Positions 1 to 64,000 of a stretch of 64,000 nucleotides of DNA are shown here, one piece after another. The translations under genes and the position numbers were made by a program. How positions within the stretch are numbered: position 1 is the first letter of the stretch; each line of letters starts with the position of its first letter. The stretch is from a virus: positions 41,275 to 105,274 of IMG/VR virus record IMGVR_UViG_3300001450_010303; one strand, written 5' to 3'. The notes below the pieces were generated by a model. The model made no database searches. It had not been told where the DNA came from and worked only from the letters and a program-made list of their open reading frames with translations.

Positions 1-504
1 GGTAGAACAAAAGTAGCAGGTGAGCGTGAATATAGAAACGTTGAAAATCATGTCACCTTTAGGTTAGCTACGGTATTCGGTCCCGGTTCTAGAATGAGAA
101 CCGACCTATTAGTTAATAACTTTGTTCTCAAGGCGCTTAGAGAACGCGTCCTGGTTCTCTACGAATGTGAATTTATGAGAAACTACGGACACCTCCAAGA
201 TGTATGCCGTGCTTTTAAGTGGGCTATTAACAATTGGGAAGTTGTCAAGAATGACACATATAATATGGGTAACGACTCGCTCAATATGAACAAACTTCAA
301 TTAGCACAAAAGATTCAAGAGCATCTTCCGCTAGAAATTATTAAAGCAGAATTCAACACTGATCCAGACACCCGCGATTATACAGTTAGCAGTCAAAAGT
401 TTTATGACACAGGTTTTGAGTGTAAATATGATTTAGACGATGGAATTAAACAGCTTATCACGGCATATAGTATTATTGAATCTCCGTGGTACGCAAATTA
501 CTAG
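1..504 (+). CDS. NAD-dependent sugar epimerase/dehydratase (extended SDR), 5'-truncated by window edge
   Basis: Frame is open from base 1 (GRTKVAGE...FRLATVFGPGSRMRTDLLVN). This is the tail of the YxxxK motif plus the RLATVFG/RMRxDLLVN segment typical of extended SDRs. Confidence 0.8.
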   Translation, partial: GRTKVAGEREYRNVENHVTFRLATVFGPGSRMRTDLLVNNFVLKALRERVLVLYECEFMRNYGHLQDVCRAFKWAINNWEVVKNDTYNMGNDSLNMNKLQLAQKIQEHLPLEIIKAEFNTDPDTRDYTVSSQKFYDTGFECKYDLDDGIKQLITAYSIIESPWYANY

Positions 505-511
505 GAAAATT

Positions 512-2023
512 ATGAGTAAAAAATTAGACGTTTTGTTCGTGCATCCAAATGGTGCTCCTATCATTTATCAAGAATTGTCAAAGACATACTCCGCGATAGA
601 ACCCCCCATTTGGGCAGCTTTATTAGCTAACAATGCCCGGGCAAACGGGTGGAATACCCAGCTAATTGATTGTGAAGCAGAACAACTGAATGCTTCAGAA
701 TCAGCAGAAGTAATAGGATCCTACAACCCAAAATTAGTTGCAATTGTAATCTATGGCCAACAACCATCAGCCTCCACACAAAATATGGCCGGCACCCGAG
801 CGCTCTTGGCAGAGATTCGGGCGTCACATGGCCATCTTAAAACTGTATTAATAGGTTTGCACCCATCAGCTGTATCTCGTCAAACATTATCAGAGGAACA
901 GACTGACTTTGTGTGCCAGGGGGAAGGTGTGCACACGGTTAATGCTTTGTTGAGTATCAATATGAATGATACCTCTCAATTGGCAACTGTGCCGGGTCTA
1001 TGGTATCGAGAAGACGGCAAAATTAGATGTACTAAACCAGCCCCAATTATTGCTCAAGAAGCTTTAGAAAAAGAACTTCCAGGTATGGCGTGGGACTTAT
1101 TGCCTATGGACAAATATCGAACTTCTAACTGGCATGCAATGACGAATGGGAATGATAGAGCGCCGTTTGCTTCTTTATATACTAGTTTGGGTTGCCCATT
1201 TCGTTGTAGCTTCTGCTGTATCAACGCCCCATTCGGAAACAATAATTTAGAGAATTGGGACACCGCCCGCAATAAGTTCAGATATTGGGATCCGGAATAC
1301 ATTATAAAGGAATTCGATCAGTTTCACAAGATGGGGATCCGCAATATAAAAATAGCAGATGAAATGTTCGTCTTATATAAAGATCACTTTATGAGGCTAT
1401 GTGAATTAATACATGAGAGGGGATACGACTTCAACATCTGGGCCTACTCTAGAATAGATACAGTTAAAGAAGAATATTTAGAGACACTCAAAAAAGCAGG
1501 GGTTAATTGGTTAGCTCTAGGAATAGAATCAGGAAACACGGCAGTTAGAAAAGATGTAACAAAGGGAAAATTTACGGATTTAAATATACGTGATTTAGTT
1601 GATAGAGTACAAGACGCTGGTATTAGTGTAATAGGAAATTATATATTTGGGCTACCCGAAGATACGATCGAAACAATGGAAGACACCTTATCTCTATCAA
1701 TGGAATTAAATTGTGAATTTTCAAATTATTATTCGGCCATGGCATACCCTGGATCAAAATTATATTTAGAAGCTTTAAAAGAAGGGTGGGAATTACCTGA
1801 CACCTATGTGGGTTATTCACAACATTCGTATGAAACTCAGCCACTCCCAACTAATCATATCTCAGCAGCCGAAGTATTAAAATTTAGAGATGAATCTTTC
1901 TTAAAATACTATAAAAATCCAAAGTATCTTGATATGATAGAAGAAAGATTTGGAAACAATACTCGTAGTGGTATCGAAGAGATGACTAAAATTAAACTAA
2001 AAAGAAAAATCTTAGGAGATTAA
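512..2023 (+). CDS. Cobalamin-binding radical SAM protein (class B methylase-like)
   Basis: CxxxCxxC motif (GCPFRCSFC) follows an N-terminal B12-binding-like domain (GLHPSA, VCQGEG); also LGIESG and YIFGLPED. Start placed at ATG 512 after the upstream stop. Confidence 0.85.
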   Translation: MSKKLDVLFVHPNGAPIIYQELSKTYSAIEPPIWAALLANNARANGWNTQLIDCEAEQLNASESAEVIGSYNPKLVAIVIYGQQPSASTQNMAGTRALLAEIRASHGHLKTVLIGLHPSAVSRQTLSEEQTDFVCQGEGVHTVNALLSINMNDTSQLATVPGLWYREDGKIRCTKPAPIIAQEALEKELPGMAWDLLPMDKYRTSNWHAMTNGNDRAPFASLYTSLGCPFRCSFCCINAPFGNNNLENWDTARNKFRYWDPEYIIKEFDQFHKMGIRNIKIADEMFVLYKDHFMRLCELIHERGYDFNIWAYSRIDTVKEEYLETLKKAGVNWLALGIESGNTAVRKDVTKGKFTDLNIRDLVDRVQDAGISVIGNYIFGLPEDTIETMEDTLSLSMELNCEFSNYYSAMAYPGSKLYLEALKEGWELPDTYVGYSQHSYETQPLPTNHISAAEVLKFRDESFLKYYKNPKYLDMIEERFGNNTRSGIEEMTKIKLKRKILGD

Positions 2024-2635
2024 GTGCTAACAAAAAAGGAATTAATACAATTTGAGACCAAAATGGCGACATGCTTTGACGACGCCATGATTCGCGCCCC
2101 CGTCCATCTTTACAACGGGAACGAAGATCAAATAATAAAAGTATTCAAGGATAACAATATTGGGCCAGAGGATTGGGTTTTATGTTCTTGGAGAAGCCAC
2201 TATCAATGCTTGCTTAAGGGAGTACCGCAAGATGAGCTTAAGGCGGCAATTTTGCAAGGGCGCTCTATTTCACTTTGTTTTGCAAAATATCGCGTCTTTT
2301 CATCTGGCATTGTAACTGGGGTTCTCCCAATTGCAACGGGGATTGCTCTAGACATCAAACGAAAGGCTGGTAAGAATAAGGTTTATTGTTTTATGGGGGA
2401 AATGACTTCCGAGACGGGTGTTGCTCACGAATGTATTAAATATGCCCGCAATCATGAACTTCCAATTCATTTTATTATTGAAGATAATGGCAAGTCAGTA
2501 TGTACTGACACCCGGGCCACATGGAACCAACAGAAACTTACTTATGAAGATGTTAATGATGAATATATTACATACTACAAATACAAACTAGACAAATATC
2601 CACATGCTGGAGCAGGGAAGAGGGTCCAATTCTAA
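2024..2635 (+). CDS. TPP-dependent enzyme, E1-alpha/transketolase N-terminal-like subunit
   Basis: HLYNGNE, WRSH, degenerate TPP motif GEM..ETG...IIEDN; GTG start after AGGAG. Confidence 0.75.
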   Translation: MLTKKELIQFETKMATCFDDAMIRAPVHLYNGNEDQIIKVFKDNNIGPEDWVLCSWRSHYQCLLKGVPQDELKAAILQGRSISLCFAKYRVFSSGIVTGVLPIATGIALDIKRKAGKNKVYCFMGEMTSETGVAHECIKYARNHELPIHFIIEDNGKSVCTDTRATWNQQKLTYEDVNDEYITYYKYKLDKYPHAGAGKRVQF

Positions 2636-3174
2636 TGGGAAAATATTTTGATGAACTAAAGAGAGCGATGGATTATCTTGGAGAACAAGAAGATACAATG
2701 TTTTTAGGACAAGCAGTTGCCTACAAGGGCACAGCGATGACTAACACCCTATCGGGAGTGCCAAAAGATAAATTATTAGAAATGCCGGTTGATGAAGAGA
2801 TGCAGATGGGTATGACCAATGGTTTAGCTATCAACGGAACAATCCCAATTAGTATATATCCACGATGGAATTTCCTTCTGCTAGCGGTTAATCAGTTGGT
2901 TAATCATCTTGATAGGATGAAAGAGTTTTCTCACGGAGAATACATCCCGAAAGCAATCATCCGCGTCGGCATCGGTTCTGTGCGACCTCTGAATCCCCAA
3001 GTTCAACATACGGGGGATTTCACTCAGATCTTCCGCGGAATGCTGAGGAACACAGAAGTTATCAAATGCGAAGAGCCAGAAGATGTCTTTCCAGCTTACC
3101 ACAAAGCATATAATCGAAGAGATGGGAAAAGTACTATAGTCGTAGAATATGGAGACTATTATGGAGAAAAGTAA
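2635..3174 (+). CDS. TPP-dependent enzyme, E1-beta/transketolase pyrimidine-binding subunit (short)
   Basis: LLEMPVDEEMQMGMTNGLA, NQLVNHLD, QH motif; coupled to the previous gene by TAATG. Confidence 0.75.
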   Translation: MGKYFDELKRAMDYLGEQEDTMFLGQAVAYKGTAMTNTLSGVPKDKLLEMPVDEEMQMGMTNGLAINGTIPISIYPRWNFLLLAVNQLVNHLDRMKEFSHGEYIPKAIIRVGIGSVRPLNPQVQHTGDFTQIFRGMLRNTEVIKCEEPEDVFPAYHKAYNRRDGKSTIVVEYGDYYGEK

Positions 3175-4120
3175 TCTTAAGGTCTTGTTCATAACAGAGA
3201 AATATTGTGATGCGGATCCACAAAAAGGTTTGACTAATAATTATCATAACTTGTTTAGAACTTTTAAGAATGTACTCCCAGAAGCAAATTTTAGTATCAT
3301 TCATATAGATGAATATTCTATAGTCAAGAAAAAACACATCGATAGTTTTATACCAACTGCTGTAGATAAGGTTTCACCGGATGTAGTTATTTTTTCGCTA
3401 CTTGGAAAATCACACCTGAATCCGACTGATGACAGCTATGAATATATTAAGAGTAAGGGCTGCAAAACAGTATTCATGTGGCCGGATGTGTTTGCAGGGT
3501 GGGGAATCCCAGAGATTGAGGAAATGAATGAGAAGGGTTTCGCTGATTTACATGTGTGTTGGGGATCTGAAAGAAATACTAATAAACAATACGATAATTT
3601 AATTTGGCTCTGGGCTCCTCAAGACGAAACTCTTTACCACCCAATCGATTCATCCGAAAAAAGTATAAATACTAGTTTCTTGGGCAGCCCAAGATATGAA
3701 GAGAGACAAAGATATCTAACTCATTTGATAACTAATAAAATTCAAGTACATATAGGCGGAGGCCAAAGAGAGGAGGGCTTATCGGCAGCCAGATATGCTG
3801 AATTAATGAGACATAGCAAAATTAGTTTGAACTTTCCAGGAGGTCCAGAGGGCAATGACCAATGCAAAGGAAGGGTCTGGGAAGTTTTGGCAACAAAGTC
3901 TCTTTTGTTGGAAAGAACAAACGATGCAATAAAAAACTATCTAATACCAAATGTACATTACGTCGAATTTGACAACGAGCAAGATCTAATAGAGAAAATT
4001 AAGTATTACTTGGAAAACGAAAAAGAAAGGGAATACATCGCTCAAAAAGGCTATGAGATATATAAGGACAAATATAATGCAGAAGTATTCTGGAACACAA
4101 TTATGGAGAAGTTAGGATGA
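3161..4120 (+). CDS. Glycosyltransferase, GT-B fold (CgeB/YkvP, Glyco_trans_1_2-like)
   Basis: SFLGS..Y.ER, SKISLNF, KGRVWE, LIEKIKYYL.NEKERE.IAQKGY; GGAGA SD before ATG 3161. Confidence 0.75.
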   Translation: MEKSNLKVLFITEKYCDADPQKGLTNNYHNLFRTFKNVLPEANFSIIHIDEYSIVKKKHIDSFIPTAVDKVSPDVVIFSLLGKSHLNPTDDSYEYIKSKGCKTVFMWPDVFAGWGIPEIEEMNEKGFADLHVCWGSERNTNKQYDNLIWLWAPQDETLYHPIDSSEKSINTSFLGSPRYEERQRYLTHLITNKIQVHIGGGQREEGLSAARYAELMRHSKISLNFPGGPEGNDQCKGRVWEVLATKSLLLERTNDAIKNYLIPNVHYVEFDNEQDLIEKIKYYLENEKEREYIAQKGYEIYKDKYNAEVFWNTIMEKLG

Positions 4121-4956
4121 GTTATAAATATGATGTATCCATTCTCATGCCAGCAATCAGAACACACCAATGGTTGATGTTATATGGAAGCTTATACAAC
4201 GCATGTAGAGAGCATTCATGGGAGTTGGTTTTGGTGAGTCCGTTTGACTTACCACCGGAGATGACACATTTTGATAATGTTAAGTTAATTAAAGACTATG
4301 GCGCCCCCACCCGAGCGGCACAAATTGGTGCTATACAGTGTGAAGGCGAATTTATGTATCACTGTGTTGATGACGCAATCTTTTTACCGGATGTGATCGA
4401 TGGCGCTATAAAATTCCTAAGAGAACAAAACAATAAAAAACTTGTTGTCAATATGAGATATAGAGAAGGCGCCCAATACGGCGGTGGCACTTTACCAGGA
4501 CAATTTTGGCTAGCCCACTATCACGAAGAATTAAGGTTAGCCGGCATTCCAAAAGATTACAAGATTTCGTGCCACCACTTTATGAGAATGGATTATTTTA
4601 AAGAGTTAGGCGGTTGGGACTGCAAATATGAATATATTAATCACCCATTGCATGACCTTATGTTTAGGGTACAAGCCGACGGTGGCCGCCTGGTTGATTC
4701 GCCCATGGATGCAACAACCTGCAACCACTATATTAACAAGACCGGCGATCACGCCCCAATTTATGATGCACAAACCTTTAGTGACAAACCAGTGTTTGAT
4801 GCAATTTACTCTCAACCCGGCAATGCCGCCGCCAGTAGAATACATATTGATTTAAATAATTGGCAACAGTCCTCTCCTATATGGAAACGTAGATTCAAAT
4901 ATGATGAAGAAGGTAACTTGCCTGAAAGTTATGATGACTTAGGATATAACAAATGA
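4117..4956 (+). CDS. GT-A (GT2-like) glycosyltransferase, paralog 1
   Basis: VSILMPAIR start, DD motif, ELGGWD...HDL..R; clearly homologous to the ORFs at 7646 and 8434. Confidence 0.7.
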   Translation: MSYKYDVSILMPAIRTHQWLMLYGSLYNACREHSWELVLVSPFDLPPEMTHFDNVKLIKDYGAPTRAAQIGAIQCEGEFMYHCVDDAIFLPDVIDGAIKFLREQNNKKLVVNMRYREGAQYGGGTLPGQFWLAHYHEELRLAGIPKDYKISCHHFMRMDYFKELGGWDCKYEYINHPLHDLMFRVQADGGRLVDSPMDATTCNHYINKTGDHAPIYDAQTFSDKPVFDAIYSQPGNAAASRIHIDLNNWQQSSPIWKRRFKYDEEGNLPESYDDLGYNK

Positions 4957-5738
4957 AAGTAGGAATTGTTGGAGTAGGCGTAGTCGGCGCCGCTTGCAAA
5001 TTTGGATTTGAATTGGTTGGACATAACGTTTCAATCCACGATATAATTTATGATACGACACTAACAGATGTACTAGACACAGAAATCGTCTATATATGCG
5101 TTCCTACCCCTCAAGCAGAGGATGGAGCATGTGACGTCAGTATAGTCCGCGAAGTCGTTCTAGAGCTAAAAGAACGCGGCTATAATGGTATTGTAGCCCT
5201 CAAGTCGACGGTTGTGCCTGGAACCACTCAATCGCTGCGAGAAGAAACGGGCCTGAATGTCTGTTTCGTACCAGAGTTTTTGCGAGAGCGCTGCGCCATC
5301 ACTGACTTCACAGAGAACCATGATGTTTGTATAATAGGCTGCAGCGACGATAAAACATATGAGCTTATTAAAAGCTGTCATGAGCCGCTACCAGAAAAGT
5401 TTGTTAAACTGACACATGCGGAAGCAGAATTTTGTAAGTATTTCAACAATGTATACAATGCGATGTTGATTATTTTTGCTAATAGTTTTTATGAGGCCTG
5501 TAAGAATAATGGTGTTAATTATACGAATGTTAAAAACGCTGTGTCAAATAGAAAGCATATCCACGGCCATTACCTTGAGTGTAATGACAACTTCCGCGGT
5601 TTTGGCGGCATGTGTTTGCCAAAAGATGTGTCAGCAATGGCAAAACTAATGGAAAGTACCACTGTTGATTTCTTCGAAGATCTTTTAGACGAAAATAGCA
5701 AATATAACATTACAGTGTTTGAAGGAATGAGAAAATGA
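4953..5738 (+). CDS. ugd: UDP-glucose/GDP-mannose 6-dehydrogenase (short form)
   Basis: GVGVVG Rossmann motif, ICVPTP, KSTVVPGTT, PEFLRE, catalytic GFGGMCLPKD. Confidence 0.85.
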   Translation: MKVGIVGVGVVGAACKFGFELVGHNVSIHDIIYDTTLTDVLDTEIVYICVPTPQAEDGACDVSIVREVVLELKERGYNGIVALKSTVVPGTTQSLREETGLNVCFVPEFLRERCAITDFTENHDVCIIGCSDDKTYELIKSCHEPLPEKFVKLTHAEAEFCKYFNNVYNAMLIIFANSFYEACKNNGVNYTNVKNAVSNRKHIHGHYLECNDNFRGFGGMCLPKDVSAMAKLMESTTVDFFEDLLDENSKYNITVFEGMRK

Positions 5739-6634
5739 TCTCTAATCGTTATGGGTTTATTTTTATTCACACCCCCAAGACCGGTGGTACATCTGTGCTA
5801 ACAGCCCTTCACGAAGATACAGACAGAGAATGCCACATTCATATGGAACAGGAAGTTTCCGGCGGCATTGCGGCCGTGCTCCCAGGAAAAAAAGATTTTC
5901 CTTGGTGGGGAGCTTGGATTCAACAACAAAGACAGATAGAAGAATACTTTAAACGTAATGGTATAGCTCAACTTTTTCTTGATCCTGCTACGGCAGTTTT
6001 TAGTCACTCTACCACGACGTCCAACGTAGGTGGAGGAAACATCAAACACTTGCCTATTAAATATTGGGCTATGTTATTAGCAGATCAAAGATTACAATCC
6101 TATGGTAGTTTTTTAGAAAATTACGGAATTGTAACCACATGTCGTAACCCTTACAATCGTGAATTTTCAAAGTTTATTTACACGCAGCGACCGGATATCT
6201 TAACTATGATTTCTTATTGTAAACAAAGAGGCTTCTCCAATGAACAAGTTTCGAAAAAACTACAAAGTAATTGGCGCCAGTGGGCTTCTATAAATTTAAG
6301 ATCCACCCCTGATAGCAATAAAACGAATCTGTTCAACACCCAATGTGATTTTTATAGTAGTATAGATAATTCTCCCAATTTGCAATACTTCGGTACTGAC
6401 AAACCTTTTTTTATTCGGCTTGAACACATGGAAGAAGATTATAATAAATTTTGTAAGATGGTAGGAATAAAAAGAAAAACTACTAAAATGCCACATAATC
6501 TGAATACCTCTGGTGAATTTAAAGAATATTTGCCTGACAATATATTAGAGTGGTATGTGGGAGAACCATTCAACTTAATTCACGAGTCTCGAAAAGAAGA
6601 TTTTGAGTTGTTACCATATGAAAAGGAGGTTTAA
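5735..6634 (+). CDS. Sulfotransferase family 2 protein
   Basis: 5'-PSB motif FIHTPKTGGTS, 3'-PB motif RNPYNREFS, IRLEHMEED, C-terminal EDFELLPY. Confidence 0.75.
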   Translation: MISNRYGFIFIHTPKTGGTSVLTALHEDTDRECHIHMEQEVSGGIAAVLPGKKDFPWWGAWIQQQRQIEEYFKRNGIAQLFLDPATAVFSHSTTTSNVGGGNIKHLPIKYWAMLLADQRLQSYGSFLENYGIVTTCRNPYNREFSKFIYTQRPDILTMISYCKQRGFSNEQVSKKLQSNWRQWASINLRSTPDSNKTNLFNTQCDFYSSIDNSPNLQYFGTDKPFFIRLEHMEEDYNKFCKMVGIKRKTTKMPHNLNTSGEFKEYLPDNILEWYVGEPFNLIHESRKEDFELLPYEKEV

Positions 6635-6635
6635 A

Positions 6636-7649
6636 ATGAAAAAGGTTTTAATTACAGGTAGCCAAGGTTTTATTGGCTCATATCTATGTACCGAATATTT
6701 GGACAAGGGGTATCAAGTTGTCGGCATTGATAACTTTTCAAAATACGGCCCAATCTCCCGCCCCCATGATAACCATGTAAATTTCGAACTAATTGAGATG
6801 GACATAATCGATGTAAAAACATCAGAGATTCCACCGACTCTAAAAGATGTAGATTACATTATTGCGGGTGCTGCTATGATCGGTGGTATTACATACTTTC
6901 ACAAATATGCTTATGATCTGTTGGCAACAAATGAAAGAATTTTAGCCTCTACATTTGATCTAGCGATAAAGCTCAACAAATTTCATAGTTTGAGACGAAT
7001 CGTAGTATTGTCTAGTAGCATGGTTTTTGAGAATACAACTGTATATCCAACTCCAGAGAGTGAAATTAAGACATGTGCCCCACCGCTAAGTACATACGGG
7101 TTTCAAAAATTAGCCGTTGAATATTTTTGTAAAGGAGCCTACGAACAATACAAGCTACCTTATACAATAATACGTCCTTTTAATTGTGTTGGTGTTGGAG
7201 AGGAAGACGCCATTGGAGAACATGAAGTTAAATCTGGAAACATTAAACTCATGATGAGTCATGTCCTGCCGGATATCGTTAATAAAATTATGAAGGGACA
7301 AGACCCTTTACATATCCTTGGTTCAGGCGAACAGATACGCTGTTACACAAATGGAAAAGACATCGCCCGAGGAATACGGATGTGCATGGAAAGTTCAGCC
7401 GCGATAAACGAGGATTTCAATATCTCAATATCTCAGCCAACATCAGTAATAGAGTTAGCTAAGGTAGTATGGGGTATTTTAAACCCAGGAAAAGAATTCA
7501 CGTTTGTTTCTGATAAAGCATATGAATATGATGTGCAAAGGCGTATTCCAAATACTAATAAGGCAAAAGAAATGTTAGGGTTCGAGGCACAGATTGGTCT
7601 GATAGAATCTGTGCGAGAGGTTATAGAATATATGAGAGGTAAAACGTGA
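6636..7649 (+). CDS. NAD-dependent epimerase/dehydratase (UDP-glucuronate decarboxylase-like)
   Basis: TGSQGFIG, SSS, YGFQK, RPFN..G, GSGEQIRC; AAGGAGG SD before ATG 6636. Confidence 0.8.
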   Translation: MKKVLITGSQGFIGSYLCTEYLDKGYQVVGIDNFSKYGPISRPHDNHVNFELIEMDIIDVKTSEIPPTLKDVDYIIAGAAMIGGITYFHKYAYDLLATNERILASTFDLAIKLNKFHSLRRIVVLSSSMVFENTTVYPTPESEIKTCAPPLSTYGFQKLAVEYFCKGAYEQYKLPYTIIRPFNCVGVGEEDAIGEHEVKSGNIKLMMSHVLPDIVNKIMKGQDPLHILGSGEQIRCYTNGKDIARGIRMCMESSAAINEDFNISISQPTSVIELAKVVWGILNPGKEFTFVSDKAYEYDVQRRIPNTNKAKEMLGFEAQIGLIESVREVIEYMRGKT

Positions 7650-8434
7650 AAAAACCAGAGATATCACTTATATTACCGAGCATCAGAACAGAACGATTAC
7701 CAAAATTATATGAATCAATCCTTAGTTCAACCAGTCGCGACTTCGAGTTAATAGTATGCGGCCCTAATCCATTACCAGAGGAGTTAAAAGAAGAAAAAAA
7801 TGTCAAATACGTAAAGGATTATGGCTCACCAGTCCGTGCATCTAATATAGCTGCTTCTCTATGCGAAGGAGAAATATATACTTGGTTGGCAGATGACTGT
7901 CTATTTTTTGAAAATTCACTTGACACATGTATAGAAGCATATTATAATATGGGTGCGGCTAAAAACAACGTCCTCGTTGCAAAGTATTTCGAAGGACAAA
8001 ACGGCTCCCTCGAACGGAGTACGTTACAGCCAGATAGCTATTTTAGAATTAATGGAACCCCCGCAGCTTCAGAACACATTCCAAATGACTGGTGGTTATT
8101 TAATATAGCTTTTATGAGATCTAATTTTTTTAATGAACTGGGTGGATGGGATTGTTCGTACGAGGGAACATGGGCCTCCCATGCTGACATGGCCATTAGA
8201 GCCCAATATCTTGGCGCCAACGTCAAGATGGCAGATATCCCATTATTTGAGTGTGACCACATGCCTGGCGGCACCGGAGACCACATGCCAATCTTTATTT
8301 GCCAACATGAACATGACGAGCCATTACTACAACAAAGATACAGAGATCCAAACTGGACTGTTAATATAAATCCAAAACTTAAACTAGAAAACTGGAAAAA
8401 CGCACCTGCAGTGTGGAAGAGGAGATTCAAATAA
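7646..8434 (+). CDS. GT-A (GT2-like) glycosyltransferase, paralog 2
   Basis: ISLILPSIR, KDYGSP, ADD, ELGGWDC, GDHMPI, VWKRRF. Confidence 0.7.
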   Translation: MKKPEISLILPSIRTERLPKLYESILSSTSRDFELIVCGPNPLPEELKEEKNVKYVKDYGSPVRASNIAASLCEGEIYTWLADDCLFFENSLDTCIEAYYNMGAAKNNVLVAKYFEGQNGSLERSTLQPDSYFRINGTPAASEHIPNDWWLFNIAFMRSNFFNELGGWDCSYEGTWASHADMAIRAQYLGANVKMADIPLFECDHMPGGTGDHMPIFICQHEHDEPLLQQRYRDPNWTVNINPKLKLENWKNAPAVWKRRFK

Positions 8435-9210
8435 TGCATTACGACCTATCAATTTGCTTACCTGCCCACAGAACACATCTATGGAAAAGGTTATATGATA
8501 CTGCAGCTGAAGCTGTTGGCCCAAATCATACTTGGGAAATGATCTTAGTTGGCCCCAATGAACCACCAGAAGAGCTAGCTAAGAAGAATAACTTTAAATT
8601 TTTTAAAGATTACGGTACTCCATCTCGTTGCGCTCAAATAGCAACAACTTTAGCTGAAGGAGAACTAATGATGTGGGGCTCGGATGATGGATATTTTCTT
8701 AAGGATTCAATTGGTGAATGTATTGAAATACATAAAAATCTACCATTTAAGGATGCGATAATTATAAAATATGCAGAAGGTCGTGATATTAGCGGAAAAT
8801 GTCCCGAAGATAGCTATTGGACTGCTTGGACTCACCCGGACTTACGTTTGCCAGGAGTTCCAAAAGACTATAAAATAACTCTTTTAGCAATGTATAAATT
8901 AGAATATTTTAGAGAATTAGGTGGCTGGGATTGTAGGTTTGAACATTTAAATATGAATACACATGATTTATCCTTCAGGGCTCAGCGAAATGGAAGTAAA
9001 ATACACTTCTCTCCAAACCTCGTCCTAACATGTGATTGGAACCCAAATGAGGGCGACCATATACCAGTACAACAAGCTTATCATGCCAATGACGCACCCC
9101 TGTTTAGGAATATGTATATGCAAGATCAATCGGAAAGAATCAAAATTGATTACTTTAATTGGGCTAAAAGCCCACCGGTTTGGAAAAGAAGATTCGGAGA
9201 AGAAAAATGA
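8434..9210 (+). CDS. GT-A (GT2-like) glycosyltransferase, paralog 3
   Basis: LSICLPAHR, KDYGTP, SDD, ELGGWDC, GDHIPV, VWKRRF; TAATG coupling. Confidence 0.7.
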   Translation: MHYDLSICLPAHRTHLWKRLYDTAAEAVGPNHTWEMILVGPNEPPEELAKKNNFKFFKDYGTPSRCAQIATTLAEGELMMWGSDDGYFLKDSIGECIEIHKNLPFKDAIIIKYAEGRDISGKCPEDSYWTAWTHPDLRLPGVPKDYKITLLAMYKLEYFRELGGWDCRFEHLNMNTHDLSFRAQRNGSKIHFSPNLVLTCDWNPNEGDHIPVQQAYHANDAPLFRNMYMQDQSERIKIDYFNWAKSPPVWKRRFGEEK

Positions 9211-10136
9211 AAACCATCTTAGTAACAGGTGGCCGCGGCCTAGTAGGATCTGCTATCCGCAGCATCAGCACCTTATATCCACAATATAACTTTGTCTTTT
9301 CAGGACACAAAGAACACGATCTGACTGTTGAAGAAGACGTAAAGAGATTATTTGAAGAGGTTAAACCAGCTTTCGTAATCCATGCGGCGGCGCGCGTTGG
9401 AGGAATAGGGAGAAACTTAAACTCCCCAGCGCAACAATATTACAGCAACATTTTAATGAATGCGTTTGTAATACACCACGCTCAGTTAAATGGAGTAGAG
9501 AAATTATTAGCATTCTCATCAGTGTGTGCTTTCCCAGCCGGCTCCAAAAACATTCACGAAGACATCCTACACGATGGAGAGCCATATCCTGCTCATTACT
9601 CTTACGCGTATTCCAAGAGAATGGTAGATGTCCAGATCCAGGCATATAAACAACAACACAAAGTTAATTATTGTTCTGTGATCCCGGGAAACATCTTTGG
9701 TGAGAATGATAACTTTAATTTAGAAGATGGCCACGTAGTTCCATCATTGGTGCGAAAGTGTTTTCACGCAAAACAGACAAATACTCCACTGCAAGTATGG
9801 GGTGATGGAACACCATATCGCGAGTTCTTATATGCTAAAGATGTTGCAAAAGCTTGTATAGAATTAATAGAAAAACCAGGCGAACTTCCGCTGAGAGTCA
9901 TTGTCTCCGGACAAGAAGAAACACAGATTAAAGACCTAGTGAAATTAGTTTGCGATGCCACAGGTTATCATGATGTTGAGTGGCTAACAGATAAGCCTAA
10001 CGGACAGATGCGCCGACCAACAAACAAAGATGTTTTTAATAAAGCACTTCCAGATTTCGAATATACAGATTTAGAGACCGCTATGAAAAACACCGTAAAT
10101 TGGTTCGAGGAGAACTACCCAAACGTGAGACTATGA
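9207..10136 (+). CDS. fcl: GDP-L-fucose synthase / GDP-colitose synthase (Fcl/WcaG/ColC family)
   Basis: TGGRGLVG, HAAARVGGI..N, SSVC, YAYSK, PGNIFGENDNF, HVVPSL, VWGDGTPYREF. Confidence 0.88.
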   Translation: MKTILVTGGRGLVGSAIRSISTLYPQYNFVFSGHKEHDLTVEEDVKRLFEEVKPAFVIHAAARVGGIGRNLNSPAQQYYSNILMNAFVIHHAQLNGVEKLLAFSSVCAFPAGSKNIHEDILHDGEPYPAHYSYAYSKRMVDVQIQAYKQQHKVNYCSVIPGNIFGENDNFNLEDGHVVPSLVRKCFHAKQTNTPLQVWGDGTPYREFLYAKDVAKACIELIEKPGELPLRVIVSGQEETQIKDLVKLVCDATGYHDVEWLTDKPNGQMRRPTNKDVFNKALPDFEYTDLETAMKNTVNWFEENYPNVRL

Positions 10137-11104
10137 AAAAAGCTTTAATTACAGGAATAAATGGCCAAGATGGCTCATACCTAGCAGAGCTTCTTTTAGA
10201 GAAGGGATATGATGTGCATGGGATCGTTAGAAGGAACTCAATACCAGAGAATCAAACAGCCAGGATCCAACACATATATGAAGATATCAAAAATAATTTA
10301 TATCATGCTGATGTGTGCGATATGTCTTCATTATTATCTATAATTAATAAAACAAAGCCTGATGAAATTTATAACTTAGCAGCCCAAAGCCATGTTAGAA
10401 TTAGTTTTGATCAGCCAAGCTATACCCTCGATACAATTGGTACCGGAACACTTAATTTATTAGAGGTTATACGCTTGGTCAGTCCGGATACTAAACTATA
10501 TCAGGCCTCAAGCTCAGAGATGTTCGGAAATTCCATAGATCCGGACGGATTTCAACGTGAATCAACACCAATGAATCCGGTAAGTCCATATGCTTGCGCC
10601 AAACAGTTAGCCTATAACCTCGTAAGGTGTTATAGAGATTCATATAATTTATATGCATCAAACGGCATTTTATTTAATCATGAATCACCCCGCCGCGGCG
10701 GCAACTTTGTAACCAACAAAATAGTGATTGGGGCTGTAAAGATAAAAAAGGGATTGCAAGATAAATTGGCGTTAGGAAATTTAGACTCCACAAGAGATTG
10801 GGGACATGCGAAAGATTACGTTAAAATAATGTGGCAGATTATGCAGCTGGAGCATCCCAGTGATTATGTGTGTGCAACAGGAAAATCTCATTCAGTCAGA
10901 GAATTTGTAGATCTTACTTTTAGTAAGTTAGATCTGGATTATAAGGACTATGTTATCCAAGATCCTCGATTTTTCCGCCCTAACGAATTGCATGACCTGA
11001 AAGGAGACACCGCTAAACTAAAAGAAGCAATAGACTTAAAATTTACATATACATTTGATATAATGATAGATGAGATGATTGATTATTGGATGGAGAAACT
11101 ATAA
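10133..11104 (+). CDS. gmd: GDP-mannose 4,6-dehydratase
   Basis: ALITGINGQDGSYLAELLL, YNLAAQSHV, YQASSSEMFG, SPYACAK, NGILFNHESPRRG, RDWGHAKDYV. Confidence 0.95.
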   Translation: MKKALITGINGQDGSYLAELLLEKGYDVHGIVRRNSIPENQTARIQHIYEDIKNNLYHADVCDMSSLLSIINKTKPDEIYNLAAQSHVRISFDQPSYTLDTIGTGTLNLLEVIRLVSPDTKLYQASSSEMFGNSIDPDGFQRESTPMNPVSPYACAKQLAYNLVRCYRDSYNLYASNGILFNHESPRRGGNFVTNKIVIGAVKIKKGLQDKLALGNLDSTRDWGHAKDYVKIMWQIMQLEHPSDYVCATGKSHSVREFVDLTFSKLDLDYKDYVIQDPRFFRPNELHDLKGDTAKLKEAIDLKFTYTFDIMIDEMIDYWMEKL

Positions 11105-11656
11105 ATGGTTAAATTAAACCTTGGTTGTGGAGATAGAAAAATCCATGGGTTTATAAATGTTGATGCACGCGAAGATGTTTCACCTGATGTAATATGCGAT
11201 GTGACTAAAATACATGAAAAATTCAGAGATGCAGACATTATATATGCATGCCACGTATTAGAACACTTCCCAACAAAACCATTTACATTCCAAAAAATCA
11301 CATGGGAAGAAGTGCTGCTTAGTTGGTTTCTGGCTTTGAAGCCTGGTGGAAAACTCAGGGTTTCAGTCCCTGATATTCGGGCTGCTTGTGAATATTATTT
11401 ACGAACTAATGATTTTGAGAGCGTAAGAGCGTTTTTTTATGGAGGACAAAAATATGATTTTGATTTTCATTATCATGGGTGGTCTGAAGAAACACTTACA
11501 AAGGCACTCAAGAAAATTGGTTTTACGAAAGTAGAAATATATGATTGGAAGACAACTGAGCACTTTTATATTGATGATTATAGCCAAGCATATTTGCCAC
11601 ATATGGATAAAACAAATGGCAAGCTGATGAGCTTAAACATAGAAGCAACAAAATAA
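11105..11656 (+). CDS. Class I SAM-dependent methyltransferase
   Basis: LNLGCG, HVLEH, LKPGGKLRVSVPD. Confidence 0.8.
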   Translation: MVKLNLGCGDRKIHGFINVDAREDVSPDVICDVTKIHEKFRDADIIYACHVLEHFPTKPFTFQKITWEEVLLSWFLALKPGGKLRVSVPDIRAACEYYLRTNDFESVRAFFYGGQKYDFDFHYHGWSEETLTKALKKIGFTKVEIYDWKTTEHFYIDDYSQAYLPHMDKTNGKLMSLNIEATK

Positions 11657-11666
11657 GGAAATTAAA

Positions 11667-12830
11667 ATGGACATTACTTACCCGCTAGCAAAAGAGACTA
11701 TCAATGATGAAGATATCAATGCACTTTGTGATTGGTTGAAGGGTTACCCTCGCCTGACCAAAGGTGATCTTACATGGAAAGTAGAAGAGGACTGGGCGAA
11801 ATACATAGGAACCTCCTATTCTGTTTTTAATAATTCAGGATCGTCCGCCAATCTACTCATGGTCGCCGCGGCAATACAGTGCGGCCGTATCGCGAACAAA
11901 AAGATTGTAATTCCCTCAGTCGGCTGGGTTACTACGGTCGCACCAGCAATGCAACTTGGTTTAGAACCAATAATGTGTGGTGCCGATCCAGAGACATATG
12001 GTATGGATTTAGACCAACTTGAGACAATATGCGAAGAGCATAACCCTGACGCCGTGATGTTCGTCCAAGTATTGGGAATACCACACCATAAAGAGCGCCT
12101 GCTGGCTCTCAAAGAAAGATATGGATTCACCCTCTTAGAAGACGCATGCGCCGCTCTGGGAGCATCCTACAACGATGGAGCGATGGTAGGAACTATAGGA
12201 GACATGTCGACATTCTCATTCTATTTTGGCCACCAGTTATCAACCATCGAAGGTGGAATGGTTAATACTAATGACAAAGAACTATATGATATGTTATTGA
12301 TGCTCCGGAGCCATGGCTGGGCAAAAGATTTAGACGAAGAAACGCGCAATAAAATGATGACTGACCATGGTGTTGATGACTTCCACTCCCCATTTACCTT
12401 TTTTATCCCAGGATATAATCTGAGATCCACCGATCTTCAAGCATTTTTAGGAATAAGACAAATTGAAAAGGCTGAATGGGCGGCAACAAACCGAAATACG
12501 AACCATAAACTATATGCAGAAAAACTAGAAGGGGTGGTAGAATTTCAAAGATGGGGTGAAAATAATCCTGTTTCTATCTCTTTCGGAGCCCTCGCAAGAA
12601 GCACGGTACAAAGGAAAGAAATAGTAGATAGATTGGTAGAGAATGGTATAGAAACAAGGATCTTCAGCGCTGGAAACCTTGGCCGCCACCCATTTTGGAC
12701 TGATAAATACCCAGTTTTTAAAGATAGGGTGAGTGATAAAATACACGCGTGTGGATTCTTTTTGCCTAACTATCCTGAACTAACTGAAAAAGAAATTGAC
12801 TTTATTTGTAATGTTGTTAAAGGAGTTTAG
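11667..12830 (+). CDS. PLP-dependent DegT-family enzyme, ColD-like (GDP-4-keto-6-deoxymannose 3-dehydratase)
   Basis: NSGSSANL, LLEDAC, SFYFGHQLSTIEGG with His at the usual Schiff-base Lys position, LRSHGW, GYNLRSTD. Confidence 0.8.
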   Translation: MDITYPLAKETINDEDINALCDWLKGYPRLTKGDLTWKVEEDWAKYIGTSYSVFNNSGSSANLLMVAAAIQCGRIANKKIVIPSVGWVTTVAPAMQLGLEPIMCGADPETYGMDLDQLETICEEHNPDAVMFVQVLGIPHHKERLLALKERYGFTLLEDACAALGASYNDGAMVGTIGDMSTFSFYFGHQLSTIEGGMVNTNDKELYDMLLMLRSHGWAKDLDEETRNKMMTDHGVDDFHSPFTFFIPGYNLRSTDLQAFLGIRQIEKAEWAATNRNTNHKLYAEKLEGVVEFQRWGENNPVSISFGALARSTVQRKEIVDRLVENGIETRIFSAGNLGRHPFWTDKYPVFKDRVSDKIHACGFFLPNYPELTEKEIDFICNVVKGV

Positions 12831-13567
12831 TGCGTATCTTGGTCATAGGAGAGAGTTGTAAAGACATTTACCAATATGGTGATTGTGTAAGACTGTGCCC
12901 CGAGGCGCCAGTCCCTGTTTTTAGAAGCGGAAATCTAAAGACTGAGAACCCAGGAATGGCGAAAAATGTTTGGCGGAACATAAAATCTTTAGTAGATTTT
13001 GATGTCGATATAGAGACTAATAAAAACTGGCTTAGTATCACTAAGACTAGATGCGTCGATAATAGAACAAATTATATCATAGTCCGCATCGATGAAGGAG
13101 ATGATGGTTACTCTCGGTGTGATGTAAAAAGTATCGAGTACCATAAATACGATGTCATAGTTATATCGGATTACAATAAAGGATTTTTAACAGAGTCAGA
13201 TATCGAATATGTTTCCAATCAACACTCGACTACTTTTTTAGATACGAAAAAGATACTCGGAGAATGGTGTAAAAAAATCAAGTTTATTAAAATAAATGAA
13301 TTTGAATACGAGAGAACAAAGCACAAATTGACACCAGAACTAATCGAAAAGATGATAATAACTCTCGGACCCAATGGAGCAAGACACAAAGGTATTGGAT
13401 TTCCAGTACCAAAGGTAGAAATAAAAGACACTTCAGGCGCCGGCGATACGTTTGTTGCAGCATTAGCCTCGTCTTATGCGACAACAAAAGACATTTTTAA
13501 AGCAATTGAATTTGCAAATGAAAATGCTACTAAAGTTGTCCAGCGAAAGGGCGTAAGTACTATATGA
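12830..13567 (+). CDS. PfkB-family sugar-phosphate kinase, HldE/RfaE kinase-like
   Basis: RLCPEAPVPV, ISDYNKG, DTSGAGDTF, VVQRKG. Confidence 0.85.
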   Translation: MRILVIGESCKDIYQYGDCVRLCPEAPVPVFRSGNLKTENPGMAKNVWRNIKSLVDFDVDIETNKNWLSITKTRCVDNRTNYIIVRIDEGDDGYSRCDVKSIEYHKYDVIVISDYNKGFLTESDIEYVSNQHSTTFLDTKKILGEWCKKIKFIKINEFEYERTKHKLTPELIEKMIITLGPNGARHKGIGFPVPKVEIKDTSGAGDTFVAALASSYATTKDIFKAIEFANENATKVVQRKGVSTI

Positions 13568-13959
13568 CTAAAGCTGTCTGGACCAATGGATGTTTTGACA
13601 TATTACACCGCGGCCACATTGAAATGCTTCAATATGCTAAATCTTTGGGCGACTGTTTAATAGTTGGAATTGATTCAGATGCAAAAGTAAAGTCAGACAA
13701 GGGCGTAGAAAGGCCATATAACAATGAAATAGATAGAAAATTTATGTTGAAAGCAATAAAATTCGTTGATGAGGTGGTTATATTTGATTCGGCTATTAAG
13801 TTAGAAAACTTGATAGAAAACATAGCACCATATTACATGGTTATAGGATCTGATTGGAAAGGAAAAAAAGTTGTAGGACAACAACATTGCAAAGAGCTTA
13901 AATTTTTTGATAGAATCAGTAGCTATTCAACAACAAATATACTGGAGAATAATAGATGA
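13564..13959 (+). CDS. Nucleotidyltransferase, HldE/RfaE adenylyltransferase-like
   Basis: TNGCFDILHRGH, LIVGIDSD, KG..RP, GSDW, YSTT. Confidence 0.85.
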   Translation: MTKAVWTNGCFDILHRGHIEMLQYAKSLGDCLIVGIDSDAKVKSDKGVERPYNNEIDRKFMLKAIKFVDEVVIFDSAIKLENLIENIAPYYMVIGSDWKGKKVVGQQHCKELKFFDRISSYSTTNILENNR

Positions 13960-14291
13960 CATATGTATTTGATATTGATGGCACCTTATGTATAAAAGAT
14001 GCGTCAGCGCCTTATAACGACGCTTCGCCCCTACCTCAGAGAATTAACATGGTGAATAATTTATATGATGCCGGCCATACTATAATAATGCAAACCGCCC
14101 GCGGAATGGGAAGACATAATAATAACCAACAACTTGCAGTACAACAATTTTACGCGCTAACGGCGGAACAACTTAAGGATTGGGGAGTTAAATATCACCT
14201 TTTATTTTTAGGAAAGCCGGCAGGAGATATTTATATAGATGATAAGGGGATTAAAGATGAAGACTTCTTTACCGATGATACACGTCAATAA
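13956..14291 (+). CDS. HAD-superfamily phosphatase (capsule-biosynthesis type)
   Basis: FDIDGTL, TARG, GKP..DIYIDDK. Confidence 0.8.
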   Translation: MTYVFDIDGTLCIKDASAPYNDASPLPQRINMVNNLYDAGHTIIMQTARGMGRHNNNQQLAVQQFYALTAEQLKDWGVKYHLLFLGKPAGDIYIDDKGIKDEDFFTDDTRQ

Positions 14292-14616
14292 AGGCTGGGG
14301 CTGGGAACGATGGATTGTTAACAATGAGGAATATTGCGGAAAATTGTTATTCTTTAATAGTGGGAAAAAATGCTCATGGCATTACCACAAATTAAAAGAC
14401 GAAGTATTCTATCTACAATCTGGGAAAATGATGATATACTATTCAGATGAAGATGATTTATCTGAAGCGATACAACTGGAATTAAACCCAGGAGATAACT
14501 TTCATGTATATCGAGGGCTTAGGCATCAAATGCTAGCCATAGAAGATTCAGAATTATTTGAATTTTCAACACAACACTTTGATTCAGACAGCTATAGAAT
14601 TTTAAAAGGAGATTAA
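14257..14616 (+). CDS. Cupin-fold sugar isomerase-like protein
   Basis: KGWG.E, CSWHYHKLKDEVFYLQSG, G..H cupin motifs; exact start uncertain (14239/14257/14275). Confidence 0.7.
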   Translation: MKTSLPMIHVNKGWGWERWIVNNEEYCGKLLFFNSGKKCSWHYHKLKDEVFYLQSGKMMIYYSDEDDLSEAIQLELNPGDNFHVYRGLRHQMLAIEDSELFEFSTQHFDSDSYRILKGD

Positions 14617-14617
14617 A

Positions 14618-14821
14618 ATGCAATTATCAAATCAAGCACTGGGAGCAGTAATGATGGCCTTACAGGAGTCATTATTAAACCAATTAGACATAGTACCAAT
14701 TCTTAGAGGATTCGAACTTGAAGAAACAACGGAAGGCCTAATTGTTAAAAATCCACCAACCGTCAGAGTTACAGATCAGAGCGAGATCACAAAAGAAGAC
14801 TTATTGAATAGAGTAAAGTAA
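14618..14821 (+). CDS. Hypothetical protein
   Basis: 67-aa ORF with GGAG SD, packed between neighbours. Confidence 0.6.
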   Translation: MQLSNQALGAVMMALQESLLNQLDIVPILRGFELEETTEGLIVKNPPTVRVTDQSEITKEDLLNRVK

Positions 14822-14823
14822 GC

Positions 14824-15078
14824 ATGCCTAGATATCACTATAAGTGTAATCTGTGTGAAAGTGAAGTAAGTGTGATCCATTGTTTTGATGATGTATATAC
14901 TGAATGTGAAAAATGTGAAAGTACAGGTTCAATGCACAAGATGATAACTCGTCCTAATATAAAAGTTAATAATAATGATTATTATTCTAACAAGGTTGGC
15001 AATTTAACAAAAGAATATATTGAAATTAATAGAGAAATATTAAAGCAACAAAAGAGCGAGACAAATGAGTCGACTTGA
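14824..15078 (+). CDS. FmdB-family zinc-ribbon protein
   Basis: MPRYHYKCNLC...CEKC. Confidence 0.7.
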   Translation: MPRYHYKCNLCESEVSVIHCFDDVYTECEKCESTGSMHKMITRPNIKVNNNDYYSNKVGNLTKEYIEINREILKQQKSETNEST

Positions 15079-15406
15079 AATAATAACATCTATACTTTTA
15101 GTTATATCAACAATATTTAGTGTCGGTATGCTTGTTTATACAAGGACAGTAATAGTAAAACTGTTGTCTGTATCAGAAGAATTAGGAGACTTGCAGGAGA
15201 TGATTAATATTTTCACCAACCACACTAGAGATGTTTATGAAATGGATATGTTTTACGGTGACGAAACACTTAAAGGGTTGCTTGAACATGCAATATCCCT
15301 GAACGAACATATGGCTACATTTGAATATATCTATAATTTAACAGAAGAAGCAGAAGAAAAGGAGACAGATGAAGCAGACAACAGAGCCGCTCAAGAAGAA
15401 GCGTAA
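15065..15406 (+). CDS. Hypothetical protein with N-terminal transmembrane helix
   Basis: Hydrophobic stretch IITSILLVISTIFSVGMLVY. Confidence 0.6.
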   Translation: MSRLEIITSILLVISTIFSVGMLVYTRTVIVKLLSVSEELGDLQEMINIFTNHTRDVYEMDMFYGDETLKGLLEHAISLNEHMATFEYIYNLTEEAEEKETDEADNRAAQEEA

Positions 15407-16073
15407 GAAAAATTATTATTTCACCAAAGATCATGAAGACGCAATAGTACGATACTCAATTACTAATTGCAAAAAAGAAAGGACAGATTTATATGTAAAT
15501 TGGATCCAGCCGGCATTCAACGAAATGGTTGATAAAATTGTTTTTACGTATAAATTTACTAATTTGCCAAATATAGATTATCTTAGAGATGAATGCAAAA
15601 TTTGGTTAATGACAATTCTTGATAAATATGACCAATCAAAAGGCTCCAAGGCCTTTTCATATTTTAGTGTTATCACGAAGAATTGGTTTATTCATAAGGT
15701 TAAAAAACAACAAAAGCGCAACAGAAGAGAAATTGATTTTGGAACAATATCAAAGTCATATGAAGAACAATACTTATCTACCAACGAATCATATGTAACC
15801 GAGAGAGAAGAACAAGAATTTTGGGATCTCTTCTATAATGAGTTAAAATCATGGGACGCAGCCCAGATGAAAGATAATGATTTGAGGGTGTATAAAGCTA
15901 TAACCATACTTTTTGAGTCAAAAGAAGATATTGAAATTTTTAATAAGAAAGCTATTTATCTGTACCTGCGAGAAATTACTGGATTAAACACCAAGCAAGT
16001 GGTAAATTCACTAAAGAAATTTAGAAAGAAGTACTCTAATTTCAAGCAAGACTGGGAGAGCGGCGACTTATGA
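15369..16073 (+). CDS. Phage sigma-factor-like protein (T4 gp55 late-sigma-like)
   Basis: Sigma region-2-like segment DECKIWLMTILDKYDQSKGSKAFSYFSVITKNWF resembles the gp55 'AF.YF..I' motif; C-terminal HTH-like LREITGLNTKQV; sits just before the virion module. Confidence 0.6.
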   Translation: MKQTTEPLKKKRKKNYYFTKDHEDAIVRYSITNCKKERTDLYVNWIQPAFNEMVDKIVFTYKFTNLPNIDYLRDECKIWLMTILDKYDQSKGSKAFSYFSVITKNWFIHKVKKQQKRNRREIDFGTISKSYEEQYLSTNESYVTEREEQEFWDLFYNELKSWDAAQMKDNDLRVYKAITILFESKEDIEIFNKKAIYLYLREITGLNTKQVVNSLKKFRKKYSNFKQDWESGDL

Positions 16074-16378
16074 AAAATAAAAGTATTGAGGACTTAGTGG
16101 ATGAAGCACTTACAAACATCCGTAGTGATAGAAAAATTACTAGGGAATTCCTTAATGATATTGCAAACACTTTGGCTAATGACACGGAACAATTAAAATA
16201 CCTAAGTCCGGTAGCAGCTAAACATATAGAAACGCTTCAAAGATCCAATGAGCAATTAGTTAAGATTATTAATATAAGACAGAAAAAGTCCGACGAAAGC
16301 ATAAGGTTTTCAGACGAAGACACAGCTAACTTGTTCGATATAATACAGGGTGGAGTAGATGAGCGAAACCCAGAATGA
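16070..16378 (+). CDS. Hypothetical protein (helical)
   Basis: ATGA overlap with the previous gene; coiled-coil-like. Confidence 0.55.
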   Translation: MKNKSIEDLVDEALTNIRSDRKITREFLNDIANTLANDTEQLKYLSPVAAKHIETLQRSNEQLVKIINIRQKKSDESIRFSDEDTANLFDIIQGGVDERNPE

Positions 16379-17457
16379 GTAAGACCTTTATTGATCCAGA
16401 GAGTGTATTAGCAGATCCTAAAGGTGCGTTCGATATGTTCTGTCAAGCAGCCAAATCGGTGGCCCCCTTTGATCTGCTAAAGAACCCCGGTTATCGCAGC
16501 GCCGTCGTGATTCGGGGCGCCCAAACTCTCAATCATGCCGAGGCCTCTGGACTGGGGTTGGTTCCCGTGTCTGGTTCATCTAGAATCGCTGCTTTTTCAT
16601 ATATAGCAAGGTTAGAATCAGAGTGGTGCGAACATTGGCTCCTGCCAAACCCTTGCAGCCCGGGATCATCAAATTCGATTTTTACAGATCTCGAAGCCTC
16701 CCACATAGTGGTTGTAGGCCACACAGATACACAATACGGAGCTTCAATTAACATAAACACCGGCGATTTTGTTGATATAAATTTAGAAAAGGGAGTTCAT
16801 TTAAATAATCTTCAAAAAGCACGCCACGCTGGCATGTCAAAACGAGGTAAAAATATATCAAGAAGTTATAGTTGCCCGGATGCATCAGGCGGAATCGCGG
16901 GGGCATTCAATGGCCTCCCCCCAGCAACAGTCCCTCCCTCCCCATCTCAACTCGCCTTCCTAGCAAAATTGACTGCTATACTACTCGCGGATTATAACTG
17001 GCCTCCCGCAATAGTTACAGGATGGACCAGATCAATAGAAAAACAAATATCTCTTATGGTGGGTAAACCCCAGTCGGAGGTTATAAGTACATATGGCCGG
17101 CTCACCGCTGGTCTAGTACAAAAAGCCCGTGATGGCGACTCGGGACCACTTGCGACATATATAAAAGACAACCCCAAGCGCTTTAACCACACTACCGGCC
17201 TCGCTTTAGATCTCCGGACTAACGATCACATAACAGACGACGAGTTAAATAAGTTAATAGATGCGGTGATCAAAGCCGGCGGAAGACCGGTCTTAGAGCC
17301 CACGTCCACCGGATGTTTTAGCAAATCCGGCCGCATGAGCAAGGGGAATACAACTCGACTTGGCATCCCCGGCAAAGGCAAATGCGGCAAAGCCGGCGGC
17401 GCGCCGGAGCACCTACATGTGACAGTACCTGAAGTTCTCGCTCCACTAATTACGTAA
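16375..17457 (+). CDS. Virion-associated protein with C-terminal M15-type zinc peptidase (peptidoglycan hydrolase) domain
   Basis: After a Pro linker (PPATVPPSPS): TGWTRS..KQ, HTTGLALD (H-x6-D), EHLHV (HxH), the zinc-ligand pattern of M15/LAS peptidases. Confidence 0.65.
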   Translation: MSKTFIDPESVLADPKGAFDMFCQAAKSVAPFDLLKNPGYRSAVVIRGAQTLNHAEASGLGLVPVSGSSRIAAFSYIARLESEWCEHWLLPNPCSPGSSNSIFTDLEASHIVVVGHTDTQYGASININTGDFVDINLEKGVHLNNLQKARHAGMSKRGKNISRSYSCPDASGGIAGAFNGLPPATVPPSPSQLAFLAKLTAILLADYNWPPAIVTGWTRSIEKQISLMVGKPQSEVISTYGRLTAGLVQKARDGDSGPLATYIKDNPKRFNHTTGLALDLRTNDHITDDELNKLIDAVIKAGGRPVLEPTSTGCFSKSGRMSKGNTTRLGIPGKGKCGKAGGAPEHLHVTVPEVLAPLIT

Positions 17458-17474
17458 AACACCCTAAGTAAATT

Positions 17475-18638
17475 ATGCCAAAAAAGAAAAAAGCGTTCGT
17501 TAAACCAAAATACACTGAATCTGAGCAACTACTGTACGACAGGCTGAAAGCAGTTCGTGATAAGTCCGCAGCCACATATGCTTCGGAAAATTCGGTCTTC
17601 GAACCACTCGGTGAGAGTGACCCAGGAGGAAACCCAGAATTTTCGGATTGGTTAGGCGATGACTCATCACAATCAGATGAAGAAAGGGCAGATGCAAACT
17701 CAGCATATTTAAACGAAACCTCACCGACCGGCGAAAATATACAAGCGATACCAAGCAATTCCGGAATCTATCACACTGTGGTTCCGATGAAGGATTTGAG
17801 CTTCAAAATCGCACAAAATGAATCTGTTATGCAACATGGGGGATGCTATATTACGATGGGCACTGATCGCCCAACCACAGTAATGAGTGGGTATGGTGCA
17901 AAGGGATTTCAAAACGCTAGCACAATTGACTTGGTTGTAGGTAGGGCCGCCGGCTCTAGGGGAACAGACGGCCCCAAAGAAGGAGCGGTGGTAGATAACA
18001 ACCCAGTAGCGGATGCTGCAAGAATTTATATAAGCCAATTAACTGACATCGATGTCAATTTTGGCCTCGCTGAATCGGTGTCTGGAGTAGCAACCGGCGG
18101 TTCCGGAATAGCAGTAAAGGCAGACGATGTTCGAATAATAGGAAGAAGAAGTATTAAAATTGTGACTGGAAAGACGCAGGGCGCCCGCGGGTCCGGCCCC
18201 CACGGCGAATGGACATCATTAGGCTTTTCGATGCACCAGCCAGCGCCCTCAATTGAGCTTCTAGCAGGAAATACATCACAAGAAAGAGTAGTATGGGGCG
18301 GCCTTTATAATCCGATAGAGAAGATCTCTACTGTCCAGAGAGCTTGTTTGGGTTCTAACACCCGTGACGCCCTATCAGAATTAAATGGGATTGTGGGAGA
18401 ACTGTGGAGTGCTGTATTCAACTTATCACTTATTCAGTCTGGGTATAATTCTCTAGTTGGAATTGATCCTTTAAGGCCATGGGTGGCCGCGGCCGCCCCA
18501 ACAGTTGGAATCGCAGCGCTACAATTTGTTTTAGATAGTTTATGGCATACCAAAGTTAATGCAATATTATGGGATCTGAACTATCTAACACCCTATGGAT
18601 ATAAATTCATTTGTAGTACAAACGTTAAACTGTCGTGA
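17475..18638 (+). CDS. Putative baseplate hub/spike-related protein
   Basis: Short beta-strand repeats (IYISQ, IAVKADDVRIIGR, IKIVTG, IELLAG); position between a lysin-domain gene and gp25/gp6. Confidence 0.4.
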   Translation: MPKKKKAFVKPKYTESEQLLYDRLKAVRDKSAATYASENSVFEPLGESDPGGNPEFSDWLGDDSSQSDEERADANSAYLNETSPTGENIQAIPSNSGIYHTVVPMKDLSFKIAQNESVMQHGGCYITMGTDRPTTVMSGYGAKGFQNASTIDLVVGRAAGSRGTDGPKEGAVVDNNPVADAARIYISQLTDIDVNFGLAESVSGVATGGSGIAVKADDVRIIGRRSIKIVTGKTQGARGSGPHGEWTSLGFSMHQPAPSIELLAGNTSQERVVWGGLYNPIEKISTVQRACLGSNTRDALSELNGIVGELWSAVFNLSLIQSGYNSLVGIDPLRPWVAAAAPTVGIAALQFVLDSLWHTKVNAILWDLNYLTPYGYKFICSTNVKLS

Positions 18639-18659
18639 GCATATTAGTGAGAAAAAGTA

Positions 18660-21600
18660 ATGGCGAATGAATCAAAATTTTTAAAATGGCAAGACGAAGA
18701 TCACGATGGCCTTATAGATGTATGTGATGATGTAGTTGATGTTGAAGCAAATAAATGCTTAAATTGCTCCCCTAATCCGACAGCCATCAAAGTAGATTGG
18801 AAAAAGAAAACAGTAGAAGAGCCGTTCTTAAATGAGAGAACATGTGAATATCAAGTAACAGTTGTCACACCCTATACAACCGTAGTTGATGAATCATTGA
18901 TAGGTTCTGAAGATGAAAGCTCTCAAGAGGTGATAGACTCTTTGAGAGACAGATATGAAGAATTTGTAGATGATGTTATTGAGTCTTTAATCGTTTTTTA
19001 CGATAAAGAAGATAGTGGAGCATCAAGAACAAAGATAAAAGAAGCAATAAAGTATAGTAAGTATTGGCTGGATCCCCGTCCCAACTCACGACTTAAACTA
19101 CTCTTTTCGGTTCCGTTCGACACACTGTTTGATATAGGCCCATATAACTCAGAAGATGAATATGAAGAGCCAAAGCCAGGAGATATCACAGTCTCCTACA
19201 ACGCCGGAGATTTATCCACAAAAATGATTAGAATCCGGAAGGGATTGAATCTTTACGGACGATACCTAAAAGTATATCGAGCTATTGATGGGGGTAATTT
19301 ATTCTTCAAGGAAGACAACAGGATCTTCAACCTCGAAGACTATGGAGACTCCACACTTTTTACAAGCTCTATCATGTCAAGCTTGATAGATTACTTAAAC
19401 TCGTACTTAGAATCAAAAGGTCTTAATCTACCGGGCGTCGGCGGCATACTATTTTTTGCTGACAAGATTACAAAATTAGAATTTAAATTTAATAATTATC
19501 AGCCACAGTCGCTAAAAGTGTGGACTGAATCTTGTGGAGAAAAGCCGCTATTTTATAATAAGAAAAGATTAAGAGGGTTTATAAAATCCCCACCTTGGAA
19601 AGATAAAACAGCAGTCGCATATTTCGTACAATTATACCAGATGGAAGCCTCGCTGTCCGCGAGATCCCAAATACCATGGGAAGAATTTGTAATACAATAC
19701 ACATATCCAACAATTTATTCTTCACTTAAAACAGAAGAGGAAGAAGAATCCAGACAGGTGATGGGTTGTATAGGCGAAGCGCTAGAACAAGAAGCAAAAG
19801 AACTTGGTCAAGATATCTTAGATGAAGTGTTCGACCTCGGAGACGCCGTCGCCTATAAATTCAGAAAGAGTATATGCCAATCAGAAAATTCAGAATCGAG
19901 ACAAGATGAAATAAATGTTGGTTTAATATATGATCCAGACACCAATACCAGACAAAACATCTTTGCCATGGCCCAAATGCAGGCACTTAAGGAGCTAGAC
20001 GAAAGCGATCAAATATTCACACAAATGTGCGCTAGAATTCTATCGTCCATGACTCCCTTTGGTTCAGCGCAGAAGAAGATGGATCAAATGTGGGAGTTTG
20101 GGTTCGAAAGAATAAAGGCATGCGGACTTCTTGATTTGTTACTGGATGCTATCAAATGTTTGATGGGAGGTCTTACGTTTGAAGAAGCTATGGCTAGCAT
20201 GATCAAGAGCGCCCTTAAAGCAATGTCGATCGAAAACTTCGGAGATTTATTTGTAGGAATCCCTCCCGAAAAACAAAATGAACTCGACGCGTTAGTTAAA
20301 AAGAAATTAGAGTCCGGTGATATTTTCCCAGAAGGTAGTACAAATCAGCAAATTTCAAATATAATGGCCTCTGGCACCTCATACTCTAAGCCATGGGAAA
20401 TCCAATCTGTAATAGACCAAGAAAGAAACAGTAAAAAAGAGGGCGCGTATGAGGGCTCAGTAGCCCCGCCAGCCTCTTATTCAAAAGAAGCAGCGGAGGC
20501 ATCAACCGCGACCAGAAGAACACTGGCTCAACAGTTTGATGTAGCCGGCAACGCCGAAGACGAATTATCACCTGATATCGTTATGGAAGCATATGTAATG
20601 GCACTGATAGAGGTATATTCTGACAATCTGTTAGCATTGGTGGATGAGCTTAACAAATTCCCGGGCGCGCAAATAATAGCCGGAATAATAGCAATGTTGG
20701 ATTGCCCTATGCCGCCTCTGTTTAATCCCGATCTGCTTAGCTTTATTAAAGATATCGAGCTACCGTTTTGTCGTGATCTGTCAGAGATTAGAACGATTAG
20801 AATGGAAAACCCATTTACTTGGATCCCAAAAATAAAAGATATAATGAACGCGCTGTGGGAAGCAATAAAATTTGCTGTACAGCAGCTTATTATGGCAATT
20901 GTTTTAAAATTGATGGTTAAAATATGTCAGATAATTGGAGACGCAATCTGTAAGGCGTTAGAAACAACAGGCAAATTAGCCGCCGCCGTACCGGCGGTGT
21001 TACAAGGAAGCACCACTTTTAAGGAAGTTGTAGGAGACGCTATCTGCGGACCATTAGCCGATGACGCACAAGTAGAAGATACTATGGTTGAAATGATGGC
21101 CTCTATGGGAGCCGGATCAGCCGCCTTAGCCAATCGAGATCAAGTATTAAGATTCACAGAAGATTTATCTTCCTCTACCACAAGGGCAGAGCTGATAGAA
21201 GGTTTTCTCGGAAATCCATCACAGGATTTGATAGATATCGGGACGCAACTTCTGGAGTTTGAATATCCAGAATTGGGCGAAGCTATGCCCACCCCACAAT
21301 CATTTGGAAGATTTATCACCAACGTTGGTAATGTAATGCCGGGCGATTTTAAAAAACAACTAAGAGAAATGTTAGATGAATCCCCGGAACTTGAAGGCCT
21401 TCCAGCAAACCCCACATTATGTGCAACTCAAGAGCAGATAGACAACTTTAATGAGTTGCGCTGTACCCTATTAGACGGCCGCGCTACAAAAGAACAATGC
21501 GAACAGATGTTAGCTGATAATAAGAGTGATCTGTTAGATGATTTATCATCTCTTGGGGATGTGCTCCAGGGCGGCATACCAAACTATATCAACAGTAACA

Positions 21601-24600
21601 TGCCACCAATAATCTCGCAACCTGGATGTGATGATGGAATATTCCCACACATGCCAGAGGCATTAAAGTCTGCCGGTAGCCAAGTTCTTAAGAATGATTT
21701 GGAGATGCTTAAAATAGACTTTGCCAAGGACATGTTAGGAAATGGCGGCCTTTTTGCCGGCGATGACGATTGGGGATTTATGAATATGGTATTATCGGAT
21801 ACTGAAGGAAACCCCTTGACCGCTCATTGGAGGAAAGCACATAATAATAATGATTATGTAAACTTTGCAACAAATGCGTCCAACGGCGGTTCTGCCTCTC
21901 AAGGATTTTGGGCATCATTTCAAAAAAATAAATCATTCCCACAACAACACGGACAGTTCCCAACGTACGTGGGTTCATGGTTAATGCGCCAATTCTTGGT
22001 CGCCGGCGAAAGTGATAACATGCCTCCAGCCGACTGCGGGGAAGGGCCAGACTCTGCAATGACAATGGCCTATGCGACCGATCTGTCAAGCGGTTTAGAA
22101 TTTAATTCCAAAAATGATATTTCAACTGCGCGAATATTTAAAAAGAGCTTTTCAGACTTAGGGTTTGATATGTTTTTTGGTGGTGGTATAGATCTCTTCA
22201 TGCTTCCTGATTTTGGTTATAACACAACATACGATACAAATTTAGTAACTGAACAGGTGATCATAACACGCGAACCACGCAAAGCAAACCCTGACATTTC
22301 TTTAAAATATAGAGACAATGCGGCAGGGTACCGCTCTTCGCCCAGATCTGATGATCGTACCTCCAACCCTAACTATAGTTATGGGTTTAACGTTAATCTA
22401 TACATATCTGATATAGCTGAGGTTCAAGAAGAATACGAATACCGCGTACGAGAATTAACACCAGAGGAAATGGAAGAATTTAGTGTGGGGGATCCATCGG
22501 ATCTAGGAATAACTGCAATTGCAACCCGCGGCACCGGGGTCTATGCAAACCGACCAGATGATAGCGCGCGAATAAAAATAACCGAGTATATCAACCAAAG
22601 GGCCGCGGTACAATCGCCAGAATCAGAATTAATTACACAGGAACCATGGATCCAGGAAGTCATCCCAGTACCAGACTGGTTAGGTAATATACCGGTTGTA
22701 GGCTGGGCCATGGCTGGCCTACTATCACTTATCAACGTTAGTTTTTCGTTATTATCAGTGCTGGCCGGGGCGATCTTACCAAGCTTCGAAGAAAAACAAA
22801 TTATTAAAAATAGAAGATATGAATTTTTATCTGTTGATGATGGGTTAGAAGACATCGACATGTCGCTATATCCAAATTTTGGTGCGTGCTTCGAACAAAC
22901 CCGCGAATATATCCCACAAGTATCATTATTATCAGAGATGGTATCTAATAGCCCATCATCTGGCACTCTCTATGAATCAGACGCAAAAAACGAGCATGAT
23001 TTATGGATGACCAAATTTTTTAAAATGTTTTCCAAAGAAATCGGCGAGAACCTATCCGGATGGAAATACGGCGCCCAATACGACTCTCTTACAGCGGCCG
23101 ATGCTGAGTACTTAATTCCAGAAGGCCAGAAAGATCAAGGAAGCTTATATTCAGAAGGCGAACCAATTTGGGATGATGAACTTAATCCCCCCGGTTACCG
23201 CGAAGCAGAAAACGATGATATGTTAATGGGGGTCAGCCGAGATCAATATAGAAGAGGAGAAGATGCAAGAGTAATGTATCTTGATCCAAATAAATACGGT
23301 GGATCACATACTCGCCCACCAATATATGTTAAACCACTTAAATATGATGGCTGGTTAGGATTAGTAAATGCGCTGTTTCCTGAATATACACCGTGTAAGC
23401 CACACAACACCGATATAATTGATTTTGGAGAAATACAAGACAGGATAACGGACTTATACTCTAAAATACCTGATGATCCAAGATTAAAATCAGATCCAGA
23501 ATGCGCTGTTGAAGTACCATACAATAGAATTCTAGACCGCCCAGCCCGGGCAGGCATGGCAGGTATTATTGAAACTGCGATTCGAATATACGCGACTGTA
23601 CATTTTTTCAAATCGATCGCAACCTTCTCTAAAATAATGCCTAAGTTCCCTGATAACTTTAGTTCATTATACTCTTCCTATATTGTAGAGGTAATGGAAG
23701 AGTCCTTTAAAGACGCCCAATCGGGATTTTGGGAGTTCTTTACACCGTTCAAAGACGAAGAGTTTTGGTATGCATTCTTGGAACAATCAGTCCAATACTA
23801 TGCTTGGCGCGTTGATCAAGATGAGATTGTGGCGCCCAACAGTGTTTTGGCAGCATTGGGTAGATTAAATAATGTTCAAGAGCACTACAATTTTCCATGG
23901 CTAGCCGACCTATGGCACGCCAAAGAAGTTGATGAAGCAGGAGAACTACAAACACTTAAAGGCTACAGACAAGATAAGAATCTAGAAACGGTCAAGGTAT
24001 CAGAAGAGGATGCAAAGTTAGTACTAAAAGAATTAGTAAATGAACAGCTAACAATGATGGGACAGAGGCTAATAAAGAATCTTGAATCACAAGGATTTAC
24101 TCCGGAGATTTTTGATCTAGACCTCTGGCTATTCTCTAATATGTGCTCTGGTGGAGAAAGTTTAGTATTCTATAGTCCAGATTTTATTGAACAAAACGTA
24201 GGATTACCAACAGAAGGCTCAGAACACTATACACCCGGAGGCCAATTTAGAATTGCAATTGCAAACGATCCAGATAGTTTAGGATTAGGCTCCGAATATG
24301 TTGGGTATTTTCATGTTCGCGAAAATGAATCCGGAGAGACAGAATATATGTCAGGCGAACACCATACTGGAGAGCCGCACGATGTCTTGAGGCCAATAGC
24401 AAACTTGATTGAGGTCGGAACAAATAAAAGAGAAGAAGTAACTGAGGCTGATGAATCGGGTGACTACTCTAAAACAACAGAGGAGTGGGTAGGTTTCGGT
24501 GACGTGGCAGAATATGGAACAGCATCCTCCGGCGCCGAAAACCCATTCACGATAGAAAAATACATTAGTATTGATGGTAGTAAATATGACACCGCGACCG

Positions 24601-25640
24601 CGATTGCAGCAATAACTGCAAACCCCCCGGGCCTATTGCTGTCAGAGGTGTATCCTGGAAGCCTTAAAGAAGTAATGAGTGAGCCAACCGAACCAGGCCA
24701 CGTGCCAGAAGTAGTTGGTATAGAAGGAGCCTTGGGAGTTAGATATGGAATTCAATTTAGTTATAATTCCCCATCGGCCGGAAGAGTTCCAATAACTAGT
24801 GTAGAGGTAGATGCCTTAGACTTGCCGGTAGAGGCGGTTGCGCCACTGACAGCAAACAGTCATAATTTATTATGTCTTCTTAAGAAACTAAAAGAGGACC
24901 AAAAATATAAATTGATGGTTAAATACATATTCCCGATTCCAAAAGTGATATCGACCTTAGCTATTTATAATGATATGGGTTTCATATCATCTATTGGAGA
25001 AGTGACTGTTGGCGCCGGAGATCACCACAAACAAGTTAAATTATCTGATCCCAATGATCCCATGGCTGGATCCATCCCCATGTTCTTGGACAACAATGTA
25101 CCATCGAAAGGAGGAGATGACGCCACCACCTGGCCGGACGGGAAACCCCCATGGGAGACCTTCTTTGCAAATGAGACCATTCGCCAAAAACCAGGGTCAG
25201 TCGCTTTTGTAAAAACAGAAACGTCGACCGACCCCGGCGGTACGATGAAAAGCCCATGGACCGGAAAAGAACTCACAGGGTTGCCAGAGGTTAAATTTCA
25301 AGGATTAGAAGCGAGAGGCAATGAAGGTTGGCAATCTTGGATGGATCGGCAGCCCGGCCTCTTAGGAGGAATGTTTGTGTTAGAGTTCGATAGTTGGGAT
25401 CGAATACTGTTACGAAATTCAAAGTCTAGAATTAAAAAGATCTTTAGGTCATATTACAATTCAAGACACTTCACCCCAGGCGATGATTTAGGTGGCAACG
25501 CAGCCAACCTATTCATTAAAAATCTTAAAGCCCGTATAATACCATCTCCAGGTAAGGGTATCTTATCTTGGTTCCAGCGCGGCCGCTTGCGTCCAAATCC
25601 ATATAATGCCGAAGGTAAATTGTGTGATAAAAGTGACTAA
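18660..25640 (+). CDS. 2326-aa putative virion structural protein
   Basis: Long acidic ORF immediately upstream of gp25/gp6; helical and hydrophobic segments. Confidence 0.55.
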   Translation: MANESKFLKWQDEDHDGLIDVCDDVVDVEANKCLNCSPNPTAIKVDWKKKTVEEPFLNERTCEYQVTVVTPYTTVVDESLIGSEDESSQEVIDSLRDRYEEFVDDVIESLIVFYDKEDSGASRTKIKEAIKYSKYWLDPRPNSRLKLLFSVPFDTLFDIGPYNSEDEYEEPKPGDITVSYNAGDLSTKMIRIRKGLNLYGRYLKVYRAIDGGNLFFKEDNRIFNLEDYGDSTLFTSSIMSSLIDYLNSYLESKGLNLPGVGGILFFADKITKLEFKFNNYQPQSLKVWTESCGEKPLFYNKKRLRGFIKSPPWKDKTAVAYFVQLYQMEASLSARSQIPWEEFVIQYTYPTIYSSLKTEEEEESRQVMGCIGEALEQEAKELGQDILDEVFDLGDAVAYKFRKSICQSENSESRQDEINVGLIYDPDTNTRQNIFAMAQMQALKELDESDQIFTQMCARILSSMTPFGSAQKKMDQMWEFGFERIKACGLLDLLLDAIKCLMGGLTFEEAMASMIKSALKAMSIENFGDLFVGIPPEKQNELDALVKKKLESGDIFPEGSTNQQISNIMASGTSYSKPWEIQSVIDQERNSKKEGAYEGSVAPPASYSKEAAEASTATRRTLAQQFDVAGNAEDELSPDIVMEAYVMALIEVYSDNLLALVDELNKFPGAQIIAGIIAMLDCPMPPLFNPDLLSFIKDIELPFCRDLSEIRTIRMENPFTWIPKIKDIMNALWEAIKFAVQQLIMAIVLKLMVKICQIIGDAICKALETTGKLAAAVPAVLQGSTTFKEVVGDAICGPLADDAQVEDTMVEMMASMGAGSAALANRDQVLRFTEDLSSSTTRAELIEGFLGNPSQDLIDIGTQLLEFEYPELGEAMPTPQSFGRFITNVGNVMPGDFKKQLREMLDESPELEGLPANPTLCATQEQIDNFNELRCTLLDGRATKEQCEQMLADNKSDLLDDLSSLGDVLQGGIPNYINSNMPPIISQPGCDDGIFPHMPEALKSAGSQVLKNDLEMLKIDFAKDMLGNGGLFAGDDDWGFMNMVLSDTEGNPLTAHWRKAHNNNDYVNFATNASNGGSASQGFWASFQKNKSFPQQHGQFPTYVGSWLMRQFLVAGESDNMPPADCGEGPDSAMTMAYATDLSSGLEFNSKNDISTARIFKKSFSDLGFDMFFGGGIDLFMLPDFGYNTTYDTNLVTEQVIITREPRKANPDISLKYRDNAAGYRSSPRSDDRTSNPNYSYGFNVNLYISDIAEVQEEYEYRVRELTPEEMEEFSVGDPSDLGITAIATRGTGVYANRPDDSARIKITEYINQRAAVQSPESELITQEPWIQEVIPVPDWLGNIPVVGWAMAGLLSLINVSFSLLSVLAGAILPSFEEKQIIKNRRYEFLSVDDGLEDIDMSLYPNFGACFEQTREYIPQVSLLSEMVSNSPSSGTLYESDAKNEHDLWMTKFFKMFSKEIGENLSGWKYGAQYDSLTAADAEYLIPEGQKDQGSLYSEGEPIWDDELNPPGYREAENDDMLMGVSRDQYRRGEDARVMYLDPNKYGGSHTRPPIYVKPLKYDGWLGLVNALFPEYTPCKPHNTDIIDFGEIQDRITDLYSKIPDDPRLKSDPECAVEVPYNRILDRPARAGMAGIIETAIRIYATVHFFKSIATFSKIMPKFPDNFSSLYSSYIVEVMEESFKDAQSGFWEFFTPFKDEEFWYAFLEQSVQYYAWRVDQDEIVAPNSVLAALGRLNNVQEHYNFPWLADLWHAKEVDEAGELQTLKGYRQDKNLETVKVSEEDAKLVLKELVNEQLTMMGQRLIKNLESQGFTPEIFDLDLWLFSNMCSGGESLVFYSPDFIEQNVGLPTEGSEHYTPGGQFRIAIANDPDSLGLGSEYVGYFHVRENESGETEYMSGEHHTGEPHDVLRPIANLIEVGTNKREEVTEADESGDYSKTTEEWVGFGDVAEYGTASSGAENPFTIEKYISIDGSKYDTATAIAAITANPPGLLLSEVYPGSLKEVMSEPTEPGHVPEVVGIEGALGVRYGIQFSYNSPSAGRVPITSVEVDALDLPVEAVAPLTANSHNLLCLLKKLKEDQKYKLMVKYIFPIPKVISTLAIYNDMGFISSIGEVTVGAGDHHKQVKLSDPNDPMAGSIPMFLDNNVPSKGGDDATTWPDGKPPWETFFANETIRQKPGSVAFVKTETSTDPGGTMKSPWTGKELTGLPEVKFQGLEARGNEGWQSWMDRQPGLLGGMFVLEFDSWDRILLRNSKSRIKKIFRSYYNSRHFTPGDDLGGNAANLFIKNLKARIIPSPGKGILSWFQRGRLRPNPYNAEGKLCDKSD

Positions 25641-25671
25641 TAGAATAATTATATAATAGGAGGGATATAAA

Positions 25672-26040
25672 ATGGCTTCAATCGGGGTAGCTTTACCGAT
25701 AACAAAGGATTCTTCAGATGGATTTACAATGCTTAAAAGCTTCAGAAAAACTATTAAGCAAAACTTCAAGATGTTAATTTTAACATCACCTGGGGAACGT
25801 GTCATGGAACCAGAATTCGGAGTAGGAATAAGAAGATTTTTGTTCGAGAACTATGATGACTCCCTCCCTTACAAGATGGAAAGCAGAATTAGAGAACAAG
25901 TAAAAATGTTTATGCCAGTTATAAGCATATCACAAGTTAATTTTGATTTTGAGCAATCTGGCCAAAACGTACTTGGATTAACTATAGTTTATAGTATTCC
26001 AACAGTTGGACCCGCTGAAATGCTACATATTACTATTTAA
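25672..26040 (+). CDS. Baseplate wedge protein, gp25/GPW family
   Basis: KQNFKMLILTSPGERVMEPEFGVGI..FLFE signature. Confidence 0.9.
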   Translation: MASIGVALPITKDSSDGFTMLKSFRKTIKQNFKMLILTSPGERVMEPEFGVGIRRFLFENYDDSLPYKMESRIREQVKMFMPVISISQVNFDFEQSGQNVLGLTIVYSIPTVGPAEMLHITI

Positions 26041-26055
26041 AAAAGGAGGATTTTT

Positions 26056-27852
26056 ATGAGTTCGGATCAAAAAAAGATAGTTCCTATCAACTATACAAAT
26101 AGAGAATTTGAAGGGATAAGGCAAGATTTATTAGAATTGGCCGAGCGCCTATATCCCGATTCTTTTCAAGATTTTAGTGAAGCTTCCTTTGGATCGCTAA
26201 TGATAGATTCCGTAGCGTATGTCGGTGATCAGCTATCATTTTACATGGATTACAATATTAATGAATCCTTTTTGGATACGGCATATCAATATAACAATGT
26301 ATTAAGAATGGGCCGTACAATGGGGTACAAGCATACTGGACGCCCATCAACCTATGGTACCGCCGCCATCTTTGTAATAGTCCCAGCTAGCCCAACCGGT
26401 ATTGGTCCAGATACAAATTATATTCCGGTCCTAAAAAGAGGCACCAGATTTTCATCTGATAATAATCTTAACTTTGTATTATTAGAGAATATAGATTTTT
26501 CTGATCCTAAAAATCCAGTAGTGGTGGCCAAAGTTAATACCACAACCGGCGCCCCAACATCCTTCGCAATAAAATCATATGGTAATGTGGTATCAGGATA
26601 TTTTAGTCGCACTGATGTAGTTGTTGGCGCCTACGAAAGATTTAAGAGAATTAAACTTCCTATTCCTGAATTGGCAGAAATAATATCTGTCTTTGACTCC
26701 CAAGGAAATGAGTTTTACGAAGTAGATTATCTATCCCAAGACATGATATTTAAGGAAGTAACAAATAAAAATTATAAAAACGACAACGTTCCATCAATTT
26801 TAAAGCCATTTTTGGTTTCTAGAAAGTTTATAGTAGAGAGAGACAGAAATAATGCTTATTTACAATTTGGCTCAGGGCAAATAGGTGACAGTGAGATAGT
26901 CGCTGACCCACAAACCGTCGTTATGGAGATCTTCGGAAAAAACTATACATCTGATACAACTTTTGATCCTACAAGGTTATCAAAAAATAAAAGTTTAGGA
27001 ATAGTTCCTTCAAATACAACGCTATCAATCTCTTATCGTGTTACTAACCCTTCAAATTCAAATGTAGCTGTCGGATCATTAAACAGGGTTGGAAATGCTT
27101 TGTTCGATTTTGAAGATCGCTCGATTCTCAATAGCACCGAGATGGGAAATGTAATAGCCTCTCTTGAAATATCGAACGAAGAGCCAATTACAGGAGACGT
27201 TACAAACGCAAATACTTCTGAGATAAAAAGAAGAATATTTGATACCTTCCCAACACAAAACAGAGCGGTCACCCAAGCTGATTATGAAAATTTGAGTTAT
27301 AGAATGCCAGCGAAGTTTGGGTCTATAAAAAGAGTATCAGCGCAGAGAGATCCAGATTCCAAGAAAAGGAATCTCAATATGTATGTGATTTCAGAGGATA
27401 GCTTTGGAAAATTGGTCAGCACCAACAAAACAATTAAAAATAATTTAAAAACTTGGCTAAATCAGCATAGAATGATAAACGATACTTTAGATATAATCGA
27501 TCCCTATATTATTAATTATGGAATTGAGTTTATAATTAAACCATCCTCCGGCGCAGATAAATATATAACTTTAAATTCAGCGGTAGAAGCTTTAAAAGAA
27601 AGATTTAAGGCTCCAATGTATATTGGGGAACCAATCTATATAAGTGATATATATTCAACACTTAAAGAGTCTCCGGGAGTATTAGATGTTATAAAAGTCA
27701 GGCTCATAAATAAAACGGGCACGAACTATTCAAACGCTAATATAGATATAAATAAAAATCTTTCTCCCAACGGAGATTACTTGATAATACCAAAGAACGC
27801 AATCGCCGAAATGAAGTATCCAGAGAGTGATATCCAAGGAAAAATTAGATAA
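26056..27852 (+). CDS. Baseplate wedge protein, T4 gp6/baseplate-J-like
   Basis: YTNREFE.IRQDL, DFSEASFG..MID..AYVGD.LSFY.D...NESFLDTA, LQFG.G, QNRAVT..DYE. Confidence 0.85.
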   Translation: MSSDQKKIVPINYTNREFEGIRQDLLELAERLYPDSFQDFSEASFGSLMIDSVAYVGDQLSFYMDYNINESFLDTAYQYNNVLRMGRTMGYKHTGRPSTYGTAAIFVIVPASPTGIGPDTNYIPVLKRGTRFSSDNNLNFVLLENIDFSDPKNPVVVAKVNTTTGAPTSFAIKSYGNVVSGYFSRTDVVVGAYERFKRIKLPIPELAEIISVFDSQGNEFYEVDYLSQDMIFKEVTNKNYKNDNVPSILKPFLVSRKFIVERDRNNAYLQFGSGQIGDSEIVADPQTVVMEIFGKNYTSDTTFDPTRLSKNKSLGIVPSNTTLSISYRVTNPSNSNVAVGSLNRVGNALFDFEDRSILNSTEMGNVIASLEISNEEPITGDVTNANTSEIKRRIFDTFPTQNRAVTQADYENLSYRMPAKFGSIKRVSAQRDPDSKKRNLNMYVISEDSFGKLVSTNKTIKNNLKTWLNQHRMINDTLDIIDPYIINYGIEFIIKPSSGADKYITLNSAVEALKERFKAPMYIGEPIYISDIYSTLKESPGVLDVIKVRLINKTGTNYSNANIDINKNLSPNGDYLIIPKNAIAEMKYPESDIQGKIR

Positions 27853-29906
27853 TGGCTATTAAAAAATACTATGCGATTGCTGATAACACAATTACAAACG
27901 CTTACAAACTAAATTTATCTACGAGAGCAACCGGCGCCAACGCCGGCGCCGCAGATATTATGGAGATCTATTCAATTTATGGCCGCCAATCTACATCTTC
28001 GGCTGAGATCTCCAGAGCACTGATTAAGTTCCCTGTATCCGAGATAACATCAGATCGAAGCAATTCAAAGATTCCAGCATCCGGAAGTGTAAAATTCTAT
28101 TTAAAGCTCCATAATGCAGAACACTCTAAGACTGTACCAACGGGCAGTTTTACAATTGTGGCAGAACCAATCTCAGCGGATTGGGAAGAGGGCTACGGCC
28201 TGGATCTTGAGGCATACAAAGATATTACCAATGGGAATAAGGGCTCAAACTGGATCGCCAGAAAGGGCGAAGGCTTACAAGAAATCACTAAGGTGACTTT
28301 CACATCGACGAACAAAGCACATTACGCAGCCGGCGCCGGCGCAAACTACATAATAGCATATAATGGTAATAGGGCTTATAATCTGTGGTTCAACAACGGA
28401 TCTGATTCCGCACCATCAGCCGATGGCGCAGAAGTAGAAGTTGATATAAGTTCTGCTGGATCGAGCACTGCTGCAGTTGCTTCAGAATTTCAATCGACAA
28501 CTAATGCTTTGGCCGCGTTTGATTCAAACGTTGACCCGACAAATTCTGCAATAGTATATCTATCATCAAGCCTCGAAGGCGGCCACACAGACACATCAGT
28601 TGAGGGAACTATATCCGGTATAACTTTGGCAGTTCAGCAAGATGGAAACAACGAGATACCATGGACAAAAGTTGGTGGAGATTACATTACAACTGCAAAC
28701 GCTGCATATCCTTATCGCTGGTTTAGTCAAAGCTTCACTTCTGGGCTGGAAGACATAGAAATTGATATTACTCAAATGGTGGAGTTGTGGTCCGCTGGTA
28801 CGGTTGATAATTATGGACTTGGAGTGCATCTTTCTGGAGCCTTCGAACCATATTTCTCAACCGATTTTGATCCAACATACAGTGGATATATACAGAATAC
28901 AACCGGTTCAACGGTTTCATATTACACAAAGAGACTCTTTGCAAGGGGCTCACAATACTTTTATAAGCGCCCAGCCATCGAAGCTAGGTGGGATTCTAGC
29001 AAGAAAGACGATCGCGGCAATATATTTTACAGCAGTTCTCTAGCTGGCGTTAATGATAACCTGAATACTTTGTTTTTATACAATTACGTCCGCGGCCAAC
29101 TGGCTAATATCCCCTCAATTGGCACAGATGCAATATACGTGAGCTTTTATTCTGGGTCCGCGGACAACTCGGTACCTACTGGTAGCCTACAGACGTCTTC
29201 ATACACCCCAAACCCCCCGGGCGCCCACTCACGCGCAGCCATAGAACTTCCAACTACTCTCCCTTATCAATGGGTTGTCGACGATGATAGTCCAGACCCA
29301 CCAATCAGTACAAACCCGTATGTTGTGACCGGCGCTTGGGTATCAACCGGCATTTATAGTGCTTCTTTCGCCATAACAGGCGCCACAAACCCTCTTACGA
29401 AGATATTCGATGTCTGGCACGATGGAACAGGCAAGAACCACCCATGGGCAAGTGTGGAGTTCGCAACCTCCTCGTTCGAGCCACTCAACATGAGTGCTTC
29501 TTACTCTATGGCTGAGCCCACGTATCATCTTAAAATAACTAACCTTAAAGACAGTTATAGTTCAAGTGAAAATGCACGTTTTAACTTATTTATTAGAGAA
29601 AAGAATTGGAAACCAACAATTTATACAACTTCCAAAACAACCATAAAAAGTAAATCGATGTTGAGTGCTTCGTATAGAGTATTTAGAACGATCGATGCCC
29701 ACGAAGCTATCCCATATGGAACAGGAAGCAATCTACACACCATGATGTCTTATGATAATATGGGAAATTACTTCGATGTAGATATGAGTTTATTAGAGCC
29801 TGGGTATGCATATGCCTTTAAGTTCTCATTCTATGATAGTTCGTTGAGTAGCTGGATAGAACAACCACAGACCTTTAAATTTAGAGTAGAGAATTATGAG
29901 CATTAA
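27852..29906 (+). CDS. Putative baseplate/tail structural protein
   Basis: Coupled to gp6 by TAATG; beta-rich and Ser/Thr/Gly-rich; SRALIKF, WEEG.G, EIDITQMVE.W segments. Confidence 0.55.
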   Translation: MAIKKYYAIADNTITNAYKLNLSTRATGANAGAADIMEIYSIYGRQSTSSAEISRALIKFPVSEITSDRSNSKIPASGSVKFYLKLHNAEHSKTVPTGSFTIVAEPISADWEEGYGLDLEAYKDITNGNKGSNWIARKGEGLQEITKVTFTSTNKAHYAAGAGANYIIAYNGNRAYNLWFNNGSDSAPSADGAEVEVDISSAGSSTAAVASEFQSTTNALAAFDSNVDPTNSAIVYLSSSLEGGHTDTSVEGTISGITLAVQQDGNNEIPWTKVGGDYITTANAAYPYRWFSQSFTSGLEDIEIDITQMVELWSAGTVDNYGLGVHLSGAFEPYFSTDFDPTYSGYIQNTTGSTVSYYTKRLFARGSQYFYKRPAIEARWDSSKKDDRGNIFYSSSLAGVNDNLNTLFLYNYVRGQLANIPSIGTDAIYVSFYSGSADNSVPTGSLQTSSYTPNPPGAHSRAAIELPTTLPYQWVVDDDSPDPPISTNPYVVTGAWVSTGIYSASFAITGATNPLTKIFDVWHDGTGKNHPWASVEFATSSFEPLNMSASYSMAEPTYHLKITNLKDSYSSSENARFNLFIREKNWKPTIYTTSKTTIKSKSMLSASYRVFRTIDAHEAIPYGTGSNLHTMMSYDNMGNYFDVDMSLLEPGYAYAFKFSFYDSSLSSWIEQPQTFKFRVENYEH

Positions 29907-32900
29907 AAAGCTTTTTGGATCCACCGACAAAGCAAACAATTACCTAAGCGATACAGACCAGAAAGATGCCTTCGCAAGTGTAGAATCCAGCAGAAATTTA
30001 AAAGAAATTGAGGAAATCCAGGCTCATCATATACCTCATATAGACTATTCAAAGCCAGCTAATTTTGTGAAATACGGCTCGGCAAGGTTATACTATAAAA
30101 CCGCATTGAAAAGAATTTCCGACTATTATCCTTATGACGGTTCTAGTGCTGAGATTAACTCATTCTATAATAAATCTTTAGACATAGAGAAGTATATTCT
30201 CAATAATTTATATCCAAGAACAAATGGTTATGCTATATTTAGTGCCGATGGCTGGGGCAGTAAGGCTAGCAATTGGTCAGTTCATCGCCAAGACGGCTAT
30301 GGCATACCAGCAACCCCCGAAGCTATTATAGTTCAAGGTGGTCCAAATGCTGCGACCGGCGAACTAAAAGATCTGATACCCACATCAAAGAATAATAAGT
30401 ATCAATATTCTAACGTATATGACGAAGATATCTATCGAACTGCTGGTCTTCCAAGTGATTATGGTAAGGGAACTCGCGAATCGAACATGCGTGCCAACTT
30501 CGATGATGGTGTCACAGTAGAATTTTGGATGAAGACTGGTTCCTTTACAGATGGGACCGGCACAGAAACCTTGAAACAAGTAGTGTTCGATTTATGGAAT
30601 CGTAAAGATCCGAACACCGGCGCCGGCTTTGAAAAAGAATATGGAAGAATCACTGTAGAATTGACCGGCGTTGTACAGAACGATATAGACTACTCGGACC
30701 CCAATAGTTATTGGTCGGACTCGCCATTCTTGGTCACAGTACAATCTGGCTCTGTAACCGGCTCCTACCAACAAACCATTGGTAAAAACATAACAACCAG
30801 CTCAATGGGTGAGTGGAACCACTATGCGATAACGCTGTTTAACTCCGGATCTGGATTCATGGCAGATTTCCACGTCAATGGGCATCTCAGTGAAAGAAAG
30901 ACATTAAACGCCAGTCAAACATTGAACGAAATTGCCCCGAAGAATATGGTAGCGCGTATAGGATCACTGCTTACCGCCAGTTGTGGCGCCCTCGAAAATC
31001 CCGGACCCATAGCAAGATTTGGTTCCATTGATGGCGGCAAGCTAAACGGCTCGATAGATGAATTCAGATACTGGAAATCTGCAAGAACTCACGAAGAAAT
31101 TGGAAAGAATTGGTTTGCTCAAGTCGCCGGCGGCGCTAATACTGATATATCTAATGCAGAACTTGGAATATATTTCAAATTCAACGAAGGTATTACCGGG
31201 GATGCTTCTCTCGACAACACTGTTTTGGATTATGCCGGTAGAATAAGCAACGGAACGTGGTATGGATATACATCAAATTCAAGAAACACCGGTTCTGCGA
31301 TTATTGAAGCCGCGGCCGCAACAAAAGAATATGAGGATCCCATCATCCGGCCCGAACACCCGGATTATATTGCACTTGAATCAGAGTTATCAATAAGTGG
31401 TGAAAACTTTGATATAAACAACAATAACTCAATGTTGAGCTTGCTTCCCGGGTGGATTATTGAAGAAGAAGAAAATAACAAGGATTCTGACTTACAAAAC
31501 ATATGTCATATTGTTGGTGCTTACTTTGATAAGTTGCATATGCAAATCTCTGAAATTCCCAAGTTTCATTATGCGACATACCCAAGTGCTTCCCAGAAGC
31601 CAGCACCATTCGCAGAACATTTTGCACAGTCTTTCGGACTATACACGCCCGAATTGTTTATTGATTCAACAGTTCTGGAGAAATTCGCCGATAGGGATGA
31701 AGAACAGCTATTCGAAGCGAGCCTACAAGACACAAAAAATCTAATTTACACCAATCTCTATAATAATATAGCTAATATCTTTAAAAGCAAGGGTACCGAA
31801 AAGGCTATAAAAAACGTGTTTAGATGCATGGGTATAGATGAAAAGCTGATAAAACTAGTAGTTAATTCTAATAATCAAGACATCTCTCTTAGAGACAACT
31901 ATCAGCAGTCCTTGATCAATAAAAACTGTTTAAATTTCAACAACAGCCTAAATTCAACAGCGGTTGTATATCAAGCAATTGATTCAAATAATGCAAACAG
32001 TTTAGGATACTTAACAAATCCAACAGAGAGTTCAGCGCCATCCTATGGTTGCACGGTAGAGAGTAACATAGTCCTTCCATACTACACACGCGGTATTGGG
32101 GACATGGATAGAGATTACGATACTGTATCTTTGTTCGGAATGTATACAGTTGATACTACAAGCGCTGATTCTAAAACAGGAGCAGACCCATCCTTCATTG
32201 GAGGTTATGGTATAGATTCTACTGGCGGCGACGATGCAAACTTTCAAGTCTATGCAATTAAGGAATCAAAGGATTCCAGAAATGTATATTTTAAACTTTC
32301 ATCATCGAATAAGCCAATACCGTTTCCAATCGATGTCGATAATGTCCTAACAAGTTCGCTGTTTTTGAATGCATATGATAATCAAGAGTGGAACATTTCT
32401 GTAAGGCTTAAGCCCCTCAAAGGTCAGCTAACAAACTTAGTTTATGGAGCCGGCGGTACCGGGTATGAAGTAATATTTTCCGGATATCAAACTCAACTCG
32501 GGGAAGTTATAAACAGCTTTAGTGTATCATCGTCAGTTTCACAGACCACCGGTTCGTTGTTTATGCTAGCAGGCAAAAGAATATATGCCGGCGCTAATAG
32601 AGAAAACCTAACCGGCCGTGTCATCGACAAAAGTGATATACTTGTCAATAATATTAGGTATTGGTCAAAATATTTAGAAGACAGTGATCTCATACAACAT
32701 ACACACGATATTGAAAACAGAGGCATTTCAGGTTCTTATAGACCACTATCTCCCATAGACACGGGAAGTGTCGATATTATTAACTCCGAGACATTAGCCC
32801 TAGAGTGGAACTTTACTGATCTAACCTCAAGCCGCGCAGATGGAACTATAGGGTATATCAAAGATTATAGCTCTGGTTCAACTGATGTTCGTAACCCACA

Positions 32901-35900
32901 TGGCAACAAAGCCTCATGGCTATCAAATCTCGCTGGCTATCAACATACGGGATATGGATATGGGTTTGCAGCAGAATCTACAAATATTGTTGATAAACGA
33001 AACTTCAACTCATATAAACTGGTAGATCCGGAGCGCGCCGTTTCATCAGACATGATAAACATTTATAATGATGAATACGATTCATTTTACAGAGATGACA
33101 ACGTACCGAATTATGTATATACGATTGAGAAGAGCTTTTATAATATAGTGTCAGAACAAATGATGGAGTTCTTCGCTGGAATTGTCGACTTCAATAGTCT
33201 GATTGGCGCACCAGTCAATAGGTATAGAGATAGATACAAAGATATCGAAAAGCTCAGACAAACATTCTTTAAAAGAGTGAAGAGTGTTTCAGATGTTGAA
33301 AAGTTTGTAAAATATTATAAATGGTTTGACGACTCAATATCTAGCATAATTTCTCAACTTGTCCCAGAATCATCAGTATTCATCAATAACTCTATGAATG
33401 TGATAGAGAGTCATGTTTTAGAAAGGAACAAATATAGGTCTAAATTTCCAACGTTAAACTTTGAAGATCCGGATGTAGAGGCATATATGAAGGGCTTCAC
33501 TGAATTGCGATACCCATGGTATGACGGTTCCTCAACATTGCCATCATCGCCGCGGAACACCGGTACGCACAAGACATATTGGCTTGATAGAGCAGAAAGA
33601 GATTCTATAGAGATAACGTCGGGTGATTCCACAATAGATACCCAAAGAAATAAATATAAGGACATTATCAACCGCGCCCCACACATGACGGGAGCATATC
33701 CCACTTTGTCTGATGCCTCCGGCACCCTTTACTCATCTCACAAATACTCCTTAAATAAATTCGCCCGCACAAGTAAATTTAATATGGATGTGCCGGTTGT
33801 TAGAAACCTAACTCGACCAATTAAAGGTGGAACTAACTTTGAGCCCGAGAAAGACCTGAGTTTTGCACCGATAGCACTACATCCAGCCGGCCCAGTAAAT
33901 AGAGAAAATGGTATTTTTGTTCCTAGAAACGTTTTGCTTGGAATGACTAAAGAGATGGTAGAAACTCAAAATATTGTTGATCCTACAAGACCACCGGAAT
34001 TTATTTCGAAGGAAAAGAGAGTATTTAAGGTTCAACATGGTAGAGATTGGGAAGATGGGATAGGATATAAAAATGTTAAATCAAGTATCGGATTTCCTTT
34101 TAATGTATTAAGTTCCTCAGTTAAGACTGGCTACAATAAAAGTGTAATAGACAATGTTACCGGAGGTATTGAGATTACAAACCTTCATAATGATACCTAT
34201 GGCGATGATAAAGAAGTGCCAATGCAAGGTACATTTACTGAGAGGGTTGTTGGTGGCCACCAATCTAGACATATAGCAATCAACACCGGTACCGATAATT
34301 GGAAATCACGCCCTGAAGCTTGGAAAATTCTACTTGGAACTTGTGAAGCTAATCCATCTGGTGCTATTGGAATGGTGGGTCCAGACTATCCATGGCCAGA
34401 GGCCAACGACGAGGGCCAAACACCATACCCCCTAACAGCATCACAAAAAGCTGTATTCTACAGAGATTTTGTTGCAAAGCGCCCAGTTAATATTAGAAAC
34501 ATAAATACGATGGATGTCCCGCGTTCAACGACTGTTCCTGGAAATTACGAGAACAATTATGAAGTAGTAAATTCCTTCGGCGCCCACGCAAACCCCCGCC
34601 GCTTCATAGATAATCAGCCGACCCCGCCAGAAAGAGCATTCAGAAATAATGTGACTGGCGCCACTCAAATAAGAACATTTTTAGATACTCGTAGGACAGA
34701 TGAGAGCCATTCGGAATTGATGCCTGAATATTCAACAGAATATTTGCAAATCACAAGCTCTGAGAATAAAACTGTAATAGCTACTAGATTTTCTAATCCT
34801 GGTGGCCCCGAAACAATGACTAGAGGTTACTTGGACTTTAGATCAGCAGAGATGTCAGTTTATAACGCCTTTAATTATCGAAATCTAAGCATCATAAAAC
34901 ATTCACAAGGTCCAAGTGGAACACTCCCAGAACCCCCGGGTGATGGCCCGACTACAACCAGGGTATATGATATACATGCGAAAGACTATGGGCTGAGAAG
35001 TCACAGAGCAAGACACACAGCAAGATTCGGCCGTGACTCATTGTTTGTTACTTCATCCGATAATCTCCCCGGCGCCCAATATGATCAGTTGCCGGGCTTT
35101 CACAAAATTCACAGAAACAATGTCTCGCGACTGAAGATTGTTGATCAATTAAACGCGGAGCTTAGCGGTATTTACTTAAATAATACTGCTAGTATATTAT
35201 GGCCAGATCCATCCCAGAACGCTGGAAATTGTTTAGTAGTACAAGCAACTAGTTCAGACGGCCAGAACGCCGCCAATGCCCTCATCTTTGATAACAATCT
35301 TGTTGGCGCCGCAAACGAGTTCCCAGTCTGGACCTTCTCAGCGTGGGTTAATCCATCTGCCTCTAACGCACCAAGAACAATCTGGGACGCCGGAAAAACA
35401 AGCGTCGGGAATGGCTCAGCCCACACAATCACGATTGAGGGTGATGAGACTTTGAGATATCAAGCTAAAACATCACTTGCCGCCGGCGGAGGTAACGAAA
35501 GATTTACATTTTGGGAAACCAATACGAATACAATATCAAATGGTTCATGGAATCACATTGTTGTAAGTGTATCCGGCACCATTGGAGGTCTGTCAAATTC
35601 ACTCAAGCCTACTCTGTATATTAATGGAGTTAGTATGTCTTGGGACGGTGCTACTAGTCCATCCTTGACTCCGTATGATAATCTGCCAAACGCGCGCACT
35701 GCACATTCGAATTTCCGGAGTCATACTGGTTGGAGCCAAACACCACCGGTAGTAATTGGAGGTGATTGGCAAAGTGCGAACTATAAAGAATACTATGGCG
35801 CCCTCGATGAAATATCAATCTGGAATACTCAACTCACCGATCAAGAAGTTGCTCAAGTATATAACTCTGGCGCCCCCTGTAACCTAACACATAGCTCATC

Positions 35901-38900
35901 ACCACAGTCAGTATATCTTAAGGCATGGTGGCGTCTAGGAGAAGGAGATGCAGCAGTCTCCGGAGATCCTTCCGGAAAAATAATGGACTCTAATAATATC
36001 ATAAGAGATATAGTTGGTTCTGCTTCTCTGTGTCCAACCGCGCTATCTGGTTCAAATATGAATCTATATATAGTTCCAAGTTCTTTGGCCGGCTGCGATG
36101 AACGGGTTACAATATATTCAGAAACCGTAACACATGTTTCATCGTCATTATACGACAATGATCATATACAACACCCCATACCCAGGACCGACATACAATA
36201 TAAATGGATAAGAGATTCAATTTCAGATCCAGATAATACAAGATACTATGAATTTCAGAAGACAACCAATAGCAGTAGGATGCCATATTTTTCAAATTCT
36301 GCGGGATACACACCTTATTACAACTTTATCACAGAGAGTCAGGCCGCCCATAACCAGAATATATCACCCGGCGGCTGGAAGCAACCAATTTTAAGGCTAA
36401 ATACATTAATACTTGATCCATTAACAGAAAATTCTAACACTATAGGCTTCGCCGCCGATACTGATGTTTCAAATTATATAAACACCGAACTTAATCCAGG
36501 AATTGGCTCCACCAACTATTTGAACATGTTGTTGGCACATCGTTCAGTGCCGTACGGCTGGACCTGGCAGAAAACTAGAAATTACAATAATCCGATAATT
36601 ATTGATGAAAGAAAGAAATCAGTATTATCAGCAATTACAAGTTCTAACAAAAGGTTACAACACTTTAGAATGTCTGCAGTCTCCACGCGCGGCCGCACAG
36701 CACTGATAAATTTTGATGCTCCAATCGGTAAGAAGGGAAACACTGCAATAGGCGCCAAAAATAATATGACTCTTAAGGTGACGGACAACAATGAAAGAAT
36801 CATGTTTAATGAAGCGGCATTTAATAGCTATATAAATAATAATGTTATCACTGAACCCACCCCACTAACACAAATCATTAGACTTGGAAACAACTCGAAA
36901 AACAAGTTCAAACTTAAATGGATTTTATACAGCCAAAACTTGTTCCCATCCGAAAGAAATGAATATATGTCTGGAACATACAAGAGAAATGGATATGATA
37001 ATGGATATTGGAGAGTAACAGGAAGCGAAAGAATATCTCTGGGAGCAACACAGAGTGGCTCCTTCTCATATAATATATTTTCAAGTTCAATCGGCCGCTC
37101 CTCTTGGCCCCTAGATGAGCCGGAAAACTTCTTAACAAGAACTAGGATCCTGGGCCCAGATCTTGATGGCGGGTTGTCAATGCAGAAAAATGGCAATGCC
37201 GGCGAGCTTCAAAACGTACACTTCTCTTACGTGTCATGTTCCTTGGTTGGGGGAAACCTACAATTATCAAAGGTATCAGAACTGTGGCCGGCCGCCTTGT
37301 ATGCTAGAAAACACATGTTAGCTGCACCTCGTTCTGTGGTTAGTCCATCTGGGATTGAAAACAATATTGGAATGCCTGGAAGTGATGGTGTTAATTTCTC
37401 TAAGAGATACAGCGTTGAAATTTATGCCGGCGAAGCTGCCTGGGACGCACCAAGAAACGCCGGCGTAGTCCGTATGGGATACTCATCCGAAAATAGTAAC
37501 AAGGGAACTAAAATATCGTCTTATCAAGTCACGTCTTCCGAACCATGGTTTGCCACATACGACGACTTTAGTTATGAAATGGGTCTGATAGCTAAAGATT
37601 ATTCTGTGGTGCCAGAATTTAGAATCAGCGAACATATCGAAGATTATATGAAGCACGGCCCTTTTGACGCTACAAAAAATGATATTTTTGAAGTTCCTGG
37701 TGTATCTGGGTCAGCCAATAGTTCTACTGGATCATTCTATAAGGATTACTCAAATTCCGAGTTTATGAAAGATTTTCTAAGAGTAAAATCTGAATCTTTC
37801 CTCGAAGCGAAAGAAATAAGATTAGTTTGTAGTGCAGCAATCAGGCTAAATCCATACAAGGGCTTTTATCCAGCCCAACGAACTCTCGACTTGGTTGGGC
37901 AATTTTCTAGTTCTTATGCTAACAGCATAACAGCTGTGTGGGAACTCAACGGCGCTAAAAAGCCACTCAATGTTGATAGAGCCCTTCAAGCAAGAGGTAG
38001 CACAATAAGACCACTAATGCAAGCTCTTTACTCACCTGGCCTAATGTATAATACGATTAAGTCCGGAATAGCGGTCGACTATCCAATTGTAAATGATAAG
38101 TCTAAAATCGAACGGTCACAGTATGGGAGACCATCAGCTGGCCCTATGCAGTCACTTAAACAATCCGATGACAACTATGCTATTTTACCGGCAAATATAA
38201 ATTCTAATAGTCCAGTTTCTGGATATAATGGCGGCTCATGGTTTGATGTTAGATTGCCGTTTGAAACGCTTTTGCAGCCAAAAAATCATATTAATGGTCT
38301 TAAATTTCTAGATATAGAACCACACCCATCGGCTAGCCTATCACCAGCAAACGTTACAACGTCATTTAATTCTCAAGGTGGAGATGAAATGTATGAGATG
38401 ATGGCATCAAACTTTTTTGGAGAGGTGCCTAACTTCTTTCTGAAAGATTCTAGTTTCACCAGGATAGAATCTGGCATTATACCAGACGATCTTAGTTTCA
38501 AAGACGGCGAAGTCTATGGTGCTAGATTAAAGATAAGGAGATCAACCACGGGCACAAGAACATACTCATATGATTCTGGATCCACCGGTGACGGTACAAA
38601 CTTCGCACCTTTTGGAGCAAAAGCATTTTATGATCAGAAGACCGCCGGCGGCGGAGACACTAATGCCTGGTACCCCGTACCCCAAGATCCACAAAATGCC
38701 AGAATGGATCCTATCGCGCCCTTTAGAGAAACTTTTACGATGTACAGTCGCCCCTCGGCATTCGGCCCACCGATTTCTGGACGTCCCCCGTCTGGTTCAA
38801 ACGGAGACCGCCCGACGTGGTTTTTAAGTGCCAGCCTGTCTGGTACCATGGATTGCTTTAATGGGTATAACTGGGCCTACACGCCACCTTATTACCATGG

Positions 38901-40353
38901 CGAATCATGGGTTGATTTTATCTTCAGACCCACCCCCGGAACAACATATAACTTACAATCTATATTAGCCAATATTAAAACAAGATATTGGAGAGTCGAT
39001 CCAGGGATGGAATCCACCGCGGTTAATGCCGGCCAAAACAGATCCCCGGCCCTAGTCTTTGGAGGGAACTATCTTTCAGGCGACGACTGGGCCCAGTTCC
39101 AACCAATTTACGCCGGCGCAAACATCAATGATAACGCAATGCAACTAAGTGCAAGCTTCAACTTGTTCGGCATCGAGCGCGTTGCAAAAGAGACGTCTGA
39201 TAGATTTGGTAAAAAACTAACAGAAGAAAACACCACTACCGGAATGAAATGGGTTATTCAACCAAAATTTGAGACACCAATGCTAAACTTTAATGATACT
39301 GGAGTTAATGCAATTAGCGCCAGTTTAGGAAACAAGAGCATCCCATTATATGGATCTGGGTCGGTACCAAACGGAATGTGGCACCAATTTGGAAACATTC
39401 CAGACAAGCCAAATGTAGGGGTCTTTATGGAAATGGGTGATATCCCCACACAATGGTTAAAATATCATTATGATGTTAATAGCACTGGCTCGATTTATAA
39501 TAATTTTGATGCACCCAATAGTGGATCTCAAGCTGCTAGACAAATAAAATCTCTTTCTAATTTACTTGGTTTTGAACAGCGTGCCAATACTCGTCGTCTT
39601 GGGGAAATAGCTGAACAAAGAACAATCCGAGAAGCGATTGTTGCTATTCCATATGTTATTGAAGAACTAGAAAATTTTGAGCCTCCATTCGGTGATCGCA
39701 AAGATCCAGAGTGTGGTTCTCGCGATGTGAGTCAGATGTCACGAAAAAGATTAATCTCTATTCCAAAGAAGAGATTTAAAGCTGCACTACAAGAAACTGA
39801 TGGAACGCTAACCGGCGACTCCCTATCCACCGCCGGCGAGTCGATCAGAAAATTGATGCAAAAGATGGAAAGGTATATTTTACCTCCGCAGTTTGATTTT
39901 ATACAACACTCTAACATTGATCCTTTTGTGATGTATATGTTTGAATTCGAATATAAATTTGATAAAGACGATTTATCATATATATGGCAAAATCTCGCTC
40001 CACGTAATTATAAGAAGCTGACATTTGAGGCACAGTCTATATCACATGAGTTGATGGATATGGAACTTCTTAATGAAAATAGTTTGTTCGACAACGAACA
40101 TATGAGGTGGATGGTATTTAAAGTTAAACAAAAAAGTCAAAGTGGATACTATGATCACGTTGTAAGCCAAATTGGAGATGTTAATATGTCTAAAAATGGA
40201 AAGATATCAAAAAATCAGAATACCACAAATTCGTCCTTACAGTATAACTGGCCGTACGATTACTTATCTTTCGTAGAACTAATTAAGTTTGATGTTGATG
40301 TATTGTTTAAGGAGCCAAAAGATAATAATGACAACGGCAAAGGGTCAAAATAA
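29896..40353 (+). CDS. 3485-aa tail/baseplate protein with two LamG/concanavalin-like domains
   Basis: TVEFWMK...WNHYAIT...GSIDEFRYW...YFKFNEG (~30510-31190) and TFSAWVN...WNHIVV...LYING...GALDEISIWN...WWRLGE (~35330-35945); FKSKGTEKAI wedge-like motif. Confidence 0.7.
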   Translation: MSIKKLFGSTDKANNYLSDTDQKDAFASVESSRNLKEIEEIQAHHIPHIDYSKPANFVKYGSARLYYKTALKRISDYYPYDGSSAEINSFYNKSLDIEKYILNNLYPRTNGYAIFSADGWGSKASNWSVHRQDGYGIPATPEAIIVQGGPNAATGELKDLIPTSKNNKYQYSNVYDEDIYRTAGLPSDYGKGTRESNMRANFDDGVTVEFWMKTGSFTDGTGTETLKQVVFDLWNRKDPNTGAGFEKEYGRITVELTGVVQNDIDYSDPNSYWSDSPFLVTVQSGSVTGSYQQTIGKNITTSSMGEWNHYAITLFNSGSGFMADFHVNGHLSERKTLNASQTLNEIAPKNMVARIGSLLTASCGALENPGPIARFGSIDGGKLNGSIDEFRYWKSARTHEEIGKNWFAQVAGGANTDISNAELGIYFKFNEGITGDASLDNTVLDYAGRISNGTWYGYTSNSRNTGSAIIEAAAATKEYEDPIIRPEHPDYIALESELSISGENFDINNNNSMLSLLPGWIIEEEENNKDSDLQNICHIVGAYFDKLHMQISEIPKFHYATYPSASQKPAPFAEHFAQSFGLYTPELFIDSTVLEKFADRDEEQLFEASLQDTKNLIYTNLYNNIANIFKSKGTEKAIKNVFRCMGIDEKLIKLVVNSNNQDISLRDNYQQSLINKNCLNFNNSLNSTAVVYQAIDSNNANSLGYLTNPTESSAPSYGCTVESNIVLPYYTRGIGDMDRDYDTVSLFGMYTVDTTSADSKTGADPSFIGGYGIDSTGGDDANFQVYAIKESKDSRNVYFKLSSSNKPIPFPIDVDNVLTSSLFLNAYDNQEWNISVRLKPLKGQLTNLVYGAGGTGYEVIFSGYQTQLGEVINSFSVSSSVSQTTGSLFMLAGKRIYAGANRENLTGRVIDKSDILVNNIRYWSKYLEDSDLIQHTHDIENRGISGSYRPLSPIDTGSVDIINSETLALEWNFTDLTSSRADGTIGYIKDYSSGSTDVRNPHGNKASWLSNLAGYQHTGYGYGFAAESTNIVDKRNFNSYKLVDPERAVSSDMINIYNDEYDSFYRDDNVPNYVYTIEKSFYNIVSEQMMEFFAGIVDFNSLIGAPVNRYRDRYKDIEKLRQTFFKRVKSVSDVEKFVKYYKWFDDSISSIISQLVPESSVFINNSMNVIESHVLERNKYRSKFPTLNFEDPDVEAYMKGFTELRYPWYDGSSTLPSSPRNTGTHKTYWLDRAERDSIEITSGDSTIDTQRNKYKDIINRAPHMTGAYPTLSDASGTLYSSHKYSLNKFARTSKFNMDVPVVRNLTRPIKGGTNFEPEKDLSFAPIALHPAGPVNRENGIFVPRNVLLGMTKEMVETQNIVDPTRPPEFISKEKRVFKVQHGRDWEDGIGYKNVKSSIGFPFNVLSSSVKTGYNKSVIDNVTGGIEITNLHNDTYGDDKEVPMQGTFTERVVGGHQSRHIAINTGTDNWKSRPEAWKILLGTCEANPSGAIGMVGPDYPWPEANDEGQTPYPLTASQKAVFYRDFVAKRPVNIRNINTMDVPRSTTVPGNYENNYEVVNSFGAHANPRRFIDNQPTPPERAFRNNVTGATQIRTFLDTRRTDESHSELMPEYSTEYLQITSSENKTVIATRFSNPGGPETMTRGYLDFRSAEMSVYNAFNYRNLSIIKHSQGPSGTLPEPPGDGPTTTRVYDIHAKDYGLRSHRARHTARFGRDSLFVTSSDNLPGAQYDQLPGFHKIHRNNVSRLKIVDQLNAELSGIYLNNTASILWPDPSQNAGNCLVVQATSSDGQNAANALIFDNNLVGAANEFPVWTFSAWVNPSASNAPRTIWDAGKTSVGNGSAHTITIEGDETLRYQAKTSLAAGGGNERFTFWETNTNTISNGSWNHIVVSVSGTIGGLSNSLKPTLYINGVSMSWDGATSPSLTPYDNLPNARTAHSNFRSHTGWSQTPPVVIGGDWQSANYKEYYGALDEISIWNTQLTDQEVAQVYNSGAPCNLTHSSSPQSVYLKAWWRLGEGDAAVSGDPSGKIMDSNNIIRDIVGSASLCPTALSGSNMNLYIVPSSLAGCDERVTIYSETVTHVSSSLYDNDHIQHPIPRTDIQYKWIRDSISDPDNTRYYEFQKTTNSSRMPYFSNSAGYTPYYNFITESQAAHNQNISPGGWKQPILRLNTLILDPLTENSNTIGFAADTDVSNYINTELNPGIGSTNYLNMLLAHRSVPYGWTWQKTRNYNNPIIIDERKKSVLSAITSSNKRLQHFRMSAVSTRGRTALINFDAPIGKKGNTAIGAKNNMTLKVTDNNERIMFNEAAFNSYINNNVITEPTPLTQIIRLGNNSKNKFKLKWILYSQNLFPSERNEYMSGTYKRNGYDNGYWRVTGSERISLGATQSGSFSYNIFSSSIGRSSWPLDEPENFLTRTRILGPDLDGGLSMQKNGNAGELQNVHFSYVSCSLVGGNLQLSKVSELWPAALYARKHMLAAPRSVVSPSGIENNIGMPGSDGVNFSKRYSVEIYAGEAAWDAPRNAGVVRMGYSSENSNKGTKISSYQVTSSEPWFATYDDFSYEMGLIAKDYSVVPEFRISEHIEDYMKHGPFDATKNDIFEVPGVSGSANSSTGSFYKDYSNSEFMKDFLRVKSESFLEAKEIRLVCSAAIRLNPYKGFYPAQRTLDLVGQFSSSYANSITAVWELNGAKKPLNVDRALQARGSTIRPLMQALYSPGLMYNTIKSGIAVDYPIVNDKSKIERSQYGRPSAGPMQSLKQSDDNYAILPANINSNSPVSGYNGGSWFDVRLPFETLLQPKNHINGLKFLDIEPHPSASLSPANVTTSFNSQGGDEMYEMMASNFFGEVPNFFLKDSSFTRIESGIIPDDLSFKDGEVYGARLKIRRSTTGTRTYSYDSGSTGDGTNFAPFGAKAFYDQKTAGGGDTNAWYPVPQDPQNARMDPIAPFRETFTMYSRPSAFGPPISGRPPSGSNGDRPTWFLSASLSGTMDCFNGYNWAYTPPYYHGESWVDFIFRPTPGTTYNLQSILANIKTRYWRVDPGMESTAVNAGQNRSPALVFGGNYLSGDDWAQFQPIYAGANINDNAMQLSASFNLFGIERVAKETSDRFGKKLTEENTTTGMKWVIQPKFETPMLNFNDTGVNAISASLGNKSIPLYGSGSVPNGMWHQFGNIPDKPNVGVFMEMGDIPTQWLKYHYDVNSTGSIYNNFDAPNSGSQAARQIKSLSNLLGFEQRANTRRLGEIAEQRTIREAIVAIPYVIEELENFEPPFGDRKDPECGSRDVSQMSRKRLISIPKKRFKAALQETDGTLTGDSLSTAGESIRKLMQKMERYILPPQFDFIQHSNIDPFVMYMFEFEYKFDKDDLSYIWQNLAPRNYKKLTFEAQSISHELMDMELLNENSLFDNEHMRWMVFKVKQKSQSGYYDHVVSQIGDVNMSKNGKISKNQNTTNSSLQYNWPYDYLSFVELIKFDVDVLFKEPKDNNDNGKGSK

Positions 40354-40355
40354 CA

Positions 40356-41891
40356 ATGGCTAAATTTCTTAATAAAAAAGAACAAGTAATAGATTTCCAA
40401 TTAACCCCATACGGAAACTATCTGTTATCTACCGGTGTGTTCAAACCAGCTTATTATGCTTTCTATGATTCAAACATCTTGTATGATAAAAGATACGCGC
40501 GCGGAACATATTGTAAATCCGCATCATGTGGCGCGCAGGAGATCACAGAGGTAAAATTTATTAACGATACAAAAGCATACTATTCGCCGATGACGACAGA
40601 TGCGTTCGGAAACAAAGTGCCTACTGAATATCTAACCATATACAACGGGACAACTCCATATAATTTTTGGTTCAAAACAATCAACACCGACCGAGAACCC
40701 GGTACCGGTGTAGTGGGCACAAAACCTATGATCGATCTAATGTTAGGAACTTTTCCAGACAAAGAGGCTATAGCAAAAGCGTTCTGGAGCCAGATTCACA
40801 ACGGACCTTGGCCATTTACTGCGACGTATGCTGCTGGTCAAGAAGATGTATATGTTACCGCTATAGCCAAAGGTCCATCAACTGATGTATCTCAGACAAT
40901 GTCGGCAAACGTCCTCACGGGATCGGTGTATCTCCAGGGAACTGCTCTAGAATCATTTCGGGCCATTTCAGATGTCCCAGTGGAAAATCAAAATGATATA
41001 CATGAACGAATAAAGAGCGGCACTCAATATTTTGAGGGACTCACAACATTCTCAGATTTAGAGAGCAACTCTATGAGAAAAAAAGACGGCCTCCCTTTGA
41101 CAGCCACACCCGCCGAGGCAACAGAATTACAGTTCGAATATGACTTGACAGCCATCAGAGAACGACCAGAAAAAGATATTTTTAAGTTTGATTCGGCCAT
41201 CGGAGACGCGATGTTCGATAGTAATAAAAAACAACATGCACCAGCGTGGAAAATAGTAACTCTATCGGGGCACATATCTGGTTCATCCATTAAAGATATA
41301 AAAAACCAACAACTTATTCCACAAATCGATATGGATATGATATACTCTAAGGAAATAAAGAACTCTACGTTTATGTTTCAAAGCGATACCATAGCGGATA
41401 CTATCGATAGTACTTCGATAACAAAAGAATTTTCGGATGGATATAAAATCATGTTAAACTCGGAAGACATAGTAATATACACGGAAGAACAAAACACTTC
41501 ATTACTAACAGAAAATTTTGATATAGAAGTATATGAAATTCTTGCGGGAGCACACGACTCCCATGGAGACTTAGAAAGAGGCTCAGAAAGACTTATAAGA
41601 AGGTTTTTTCAAGGACAAAGCCCACAAATTATTGATGGCATGATGGTGAGAGAAACTATTAATGATTCTCTCACATCTAATCGAGGCTACGCTACTTCGA
41701 GTGTAGAATACTATTTTGACTTATATACTGATACTAACGTCAATAAGAAAATAGCATGCCAGGGAGCAGACATTTTCAACAAAGAATCATATTATGTTGA
41801 TATTGATTTTGATTGTGAAAACAGACAATCAGAAGATATATATTTTGATATATATGGTCGCGCAACGGATCCAGAAATATGTCAGACCTAA
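40356..41891 (+). CDS. Putative tail structural protein
   Basis: N-terminus (VIDFQLTPYG..LL..G.F....AF.D..I.Y) is related to the ORFs at 51634 and 52723. Confidence 0.5.
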   Translation: MAKFLNKKEQVIDFQLTPYGNYLLSTGVFKPAYYAFYDSNILYDKRYARGTYCKSASCGAQEITEVKFINDTKAYYSPMTTDAFGNKVPTEYLTIYNGTTPYNFWFKTINTDREPGTGVVGTKPMIDLMLGTFPDKEAIAKAFWSQIHNGPWPFTATYAAGQEDVYVTAIAKGPSTDVSQTMSANVLTGSVYLQGTALESFRAISDVPVENQNDIHERIKSGTQYFEGLTTFSDLESNSMRKKDGLPLTATPAEATELQFEYDLTAIRERPEKDIFKFDSAIGDAMFDSNKKQHAPAWKIVTLSGHISGSSIKDIKNQQLIPQIDMDMIYSKEIKNSTFMFQSDTIADTIDSTSITKEFSDGYKIMLNSEDIVIYTEEQNTSLLTENFDIEVYEILAGAHDSHGDLERGSERLIRRFFQGQSPQIIDGMMVRETINDSLTSNRGYATSSVEYYFDLYTDTNVNKKIACQGADIFNKESYYVDIDFDCENRQSEDIYFDIYGRATDPEICQT

Positions 41892-44800
41892 CTGTTGATA
41901 CAAAAAGAACTTTTGGCAAATACTTGCCGACGGCCACTATTAATGGCGTCGTTATCGATGAACATATAAACGATAAAATGTCAACGGTAGAGATATCGGT
42001 AGATGTTAATCTTACAATAGACAAAGATATAAAAAACTATCAAAAAGCGGTGGCTGCTAATTATGATGACCTGTACCTTTATATTATATTTTGTAAAAAC
42101 CATAGCATAAATTCTATGATTTATTCAAGTAACTTAGATCTAAGAGATATTTTTAAATTTAACCGGACAATAGCTACTACTATATCTGTAGAAGGATTAA
42201 TAGAGGCAATTCTACTGGGCACCGGGTATTCTGCCACCGAAGAAGAAGCCCTAGAAACTTTCCAGATAAATATTAAAAAAGTAAGCCTTAAAGATTTAAA
42301 AAACAAAATAGTAGAAGAGGGCTTGTATGATATAAATGGGGATCGTATATTAAAAATTTCAAATATTAAAATGAAGACAAATTTTATAGATGAGATCATG
42401 ACCAGCGCCCAATCTGCCATGGCCATCGCGTTTGTTGGCCGAGACGAAAAACAACTAAGGAGATTACCAGAACCAGTATATAAGAGAAACTTTGGAGATC
42501 TATCCTATGAGGTATCTCTATCTTATAATAAGGTGCCAGACACCACAGAAAATATATATGTTGATATTAATAACAATCAATATAGTGGCACTCCAATACA
42601 AACGGTCGGTGGAATGTATCATGTCCCAGAGCCGATATCACATGCCGAGATAGTTGATATGACTAATCAATTAATGTCTTCATATGCTAGTATCGGAGAA
42701 ACAAGCGCTGTGTTATCGGCAGCATTCACAAACTTGTCTTACATTTTGGCGACACAAGAAAATAGTGAAAAGTTGTTGTTAAAAATGAATCTGTTTCGTA
42801 AGGGATATCCCGATAAATCAAACTCCACCGTCGCTGGAAGGTTTTATGATCTGTTCAAAAGAAAGCTATTTCAATGGAACAGAAGCCTCCTCAATCAGCC
42901 GCGCCTTTATAAAAGATTAATTATAAATAGCAAAACAATCGATCTACGCGGTAGAGATATGGAGATATACTCCTTATATATACCGGAATATGCCACCGGT
43001 ATGTCATATGATAGCGATTATTATATAAATAACAACATGATCAATATTAATAGAACCACTCAGCTGACCATTCCTCTTGAGGGCGCAGTATCAGATTACG
43101 TTCAATTTGTGGCTGAAGAGGGTGCGATAAATAGCCAGGCATTGTGGAACAAAACATATGACCAAAACTTCGCGAATTCCTTAGATGAAACCTACATGGC
43201 TTCTGGATATGACACCAGCGCCGGTGGAGTAGTGCCAAATCAGATTGTTCCGCTCACCGACACCGACACAGTAGTTAAAAATAAGGGATTATTCTTCTTT
43301 GATTTAGAACGCGCCCTCCACACTAAGAGTGAAATATCTAAAGTATTTAGAATTCATTATCTACAGAGATTCTTAGGTCTGCAAATACCATATAAGTTGT
43401 TTAGCGTTAGCCGAGCTTCCATCGAAAGAACGGAACAAACTTTTACGACTCAAAATGAAGAAGAGGGCGACTGGCATGGTGGCTTCCTCATCTTCGAAGC
43501 CGCTGAAATGGGCGCACCGGTCACGTACAACGAAAATCAAGTGACAATGAAGATGAATGCAACATTCTATGCTAACAGCGATTACCCCAAGCAATGGAGT
43601 AGCGACTGGTCCTTGGATTCTCCTTCGCTTAATTCTTATATGGCGTATGGATATCCATATATATACAAATATGTTTTTGGTGGCGTCGACGATTACGATA
43701 GCCACAACTCACCAAATATGAACTTTTCGGCCGCTGAAGAGTGGGCATCCAGTGTGGGGTCTGGCACCATGGTGTCGCCGTACTCTTCATCCCCGCCGGA
43801 CTCTACGGTGACGCTGGGCGATGAGGCGGTGTTCTCGCCCGGCTCCACGCCCGAAGCACTTGCTGAGGCCCGGGCCGATGCCATGATGAATGTGAATAGC
43901 TATAATGGAACCTTGCAAGTTCCGTATGACGTAACTGAATATGTGGCGACGGCCAACGAAGCCACCACCGAAGCAAAGGCATTATCCTACTTAAAATTTA
44001 AAAACTTTGATTTACCATTCAATGATCCTTCTAAAAGATTAGATGGCTATAATGGTCCCGTAGTAAGAAACGGATATCGTCTTATGTGTTTTGAGTTTCA
44101 AGACTTTATGGATGATGACGTAGCATATTATAACACTATAGGAACACACCATGGTGATCGAGAGAACTATTGGACAGATTACAGATTCGAAGTCGATACA
44201 CTTGATAATACATATAAAATTTATAATGTGGTGAAAAAGCTGCTAGAGAGAGAATATGGGATGTTCATGGAATATTATTTAAAGGCGATAGAAGCTTGTA
44301 GTTATAATAATATAGAAGGAGTGTTTAATGAATTCTTTATAAGTGCAATGACTGAACTTGAAGCCTCTGGTGCTTTGGTTTCATGGTACCGTGCTCCATT
44401 CGTATACAATTCGGCCCTGGCAGTACTAACAAATAAATATGATGGCATTTTATCCATGTCCGATAAAATCAACAAAATCCACGAAGATTCACAATATTTA
44501 GCCGGCCGCCTTTCGCCAATGTCCGGAAATATGAGAGAAATAAACTCCTTCAAAGAAAAGTTCGAACACCTTTTGGGAATGTTTAATAGCTCCTTAGTCC
44601 CGCTTGAAAACCGCGGCCCCAACGCAGGAGCCGTGTATGATTTGTTTGTTGATGTTATGGGAACAGAACCTACAAACTATAAGAATGTGCGCCAACGATA
44701 CCACCGGAATCGAGACATAACAGAAGATATATATGGAAACTTGTATCTTAGTGCATGGCTGAAAGACGATATTCAGCCAGGCCAGGTCTCTGGCCTTGTA

Positions 44801-45436
44801 GAAGATACAACTACGATGCCGGCCGAGTTTGTCGCCGCCGCCGAAGCAGCAGAATTAAGAAGAAACAGCGGCGTGGATCTTTCCATATGGTTTAACCGCG
44901 GCACGTCCGCGGAGATCGTCAGGATCTCAGCCGGCCGCCTTGATGCGCTTGAGGGCGTCTGGAGAGGTGACTCTGGTGAGTACGAGCCGGGCCAGACCCT
45001 CTATACACTCACCGAAATGTACGCAGACGGCGACAGCTCTAGCAGTCTTAACTGTTATCTCCCACCCGGCGACTATACAATATGGTTTCTTAAGGAAGAT
45101 CTTACCGTCCGCGGGATAGTCATATACAATGTGAGTGAAGATCACACAGGCATTAACCGTCACGGAACCGGCCGCGGCGCCTGCACACTCAGCTGGCCAT
45201 GGTCGACGAATATGTGCGGTGGGTACGGCGAACACTACGTGAGATTCACTCAAATGCACGATCCCAACAGCTACGTCGGCGACGGATTCGAGTACTTCGC
45301 CGATTTTGTAGAACTGGAACCTATGGACGCTCTCATTCCGACGATGATCTTTATCGACTCCAGTCCCGGCGATGCCTGGAACTGGTACCCGTGTAATTAC
45401 TGGGCCGCCCAACCGCTCTACTCTTATCCAACATAA
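41879..45436 (+). CDS. 1185-aa putative virion protein with GC-rich C-terminal module
   Basis: Long ORF in the structural block; composition shifts near the 3' end. Confidence 0.5.
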   Translation: MSDLTVDTKRTFGKYLPTATINGVVIDEHINDKMSTVEISVDVNLTIDKDIKNYQKAVAANYDDLYLYIIFCKNHSINSMIYSSNLDLRDIFKFNRTIATTISVEGLIEAILLGTGYSATEEEALETFQINIKKVSLKDLKNKIVEEGLYDINGDRILKISNIKMKTNFIDEIMTSAQSAMAIAFVGRDEKQLRRLPEPVYKRNFGDLSYEVSLSYNKVPDTTENIYVDINNNQYSGTPIQTVGGMYHVPEPISHAEIVDMTNQLMSSYASIGETSAVLSAAFTNLSYILATQENSEKLLLKMNLFRKGYPDKSNSTVAGRFYDLFKRKLFQWNRSLLNQPRLYKRLIINSKTIDLRGRDMEIYSLYIPEYATGMSYDSDYYINNNMININRTTQLTIPLEGAVSDYVQFVAEEGAINSQALWNKTYDQNFANSLDETYMASGYDTSAGGVVPNQIVPLTDTDTVVKNKGLFFFDLERALHTKSEISKVFRIHYLQRFLGLQIPYKLFSVSRASIERTEQTFTTQNEEEGDWHGGFLIFEAAEMGAPVTYNENQVTMKMNATFYANSDYPKQWSSDWSLDSPSLNSYMAYGYPYIYKYVFGGVDDYDSHNSPNMNFSAAEEWASSVGSGTMVSPYSSSPPDSTVTLGDEAVFSPGSTPEALAEARADAMMNVNSYNGTLQVPYDVTEYVATANEATTEAKALSYLKFKNFDLPFNDPSKRLDGYNGPVVRNGYRLMCFEFQDFMDDDVAYYNTIGTHHGDRENYWTDYRFEVDTLDNTYKIYNVVKKLLEREYGMFMEYYLKAIEACSYNNIEGVFNEFFISAMTELEASGALVSWYRAPFVYNSALAVLTNKYDGILSMSDKINKIHEDSQYLAGRLSPMSGNMREINSFKEKFEHLLGMFNSSLVPLENRGPNAGAVYDLFVDVMGTEPTNYKNVRQRYHRNRDITEDIYGNLYLSAWLKDDIQPGQVSGLVEDTTTMPAEFVAAAEAAELRRNSGVDLSIWFNRGTSAEIVRISAGRLDALEGVWRGDSGEYEPGQTLYTLTEMYADGDSSSSLNCYLPPGDYTIWFLKEDLTVRGIVIYNVSEDHTGINRHGTGRGACTLSWPWSTNMCGGYGEHYVRFTQMHDPNSYVGDGFEYFADFVELEPMDALIPTMIFIDSSPGDAWNWYPCNYWAAQPLYSYPT

Positions 45437-45484
45437 GAATATATGATATTAGATACAGATACTATTTAGTTATAGGTATAAAGA

Positions 45485-46066
45485 ATGAAAAAAAATAAGA
45501 AATTACCAGAGATAGGAAGCTTAGAAGAAGACAGAGAGCATATGTTTATGTCGGACTTCAAATTTTCAAATAAGAAAATTCAAAATATTGGGTTAGCTCC
45601 AATGACAACAAAAATTCAAAAAGGCCTCGACATCCTGGAACAACAAGGAATTCTTCCCAAAGAAGAATTCAAAAGAAATCCAAACGATATAGCGGAAAGA
45701 TTCTTATTCGGAATCAATTGTGTCCTATCAGACGAAGATGTGGGATTCTCACTATTAGATTCCCAAACCGATCAAGAAGAAATACAAAATGTTAATATCT
45801 TCGACGCCCGAGAATTCTCAAATCTAAAAGCAAGCTATATAAAGACACCTGACAAATTTCAAGATGAATGTGATCCGTTTTATAATTTAGACGAGAGAAT
45901 GCCAGAGAACATCAGAAGAATGAAAAAGATGCGAAAAGAAAAAAGGAAGCCATACTTGTTAAAAGTAGCCTCTCAAGCTTCACAAATAAATTTGAAGAAG
46001 ACGAGAAACAAGAAAATAAGATATTTTAAAGACATAAGAAAACTTAGAAAAGCAGGAGAGTTTTAA
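45485..46066 (+). CDS. Hypothetical protein (basic termini)
   Basis: 193-aa ORF preceded by the ACTATTTA motif. Confidence 0.55.
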   Translation: MKKNKKLPEIGSLEEDREHMFMSDFKFSNKKIQNIGLAPMTTKIQKGLDILEQQGILPKEEFKRNPNDIAERFLFGINCVLSDEDVGFSLLDSQTDQEEIQNVNIFDAREFSNLKASYIKTPDKFQDECDPFYNLDERMPENIRRMKKMRKEKRKPYLLKVASQASQINLKKTRNKKIRYFKDIRKLRKAGEF

Positions 46067-47118
46067 TGGCGGACTACGGCGATATGTCACCCTCCACCCT
46101 TCCATGGGTTGGACTCTCAGAAGACGCAACAGATTACACCCCACCGATCTCTGTGGTGTTGGGTGACTCAATATTTGCCGATCTACCAGACGGCCACCAG
46201 CTTATGAGAAACAAAGCCTACTATTCATTGCCAGATGTGGATATACATGGGTTTTTTAGTTCGCTTTCAACATTTGGGATCATCAGGAAGGATACAGTAT
46301 ATTCTGTGCCTGACATCGCTGGCAAGGACGACAGAAGAGAAACTGAACCAGGAATGGACTATATATATGGCGAGGAACCAATTGTCTATAAAGAAGCAAC
46401 ATTCGTTTCTTCTAACGAATCTGAGGGCTGGGATGACTTTAAAAATTATATTGGTAATGCCTATATAGATTCTCCATTTACTTGTTTTCGAGAAATAGAA
46501 AGGTATATGAATTGGTTTGATTACGATGACGAAGAATTAGAATTTGGTTTTACTTGGAAAGACAAAAGCGCTGAGTGGAAACAATCAAATCAGCTGCGTT
46601 CGATCAATAAGCCAATAATCCACCCAAGCGGCGTAGAAATGAATTATATCAAAGCTGAAGCTCCATATATATATATTACTTCTGACAGATATACCGAGTC
46701 CGCGGTCTGGGCCGATCCATCTGATGGGTTCTCAGCCGAGATTTCAGAGGGATATAATCTATCGTCGCAAGTTACATACCCATCGTGGATGACGAATGAT
46801 CTAGTAAAGAGGTATAAATCAATTAATGCGGTTATGTCTAATATGAGTAGTTATATAGATGCACAAACACAATATTTAATGAATACGGGTTATCGAACTG
46901 TTCTTAAGAGACAGCTGGCATCACGAGCACAAACAGTCACACGATTTATGAATAAGGAGTTCACAACGATGGCCGGCGGTAGTACTATATCGACGCAAGC
47001 CTCTGCTCAAGCGTTAGTACCAGGCGCTACCGCCCTCCCCACAACACCTACGACCCTGGAACCATCGACAATCACACCCATCGAAGACCCGCTCGGACCG
47101 GCCACCGGAGACTACTAA
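46066..47118 (+). CDS. Hypothetical protein with Pro/Thr-rich C-terminal tail
   Basis: AGGAG SD; TAATG coupling. Confidence 0.55.
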   Translation: MADYGDMSPSTLPWVGLSEDATDYTPPISVVLGDSIFADLPDGHQLMRNKAYYSLPDVDIHGFFSSLSTFGIIRKDTVYSVPDIAGKDDRRETEPGMDYIYGEEPIVYKEATFVSSNESEGWDDFKNYIGNAYIDSPFTCFREIERYMNWFDYDDEELEFGFTWKDKSAEWKQSNQLRSINKPIIHPSGVEMNYIKAEAPYIYITSDRYTESAVWADPSDGFSAEISEGYNLSSQVTYPSWMTNDLVKRYKSINAVMSNMSSYIDAQTQYLMNTGYRTVLKRQLASRAQTVTRFMNKEFTTMAGGSTISTQASAQALVPGATALPTTPTTLEPSTITPIEDPLGPATGDY

Positions 47119-47119
47119 T

Positions 47120-50100
47120 ATGCCTGACCCCGAACTTTTCTTTCCGGCAGGCTCGGTTGCCCCGTCCGGACCACCACTGTACTCAACAGCGTATGAAATA
47201 GACGATTCGCATGTATATACTTTTGTTGGACATGGCAATGTGGAGGGCGACGGAAACTATTTAAGAGAAGAAATAGGGAATATTTGGTCTATCATCGACG
47301 GGAAAGAAGAAAACCAGTCACTCAACACTCGGGCACTTCCGTTATATAAGACTGAAAACTTAAACGGTATTGAAGTATTTCGTGCCAATAGTCGTTCAAG
47401 ATATATTAAAGCGGTGGAGATTAATCCTTGTACGGTTAGAGTTTTGGAACCCACGCTAGCGGTACCAAATTATTTAATACCCGTTAGATTGTATTCCGAA
47501 CTAAACTTACCTGGCGGCGACCTATTTTGGAATACTTTATTTAGAGGAGGCCAAATCGGAGAGGGCAATTATACATCTCTGCTTCCTTCTGATGCTGTTT
47601 ATTACAACACAATGTTTAAATATTCAATTCCATACACGATTCTGGAAATGAAAAAAACTGGGATAAGTTCAACCACCGCAGAACCAACAAATGTAGGATA
47701 TGAATATAATGCATATCTTCACAGATATGAATCATCAGTAAGCAATAAAAAATCAGAACTTCTTATTCCAAATTATTATATGTTTAAATACATAAAAGGG
47801 GCCAATGCTTCATATAAACAATATGCCACGTTAGAAAAAAAGGTTAGCTTAGATATTTTAAGAAATGATTTATTTAAAAACAGAACTCGTTCATTCTCTT
47901 ATTTAGAAAAAGATTTTTCAGGCTATAGTTTTTCTCCCACACTCGAAGATGAAGTTACTAATTCACAGAAAAACATACTGTTCGATGATAAATACTATGA
48001 GAAAGAAAGGTATGACACAACTCAGCCAATGCCACAGAACCTATTCCCATACGGAGTTAGAATCTCTATGCCGAATGATTCTGGAATAATAGAGAAAACT
48101 TCCAAGAGTAAGTATCGTATTAGAGATTCTATAATGAAGAACGATTTTTCGTCAAAGTTTTTGGAAATATTAAAAGATGTATATGACGAGAGTTTCCCGG
48201 ATATAGCTCCGGGCTACTTAGAATATACTGTACAAAAATCCTCATTAGCTAAATCATCGACGCCACGTACGGGCCCACAGAAGGTTGAGACCAACACAGT
48301 TAATAAGACACCTTATAAAACAATAGATTTTCTGGAGTTTTTAACACTTATATATAACAACTATTCTGCGTCTCTCAATGACGATTATTCCTTTGTGGGA
48401 AACGCCCGGGCTGCAGCCGCCGAAAGAAGCACGACATACTCGGCCACCGGATTTGACAGATATTTCAACAATAAGAATGTGATGGCAGTTCTAAATGATA
48501 CAATCAAATATTCTAAAACCATTCTAAATGCAGATGATCTAAAATACATGAACTTACAAAATGTGATTAATATACAGGAGAATCCTGTAGAGACTTTAGC
48601 TTATAGAATTGAAAAAGTCGCCGGCCAACAATCGGAGAATTCAACAAATAAAACAGTTCTACAAAACTTCTGGATGTTCAATTCTTCCCATATGAAAAAC
48701 TTGGATTTATTTGACACTCAGGTCAAATATGGCGAGAAATACACATACAATTGTTATGCATATGTTGTGGTTCCCTCCTATAGATATAAATATACGAATC
48801 TGAGGCTAACTAAACAAATAGCTAGAATAGATACAGATGGCGATGGAATCCCGGATCAATACTGCATGCAGTTTTATGATCCAGCAACAAATAACTACGC
48901 AGAACAACTATTCTATGATGGTGCGGGGATGGTTTCATCCGCGCCTGGTTCATCGATTGGGGCTGTAGATTTTGAATCCGGTCCAACTGGAATGATAACT
49001 TCACCCGAGTCTGCAATGCCAGTTAGTGATGGTGAGGGGGTCGACCCGTGGCCTCCGACCACGGTTGAACCGATGAGCTACCAGGGCCAAGACAAAGACG
49101 AAGAAAAAAAGAGGAAGCTAGAAGATACTCTTCAGGGTTCCTCCGATGGCCTGGGCGGCGGAGGCCACCATGCCGGCAGCGGACAGAATTGGAACCACGG
49201 AAGTTCGGGCGATCCGACTCATGATAACCCCCCCGCCGGCGGCCCGGGCTATGTTGAGGGCGCCGGAGGCGGCTATGCCAGTCCCACCACCGGGTGGCGG
49301 TTCGGCGCGATGGAGGATGAGGAAGGAGAAAGCATCGGCGGCGAAGGCATGGATGCAGATGTATTCGCAGAGTTAATGGATGTCATCAATAATCTCAATA
49401 CGGGGCTGAGTTCGGAAGACTTCGCCTCCTTTATGCAAGGCGCGACCTTTGGCGGCGGCGGCGGCGACGAAGATGGCCCGGGCCACGATTCAGGCGGCTC
49501 CGGCGACGGCGGCGGCAGCGAAAGCGAGTGGTACGAAGCCCCCGGGGCCGATGAAAACCTCGACGGCGTTCCAGATGACGAGCAAACACCTGCGCCGTAC
49601 GTCCGCAAGAACACCGGCGCCACATGGGGCATCGGCATCGCCGGCCTCCCGGGCAGCCACTTCAACGATGCGGCCACTTCAACGAGCGTCCCCTATAGTT
49701 TTACAGTTCCTGGTACCAACTGGACAGTCCCCGGCAATGGCGTCGCCGCCGTAGTCAAGGGGTCTTGGTTGAAAGCCGGAGACTGGACCGACGCCGACCA
49801 GGCCGCATACGATAAACGTTGGTGGGCTGCCCGGCAGGCCAATACCCCCGGCAACAAAGTCGAAGTAGCAAGTCCTTTCACGCAAGGAGGAGAATCCGGT
49901 GGCGGCTCAAGAAGCATTGTTAGAAGCACAACCACTCGACCAATAAGAGACCCGTATGGTAGCAGCCCTTACTCTAACGTCCAAGCCATGTCCAGTACTG
50001 GATATTCAGCCCCCGCGGGCACTACCGGCGGTAGCCCATATCCAGGGTCATCCATGCCCGGCGGCGGCCCCGCATTCTATGAGACCCCGGGCGCACCTCC

Positions 50101-51607
50101 TGATTACACTGCACCCGACCCTAGCACGTTTGGCCCGGGCACGACTTCCGGCGGCACAACCGGCACAATAACAGTGCCTTACTCCCCAGTTATGCCAGGA
50201 TTTACAGCAATCACAACCTGTAAAACATCAATATTGGCTACAAGAAATGCATATGCTACAAGCCAGCAAGACATGAGTGATAGTCCGCACGTGGCAGACT
50301 TCTACTTCCATGTAGAGCCGTGTTTTAAGGTTATAGAGATCCCCATGTTTTCAAAAACACAACAAGTTTTAGATCATCCCGGTAATGGAGCATCGATATA
50401 TCCATTTCAATACATAGATGATTCGCAGAGAGTAGGATTTGAAACATCATATGAGAGTCATGTGCCAAAAGAATTCCCGACAGTTATAACAGCCGAAGAT
50501 CAGGTTAAGAAAGACGACTACTTGTTCGCAAATAATTTGCTTTTAAAAGATATCATAAACGCAAAAACGATCTCGCGAGCAAGATATGTAGAAGTCTTTA
50601 GAACATCTGTCAAACCAACAAGTTACGGAGATTTTGAAGGAAATCTCTTAAGCACTCTCGATCTTAGAATAGAAGATACAGAGTACGTCTTTGCTGACAC
50701 AGTTTATGAATCGGAAATTGACACTAACAAAAAATATTACTATCTATTTAGATTCCTGAACGAACATATGATGATAAGCCACCCATCTGAAATAATGGAA
50801 TGTGAATTAGTTAATGATGGAGGATACAAATATGCTATTTTTGGCGTACTATATGAGCAGCATCTCCGCACCGCACCACCAAAGAACACAACAATCTCCA
50901 TGAAGAAACTTCTGCAGATACAACCTAATATGAGCCAAATTACACTTGACACAACCGACGTTGATTTTAATAAAAAAGCAGCCACTCAAATAAACAAAGT
51001 CAATGTTGGGGTTGCTAAAGAATTGATTTGGGGAAAACGATTTAAAATTAGAATGATTTCTAAGAAAACCGGAAAGAAAGTAGATCTGAATATTAAATTT
51101 AAAATGCAAGAAGACCCTGAAGCGCCCGTCAAGTCCGCCCCACCCGGAATGTCTGTGGCGCCAGAGCCATCGCCCGGAGCGCGCTGGGAGCACGAGACTG
51201 AGGTTACAGTGACAATAGAGGAAGAGGAAGAGTGGTGGGATGATTTGGGAGATACAGACGCTTACAGAGAAGGCACAGATGTACCAGAAGAAGGTTATGG
51301 TGGCGACGGCGCGCTATACCCACCGGTCACGATGGAGCCAGACCCGGTCTTGCCATGGCCAGATACCGACACAGATTATGGATTTTATGAAACCGGCCCC
51401 CCCGAAGGAATGTCCGGACCCTCGACTTATGATGGTTCAGGCGATGGCCCTTCCTTTTATGAAGCCGGCCCTTACACCGCCCCCTCGACTTATGATGGTT
51501 CAAGCGATGGCCCTTCCTTTTATGAAGTCGGCCCTTACACCGGCCCCGACGATACCTTCACAGGCGCCGAGATGACATATTACGAGTGGGATCATGACTG
51601 GGAATAA
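47120..51607 (+). CDS. 1495-aa putative virion protein with low-complexity insertion and repeat tail
   Basis: FN3-like segments (AYRIEK...LFDTQVKYGEKYTY; EVFR...NKKYYYLFRF) flank a Gly/Pro/Asp-rich insert. Confidence 0.55.
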   Translation: MPDPELFFPAGSVAPSGPPLYSTAYEIDDSHVYTFVGHGNVEGDGNYLREEIGNIWSIIDGKEENQSLNTRALPLYKTENLNGIEVFRANSRSRYIKAVEINPCTVRVLEPTLAVPNYLIPVRLYSELNLPGGDLFWNTLFRGGQIGEGNYTSLLPSDAVYYNTMFKYSIPYTILEMKKTGISSTTAEPTNVGYEYNAYLHRYESSVSNKKSELLIPNYYMFKYIKGANASYKQYATLEKKVSLDILRNDLFKNRTRSFSYLEKDFSGYSFSPTLEDEVTNSQKNILFDDKYYEKERYDTTQPMPQNLFPYGVRISMPNDSGIIEKTSKSKYRIRDSIMKNDFSSKFLEILKDVYDESFPDIAPGYLEYTVQKSSLAKSSTPRTGPQKVETNTVNKTPYKTIDFLEFLTLIYNNYSASLNDDYSFVGNARAAAAERSTTYSATGFDRYFNNKNVMAVLNDTIKYSKTILNADDLKYMNLQNVINIQENPVETLAYRIEKVAGQQSENSTNKTVLQNFWMFNSSHMKNLDLFDTQVKYGEKYTYNCYAYVVVPSYRYKYTNLRLTKQIARIDTDGDGIPDQYCMQFYDPATNNYAEQLFYDGAGMVSSAPGSSIGAVDFESGPTGMITSPESAMPVSDGEGVDPWPPTTVEPMSYQGQDKDEEKKRKLEDTLQGSSDGLGGGGHHAGSGQNWNHGSSGDPTHDNPPAGGPGYVEGAGGGYASPTTGWRFGAMEDEEGESIGGEGMDADVFAELMDVINNLNTGLSSEDFASFMQGATFGGGGGDEDGPGHDSGGSGDGGGSESEWYEAPGADENLDGVPDDEQTPAPYVRKNTGATWGIGIAGLPGSHFNDAATSTSVPYSFTVPGTNWTVPGNGVAAVVKGSWLKAGDWTDADQAAYDKRWWAARQANTPGNKVEVASPFTQGGESGGGSRSIVRSTTTRPIRDPYGSSPYSNVQAMSSTGYSAPAGTTGGSPYPGSSMPGGGPAFYETPGAPPDYTAPDPSTFGPGTTSGGTTGTITVPYSPVMPGFTAITTCKTSILATRNAYATSQQDMSDSPHVADFYFHVEPCFKVIEIPMFSKTQQVLDHPGNGASIYPFQYIDDSQRVGFETSYESHVPKEFPTVITAEDQVKKDDYLFANNLLLKDIINAKTISRARYVEVFRTSVKPTSYGDFEGNLLSTLDLRIEDTEYVFADTVYESEIDTNKKYYYLFRFLNEHMMISHPSEIMECELVNDGGYKYAIFGVLYEQHLRTAPPKNTTISMKKLLQIQPNMSQITLDTTDVDFNKKAATQINKVNVGVAKELIWGKRFKIRMISKKTGKKVDLNIKFKMQEDPEAPVKSAPPGMSVAPEPSPGARWEHETEVTVTIEEEEEWWDDLGDTDAYREGTDVPEEGYGGDGALYPPVTMEPDPVLPWPDTDTDYGFYETGPPEGMSGPSTYDGSGDGPSFYEAGPYTAPSTYDGSSDGPSFYEVGPYTGPDDTFTGAEMTYYEWDHDWE
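51419..51544 (+). repeat. 63-nt in-frame tandem repeat, 2 copies (PSTYDGS.DGPSFYE.GPYT.)
   Basis: CCCTCGACTTATGATGGTTCA...CCTTACACCG starts at 51419 and again at 51482, with about 3 mismatches. Confidence 0.9.
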
Positions 51608-51633
51608 AAAAATAGTTAAACACGGATATTATT

Positions 51634-52644
51634 ATGGCTTTTAAAAAGACAAGCGGCACGATTGTTATTGACGCAACTTTAACCGAATTAGGTCGAGAAA
51701 AAATGGCTAAAGGAGAATTTTTAATTTCGAAATTCGCTTTAGGTGACGATGAAATTGACTATAGCCTATTTGATAAAATTATAAAACATGATGAGGACGG
51801 GATCCAAGCCACCAAGATAGCGGCAATGTTGGAAGCATATTCAAATAAAAATTCTAACATTACGTACGGTCCAACCACACATATAAGCCAAAATATACTG
51901 TATCTCCCAGAGCTTAAGGTTAATAATAGATTAAGTTTTTGTCCGGATATCTATCATGATGTTCATTATCTATCAGTTAATGATGAAACTTCCGAAAAGA
52001 TAAATCTGATCTTCGCAAATTCGTTTAAATACTTGGAATCAAGTACAACAGAAAAATCTAAACTAGTAATTGAGAGCGGCTTAAACACACCTGAAATTCG
52101 CCCAGAACTTAAAAATAGAGATAAGTATCTATTAAATTTAGGTTTGTTGGACCAATACTCATATGTCATGTGTGATGCTAGATTTATAGATTCTATGATG
52201 GCATCAGATAAAAGCAGTAAATTTCAAAATTTTCCAAACGGAGATTATAAAATTAATTTCGAGACACTGACGGCTGCCGCACCCACCTCACACAATAATG
52301 GTTTCAGATTTTATAGAACATATTTATGTAATATGATCCCTAATTTAATGACAGATTATGAATCTTTCACTTCCCCAGGCCTTGAATTTTCGAATATTCT
52401 CGGCCCGCGCGGCACCGTCATGGCCACAAACTATTCTGTCGTGTCAAGCCTTAGAACAAATTCCGATGGCGAAAGAGACAAAAGATGGACTAAATACGGC
52501 GAAATCGATCAAGTATTATTTAGCGAAGAATACGTAACACAATACAAGTTTGATTATATAGAAACAACTATATACATAGTAGGCGCAATCTCACATGCGT
52601 CAATTCAGGTACCTGTGAGATTATTAAGATATTCAGGAACTTAG
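51634..52644 (+). CDS. Putative tail protein (paralog of 52723)
   Basis: IDATLTELGREKMAKG.F.I.KFALGDDEI.Y; C-terminal GPRG...FDYIETTIYI.G. Confidence 0.6.
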   Translation: MAFKKTSGTIVIDATLTELGREKMAKGEFLISKFALGDDEIDYSLFDKIIKHDEDGIQATKIAAMLEAYSNKNSNITYGPTTHISQNILYLPELKVNNRLSFCPDIYHDVHYLSVNDETSEKINLIFANSFKYLESSTTEKSKLVIESGLNTPEIRPELKNRDKYLLNLGLLDQYSYVMCDARFIDSMMASDKSSKFQNFPNGDYKINFETLTAAAPTSHNNGFRFYRTYLCNMIPNLMTDYESFTSPGLEFSNILGPRGTVMATNYSVVSSLRTNSDGERDKRWTKYGEIDQVLFSEEYVTQYKFDYIETTIYIVGAISHASIQVPVRLLRYSGT

Positions 52645-52722
52645 TATTTAAAAAGTTTTATTATAGTGCTATAATCTATTTAATAACAAAAACACTAATT
52701 ATTATAACAAAGAGGTAAATAA

Positions 52723-53715
52723 ATGGCTTTCTTAGACAATTCCGGAGACATCATTCTCGACGCCGTGCTCACAGAGATCGGCAGAAGAAAAATGGCTAAA
52801 GGAAACTTTTCAATTAAAATGTTTGCTCTTGGCGACGATGAAATCAACTATAAGTTGTATAACAAAAACCACCCGTCAGGTTCAGCTTACTATGATCTGG
52901 AGATATTACAAACTCCGATACTGGAGGCCTTCACAGAGACAAATGCTGGAATTAATTATGGCCTTTTGTCCCACGGTAACACCAACTTGATGTATATGCC
53001 GGTTATGAAAACAAACGAAAAAGTGCCAAACGCGGCTATCAAGAGTGAATCCGGTTTTTACTACTTGTCTGTTGCTGATGGAGTCACTGCAGACGCCATC
53101 ATTGCTGCCCTGGGAGGCTCCTGCGAAAACGCAGGTCAGTATGTACTTCAATCCGGAGCCCACACTGGAACAAAGATTATCTCCGAGATAGGATTAGATA
53201 CAAAAGAAATATCGGCCACAACGCAGAACAGAAATAATTATCTGGATTCTAACAACCTAACAGACACCGGAATATCTGTTTCGATTGACACGAGATTCTT
53301 ATCGAGCGTACTAGGGGCCGCTAGGGGAAGTATATTTAGTAATGGTGGCACTGAGGGCCGCGAAAAAATTCAAATTAACATGTCCCGCACCGCTGCCGGC
53401 CGAACGGATCGCAATCTTCCAAACCATAGGATAGCCACAGTGAAAGCAATTAGAAATCAAGTTGTGTTTAGACAGAACGACAACCGAGCAGACACGGCAA
53501 CATCAGTGATGAATGGCCCCCGCGCCAGCGCGACAGCATTAAACTTTGATGCTAAGAGCCTCACCAACGACGATTTTAGTCGACATGGTAAAACTTCACA
53601 AGACCTGTTTGGAGATGGTAACACATATGATTATATCGATACAACAGTGTATGTTTCCGGAGTGTCCTCGGGCGCAACCCAACAAATTAGTTTAAGGTTA
53701 ATTAAAAAAGCATAA
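52723..53715 (+). CDS. Putative tail protein (paralog of 51634)
   Basis: LDAVLTEIGRRKMAKG.F.I.MFALGDDEINY; GPRA...YDYIDTTVYV.G; GAGGT SD. Confidence 0.6.
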   Translation: MAFLDNSGDIILDAVLTEIGRRKMAKGNFSIKMFALGDDEINYKLYNKNHPSGSAYYDLEILQTPILEAFTETNAGINYGLLSHGNTNLMYMPVMKTNEKVPNAAIKSESGFYYLSVADGVTADAIIAALGGSCENAGQYVLQSGAHTGTKIISEIGLDTKEISATTQNRNNYLDSNNLTDTGISVSIDTRFLSSVLGAARGSIFSNGGTEGREKIQINMSRTAAGRTDRNLPNHRIATVKAIRNQVVFRQNDNRADTATSVMNGPRASATALNFDAKSLTNDDFSRHGKTSQDLFGDGNTYDYIDTTVYVSGVSSGATQQISLRLIKKA

Positions 53716-53736
53716 TATGATAAATGGAGAAAAGAA

Positions 53737-54849
53737 ATGCCAATAAAAAGTTTTGAACCCCTAAATCCTAATACGGATATAACCACCACAAGAACCTTCT
53801 TGCATGAGGTGGTGCCGGTAACAGGTGCTATTGTTAGTGGAACATATGGTGTATTTACGACAGAAAACAATATTAAAAATTATACTCATGGCCAGTTTCA
53901 ATCTGTATATGACTATCCATATTTAAGTTCCTCAGCAAACCATATATTTGATATAACAATGGGCTACGACGAGAGTTCTGCGCTATCGCATTCTGCCTCA
54001 ACGCAAAACAGCAAAAAGATCAATATGTATAATCAATTCTCGCAGTTGTTATTGGGCTACACGGGTTCTGATAATACGGTCAGAGTGTTCGAAAGTGATC
54101 TGGTCTTAGACCTTACGGGTTCAATGAAAGAGGTGTATTTTGTTAACTTTTCTCGATTGCTCACCAAGGATCAAATCAAGAAAGGATCCGTAGAGATTAA
54201 ACTTGGCCGCGGCGCGATGCGCGGCACTGACGGTAATGCCGGCTGCGCATTTGTTGATACAGGCTCTAACTCGAAAGTAATAACCTTGACAGACGCCTCA
54301 GCTTCGGTGGATGATACCGGAACGTTTAACACTCTTGGGGGAGACTATGGTGTTTTGTATGACGCCGGCGGCGCTGGTGCGACAGACACAGGCATTGGAA
54401 AAGGAATCATATTCTACCAAGCCGGCGTCATGGTTTTGACGGCATCGATTTTCTCTTCTTCGAATGGGAATTTAGATGATTACTGGAAATACGAAGGCAA
54501 TTCATGGAGTGTAACACAATCCATGATGACCGGAGCAATCAGCGCTTCATGTGACGCTCTCAGGCAACGAATTCAAAGCGTCTCGTTTAATAACACAACC
54601 GAGATTAATTCAACAATCTACTTCTGCCGCGTACCACACAATAAATTCAACTACAGTACAAACCCAACGTATATAACCGGAAGCAAGTTGAGAGTTAAAA
54701 ACACTTCGGGAGATCCATCAGTCTCATATATAACAACAGTTGGTCTTTATAGCTCGAATAACGAGCTGTTAGCAGTAGCCAAACTTTCAGAGCCACTTAA
54801 GAAGACGCCGAGTAACGAGCTAACTCTTCGTGTTAGATTGGACTATTGA
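53737..54849 (+). CDS. Putative tail/tail-fibre-associated protein
   Basis: C-terminal NYSTNPT...YITTVGLY...ELLAVAKLSEPLKK...RVRLDY, reminiscent of phage tail-collar/fibre attachment domains; paralog of 54874. Confidence 0.55.
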   Translation: MPIKSFEPLNPNTDITTTRTFLHEVVPVTGAIVSGTYGVFTTENNIKNYTHGQFQSVYDYPYLSSSANHIFDITMGYDESSALSHSASTQNSKKINMYNQFSQLLLGYTGSDNTVRVFESDLVLDLTGSMKEVYFVNFSRLLTKDQIKKGSVEIKLGRGAMRGTDGNAGCAFVDTGSNSKVITLTDASASVDDTGTFNTLGGDYGVLYDAGGAGATDTGIGKGIIFYQAGVMVLTASIFSSSNGNLDDYWKYEGNSWSVTQSMMTGAISASCDALRQRIQSVSFNNTTEINSTIYFCRVPHNKFNYSTNPTYITGSKLRVKNTSGDPSVSYITTVGLYSSNNELLAVAKLSEPLKKTPSNELTLRVRLDY

Positions 54850-54873
54850 TTCCTTCTAAAAAGAGAAAATCAT

Positions 54874-56172
54874 ATGTTTAGAAAATTTGGCCCGAACGAT
54901 ATCATTCGAAATGCTTTGGTGGCTCACCCTAAGACCACATTTTTTATCTATGAATCGCGCGTGTATTATAACGATAAGCCAGTGCAATCTGGATCGTTTG
55001 GGCCCGAACGCTTAAGCTATTATGCCGTCGCTGGCGATACTAACGTTCAAATTGGTGTTGTAGCACCACTTGGAAATGTTAGTTTATACGAATATAACAT
55101 CGATCGTATTAAATCAATATCGCCCTCGGCACCGACGCTTAATCAGACCATATATCCGTATTTGACAAAAGATGGTTCAAAAGCTAGCTTCAAGACAGTA
55201 ATCAAGGCATCATCAATATATAACAATGAATTTGATTTTGGCGATACATTAGCTGGTATATATCCGATGACCGCCTCTATACGTAGAGATTATATAACGA
55301 CCCCACACGACAGCACCACAGGAGTTTATAACCAATATTTCGTGGCTTTAAAAAACAAATTAAATTTATATGGAGTTAGATCGCGACACTATAAAGTAAC
55401 TTCATCTTACGGAGATAAGAGCCAACAAACATTAAATCTTATTCATATTCCTTCTATCTTTTACGGCCAACGAATAAGGCCCGGAAGCTTATCGCTGAAG
55501 TGGTATTTTTCTGGTTCTCTTATAGGAGAGCTAAGAGACACTAAACAGAACGGAGAGCTAATTCAAGTTTCTGGTACCTACGATGGTGTCGGCGATGTTA
55601 ATGCGGCAAACATCGGAAATGTAGCAGGTGTGGCTTTATATGATGAGGGGCTGTTGCTGATGACAGGTTCGTGGGATCTTAGCAACGCCAATGTACATCT
55701 GAGAGCCGGAGATACAGCATCAAAGCCACAGTGGATTTATTGGGGTGCTGGTGCTCATGATGGAGTTAATGAGGGCACAGTAAATAGTGGTGGTGGAAGT
55801 ATTACATTTACGAATGCTGCGTTTGAATTATCGTTCGAAGGAACAACAAAAACACAAGTACTTACAATGTATGCTCATGCTGATAAAGGCAAAGTTAATT
55901 ACTCCAATAACCCAACGTTTATAGAATACGGTCAAGAACAACTACAACAAACTTCTTCACACGTATATGAGGAGAACTCAAAGAGGTTAATCAAGAATAC
56001 AGTTAGTTCTAGCTACAGTAGTTATAGCGCCTCTTTTAAGAGACAAGTGTATATATCCAAAGTAGCGGTATATGACGCTGCTAAAAATTTAATAGGTGTT
56101 GCTACATTATCCAGTCCGGTCCTTAAAGAAGAAGAGCAAGACTATACATTTAAAATAAAATTGGATCTGTAA
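54874..56172 (+). CDS. Putative tail/tail-fibre-associated protein
   Basis: NYSNNPT...YISKVAVYD..KNLIGVATLSSPVLK...KIKLDL; paralog of 53737. Confidence 0.55.
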   Translation: MFRKFGPNDIIRNALVAHPKTTFFIYESRVYYNDKPVQSGSFGPERLSYYAVAGDTNVQIGVVAPLGNVSLYEYNIDRIKSISPSAPTLNQTIYPYLTKDGSKASFKTVIKASSIYNNEFDFGDTLAGIYPMTASIRRDYITTPHDSTTGVYNQYFVALKNKLNLYGVRSRHYKVTSSYGDKSQQTLNLIHIPSIFYGQRIRPGSLSLKWYFSGSLIGELRDTKQNGELIQVSGTYDGVGDVNAANIGNVAGVALYDEGLLLMTGSWDLSNANVHLRAGDTASKPQWIYWGAGAHDGVNEGTVNSGGGSITFTNAAFELSFEGTTKTQVLTMYAHADKGKVNYSNNPTFIEYGQEQLQQTSSHVYEENSKRLIKNTVSSSYSSYSASFKRQVYISKVAVYDAAKNLIGVATLSSPVLKEEEQDYTFKIKLDL

Positions 56173-56513
56173 TGAATCCAATAGTGCTGGTTACACCCCG
56201 CCTAACAAGGCTCTTATCATTTGTTATCGATATAAGAGCAATAACGCTGTTCCCTTTCATTCTGTGTAGTGAGAAGTTATCAGATGAAATTTTAAATCAC
56301 GAAACAATACATATCGCTCAACAAAAAGAACTATTTGTGGTATTCTTTTATATGTTGTATGTTTGGGATTATTTAAAAGGTCTAATTAGGTTTCGAGATA
56401 AAGAACTTGCATATAGAAATATCAGGTTCGAACAAGAAGCGTACGCACAAATGCACAATAAAAAATATTTACAAAACAGAAGCCGCCATAGTTGGCGTAA
56501 ATATAAGGCGTAA
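56172..56513 (+). CDS. Small HExxH zinc-metallopeptidase-like protein
   Basis: AITLFPFI, NHETIH..Q, AY.NIRFEQEAY. Confidence 0.6.
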   Translation: MNPIVLVTPRLTRLLSFVIDIRAITLFPFILCSEKLSDEILNHETIHIAQQKELFVVFFYMLYVWDYLKGLIRFRDKELAYRNIRFEQEAYAQMHNKKYLQNRSRHSWRKYKA

Positions 56514-56514
56514 A

Positions 56515-57066
56515 ATGATCCTCGGTATTGACGTCTCCACCAGTATAACTGGTTTTGCTTTGGTGGGTGACGGTGAAATCCTCCACTATAGTGCATGTGA
56601 CCTGCGAAAACATAAGGGCACCTTTGCTAAAGCAGAAAAGATAAAAGAATACATCGAAGATTTATATGAGATGTATCAGTTAGACAACGACTCCTTTGTG
56701 GGAGATGCAAAGTTTCCGATAGATAAAATTTATATTGAACAACCACTAATGATGTTTGCTAAAGGCCGCTCATCCGCAAGTGTCATTGCAACCTTGACAG
56801 CGTTTAATGGCATAGTATCGTGGCTTGTTTATGAGTTGTTCGAGATTGAGCCAGAATACATCTCTGCGTCGTCTGCAAGGAAGAAGGCGGGCATTAGTGT
56901 GAAGAGAGGCCAAAAAGCCAAGGAAGTGGTCTTAGCGCATCTTATAGAACATGAGCCAGCCTTCAATGTAGAATACACAAAACACGGCAACCCGGTTGCC
57001 GGTTCATACGACAAGGCGGACGCTATTATAATAGCAAAAGCCGGCTATACGATAGAAAATACTTGA
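56515..57066 (+). CDS. RuvC-like Holliday junction resolvase
   Basis: ILGIDVSTSITG, IYIEQP, DKADAIIIA catalytic acidic residues. Confidence 0.8.
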   Translation: MILGIDVSTSITGFALVGDGEILHYSACDLRKHKGTFAKAEKIKEYIEDLYEMYQLDNDSFVGDAKFPIDKIYIEQPLMMFAKGRSSASVIATLTAFNGIVSWLVYELFEIEPEYISASSARKKAGISVKRGQKAKEVVLAHLIEHEPAFNVEYTKHGNPVAGSYDKADAIIIAKAGYTIENT

Positions 57067-57091
57067 CACCCAGAAGTGGTTGTGTTATATT
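57063..57091 (+). promoter_or_regulatory. Sigma70-type promoter upstream of the PPIase gene
   Basis: TTGACA-17 nt-TATATT with extended TG. Confidence 0.75.
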
Positions 57092-57124
57092 AGATAAAAT
57101 TTCATTATAAATATAGGAGATAAA

Positions 57125-57691
57125 ATGAAAATAAAAAACGGAAATACAGTAAGCGTGCATTACAAAGGCACACTAAACGATGGAACAGAATTTGATAATT
57201 CTAGAACGCGAGGGACGCCATTAAATTTCAAGGTCGGTTCCGGAAAAATGATCCGCGGATTTGATGGAGCGTGTGTTGGCATGACTACGGGCCAAACAAA
57301 AACAGTTTCGATAAACCCAGCGGATGCTTATGGAGAGAGAAATCCAAAAGCACTTCAGCCAGTACCTAAAAATGCTTTCGGGCCGGATTTTAACTTCCAA
57401 GTTGGCCAACCAGTTCAAGGTAACGGCCCACAAGGTCCGTTTCTGGCTCTGATCCACGCACTTGAAAATGATATGGTAGTTCTAGATATGAATCATCCTT
57501 TGGCTGGCAAAGAGCTAACCTTTGAGATTGAGGTGGTGTCGGTGGAGAATAGCGAAACAACAACAGCTGCATCAAGCTGGAGTGCTACGATGAAGAAAGC
57601 AGAATTGTTGCAAATCGCAAAAGATAACAATCTTGATGTTACCACCAAAACAACCAAAGCTAAAATCGTGGAAGCTCTTCAAGCTTTGTAG
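57125..57691 (+). CDS. slyD: FKBP-type peptidyl-prolyl isomerase, SlyD-like, with C-terminal Rho-N/HeH-like helical domain
   Basis: VSVHYKGTL.DGTEFD.S, G.MI.GFD, P.DAYG, LDMNHPLAGKELTFEIEV. Confidence 0.88.
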   Translation: MKIKNGNTVSVHYKGTLNDGTEFDNSRTRGTPLNFKVGSGKMIRGFDGACVGMTTGQTKTVSINPADAYGERNPKALQPVPKNAFGPDFNFQVGQPVQGNGPQGPFLALIHALENDMVVLDMNHPLAGKELTFEIEVVSVENSETTTAASSWSATMKKAELLQIAKDNNLDVTTKTTKAKIVEALQAL

Positions 57692-57697
57692 AGCGTC

Positions 57698-57726
57698 TTG
57701 ACAGTCGGTTTCGAATATGTTATAAT
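57698..57726 (+). promoter_or_regulatory. Perfect consensus sigma70 promoter upstream of primase
   Basis: TTGACA-17 nt-TATAAT with extended TG. Confidence 0.85.
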
Positions 57727-57743
57727 GTTTATTGTGAGGAAAC

Positions 57744-58682
57744 ATGAATATCAAAGCCGCAAAGAAGATTCTTAATGAAACGCTTGGAGACAGCACAAAC
57801 AAAGGCGCCGAACTTCTTTTCGCGTGCCCGTCATGTGATCATAGAAAACGTAAATTTTCAGTTAACATTGTTAAAAATGTTTTTAAATGCTGGATTTGTG
57901 ATTATCGCGGTCGGAATATTAGGCGTGTTGTGCGTCGGTTTAGCGGCCATAACCAATTGGCGGCGTGGGACGCAATATTCGGGCGTCAAGATATTGAAAG
58001 GTTTGCTGACCTCTTTATGGAGGGAGGCGTGGAAGAACGCCGAGAGAAAGTGGAACTCCCGCCAGAATTCACAACCCTCTGCTCAGAACACCAACCAGCA
58101 ACAGCCAGTTACGCATTACGATATCTCTACAAAAGAGGAGTAAGTAAAGCCGACATCCTCAAATGGAAGATCGGATATTGTTTCGGTGGCGAATATAGGA
58201 GCAGGATCATTATCCCGTCTTTCGACGACGATGGTGACTGCTCCTATTTCATTGCGAGATCATATAACGGTGACTCATATAAATATAAGAACCCACCCGT
58301 ATCAAAAGACATTGTATTTAATGAGCTATTTATTAACTGGAACGAAGACCTAACTATTGTAGAAGGAGTCTTTGATGCACTGGTCGCAGGAAATGCTGTT
58401 CCCATTCTGGGCTCAACACTTAGATCGAACTCCGATCTTATCCGCAAAATTGTCCTCAACGACACACCCATTTACATCGCCCTCGACCCAGACGCGAGAA
58501 AGAAAGAAAACAGGATCATTCAGATGCTTCTTAAATATGATATTGAAATGTATAAAATAGATGTAAGTGGTTATGAAGATGTAGGTTCAATGCCAAAAGA
58601 TGTCTTCCGGGAAAGAAAGAATAACGCTTCCTTTATCGATAGGGACGACTATTTACTGTTGAATTTGTTATCAGCAGTCTAA
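57744..58682 (+). CDS. DNA primase (Zn finger + TOPRIM)
   Basis: CPSC...CWIC zinc finger, RIIIP, KYKNP, IVEGVFDA, ALDPD. Confidence 0.88.
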   Translation: MNIKAAKKILNETLGDSTNKGAELLFACPSCDHRKRKFSVNIVKNVFKCWICDYRGRNIRRVVRRFSGHNQLAAWDAIFGRQDIERFADLFMEGGVEERREKVELPPEFTTLCSEHQPATASYALRYLYKRGVSKADILKWKIGYCFGGEYRSRIIIPSFDDDGDCSYFIARSYNGDSYKYKNPPVSKDIVFNELFINWNEDLTIVEGVFDALVAGNAVPILGSTLRSNSDLIRKIVLNDTPIYIALDPDARKKENRIIQMLLKYDIEMYKIDVSGYEDVGSMPKDVFRERKNNASFIDRDDYLLLNLLSAV

Positions 58683-58691
58683 GGGGAACTT

Positions 58692-59111
58692 ATGAAAATT
58701 ACAACAGCAAGATTAAAAGAGATCATTAAAGAAGAGATAGAGGCAAATGCTAAACTCCGCCAAGAGTCCCTATCAGAAATCACCCCACAGATGATAGCCC
58801 AGTTTGCCTGGGAAGATGGAATACGAATTATAGATTTTGGAGATCCCAATAAAGAGCCGAAGCTTAGCTCCGACGATAAAAAGCGTATCGCTCAAATCAT
58901 TGCCGATGAGGCCGAAGTTGAGATCAATAGCTGGGGAGATGCGACCGATCGCAACATTACCCTAGATTTTAAAAATTTCGAAAGTAAAGTCTTTTCAGCG
59001 TTGTGGCATAAACACAAGCAAGCAGCCGAGCGTGAACTCCCCCAATACAATGATGAACGCATCGACGATGGGGGTCCGTATGATCCCGCGGCTGAAGAAG
59101 CAGGATATTAA
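58692..59111 (+). CDS. Hypothetical protein with MKIT..RLKEIIKEE leader
   Basis: Leader shared with the ORFs at 59148 and 63475; preceded by ACTATTTA. Confidence 0.6.
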   Translation: MKITTARLKEIIKEEIEANAKLRQESLSEITPQMIAQFAWEDGIRIIDFGDPNKEPKLSSDDKKRIAQIIADEAEVEINSWGDATDRNITLDFKNFESKVFSALWHKHKQAAERELPQYNDERIDDGGPYDPAAEEAGY

Positions 59112-59147
59112 AATGACCTGGCCGGCAAGGAAAGGTTTAAAGGTATA

Positions 59148-60059
59148 ATGCAGATCACAGAACACAGATTGCGACAGATCATTATAGAAGAGGCACAAGT
59201 CCGTTTCATTAACGAGATTATAGAAGAAGAATTGTATGGCGTTCTTTTCGAAAGTGATGAAGATATTGAAAGCAAATGGAAGAACAGTCAAACATTTCGT
59301 ACGAAAGTTAAAAATGCTTTAAGAAATTTTGATGAACTACCATCCATAAAAAAGAAAACAGTTATCATGATTTTGGGCGCCCTCGGCGCTCTTGGAACAC
59401 AGCTGACGGCCGAATTCGCTCATGATGATCAGAAGAGAGAAATTAAAACTCAACTTAGGAAAGATAAGGAGGCATACGAAGACTACCGTTTTGGTACAGT
59501 CGAAGATATTAAGCATTTTAGAGATGCCGCAACATCAGAAGGTTCTGTCATTGACAAAAATGATGCCGAGGGTATCAAAAACGTAAAACAAAAGTTTCTG
59601 AAACGCGGTGTAGAACTCGCCCCAATCATTGCAGATAATGCTATAGCCTTGACAACAGGGACAAACGACTTTGTATACACACCAGCAGACACCATGACCG
59701 ATGAAGAGTGGATGCCATTTGTTGGAATGACAAAAAAAGCATGGGAGGCCATAGTCCGAACGTGGTTACTGGATACCGACGGACGAGAGAGACTAGAGAA
59801 GTTTATTGGGACGTCTGAAAAAACCCAAGCAGTATTTTGGGCTTATGACTCAGACGGACAACTATTTTCATTTGCCGACGACTCCGGACAATATATGTGG
59901 TTGCCGCCAGAGTGGTCGGTTGCCTATGAAGTTATTCAAAAGAACAAAGCCCGGGCCGGCAACTCCGAAAAAAACGACAGTGATTTGAATATTTTTGGAG
60001 ATTCTGGCATAGGTGTATGGAAAGAAACTTTGAGAAAGTACTTGACATCTCTCCCATAA
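59148..60059 (+). CDS. Hypothetical protein with MQIT..RLRQIIIEE leader and one hydrophobic segment
   Basis: Leader motif; VIMILGALGALG segment. Confidence 0.6.
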   Translation: MQITEHRLRQIIIEEAQVRFINEIIEEELYGVLFESDEDIESKWKNSQTFRTKVKNALRNFDELPSIKKKTVIMILGALGALGTQLTAEFAHDDQKREIKTQLRKDKEAYEDYRFGTVEDIKHFRDAATSEGSVIDKNDAEGIKNVKQKFLKRGVELAPIIADNAIALTTGTNDFVYTPADTMTDEEWMPFVGMTKKAWEAIVRTWLLDTDGRERLEKFIGTSEKTQAVFWAYDSDGQLFSFADDSGQYMWLPPEWSVAYEVIQKNKARAGNSEKNDSDLNIFGDSGIGVWKETLRKYLTSLP

Positions 60060-60070
60060 GGGAGTATATT
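60042..60070 (+). promoter_or_regulatory. Sigma70-type promoter
   Basis: TTGACA-17 nt-TATATT. Confidence 0.7.
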
Positions 60071-60089
60071 TAATGTATAAGGAGCAATT

Positions 60090-60248
60090 ATGTTTAACTT
60101 TAAGAATGCTGTTTCAACCTTTCTCGACAAAAAAGTATTAGGTAACGTGACTTTGATGGAGTCTGGTATTCTGATGTCTATGTTTGTTGGATTTGTTTTA
60201 GTTGTGAATACATTAAGCTATATTGTTGCTTGTAACATCGCAAGCTAA
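60090..60248 (+). CDS. 52-aa small membrane protein (absent from the ORF track)
   Basis: AAGGAG SD; MFNFKNAVSTFLDKKVLGNVTLMESGILMSMFVGFVLVVNTLSYIVACNIAS, one hydrophobic helix. Confidence 0.65.
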   Translation: MFNFKNAVSTFLDKKVLGNVTLMESGILMSMFVGFVLVVNTLSYIVACNIAS

Positions 60249-60251
60249 TTT

Positions 60252-60293
60252 AAACACTTCTACTATCATTTATTAGTGGAGGTGTTTGTTTAT
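60252..60293 (+). terminator. Stem-loop, terminator/attenuator-like
   Basis: AAACACTTCTACTA-8 nt-TAGTGGAGGTGTTT (14 bp with two G-U pairs) followed by GTTTAT. Confidence 0.5.
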
Positions 60294-60304
60294 AAGGAGA
60301 GTAT

Positions 60305-63300
60305 GTGAGCATTAAAATCGCACACGTATCGGACATTCACGTCCGGAAATTAAAGTACCACAAAGAGTACCGCGTAGTATTCGAACGATTATACAAGAAG
60401 TTACGCGAGTTAAAACCAGATATTATTGTCAACACCGGAGACACTTTCCACACTAAGTTGGATTTATCTCCGGAAGCAATACGCATGATGAGCGAGTTGT
60501 TTGCTAAGTTGGCAGATATTGCTCCGTATTATATGATCTTGGGAAACCACGATATGAACTTGAAAAACGGTGCTAGGCTAGATGCTATCACGCCGATCGT
60601 CGAGAACTTAAAACACCCAAACTTACATTTCATCAAAAATACAGAAACCATTGAAGTCGCAGACGGCATCGACCTGCGTGTGCTTTCTATTGTTGATCCA
60701 GAGAACTGGCCCGAGACACTACCAGATGACCGCGTAAATATCGCACTCTATCATGGATCTATCGCGGGTTCAACGACTGACACCGGTTGGGTGATGACTC
60801 ACGGTGACATCGACATAGACACACTTGCCAAATATGATTATGGTTTGTTAGGTGACATTCACAAGACACACCAGAAGATTGATAACGACGGCAAGTGCGC
60901 TTATCCTGGTTCGCTGATTCAACAGAACCACGGGGAGACTCCAGATAAGGGTTTCCTATTATGGGAGATTGAAGATAAAGATACATTCACGTGTAAGCAT
61001 CATCAGGTTGAAAACCCGAAACCGTTCATCACTATTCAGCTAACTCCAAAGGGCAAAATGCCCCGCCGAGCAGATCCTCCAAAGGGCGCACGTTTGCGTT
61101 TGGTGAGTAATAACAACTTGCCACTTAGTACGATGAAGCGAGCAATTGATATTGCGAAGCATCGCTTTAAACCGGAGGTAGTCACTTTCTTAAACAGAGC
61201 GGCGGGAGAGCGTGGAAATGTTGAGGATATCACAGACACACTAAAGACAGAAAACTTGCGAGATATTGATGTCCAAGAAGAATTGATGGATGAATATCTA
61301 AAAGACTATCAAGCCGACGCATCAACGATAGAAATGGTTTATGAGTTAAATAGAAAGTATAAGAAGCAAGTAGAGGACACAGAGGAGATATCTCGGAATG
61401 TGAATTGGAAACTATCTAATTTTGAGTTCGACAACTTATTCAATTACGGAGAAGATAATAGTGTTTCATTTGATAAACTTAATGGGATCGTGGGCATTTT
61501 TGGAAAGAACTATTCTGGGAAGAGCAGTATTGTTGATGGTCTGCTTTGGACTGTTTTTAATACAACCTCGAAAAATGAAAGGAAGAATGTTAATGTTATT
61601 AACCAGAATCGGCCTTCGTGCCGAGGAAAAGTAACAATTGAGGTTGGCCATAATATCTACACGATCGAAAGAACAGCCGAGAAATACACGAAGAAATTGA
61701 AAGGTGAGGTGACTGAAGAAGCCAAGACTGATCTGAACTTCGAAGTTCTTGATAAAACCACCGATGAAATCCGCTCACTAAACGGCCTCAGCCGGCCCCA
61801 AACAGACGCAAACATCCGCAAGCACTTCGGCACCATTGACGACTTCTTGGTGTCTTCACTAGCGTCTCAACACGGAGCATTAGCATTTATTGACGAAGGC
61901 TCGACACGGCGTAAAGAAATCATTGCTAAGTTCTTAGATTTAGAGGTGTTTGAGCAAAAGTTTAAGCTGGCTAAGGAAGACAGTTCTGATCTTAAAGGCG
62001 CCCTAAAACGCTTGGAGTCACGTGAGTATGAAGAAGAAGCGAAAGAAGCGACTGAGGAATTGGATTCAAAGCGCCAAACATTGTTTGTTCATGAGGGAAC
62101 TTGCGAGGTGTTAGACCAGAAAATCATTCAACTAACAACAGAATGTGTGAAGCTCAATGATATGATCGAGTCAATACCTGCGGAGATCATTGACATCGTC
62201 GCGACAAGAAAAGATATCAAACAGAAACAAGCGAGAGTGAAATCATTAACCAGCGAGAACAAAAAGAGTGAAATAGATCTTGGAGTGAAGAACGGATTAT
62301 ACGAGAAGGTCGAGAAGTTTATAGCGGGTGTAGATATTGATACACTTACTGAAACCCAGAACAATATCAATAAGCTAGAAGGCGATAAGCAAACACACGA
62401 ACACAACCTGGCCATATTAATCACGGAGATCAATGACATTGAAAAGAAATCACATCTTCTTGATGATATTCCATGCGGAACGCAGTTTTCAACATGTAAA
62501 TTTATCAGTGATGCGAATGTCGCTGTCGCAAATTTATCACATGTTGAAAACGATAGAGACGATATCTCCAAGAACATCAAGGAAATAGAGAGCGACATCA
62601 ACGACTTGGGGCCAGTAGAAGTCGCAAGACAAATAGATCAACACACACTAATAGTTGAGAAGAGAAACGATATCGCAAATGATATTGCGAGTATTAACCT
62701 ATCAATAGAAAGAAATACGTCCTCTATCGATCGTATAGGCTATGAACTGAAAGAGTTGGAGAGCAAAAAGCAAGAATATGATGAGAACAAAGAAGCGATC
62801 GAAAACCTTGAAGAACTAAATGTAGAACTGGGCGTTTGTGAAGAGAATCTTACATCCGCAAGACTGCAATGTACTGAGTGCCGAGAGCAAACGCTAGAAC
62901 TATATAAGAGTGTAGGCTCTCTCGAACAAAAGGTCGAGACAATCGAAAATCAAAAACAAGAATACATAGATTTACAGGAGGAATATTCAGCTTATGATCT
63001 TTACATGCGTTGTATGCATACATCTGGGATTGCTTATGATATTATTAAACGGAAGCTACCGGTCATCAACCAAGAAGTCGCGAAAGTCCTTGCCAATATT
63101 GTCGAGTTTGAAGTCTTCTTCGAAGATAGTGGAAAGAAATTTGACATATTTATCAAGCACCCAAGGCATGAACCCCGCCCAATTGAAATGGCATCAGGAG
63201 CAGAGAAATCTTTGGCTGCCATAGCCATTCGTTTGGCCTTGTTGGGAGTATCTTCGTTGCCTAAATCTGATCTTTTCGCCCTCGATGAGCCAGGAACTGC

Positions 63301-63463
63301 CTTAGATGAAACAAATATGGAGGGTTTTATTAGGATCTTGGAACTAATTAAAGTGTATTTTAAGAATGTTTTGTTGATCTCGCACCTTGATTCGCTCAAA
63401 GACTGTGTTGATATGCAAATTGAGATAGATAAAAAAGACGGATACGCAAGAGTAAATCAATAG
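60305..63463 (+). CDS. Fused SbcD/Mre11 nuclease - SbcC/Rad50 ATPase (T4 gp47-gp46-like)
   Basis: Phosphoesterase motifs SDIH, GDTFH, GNHD, GDIH, YPGS; Walker A GKNYSGKS; coiled coil; signature ASGAE; Walker B ALDEP; ISH. GTG start after AAGGAG. Confidence 0.9.
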   Translation: MSIKIAHVSDIHVRKLKYHKEYRVVFERLYKKLRELKPDIIVNTGDTFHTKLDLSPEAIRMMSELFAKLADIAPYYMILGNHDMNLKNGARLDAITPIVENLKHPNLHFIKNTETIEVADGIDLRVLSIVDPENWPETLPDDRVNIALYHGSIAGSTTDTGWVMTHGDIDIDTLAKYDYGLLGDIHKTHQKIDNDGKCAYPGSLIQQNHGETPDKGFLLWEIEDKDTFTCKHHQVENPKPFITIQLTPKGKMPRRADPPKGARLRLVSNNNLPLSTMKRAIDIAKHRFKPEVVTFLNRAAGERGNVEDITDTLKTENLRDIDVQEELMDEYLKDYQADASTIEMVYELNRKYKKQVEDTEEISRNVNWKLSNFEFDNLFNYGEDNSVSFDKLNGIVGIFGKNYSGKSSIVDGLLWTVFNTTSKNERKNVNVINQNRPSCRGKVTIEVGHNIYTIERTAEKYTKKLKGEVTEEAKTDLNFEVLDKTTDEIRSLNGLSRPQTDANIRKHFGTIDDFLVSSLASQHGALAFIDEGSTRRKEIIAKFLDLEVFEQKFKLAKEDSSDLKGALKRLESREYEEEAKEATEELDSKRQTLFVHEGTCEVLDQKIIQLTTECVKLNDMIESIPAEIIDIVATRKDIKQKQARVKSLTSENKKSEIDLGVKNGLYEKVEKFIAGVDIDTLTETQNNINKLEGDKQTHEHNLAILITEINDIEKKSHLLDDIPCGTQFSTCKFISDANVAVANLSHVENDRDDISKNIKEIESDINDLGPVEVARQIDQHTLIVEKRNDIANDIASINLSIERNTSSIDRIGYELKELESKKQEYDENKEAIENLEELNVELGVCEENLTSARLQCTECREQTLELYKSVGSLEQKVETIENQKQEYIDLQEEYSAYDLYMRCMHTSGIAYDIIKRKLPVINQEVAKVLANIVEFEVFFEDSGKKFDIFIKHPRHEPRPIEMASGAEKSLAAIAIRLALLGVSSLPKSDLFALDEPGTALDETNMEGFIRILELIKVYFKNVLLISHLDSLKDCVDMQIEIDKKDGYARVNQ

Positions 63464-63474
63464 GAGATTACAAA

Positions 63475-63822
63475 ATGAAGGTAACCAAGAGACAACTTAA
63501 ACAAATTATCAAAGAAGAGCTAGAGGCGGTATTAGACGAAAGGTTTACGCTGCCTGCTCAAGCAAAAGATATGACTGCATCAGGACCAATGGGGACAAAA
63601 CAAAAGGCGAACCAAGAACGCCACCTAGCGCGCAAGAATGCCAAAGCCAACGAGGCAGATTTCGCCGCCAACTCCACCAAGGAAAATTGTCAACAGCTAT
63701 CTGCAGCTTCGAGGAAGGCCTGGAGCAACATCGAGACCGATACCAGCGCGCATTGGACTTATACGAGCGCCGAAGAGGGCATGAAGAAATATAAATGCAA
63801 GCAAAAATTTGGAATCGAGTAG
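63475..63822 (+). CDS. Hypothetical protein with MKVTKRQLKQIIKEE leader
   Basis: AGGAG SD; leader motif. Confidence 0.6.
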   Translation: MKVTKRQLKQIIKEELEAVLDERFTLPAQAKDMTASGPMGTKQKANQERHLARKNAKANEADFAANSTKENCQQLSAASRKAWSNIETDTSAHWTYTSAEEGMKKYKCKQKFGIE

Positions 63823-63833
63823 GAGATTAAACA

Positions 63834-64000
63834 ATGTCAGACGAAAACGACGATAAAAACGAATTTGATTTTCTGCCTCCCGCAGAACCACCTCCCGCGT
63901 TTGCGCAGGAAAAAGACAGCTATCACGAATCAGTAGAAGCAGAAGACTTTGGTATGGTAGAGGACTTCGGATTACAGATGGAATACTCTGATGAAGATTT
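63834..64000 (+). CDS. Acidic N-terminus of a gene running off the window
   Basis: AGGAG SD then MSDENDDKNEFDFLPPAEPPP..., with no stop before 64000. Confidence 0.6.
   Translation, partial: MSDENDDKNEFDFLPPAEPPPAFAQEKDSYHESVEAEDFGMVEDFGLQMEYSDED

Follow-up and report, generated by a model that had tools for sequence, protein, structure and literature searches.

The genome of a large, uncultured aquatic phage contains a gap-free cluster of about 20 kb with approximately 25 sugar-making genes, and the sequence gives about an even chance that this system attaches glycans to virion proteins of the phage itself, in the cytoplasm and with no need of a lipid carrier; candidate acceptors are predicted. 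The cluster encodes seven glycosyltransferases (GTs), enzymes for three routes to sugar nucleotides, and tailoring enzymes for methylation and sulfation. The window (the whole stretch analysed, 64,000 nucleotides) belongs to a 105-kb contig that is only about 57% complete (CheckV). Larger than earlier noted, the cluster starts at genome position 35910 (window -5364), approximately 5.4 kb ahead of the window, the edge of which cuts it. Window positions 1-14616 are filled by 19 ORFs on one strand (+), with every junction abutting or overlapping (gaps of -65 to +10 nt), in agreement with the at least 19 coupled same-strand genes of the preliminary description. The chimeric junction near 14.6 kb that would have undermined that description was not observed: window 6375-27477 has a colinear counterpart, 97.8% identical, on a contig from another IMG/VR record, and both borders of the island are spanned in relatives.

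Upstream of the window, the cluster comprises two GT4 enzymes, GT4a (L003 3911-5245; Pfam 'GT4-conflict' 6.8e-8, above cut-off) and GT4b (L003 5221-6504; the same family at 1.6e-3, below cut-off), a 552-aa GT2 (L003 6497-8155), a 136-aa ORF (L003 8148-8558), and an Mpo1-like ORF (L003 8551-8853), which is the sole likely membrane protein of the cluster (Kyte-Doolittle 1.87). The window opens with the C-terminal part (1-504) of a 309-aa NDP-sugar SDR of the 4,6-dehydratase/epimerase-like type, the gene start of which lies 425 nt ahead of the window; the full ORF matches Pfam Epimerase (1.4e-30) and the NCBIfam dTDP-glucose 4,6-dehydratase (7e-24). The adjoining B12-binding radical SAM enzyme (440-2023; Pfam Radical_SAM 6e-22, B12-binding 3e-14) has HpnJ and BchE as top NCBIfam matches, all far under their cut-offs, and likely C-methylates or rearranges a sugar. 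A split ThDP enzyme (2024-3174), composed of a 203-aa E1-alpha-like and a 179-aa E1-beta/PYR-like subunit, matches Pfam E1_dh (4e-11), Transket_pyr (4e-6) and the NCBIfam PDH E1 alpha model (2e-23) and may introduce a C2 branch into a keto-sugar. The ThDP genes accompany SDR and radical SAM genes in loci L011-L015.

The four GTs announced for the window, together with the sulfo-, methyl-, radical SAM and TPP enzymes, agree with the family assignments. One GT (3149-4120) is of the Glyco_trans_1_2 type with a GT-B C-terminal domain (Pfam PF13524, 4e-19). The others are three GT-A-like paralogs (4117-4956, 7646-8434 and 8413-9210), assigned by their paralogy and by their joint profile, which matches PDB GT-A transferases (5tze, 2e-4); the first is 42% identical to the third and 33% to the second, and the second also has a below-cut-off match to Pfam Glycos_transf_2 (0.0056). 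No convincing transmembrane segment was found in the GTs or sugar enzymes by Kyte-Doolittle analysis, as the preliminary description had proposed for the GTs; the highest 19-residue mean is 1.81, in the ThDP E1-alpha subunit.

Between and behind these GTs lie further donor-sugar and tailoring genes. A short (261 aa) protein resembling UDP-glucose and other NDP-sugar dehydrogenases (4953-5738) has the N-terminal and central domains (Pfam UDPG_MGDP_dh_N 2.5e-17, central domain 2e-16; NCBIfam NDP-sugDHase 1e-39, below cut-off) and lacks the C-terminal domain; this short form is retained in L012 at 77% identity. The next ORF (5735-6634) is a probable sulfotransferase. It gives no match in a Pfam search; the assignment relies on an N-terminal FIHTPKTGGTS loop and on the closest ESM Atlas clusters, 'Sulfotransferase family' (0.97, 203/256 features shared; PF03567 in 25% of members). 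Sulfotransfer_2 occurs in three island proteins of relatives. A 348-aa SDR (6603-7649; Pfam Epimerase 2e-36) is an NDP-sugar epimerase/dehydratase. The GDP-4-keto-6-deoxymannose epimerase/reductase (9180-10136; Fcl/ColC-like) matches PDB GDP-L-fucose synthase (6e-69) and NCBIfam Fcl (6e-61, under the equivalog cut-off), and the following gene encodes GDP-mannose 4,6-dehydratase (GMD; 10100-11104; Pfam GDP_Man_Dehyd 1.4e-114, TIGR01472 1e-119). A SAM-dependent methyltransferase (11105-11656; Pfam Methyltransf_23 3e-7) precedes a ColD/E1-type PMP-dependent NDP-4-keto-6-deoxyhexose 3-dehydratase (11667-12830), which matches ColD over its full length (PDB 2gms, 2e-53) and has a His aligned to ColD His188, where aminotransferases have the PLP lysine. 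The last four genes (12830-14616) form a sugar-activation module of PfkB kinase (HldE domain I-like; NCBIfam rfaE_dom_I 7e-29), nucleotidyltransferase (HldE domain II-like; rfaE_dom_II 4e-35), small HAD phosphatase (NCBIfam capsule phosphatase 8e-8) and cupin. The cupin exhibits a weak likeness to L-ribose and D-lyxose isomerases (0.003-0.08) and is possibly a sugar-phosphate isomerase. The four genes stay together in L019, L029 and L039. Genes for GDP-mannose and PAPS supply were not found in the 105-kb contig (about 57% complete), so the pathway is not self-contained.

Comparison of 84 loci divides the cluster into two parts, a core (PD-(D/E)XK nuclease, GT4a, GT4b and usually the GT2) and a hypervariable sugar island. 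The nuclease, GT4a and GT4b were found in 70, 81 and 82 of the 84 loci, respectively, and every sugar gene outside this triad is patchy. The core recurs in over 500 IMG/VR loci and extends to cultured phages that infect Flavobacterium and Microcystis (Bacteroidota and Cyanobacteria) and, weakly, Rhodothermus; Rhodothermus phage RM378 has GT4a and a weakly similar neighbour. Full-length GT4b is absent from all isolate genomes among 185,579 species searched. Outside viruses it occurs only in MAG contigs whose taxonomy is incoherent, probably phage contigs picked up in binning. An E-x7-E motif is invariant or nearly so in both GT4a and GT4b. The best PDB fold match of both is chlorovirus NY-2A B736L (5e-21 and 2e-16), and among viral models, those of giant viruses, uncultured tailed phages and archaeal filamentous viruses match GT4b best; such fold matches to viral GTs identify no acceptor. 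In L020 and L023, GT4b and the GT2 form a single fusion protein, and in L017 the fusion partner of GT4b is the N-terminal domain of the GT2. These fusions suggest that both enzymes act on one acceptor.

The island measures 0.3 to 6.3 kb in relatives, compared with 17.6 kb here. Because the GT pair directly adjoins the block leading into the baseplate genes in eight loci, the island represents an insert at the junction between the pair and that block. The preliminary description had placed baseplate genes on the same strand at about 2 kb; the strand is right, and the HMM-recognisable genes lie 11 kb downstream (gp25-like wedge gene, 25672-26040, +, PHROG 261 7e-20; gp6-like wedge gene, 26056-27852, +, PHROG 219 9e-18). 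The intervening small ORFs (14619-18638, +) start with a 67-aa ORF after the island, a Zn-ribbon protein (14824-15078) and a TM protein (15065-15406). A conserved 234-aa sigma-like protein (15369-16073) follows, and 102-, 360- and 387-aa ORFs with no family assigned extend to 18638. The block that is conserved ahead of the baseplate genes in all relatives begins at 15369, and in immuto and Mel-JY01, the nearest cultured relatives of the contig, and in LR756508, a homolog of the 234-aa protein precedes the baseplate wedge gene by approximately 4.5 kb. The GTs have lost their adjacency to the baseplate genes in immuto, Mel-JY01 and LR756508.

Two tail/fibre proteins of 684 and 3485 aa (27852-40353, +) are candidate glycan acceptors. 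Against composition-shuffled counts, the motif [ST][GAS]S occurs 15 versus 4.9 times (z 4.7) and 44 versus 13.6 times (z 8.2), respectively. Two further candidate ORFs (53737-54849 and 54874-56172) have z values of 5.3 and 5.0. The motif is enriched only in these four tail/fibre proteins, whereas z has a median of -0.3 across 105 ORFs; the motif may be a mere structural feature of fibre repeats. If virion proteins are glycosylated, outward-facing tail and fibre proteins are the most likely acceptors. The virus-specific retaining GT4a and GT4b, with the neighbouring GT2, would attach the initial sugars to the phage protein. The strain-specific island would then make the donor sugars, and the Glyco_trans_1_2 enzyme and three GT-A paralogs would extend the chain. 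GMD and the ColD-like and Fcl/ColC-like enzymes could convert host GDP-mannose to GDP-L-fucose and/or a colitose-type GDP-3,6-dideoxyhexose. Cupin, kinase, phosphatase and nucleotidyltransferase could provide an ADP-heptose-like NDP-sugar, and the SDR, B12 radical SAM enzyme and split ThDP enzyme could form a C-branched or C-methylated sugar. O-methylation and sulfation would finish the chain.

Virion-protein glycosylation is the best reading because the five lipid-carrier families searched for are absent from the contig and 37 related records, tyrosine integrase is absent from the five complete or CheckV-100% relatives, and immuto virion DNA has no glycosylated nucleoside. It is also supported by the soluble GTs, the virus-restricted core pair kept across host phyla and the structural proximity to a chlorovirus GT. 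The earlier proposal of a cytoplasmic, lipid-carrier-independent pathway fits all tests; its virion-protein target is supported in part. Two points weigh against that target: the cluster does not adjoin the tail module in the three relatives named above, and the phage might draw on the Und-P, Wzx and WaaL machinery of its host to change the host surface. Alternatively, phage NDP-sugars might be added to host Und-PP-linked or lipid A-core intermediates, which host flippase, ligase and transport would carry outward; the infected cell surface would then be altered, for example so that superinfection is blocked and progeny are not wasted on debris. Cyanophage 'LPS' genes are usually explained in this way. 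For the present cluster we consider the host-surface reading unlikely, although it draws on several features. The predicted sugars (fucose/colitose, heptose-like) and the enzymes encoded correspond to those found in O-antigen loci, the island is hypervariable like such loci, peripheral GTs require no TM anchor, and GMD is 48-50% identical to that of the clusters of cyanophages P-SSM2, S-CAM7 and S-SCSM1. The authors interpreted these clusters as cell-surface modification (PMC12801897), an interpretation that is itself putative. Three of these points also count against virion glycosylation: soluble GTs are normal in O-antigen/LPS assembly on Und-PP, the host could provide the initiating transferase, flippase and ligase, and colitose, fucose and heptose are classic O-antigen/LPS sugars. 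Against a host-surface target, the export and initiation genes reported missing from the window are missing more widely: Wzx, Bac_transf, Wzy_C/WaaL, Glycos_transf_4 and ABC2_membrane were not found in the 105-kb contig (about 57% complete) and 37 related records, which include immuto, Mel-JY01 and five complete or CheckV-100% relatives (three of them CheckV-100% genomes), and the positive controls gave matches in 9-14 of the 14 cellular genomes. The core GT pair persists in phages whose hosts differ greatly in their envelopes, and isolate bacterial genomes lack it. Tyrosine integrase was not found in the five complete or CheckV-100% relatives, which indicates that the relatives are probably lytic and makes serotype conversion in a lysogen unlikely.

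A cytoplasmic acceptor other than a virion protein, namely a non-structural phage protein, a host protein (takeover/anti-defence) or a small molecule, with the island diversifying the donor sugar, is more doubtful still. The GT4 fold matches include the small-molecule transferases BshA, MshA and a tetrahydrobiopterin GT, the 'GT4-conflict' matches point the same way, and a sigma-70-like promoter directly upstream of the nuclease gene would suit early/middle expression; however, the promoter count is not above that in shuffled sequence. An island that combines several GTs with deoxy, branched, methylated and sulfated sugars implies that the product is a complex, exposed oligosaccharide rather than a lone regulatory sugar, and the extreme diversity of the island is hard to square with an intracellular target. 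It is highly improbable that the GTs build a glycan onto phage DNA bases as a hypermodification against restriction, like T4 alpha/beta-GT or the diverse glycans reported on 5-hmC DNA. The GT pair always follows the PD-(D/E)XK nuclease, its conserved neighbour, and in RM378 lies amid replication genes; both would suit a nucleic-acid target and count against a virion-protein one. There is precedent for phage GT clusters that decorate DNA (Pyle et al. 2024, cited in PMC12619734). The DNA target that the preliminary description had kept as an alternative is nevertheless weakened, because immuto virion DNA contained only dA, dC, dT and fdPreQ1 (324 Da) by LC-UV-MS/MS, with no glycosylated nucleoside (PMC10516641), and no thymidylate-synthase-family (ThyA-type) hydroxymethylase was found in the contig, Mel-JY01 and three CheckV-100% relatives. 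T4-type alpha- and beta-GT families were not found in a search run without a positive control, and an island of up to 17 kb with seven GTs far exceeds the needs of any known DNA glycan.

Among known systems, chloroviruses and giant viruses share virus-encoded, host-independent glycosylation, with B736L (PDB 3oy2) as the best solved fold match of both GT4 enzymes and giant-virus GTs ranking first in the viral fold search. These viruses also have their own NDP-sugar pathways. They differ in having eukaryotic hosts, and sequence identity to B736L is only 13-17%; B736L is not known to have an established acceptor. According to the summary in PMC12619734, phage-encoded GTs O-glycosylate mycobacteriophage virions (Freeman et al. 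2023). As described there, these GTs are likewise phage-encoded, soluble and cytoplasmic in a bacterial host, and the acceptors proposed here are also exposed virion proteins. The summarised system uses one to a few GTs and host sugar nucleotides, in contrast to seven GTs and about 18 synthesis/tailoring genes here. Its glycans, proven by MS, sit at the C-termini of capsid and tail-tube subunits, whereas the putative acceptors here belong to the tail/fibre proteins and have the S/T-small-S motif internally.

Bacterial O-antigen/capsule loci (e.g. E. coli O55/O111 colitose) resemble the cluster in their GMD-ColD-ColC and HldE/GmhB-like heptose logic, in having multiple GTs and in being hypervariable from strain to strain; unlike Wzx/Wzy- or ABC-transporter-dependent loci, the searched records of this phage lineage yielded none of the five tested export/initiation families. 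The marine cyanomyoviruses P-SSM2, S-SCSM1 and S-SCSM2R carry 'LPS / cell-wall synthesis and modification' clusters (PMC12801897), which are similarly large GT blocks with GMD and epimerases in lytic marine myoviruses, with functions that are putative there and here. The present cluster belongs to a different phage lineage, is anchored by a conserved virus-specific GT4 pair, and is distinguished by its radical SAM, ThDP, ColD and sulfotransferase content and by an island at a fixed genomic junction.

The sugar genes belong to one operon that extends beyond the window. Within the window, 19 ORFs occupy positions 1-14616 and all junctions abut or overlap, which bears out the gapless same-strand cluster of the preliminary description. 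The bounds given there hold for the gene block but not for its start, since the window edge cuts the cluster, which continues gap-free upstream. This upstream part comprises two GT4 glycosyltransferases (GT4a, 444 aa; GT4b, 427 aa), a 552-aa GT2, a 136-aa ORF, an Mpo1-like ORF and the remaining part of an SDR; it is preceded by a PhoH-PIN protein and a PD-(D/E)XK nuclease. Because the operon runs gap-free past the window start, the sugar block was set at positions 35910-55890 of the 105-kb record (G000); it spans ~20 kb and 25 genes, including seven GTs. The enzyme classes listed earlier were recovered by family searches, and no convincing TM helix was observed in any GT or sugar enzyme of the cluster, as had been claimed for the GTs. 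Virion glycosylation is known in mycobacteriophages, and phage-encoded soluble GTs, of which there are seven here, none with a TM segment, are a feature of that type of system. The combination of NDP-sugar synthesis genes and several GTs in one operon is a feature of surface-polysaccharide loci.

The record, whose final 64 kb make up the window, is 105,274 bp in length, ~57% complete (CheckV) and without a terminal repeat, and every gene lies on the + strand. On the basis of the primase and the baseplate wedge protein, its closest cultured relatives are Flavobacterium phage vB_FspM_immuto (31–37% identity) and Microcystis phage Mel-JY01; LR756508, a 484-kb phage, is an uncultured relative. No match to window 1-15000 was found by megablast among 50,697 phage records. 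Another IMG/VR record contains a contig that is colinear with window 6375-27477 at 97.8% identity. This contig and the relatives span both island borders and the GC content is even across the region, so a chimeric contig is ruled out; in particular, the junction near 14.6 kb considered earlier was not found.

Several island ORFs were placed by indirect comparisons. Those starting at window positions 4117, 7646 and 8413 are mutual paralogs (33–42% identity) with absent or sub-threshold Pfam matches, and their joint profile matches GT-A transferases in the PDB. The ORF at 5735 carries a PKTGGTS loop, and its closest ESM Atlas clusters are sulfotransferases. With E values up to 5, five ORFs had no Pfam match (those at 4117, 5735 and 8413, and the 360-aa and 387-aa ORFs), and the last two had no tblastn match in phages. 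PHROGs matched none of the ORFs that separate the island from the baseplate genes. An NDP-sugar dehydrogenase-like protein of 261 aa (window 4953-5738, +) is devoid of the C-terminal nucleotide-sugar binding domain; this short form is kept in one relative (locus L012, 77% identity), and full-length UGDH occurs in other relatives.

The nuclease and the GT4 pair form a conserved core. When all cluster proteins were compared with 84 related loci by tblastn, the nuclease was detected in 70/84, GT4a in 81/84 and GT4b in 82/84, the shortfall being probably due mostly to contig truncation. GT4b is carried by more than 500 IMG/VR loci. The E-x7-E residues typical of GT4 enzymes are invariant or nearly so in both proteins (39–44 homologs), and AlphaFold2 models both with high confidence (pLDDT 88.9 and 92.7). 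The closest solved structure to both is the chlorovirus NY-2A glycosyltransferase B736L (5e-21 and 2e-16); for GT4b, the second-best solved structure is four orders of magnitude weaker. The best predicted viral structures for GT4b are GTs from giant viruses, uncultured tailed phages and archaeal filamentous viruses. Kinship with the GtfA/GtfB type, which acts on serine-rich-repeat adhesins, was considered; GtfA and SdgB appear only at ranks 27 and 42 of the fold list, and membership is therefore not claimed. Five relatives encode GT4b as a 666–693-aa fusion (L017 10627-12708; L020 4166-6166; L023 9977-12019; L025 8963-10993; L027 5871-7901). The extra part resembles the catalytic domain of GT2 in L020 and L023 and the N-terminal domain of the same GT2 protein in L017.

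The core appears to be restricted to viruses. In a search of genomes from 185,579 prokaryote species, all full-length GT4b homologs lay on MAG contigs whose taxonomic labels are incoherent, and the isolate genomes in this set contain just partial C-domain matches. These MAG contigs (L092-L133) are probably mis-binned phage contigs. Their labels include Woesearchaeota, Pelagibacter, Thaumarchaeota, Methanobacteriota and Flavobacteriales, among others, and one of them lies in a 2.8-Mb 'WOR-3' chromosome (CP070664.1).

The genes that follow the core are highly variable. Across the same 84 loci, GMD and ColD/DegT were each found in 21, GT2 in 19, the radical SAM enzyme in six, the ThDP enzyme in four and the sulfotransferase-like protein in none. 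The order nuclease-GT4a-GT4b-GT2-variable sugar genes is common to immuto and Mel-JY01; in Rhodothermus phage RM378, the gene after GT4a is a GT4b-like ORF of weak similarity, and sugar genes are lacking. In eight loci, the homolog of a 234-aa protein (window 15369-16073) lies within ~0.3 kb after GT4b, and baseplate genes come next in the six whose contig is long enough. In other loci, an island of 3.2–6.3 kb separates the two genes; the 17.6-kb island of G000 is the largest among the closed islands seen. In this clade, the island thus sits where the GT pair leads into the baseplate genes; in immuto, Mel-JY01 and LR756508, the GTs and the tail module are no longer adjacent.

The 451 island ORFs of the relatives formed 294 clusters. 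Among 148 cluster representatives assigned with Pfam, the prevailing families were NDP-sugar SDRs, GT2, GMD, DegT, FkbM and other methyltransferases, UGDH, sulfotransferases, C-methyltransferases and ThDP enzymes. In comparisons with five loci (L019, L024, L026, L034 and L039), identity to the G000 counterparts (window 13956-14616; L003 8148-8558, in the locus holding the upstream part of the cluster) is 69–88% for the cupin and the 136-aa ORF and 45–62% for the HAD phosphatase, whereas GT4b identity is only 34–55%. Values of 73–79% (cupin and HAD phosphatase) and 74–88% (136-aa ORF), against 42–47% for GT4b, were also obtained between relatives. Some sugar modules are therefore far better conserved than the core, a pattern that points to lateral exchange and suggests, from these identities, that modules have recently passed between phages.

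The predicted chemistry of the G000 island is elaborate. Judged by homology, the GMD assignment is unambiguous (TIGR01472, 1e-119, 399.5 bits against a cut-off of 415; Pfam, 1.4e-114). The 'DegT' protein matches E. coli ColD (2gms) over its full length (2e-53), with a His aligned to ColD His188, the position of the PLP lysine in aminotransferases; by this alignment, it is a ColD-type PMP-dependent 3-dehydratase. The SDR adjoining these genes is Fcl/ColC-like (6e-69 to GDP-fucose synthases in the PDB), ColC and GDP-fucose synthase not being separable by sequence. Given these three enzymes, the expected product is GDP-L-fucose and/or a GDP-3,6-dideoxyhexose of the colitose type. The final four genes resemble a split HldE (kinase rfaE_dom_I, 7e-29; nucleotidyltransferase rfaE_dom_II, 4e-35; both under the NCBIfam equivalog cut-offs) with a small HAD phosphatase and a cupin. 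No SIS match that would indicate GmhA, the sedoheptulose-7-P isomerase, was found in any cluster ORF with Pfam or NCBIfam; the cupin, which is weakly similar to sugar ketol-isomerases, occupies its place in the module. These four genes stay together in relatives, as do the SDR, the B12 radical SAM enzyme and the split ThDP E1 alpha/beta enzyme, which by inference yield a C-branched or C-methylated sugar.

Neither a ManC-type NTP_transferase nor an APS kinase was found on the 105-kb contig. Self-sufficiency of the pathway on this contig is therefore rejected, and GDP-mannose and PAPS would be supplied by the host or by genes in the portion of the genome that the contig lacks. In G026, a CheckV-100% relative, an APS kinase and two NTP_transferase-family proteins are present (G026:C1:170483-170884, 130542-131111 and 140702-141364), and some members of the lineage thus have their own genes for the sulfate donor and for sugar-1-P activation.

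Glycosylation of virion proteins in the cytoplasm is the best available reading of this system; it is unproven, and we hold it about as probable as all else combined. It is favoured because the core is virus-restricted yet kept across host phyla, because the core GT fold is akin to that of GTs from virion-glycosylating viruses, because the extreme diversity of the island fits an exposed structure, and because in this clade the island occupies the junction with the tail genes. In addition, only four tail/fibre proteins contain more [ST][GAS]S motifs than their composition-shuffled expectation (15 observed vs 4.9 expected, 44 vs 13.6, 10 vs 2.3 and 9 vs 2.1; z 4.7 to 8.2, for which a structural cause is possible), the median z over 105 ORFs being -0.3. 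Remodelling of the host surface through host machinery is a less probable account that we nevertheless take seriously: peripheral GTs working on Und-PP intermediates are likewise without TM anchors, and sugars of the kinds predicted here are well known from O-antigens. Against it stands the lack of a phage-encoded route outward. We searched 38 records, namely G000, the near-identical contig, immuto, Mel-JY01 and 34 further related records (three of them CheckV-100%). The initiating polyprenyl-phosphate sugar transferases Bac_transf and Glycos_transf_4 (WecA/MraY type) gave no match in any of them, with controls positive in 9–12 of 14 genomes; nor did Polysacc_synt (Wzx), ABC2_membrane or Wzy_C (Wzy/WaaL/PglL), with PF13440, PF14296 and EpsG outside the search and controls for all five families positive in 9–14 of 14 genomes. 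The absence first reported for the window hence extends, for these five families, to the rest of the ~57% complete contig and to 37 other records, and to this extent profile searches exclude a phage-encoded export route. Lysogenic serotype conversion is also unlikely, as no tyrosine integrase was found in five complete relatives.

Phage DNA is a highly improbable acceptor, because the nucleosides of immuto virions are unglycosylated and the usual hydroxymethyl-pyrimidine route is missing. LC-UV-MS/MS of virion DNA from immuto, a relative of G000, recovered dA, dC, dT and fdPreQ1 (324 Da), none of the nucleosides being glycosylated (PMC10516641). No thymidylate-synthase-family dCMP/dUMP hydroxymethylase was found in G000, Mel-JY01 or the three CheckV-100% relatives; an enzyme of this family was found in immuto and one further record (G020) only. 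T4-type DNA GT families were not found either, in a search run without a positive control. Some other cytoplasmic acceptor is a minor prospect, less probable than the host surface and more so than DNA. Returning to virion proteins, the virus-only GT4a/GT4b(/GT2) module would prime a chain on tail/fibre proteins, and the hypervariable, laterally exchanged island (0–18 kb) would extend it. More tentatively, at somewhat less than an even chance, an aquatic myovirus lineage that numbers over 500 contigs and whose hosts range from Bacteroidota to Cyanobacteria may coat its tail/fibre proteins with strain-specific complex glycans. Such glycans would define phage 'serotypes', a counterpart of bacterial O-antigens, and G000 would have the most elaborate version among the closed islands seen, with deoxy, heptose-like, branched, methylated and sulfated sugars.

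Large sugar clusters are known from marine phages (PMC12801897), as are core GTs in 'moraphages' (PMC12619734). What is new is a two-part architecture, in which a virus-only, putatively priming GT pair is joined at a fixed junction to a hypervariable island without lipid-carrier genes, and which spans a very widespread aquatic lineage. To our knowledge, the sugar clusters of ocean phages have been read for twenty years as host-surface tools, a reading never put to the test. If this lineage glycosylates its own tails, virion glycosylation would be a common, fast-evolving trait beyond some mycobacteriophages, and this would matter for host recognition, for how stable and sticky particles are in seawater, for grazing and decay, and for the annotation of auxiliary 'LPS' genes in viromes. 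The question is directly testable because cultured members exist (immuto and Mel-JY01). The conserved GT4 pair provides a simple marker for systems of this type, and the ColD-type dehydratase, the split ThDP and B12 radical SAM enzymes and the cupin replacing GmhA are a source of unusual sugar chemistry.

Counts of sigma-70-like and terminator-like sites were no higher than in shuffled sequence, and no clear late-promoter pattern emerged from TATAAATA and other AT-rich motifs. One near-consensus sigma-70-type promoter (TTGACA, 17 nt, TATATT; 11/12) at L003 3135-3163 (+) adjoins the 5' side of the nuclease gene, with which the gap-free operon of nuclease, GT and sugar genes begins. The 234-aa conserved protein at window 15369-16073 (+) contains a (near-)invariant block (consensus GxKAFSYFNVVAKNWLI) in which a likeness to sigma-70 region 2 can be seen by eye. 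Among named ESM Atlas clusters, the closest to this protein is viral and is called 'RNA polymerase sigma factor family' (0.97), with Sigma70_r2 present in 21% of its members. In immuto, Mel-JY01 and LR756508, homologs of the protein lie ~4.5 kb 5' of the gene for the baseplate wedge. By these resemblances the 234-aa protein may be a late sigma factor; there was no Pfam, PHROG or PDB profile match, and because the PDB profile search was empty this reading is treated as a lead only. A phage tmRNA was detected with ARAGORN at L002 8285-8630 (+), that is, genome positions 28285-28630, ~12.6 kb before the window, and encodes the tag peptide ANNNNNFESVRLAA.

Follow-up and report, generated by a model that had tools for sequence, protein, structure and literature searches.

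Why should unrelated tail proteins of one phage be filled with the same short, ordered tripeptide? The question is raised by a 64,000-nucleotide stretch of viral DNA (positions 41,275 to 105,274 of IMG/VR record IMGVR_UViG_3300001450_010303), referred to here as the window, which carries a tail module together with part of a glycan-synthesis cluster. A preliminary description of this DNA had counted by hand the tripeptide [S/T]-[G/A/S]-S in several tail proteins and had proposed that it is a selected acceptor motif for the neighbouring phage glycosyltransferases (GTs). We examined the motif statistically in the window, in homologs and in cultured relatives, and compared its distribution with that of the GT genes. 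The features discussed are collected in Table 1.

Table 1. Features of the window and of the adjoining part of the glycan cluster, with motif counts given as observed versus expected.
Feature	Position	Strand	Length (aa)	Motifs (z)	Remarks
Glycan-synthesis cluster, part in window	440..13567	+			Part of a soluble cluster of ~20 kb (Pfam, PHROG)
GT genes of this part	3149-4120 and 7646-8434	+			In glycan cluster (Pfam/PHROG)
Two tandem core GT4 genes	L082:15910-17244, L082:17220-18503				Upstream of window; continuation of cluster
GT2 gene	L083:496-2154				Upstream of window; continuation of cluster
gp25-like	25672-26040	+		0 vs 0.2	Inner baseplate wedge subunit (PHROG 261/43)
gp6-like	26056-27852	+		0 vs 1.7	Inner baseplate wedge subunit (PHROG 219/6)
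ORF 27852	27852..29906	+	684	15 vs 5.2 (4.5)	Distal baseplate/fibre slot; enriched
ORF 29896	29896..40353	+	3485	44 vs 14.1 (8.2)	Giant fibre-like protein; enriched throughout
ORF 40356	40356..41891	+	511	4 vs 1.2 (2.6)	Tail-module protein; moderately enriched
Other tail-module ORFs	41879..53715	+	1185, 193, 350, 1495, 336, 330		Motif lacking or avoided
ORF 53737	53737..54849	+	370	10 vs 2.4 (5.1)	Tail/baseplate-associated; very large marine family; enriched
ORF 54874	54874..56172	+	432	9 vs 1.9 (5.1)	Paralog of ORF 53737; enriched

An ordered tripeptide is overrepresented in outer tail proteins

Expected counts were obtained from 1000 composition-preserving shuffles of each protein. Pooled over four ORFs, [ST]-[GAS]-S was observed 78 times against 23.4 expected (z=12), and in the outer-tail ORFs of the window and the outward-facing tail proteins of cultured relatives the ordered Ser/Thr-small-Ser tripeptide lies ~3-5x above expectation. 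The excess therefore survives the comparison with shuffles that the preliminary description had proposed, and it withstands the stricter control of a mirror motif as well. The earlier hand counts (15, 10 and 9, "dozens" in the giant protein, where there are 44, and ~1 in SbcCD) were reproduced exactly, and every quoted example, including HSAS, YTGS, QSGSVTGS, VSGSANSSTGS and LSASLSG, is present; ORF 40356 was absent from that list. SbcCD (1052 aa) has 1 motif against 1.0 expected.

Each position of the motif shows its own tolerance. In the enriched proteins [ST][GAS]T occurs 16 times against 15.8 expected, so that Thr is not accepted at position 3; variants with T, D or P in the middle show no excess, and [GA][GAS]S is depleted. 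The mirror motif S[GAS]T is not enriched (11 vs 10.1 expected), and T[GAS]S outnumbers it 38:11 where the baseline is ~1:1; the excess is thus not a matter of local Ser-richness. Motifs with a hydrophobic residue on both flanks are strongly favoured (24 vs 2.3 expected, z=15.6), in keeping with the hydrophobic context noticed earlier. Instances of the motif use all synonymous codons and only the coding frame is enriched, which rules out a word selected at the level of DNA. Known sequons behaved differently from the tripeptide: D-[ST]-[AILVMT], the sequon of Bacteroidota, was found 19 times against 19.3 expected in the five enriched proteins, and N-x-S/T showed no enrichment in the same test.

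Enrichment is confined to certain ORFs of the tail module. The gp25-like and gp6-like genes, which anchor the identity of this module, lack the motif and are directly followed by ORF 27852; their orthologs in Microcystis phage Mel-JY01, Flavobacterium phage immuto and LR756508.1 are flat as well. Taken together, the ORFs at 41879..53715 and 16375-26040 contain 10 motifs against 21.5 expected (O/E 0.47), and their ratio of T-x-S to S-x-T is 2:15, suggestive of avoidance; in relatives the direction is kept but is weaker (77:121 pooled). A gene for an FKBP-type prolyl isomerase lies directly after the tail module.

Unrelated families carry the motif and conserve it as a class

The five enriched ORFs represent at least four unrelated families, namely 27852, 29896, 40356 and the 53737/54874 pair. 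Repeated domains or common homology can be ruled out as the source of the excess: the pair are the sole paralogs (hhalign 97.8%, E=1e-12), with two motif sites that align between them at 24% identity, and ORFs 40356 and 27852 have in common a 57-aa segment only. The 3485-aa product of ORF 29896 contains one Laminin_G_3 (ConA-like lectin) domain at residues 1812-1986 (Pfam PF13385), has no internal repeats and shows no similarity to the other enriched proteins. Its sites run along the whole length with a median spacing of 45 aa, at 1-9 sites per 500 aa, which agrees with the earlier remark that the motif is dispersed rather than concentrated in low-complexity tracts.

We next consider homologs at 45-70% identity, ~120 for each of three families. 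The 119 homologs of ORF 27852 average 14.5 motifs against 3.6 expected, a 4.0-fold excess with a lowest single ratio of 2.5, and 120 homologs each of ORFs 53737 and 54874 show 4.4-fold and 4.8-fold excesses. Relatives of ORF 29896 are enriched 2.5-fold, and homologs of ORF 40356 in 80 related loci 3.1-3.4-fold. Individual sites, by contrast with the class, are only partly fixed: in the ORF 53737 family, which numbers >7,900 homologs, about half of the instances fall in columns conserved in >=80% of sequences and the rest turn over. Conserved columns drift inside the motif class, for example TAS 71, TSS 22, SSS 13, SAS 10 and TGS 5, or SGS, SSS and SAS, and the ORF 27852 family shows such within-class drift too; sites are also gained and lost, at times wholesale (TGS to NNQ). 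The motif Ser is better conserved than other Ser in the ORF 54874 family (0.72 vs 0.41, p=0.008), and not significantly so in the ORF 53737 family (p=0.25). At 21 of 23 variable sites the three motif positions co-occur more often than under independence, with equality at the other 2, a comparison that is inflated by shared ancestry and carries little weight.

ORFs 53737 and 54874 gave nothing usable in Foldseek-PDB, VIA-wide, PDB profile, PHROGs, Pfam or ESM Atlas searches. In AF2 models of only pLDDT 64 and 68, the secondary structure places T109 and T235 of ORF 53737, and T133, T176, S213 and T264 of ORF 54874, at strand ends or hairpin turns, and other sites lie in low-confidence coil. Several conserved sites fall within low-pLDDT but invariant segments, which may be subunit interfaces. 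The idea that the two are the major capsid and vertex proteins, suggested by the paralogous pairing, the size of the family and weak matches in VIA to head proteins of P1 and S6 (Z 6.2 over 90 aa), is ruled out by the position of the pair, which in immuto is flanked by baseplate and fibre genes, and by the separate T4-like capsid proteins of RM378 (gp23-like) and Mel-JY01. The label of tail proteins given to them in the preliminary description is thus the appropriate one.

Enrichment follows the expected exterior of the tail in relatives

The clade to which this phage belongs is widespread in aquatic habitats, consists of large myoviruses and spans abundant uncultured marine phages, a Microcystis cyanophage and Baltic Flavobacterium phages. 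In Mel-JY01 and immuto the orthologs of the window's enriched proteins also show the excess (for example, 6 vs 1.3 expected for the Mel-JY01 ortholog of ORF 27852 and 18 vs 5.6 for that of ORF 29896), and so do their spikes (60 motifs in immuto CDS 169) and tail sheath; further structural proteins are enriched in relatives too. The two sheath proteins are especially informative, in that 20 of their 21 motif sites lie in a variable insert, residues 102-479 in Mel-JY01 (11 vs 2.5 and 9 vs 3.4 expected), and not in the conserved core (0 vs 0.8 and 1 vs 1.1). Tube, hub, tape measure, gp25/gp6-like wedge, portal-slot protein, protease and terminase of the relatives are flat, head-assembly and replication proteins are without excess, the tail tube of Mel-JY01 and immuto has 0 sites, and the capsid protein is marginal (5 vs 2.0). 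Enrichment is therefore limited to proteins expected on the tail exterior, that is, sheath inserts, distal baseplate, fibres and spikes. Together with the position of the sheath sites in the variable insert, this restriction indirectly favours surface exposure of the motif, as far as can be judged from sequence.

The structural proteins of T4, including its fibres, sheath and baseplate, contain 38 motifs against 39.3 expected (0.97); the excess is lineage-specific. Within the lineage its strength varies: in RM378, which has a homolog of the 444-aa GT, enrichment is limited to two proteins and does not extend to the flat 53737-family protein, and in LR756508.1, where a GT is likewise present, enrichment is weak.

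A core GT4 pair of a soluble glycan cluster is co-inherited with the motif-bearing family

At least five GTs are recognized in the genome by Pfam and PHROG. In addition to its two GTs, the window part of the cluster encodes three epimerase/dehydratases including a GDP-mannose 4,6-dehydratase, a B12/radical-SAM enzyme, a split TPP enzyme, a UDP-glucose dehydrogenase-like protein, a methyltransferase, a DegT-family enzyme and a PfkB kinase. The GTs scanned match only GT4, GT2 and GT1-like models of Pfam and NCBIfam, and several ORFs of the cluster have no family match. On the 105 kb contig, which is about half of the genome, no ORF has three or more TM-like segments, and Pfam scans of the contig yielded no match to a flippase, polymerase, ABC exporter or polyprenyl-phosphate priming transferase. 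A soluble glycan pathway of ~20 kb without export machinery would need a cytoplasmic acceptor. In Mel-JY01 and RM378 the glycan genes are interleaved with structural genes.

The GT4 pair is present in 16 of 17 long metagenomic relatives and in all 3 complete genomes, the gene content downstream of it varies, and both paralogs retain E-x7-E in the genome under study, immuto and Mel-JY01, whereas in RM378 the E-x7-E of the second GT is degenerate. In a set of 50,697 phage records, 7 have the core 444-aa GT, and the same 7, with no others, have a 53737-family protein. By gene content, then, the co-inheritance of motif-bearing family and GT pair is complete, though confounded with phylogeny; the two are inseparable because no GT-less relative was found among the 50,697 records or 17 long contigs. 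The preliminary description had asked whether enrichment tracks the GT cluster in related phages. The motif-bearing family occurs together with the GT pair; the strength of enrichment does not follow it, GT presence failing to predict how strongly RM378 and LR756508.1 are enriched.

Discussion

Our results lead us to propose that [S/T]-[G/A/S]-S is a selected acceptor tag read by soluble phage GTs that O-glycosylate the outer tail proteins, a proposal that we judge to stand at even chances. It builds on what is established here: an excess that is order-specific, independent of family, conserved as a class and restricted to the outer tail, and the co-inheritance of the GT pair. Of the original claim of an acceptor motif for phage GTs, the part that these patterns support well is selection for a motif read in trans; a GT as the reader and a glycan as the product, along with the hydroxyl that accepts it and the particular GT responsible, are what we infer. 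The motif would usually sit where a hydrophobic beta-strand enters a short turn, and soluble phage-encoded GTs would read it in the cytoplasm, O-glycosylating distal baseplate, fibres, spikes and surface domains of the sheath before or during assembly. The likeliest priming enzymes would be the two tandem, clade-core GT4 enzymes, which appear catalytically intact from their E-x7-E motif, and the variable downstream nucleotide-sugar and tailoring cassette would set which glycan is made, so that the coat of the tail would differ from phage to phage. GT4 enzymes make non-protein glycoconjugates as well, and the acceptor of the phage GTs might be DNA or some other soluble molecule. Extended to the whole clade, the proposal is that these large aquatic myoviruses encode a tail glycan coat whose Phi-[S/T]-[G/A/S]-S-Phi sequon is kept in at least four families, purged from the inner tail, read by the GT4 pair and diversified by the cassette; this fuller version we hold tentatively, at slightly less than an even chance.

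That the excess merely reflects fibre proteins rich in Ser, Gly and Thr, or local patches of low complexity in them, is extremely improbable. The enriched proteins are indeed Ser-rich (10-12% in the window and up to 18% in relatives), but the shuffles preserve composition and still give z values up to 12, [ST][GAS]T is flat, and the mirror motif, which has the same composition and the same sensitivity to patchiness, is not in excess. Moreover, T4 gp35, gp48, gp54 and wac, like ORFs 16375, 17475 and 46066 of the window, are equally Ser-rich yet flat, and the mirror-motif and T4 controls effectively refute this explanation. A more serious contender, although still an unlikely one, is that Phi-[ST]-[GAS]-S-Phi forms a tight beta-turn or strand-end cap in the beta-rich surface domains from which this clade builds its outer tail, selected for folding or assembly, with nothing attached. 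The conserved hydrophobic flanks and the sites common to paralogs of 24% identity fit such a turn as they fit glycosylation, and the positional conservation of about half of the sites, the modelled hairpin turns and strand ends, the possible subunit interfaces and the independence of enrichment strength from GT presence in RM378 and LR756508.1 point the same way. However, a structural motif would need an independent origin in each of at least four unrelated families as well as in sheath inserts and spikes, while other tail proteins of this virion, though also beta-rich, lack or avoid it and T4 fibres, sheath and baseplate proteins lack it. The strict Ser at position 3, the free choice of S/T at position 1 and G/A/S at position 2, and the wholesale loss and gain of sites also fit a recognition class better than packing.

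The motif might also be read in trans for some other purpose, either another modification of Ser/Thr (phosphorylation, acylation or phosphoglycerol) or docking of a chaperone or decoration protein, with the GTs directed at DNA or a host-surface glycan. We regard this as improbable without dismissing it, given that the evidence for recognition in trans is neutral on chemistry, that the link to the GTs consists in co-inheritance only, that RM378 and LR756508.1 are weakly enriched despite having a GT, and that a prolyl isomerase gene follows the tail module. On the other hand, the annotated genes include no enzyme that would modify proteins, such as a protein kinase or an acyltransferase, and phylogenetic profiling for an enzyme common to the motif-positive phages and absent from RM378 returned only PhoH, an exonuclease, a 234-aa ORF, the gp6-like protein and primase, a list that holds no alternative enzyme but carries little information. 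The need of the soluble pathway for a cytoplasmic acceptor and the interleaving of glycan and structural genes in Mel-JY01 and RM378 also argue against it. Even with nothing attached, it would still have to be explained why unrelated proteins have been selected for an order-specific tripeptide that their neighbours avoid.

If glycosylation is correct, the motif would be the first O-glycosylation sequon of the dispersed kind to be described in a phage, and it would provide a rule by which glycosites could be predicted from sequence; our literature search found no published sequon and no glycosylated virions of marine phages or cyanophages. Aquatic phages of a group that is both large and ecologically abundant would then glycosylate their tail surface at predictable sites, the scale of the group being apparent from the >7,900 marine-metagenome homologs of a single marker protein. 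Such a coat could change how the phage adsorbs, which hosts it infects, how readily it sticks to particles or mucus, and whether host defences or grazers recognise it. Variation in the sugar cassette would add a further dimension to phage diversity, as a phage counterpart of O-antigen variation. Because three relatives are in culture and the sequon names exact residues, the claim can be tested directly.

Relation to known glycosylation systems

Several known systems share features with the proposed one. General O-glycosylation in Bacteroidota uses the sequon D-[S/T]-[A/I/L/V/M/T] and is extracytoplasmic, with a lipid-linked glycan. Like the tripeptide, that sequon is a short three-residue motif dispersed over many folded proteins, and one cultured relative infects a Flavobacterium; unlike it, the Bacteroidota sequon is flat here and the contig has no membrane component. 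The latter also separates the phage cluster from Und-PP-linked O-antigen and capsule clusters, since a flippase, polymerase, exporter and priming transferase are all missing from the contig, about half of the genome. GtfA/GtfB and SdgA/SdgB are GT4 O-glycosyltransferases of serine-rich-repeat and Ser-Asp-repeat adhesins; GtfA and GtfB are paralogs encoded in tandem, and their substrates include SAS-like tripeptides. The phage enzymes are predicted to be similarly GT4-fold, soluble, nucleotide-sugar-dependent and Ser-directed. GtfB, however, is non-catalytic, whereas both phage paralogs keep E-x7-E, and the adhesin substrates are long low-complexity repeats, unlike the dispersed, repeat-free phage sites. 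For the phage GTs, no GtfA/GtfB model of NCBIfam was listed at E<=0.1, and the SdgA/SdgB models scored 19.7 and 13.8 bits against a cutoff of 800.

A parallel in acceptor geometry may be offered by Aah and TibC, bacterial autotransporter heptosyltransferases that O-glycosylate AIDA-I and TibA in the cytoplasm (PMC3835316, citing Charbonneau et al. 2012). The Aah acceptor is described there as a strand-loop-strand element whose loop begins with the Ser/Thr (PMC3835316). The context of hydrophobic strand, [S/T]-small-Ser and hydrophobic strand seen here would match this geometry, the confidently modelled sites lying at strand-to-loop junctions or hairpin turns in models of modest pLDDT. Aah transfers heptose and follows no sequence consensus, whereas the phage motif is a selected sequence class with virion proteins as targets. 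The phage enzymes are of the GT4 family with no detected similarity to Aah/TibC, and no heptosyltransferase model of Pfam or NCBIfam was listed for them, several cluster ORFs being unmatched.

In the literature that we found, the phages with documented virion glycosylation are to date mycobacteriophages, in which the terminal tails of capsid and tube proteins carry the glycan. There, phage-encoded GTs O-glycosylate the virion (Freeman et al. 2023, as summarised in PMC12619734), and the same summary places the glycans at the C-termini of capsid and tail-tube subunits. As in that system, the phage GTs discussed here are proposed to coat the phage's own structural proteins. They differ in clade, in hosts (marine bacteria, cyanobacteria and flavobacteria) and in GT set, a core GT4 pair with a variable cassette, and the tube is without enrichment and the capsid marginal; the candidate sites are instead a tripeptide dispersed through folded sheath inserts, distal baseplate, fibres and spikes.

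Gene layout

The 105,274 bp contig belongs to a single phage, and the window is its right-hand 64 kb. Complete related contigs measure 191-203 kb (one with direct terminal repeats), indicating that the contig covers about half a genome; no head, neck, portal, terminase, sheath or tube genes were found on this half. A 113-aa ORF whose PHROG match is annotated 'protease' (E=2e-29) directly follows the tail module (56172-56513), and a gene for an FKBP-type peptidyl-prolyl isomerase also lies just past it (57125-57691).

Principal features of the window
Feature	Position	Strand	Source
Nucleotide-sugar and glycosyltransferase cluster, large	440-13567	+	Pfam
Tail and baseplate module	roughly 16375-56172	+	PHROGs
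gp25-like wedge subunit	25672	+	PHROGs
gp6-like wedge subunit	26056	+	PHROGs
Replication genes (primase, SbcCD)	within window	+	

A tripeptide excess in specific tail proteins

The preliminary description held that the tripeptide [ST]-[GAS]-S saturates several tail proteins. Its hand counts were reproduced exactly, every example that it quoted was located in the sequences, and the excess over composition-preserving shuffles survived in all four proteins. ORF 40356 is also enriched (4 against 1.2 expected; its homologs 3.1-3.4-fold), and no further ORF in the 105 kb contig stood out comparably.

Occurrences of [ST]-[GAS]-S against shuffled sequences
Protein	Observed	Expected	z
ORF 27852	15	5.2	4.5
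ORF 29896	44	14.1	8.2
ORF 53737	10	2.4	5.1
ORF 54874	9	1.9	5.1
SbcCD	1	1.0	

Pooled over the four proteins, the motif occurs 78 times against 23.4 (z=12), while the Thr-ending form [ST][GAS]T shows no excess (16 against 15.8), a middle T, D or P brings none and [GA][GAS]S is depleted. Its reported hydrophobic setting and dispersal were likewise evident: 24 pooled instances are flanked by hydrophobic residues on both sides against 2.3 expected (z=15.6), and the 44 sites of the 3485-aa protein are distributed over its full length. A nucleotide word could be ruled out, since all synonymous codons occur at each position and the excess is confined to the coding frame (for example, 15 instances versus 0-3 in the other five frames). 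Ser-rich patches could also be ruled out as the cause, since T[GAS]S and S[GAS]T stand at 38:11 in the five enriched proteins, with the mirror form at expectation (11 against 10.1). Baselines for this ratio lie near 1:1 (T4, 12:17; unassigned ORFs, 204:192), and 28 structural proteins of T4, Ser-rich fibres included, carry the motif 38 times against 39.3. The remaining tail-module ORFs of the window genome are in fact depleted (10 against 21.5; T-x-S to S-x-T, 2:15), a tendency that is weaker in relatives and keeps its direction (77:121).

The excess is not tied to a single fold. Of the enriched ORFs, 53737 and 54874 form a paralogous pair (hhalign 97.8%, E=1e-12), for which fold searches gave no assignment, and no relationship to them was detected for ORFs 27852, 29896 or 40356, among which the sole similarity is a 57-aa segment common to 27852 and 40356. 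No internal repeats were found in ORF 29896.

Conservation in homologs

The families of ORFs 53737, 54874 and 27852 are very large in marine metagenomes (>7,900, >1,700 and >3,400 matches, respectively). In each family about 120 homologs, 45-70% identical, were counted, giving excesses of 4.4-, 4.8- and 4.0-fold; no 27852 homolog fell below 2.5-fold, and the Thr-ending control was again flat. About half of the motif instances occupy columns that 80% or more of the sequences conserve; the others lie at sites held by 10-80%, some common in relatives yet absent from this phage. Within conserved columns the tripeptide varies freely inside its class and seldom exits it (for example, SGS 48/SSS 38/SAS 26, or TAS 71/TSS 22/SSS 13/SAS 10/TGS 5); where a site is lost, the whole tripeptide has often been replaced (TGS to NNQ) or only the position-3 Ser has become Ala. 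At the conserved site of residue 503 in 27852 homologs we observed SAS 40/SCS 38/TAS 29, so position 2 may accept Cys as well. In the 54874 family, conservation is higher for motif serines than for other serines (0.72 vs 0.41, p=0.008); in the 53737 family the difference was not significant (p=0.25).

Across 80 related IMG/VR loci the excess was family-specific: orthologs of 53737, 54874, 29896 and 40356 were enriched, those of 47120, 52723 and 51634 were near 1, those of 41879 were about 0.45, and those of SbcCD, ORF 56407 and primase were 0.34-0.70. Homologs of SbcCD (60305-63463) from 53 related loci carried 22 motifs against 64.1, or 0.34 of expectation, and those of ORF 56407 stood at 0.42. 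Because non-structural proteins are not depleted genome-wide (29 against 25.5), these low values may be a property of coiled coils rather than avoidance.

Cultured relatives and the distribution of the motif over the tail

A weak tblastn match led to Microcystis phage Mel-JY01 (190 kb), and then to Flavobacterium phage vB_FspM_immuto (160 kb), Rhodothermus phage RM378 (130 kb) and an uncultured 484 kb phage (LR756508.1). Their common gene order runs gp25-like, gp6-like, large proteins, paralog pair, fibres and spikes, primase. Since RM378 and Mel-JY01 carry separate T4-like capsid proteins, the 53737 family is not the capsid and belongs to the tail or baseplate.

Mel-JY01 and immuto share only 25-31% identity with the window, and in them the orthologs of its enriched proteins are enriched too (z 2.9-6.8). 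The excess extends to annotated tail spikes (immuto CDS 169, 60 against 20.6, z=9.4), a Mel-JY01 'structural protein' (24 against 7.4), immuto CDS 214 (17 against 3.0) and the tail sheath of each phage (11 against 3.1; 10 against 3.7). It is missing from the tail tube, hub, tape measure, gp25- and gp6-like wedge, portal-slot protein, prohead protease and terminase of these phages, and for the capsid protein it is marginal (5 against 2.0). In the two sheaths, 20 of the 21 sites fall within a poorly conserved middle insert (11 against 2.5 and 9 against 3.4 after correction for local composition), and the conserved N-terminal segment with the Phage_sheath_1/1C core holds 0 against 0.8 and 1 against 1.1. 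In sheath structures the conserved core forms the inner layer facing the tube and inserted domains point outward, so this confinement serves as an indirect test of exposure.

Several architectural features of these proteins were also observed. In the 53737 family (53737-56172), the last ~240 aa (ending ...TIRVRLDY or ...TFKIKLDI) form a portable C-terminal module, found behind differing N-terminal parts in five consecutive Mel-JY01 proteins of 352-954 aa (record stretch L084:12295-21241), suggestive of a shared anchoring domain for diverse tail appendages. Adjacent ORFs 51634-52644 and 52723-53715 have a conserved N-terminal segment in common (about 40-100 aa) and differing remainders; this putative adaptor domain also starts single ORFs located shortly before the paralog pair in all four relatives. 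In RM378 the only clearly enriched proteins are the adjacent p077 and p078 (483 and 423 aa; record 64825-67547, L116:4826-7548), with 8 against 1.6 and 6 against 1.2 and a T-x-S to S-x-T ratio of 10:2; neither hypothetical protein had a Pfam match.

Glycosyltransferases and the sugar cluster

Upstream, the glycan cluster reaches beyond the window to a GT2 and to two tandem glycosyltransferases (GTs) of family GT4, weakly paralogous and 444 and 427 aa long. Of 17 long related contigs, 16 carry this GT4 pair, the sole exception being only 48% complete; it also occurs in 3 of 3 complete genomes at 43-71% identity, a conservation equal to that of structural proteins. By contrast, the GT2 varies between relatives, as does the number of epimerase copies (1-7), and these variable genes are invariably found immediately downstream of the GT4 pair. 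In a set of 50,697 phage records, exactly 7 carry the 444-aa GT, and the same 7 carry a 53737-family protein. The GT4 E-x7-E signature is intact in both GTs of the window genome, immuto and Mel-JY01; the second RM378 ORF has lost the second Glu (ESWDYLLHN). That ORF (record 10586-11890), which follows the homolog of the 444-aa GT, aligns with the 427-aa GT over just its first ~57 residues, and RM378, the lineage with this degenerate ORF, is also the one of least motif enrichment. In Mel-JY01 the ortholog of the 444-aa GT is in two ORFs (198 and 313 aa; record 83423-84929, L085/L086), both annotated 'putative glycosyltransferases', which could stem from a frameshift or a sequencing error or else be a true split.

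On the contig, about half a genome, we found no ORF with at least three TM-like segments and no match to flippase, polymerase, exporter or priming-transferase families; judged from this gene content, the pathway looks soluble and would need a cytoplasmic acceptor. Glycan genes are interspersed among structural genes in Mel-JY01, where an FkbM/GT fusion and a cytidylyltransferase adjoin the structural protein richest in the motif, and in RM378, where a UDP-galactopyranose mutase-like gene lies inside the tail module.

Proposed mechanism and alternatives

The signal is strong in statistical and evolutionary terms, and an artefact is very improbable. The best-supported model, to which we give an even chance, is that soluble GTs of the phage, with the core GT4 pair as the likeliest candidates, O-glycosylate outer tail proteins at the motif in the cytoplasm, with sugars supplied and tailored by the variable cassette. 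The recognised element would be a short turn with S/T first, after a hydrophobic strand, and Ser two residues on. By analogy with the bacterial heptosyltransferase Aah, whose reported acceptor is a strand-loop-strand element with Ser/Thr at the loop start (PMC3835316), the acceptor would be position 1, which takes S or T freely, with the invariant Ser as a recognition element; the reverse arrangement, or two acceptors for two GTs, is also possible. Some sites lie at hairpins and strand ends in AF2 models (pLDDT 64 and 68), and two sites align between paralogs 53737 and 54874. These placements and the conserved hydrophobic flanks would fit equally well with a purely structural turn motif, an explanation that we consider rather unlikely.

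The preliminary description took the motif to be an acceptor for the neighbouring GTs and proposed asking whether enrichment tracks them. Here GT presence does not predict strength: RM378 and the 484 kb phage carry the GT, yet the 53737-family protein of RM378 shows no excess (1 against 1.1) and enrichment in the 484 kb phage is only weak. No relative among those examined lacks GTs, so co-inheritance of motif and GTs is inseparable from common descent. That the motif is read in trans for some other purpose is less probable still than a structural turn. With three cultured relatives, the glycosylation model is directly testable.

Comparison with known systems

Literature searches found no published description of this motif. 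By the features tested, the system does not belong with GtfA/GtfB, SdgA/B or Bacteroidota O-glycosylation. Membership in the Aah/TibC system is not indicated either: the GTs scanned matched GT4, GT2 and GT1-like models, and no heptosyltransferase model was among the matches listed. The known precedent for phage virion glycosylation is a mycobacteriophage system that, according to a published summary (PMC12619734), places glycans on the C-termini of capsid and tube subunits; the present case departs from it in the type of site, the proteins targeted, the enzymes and the phage clade.
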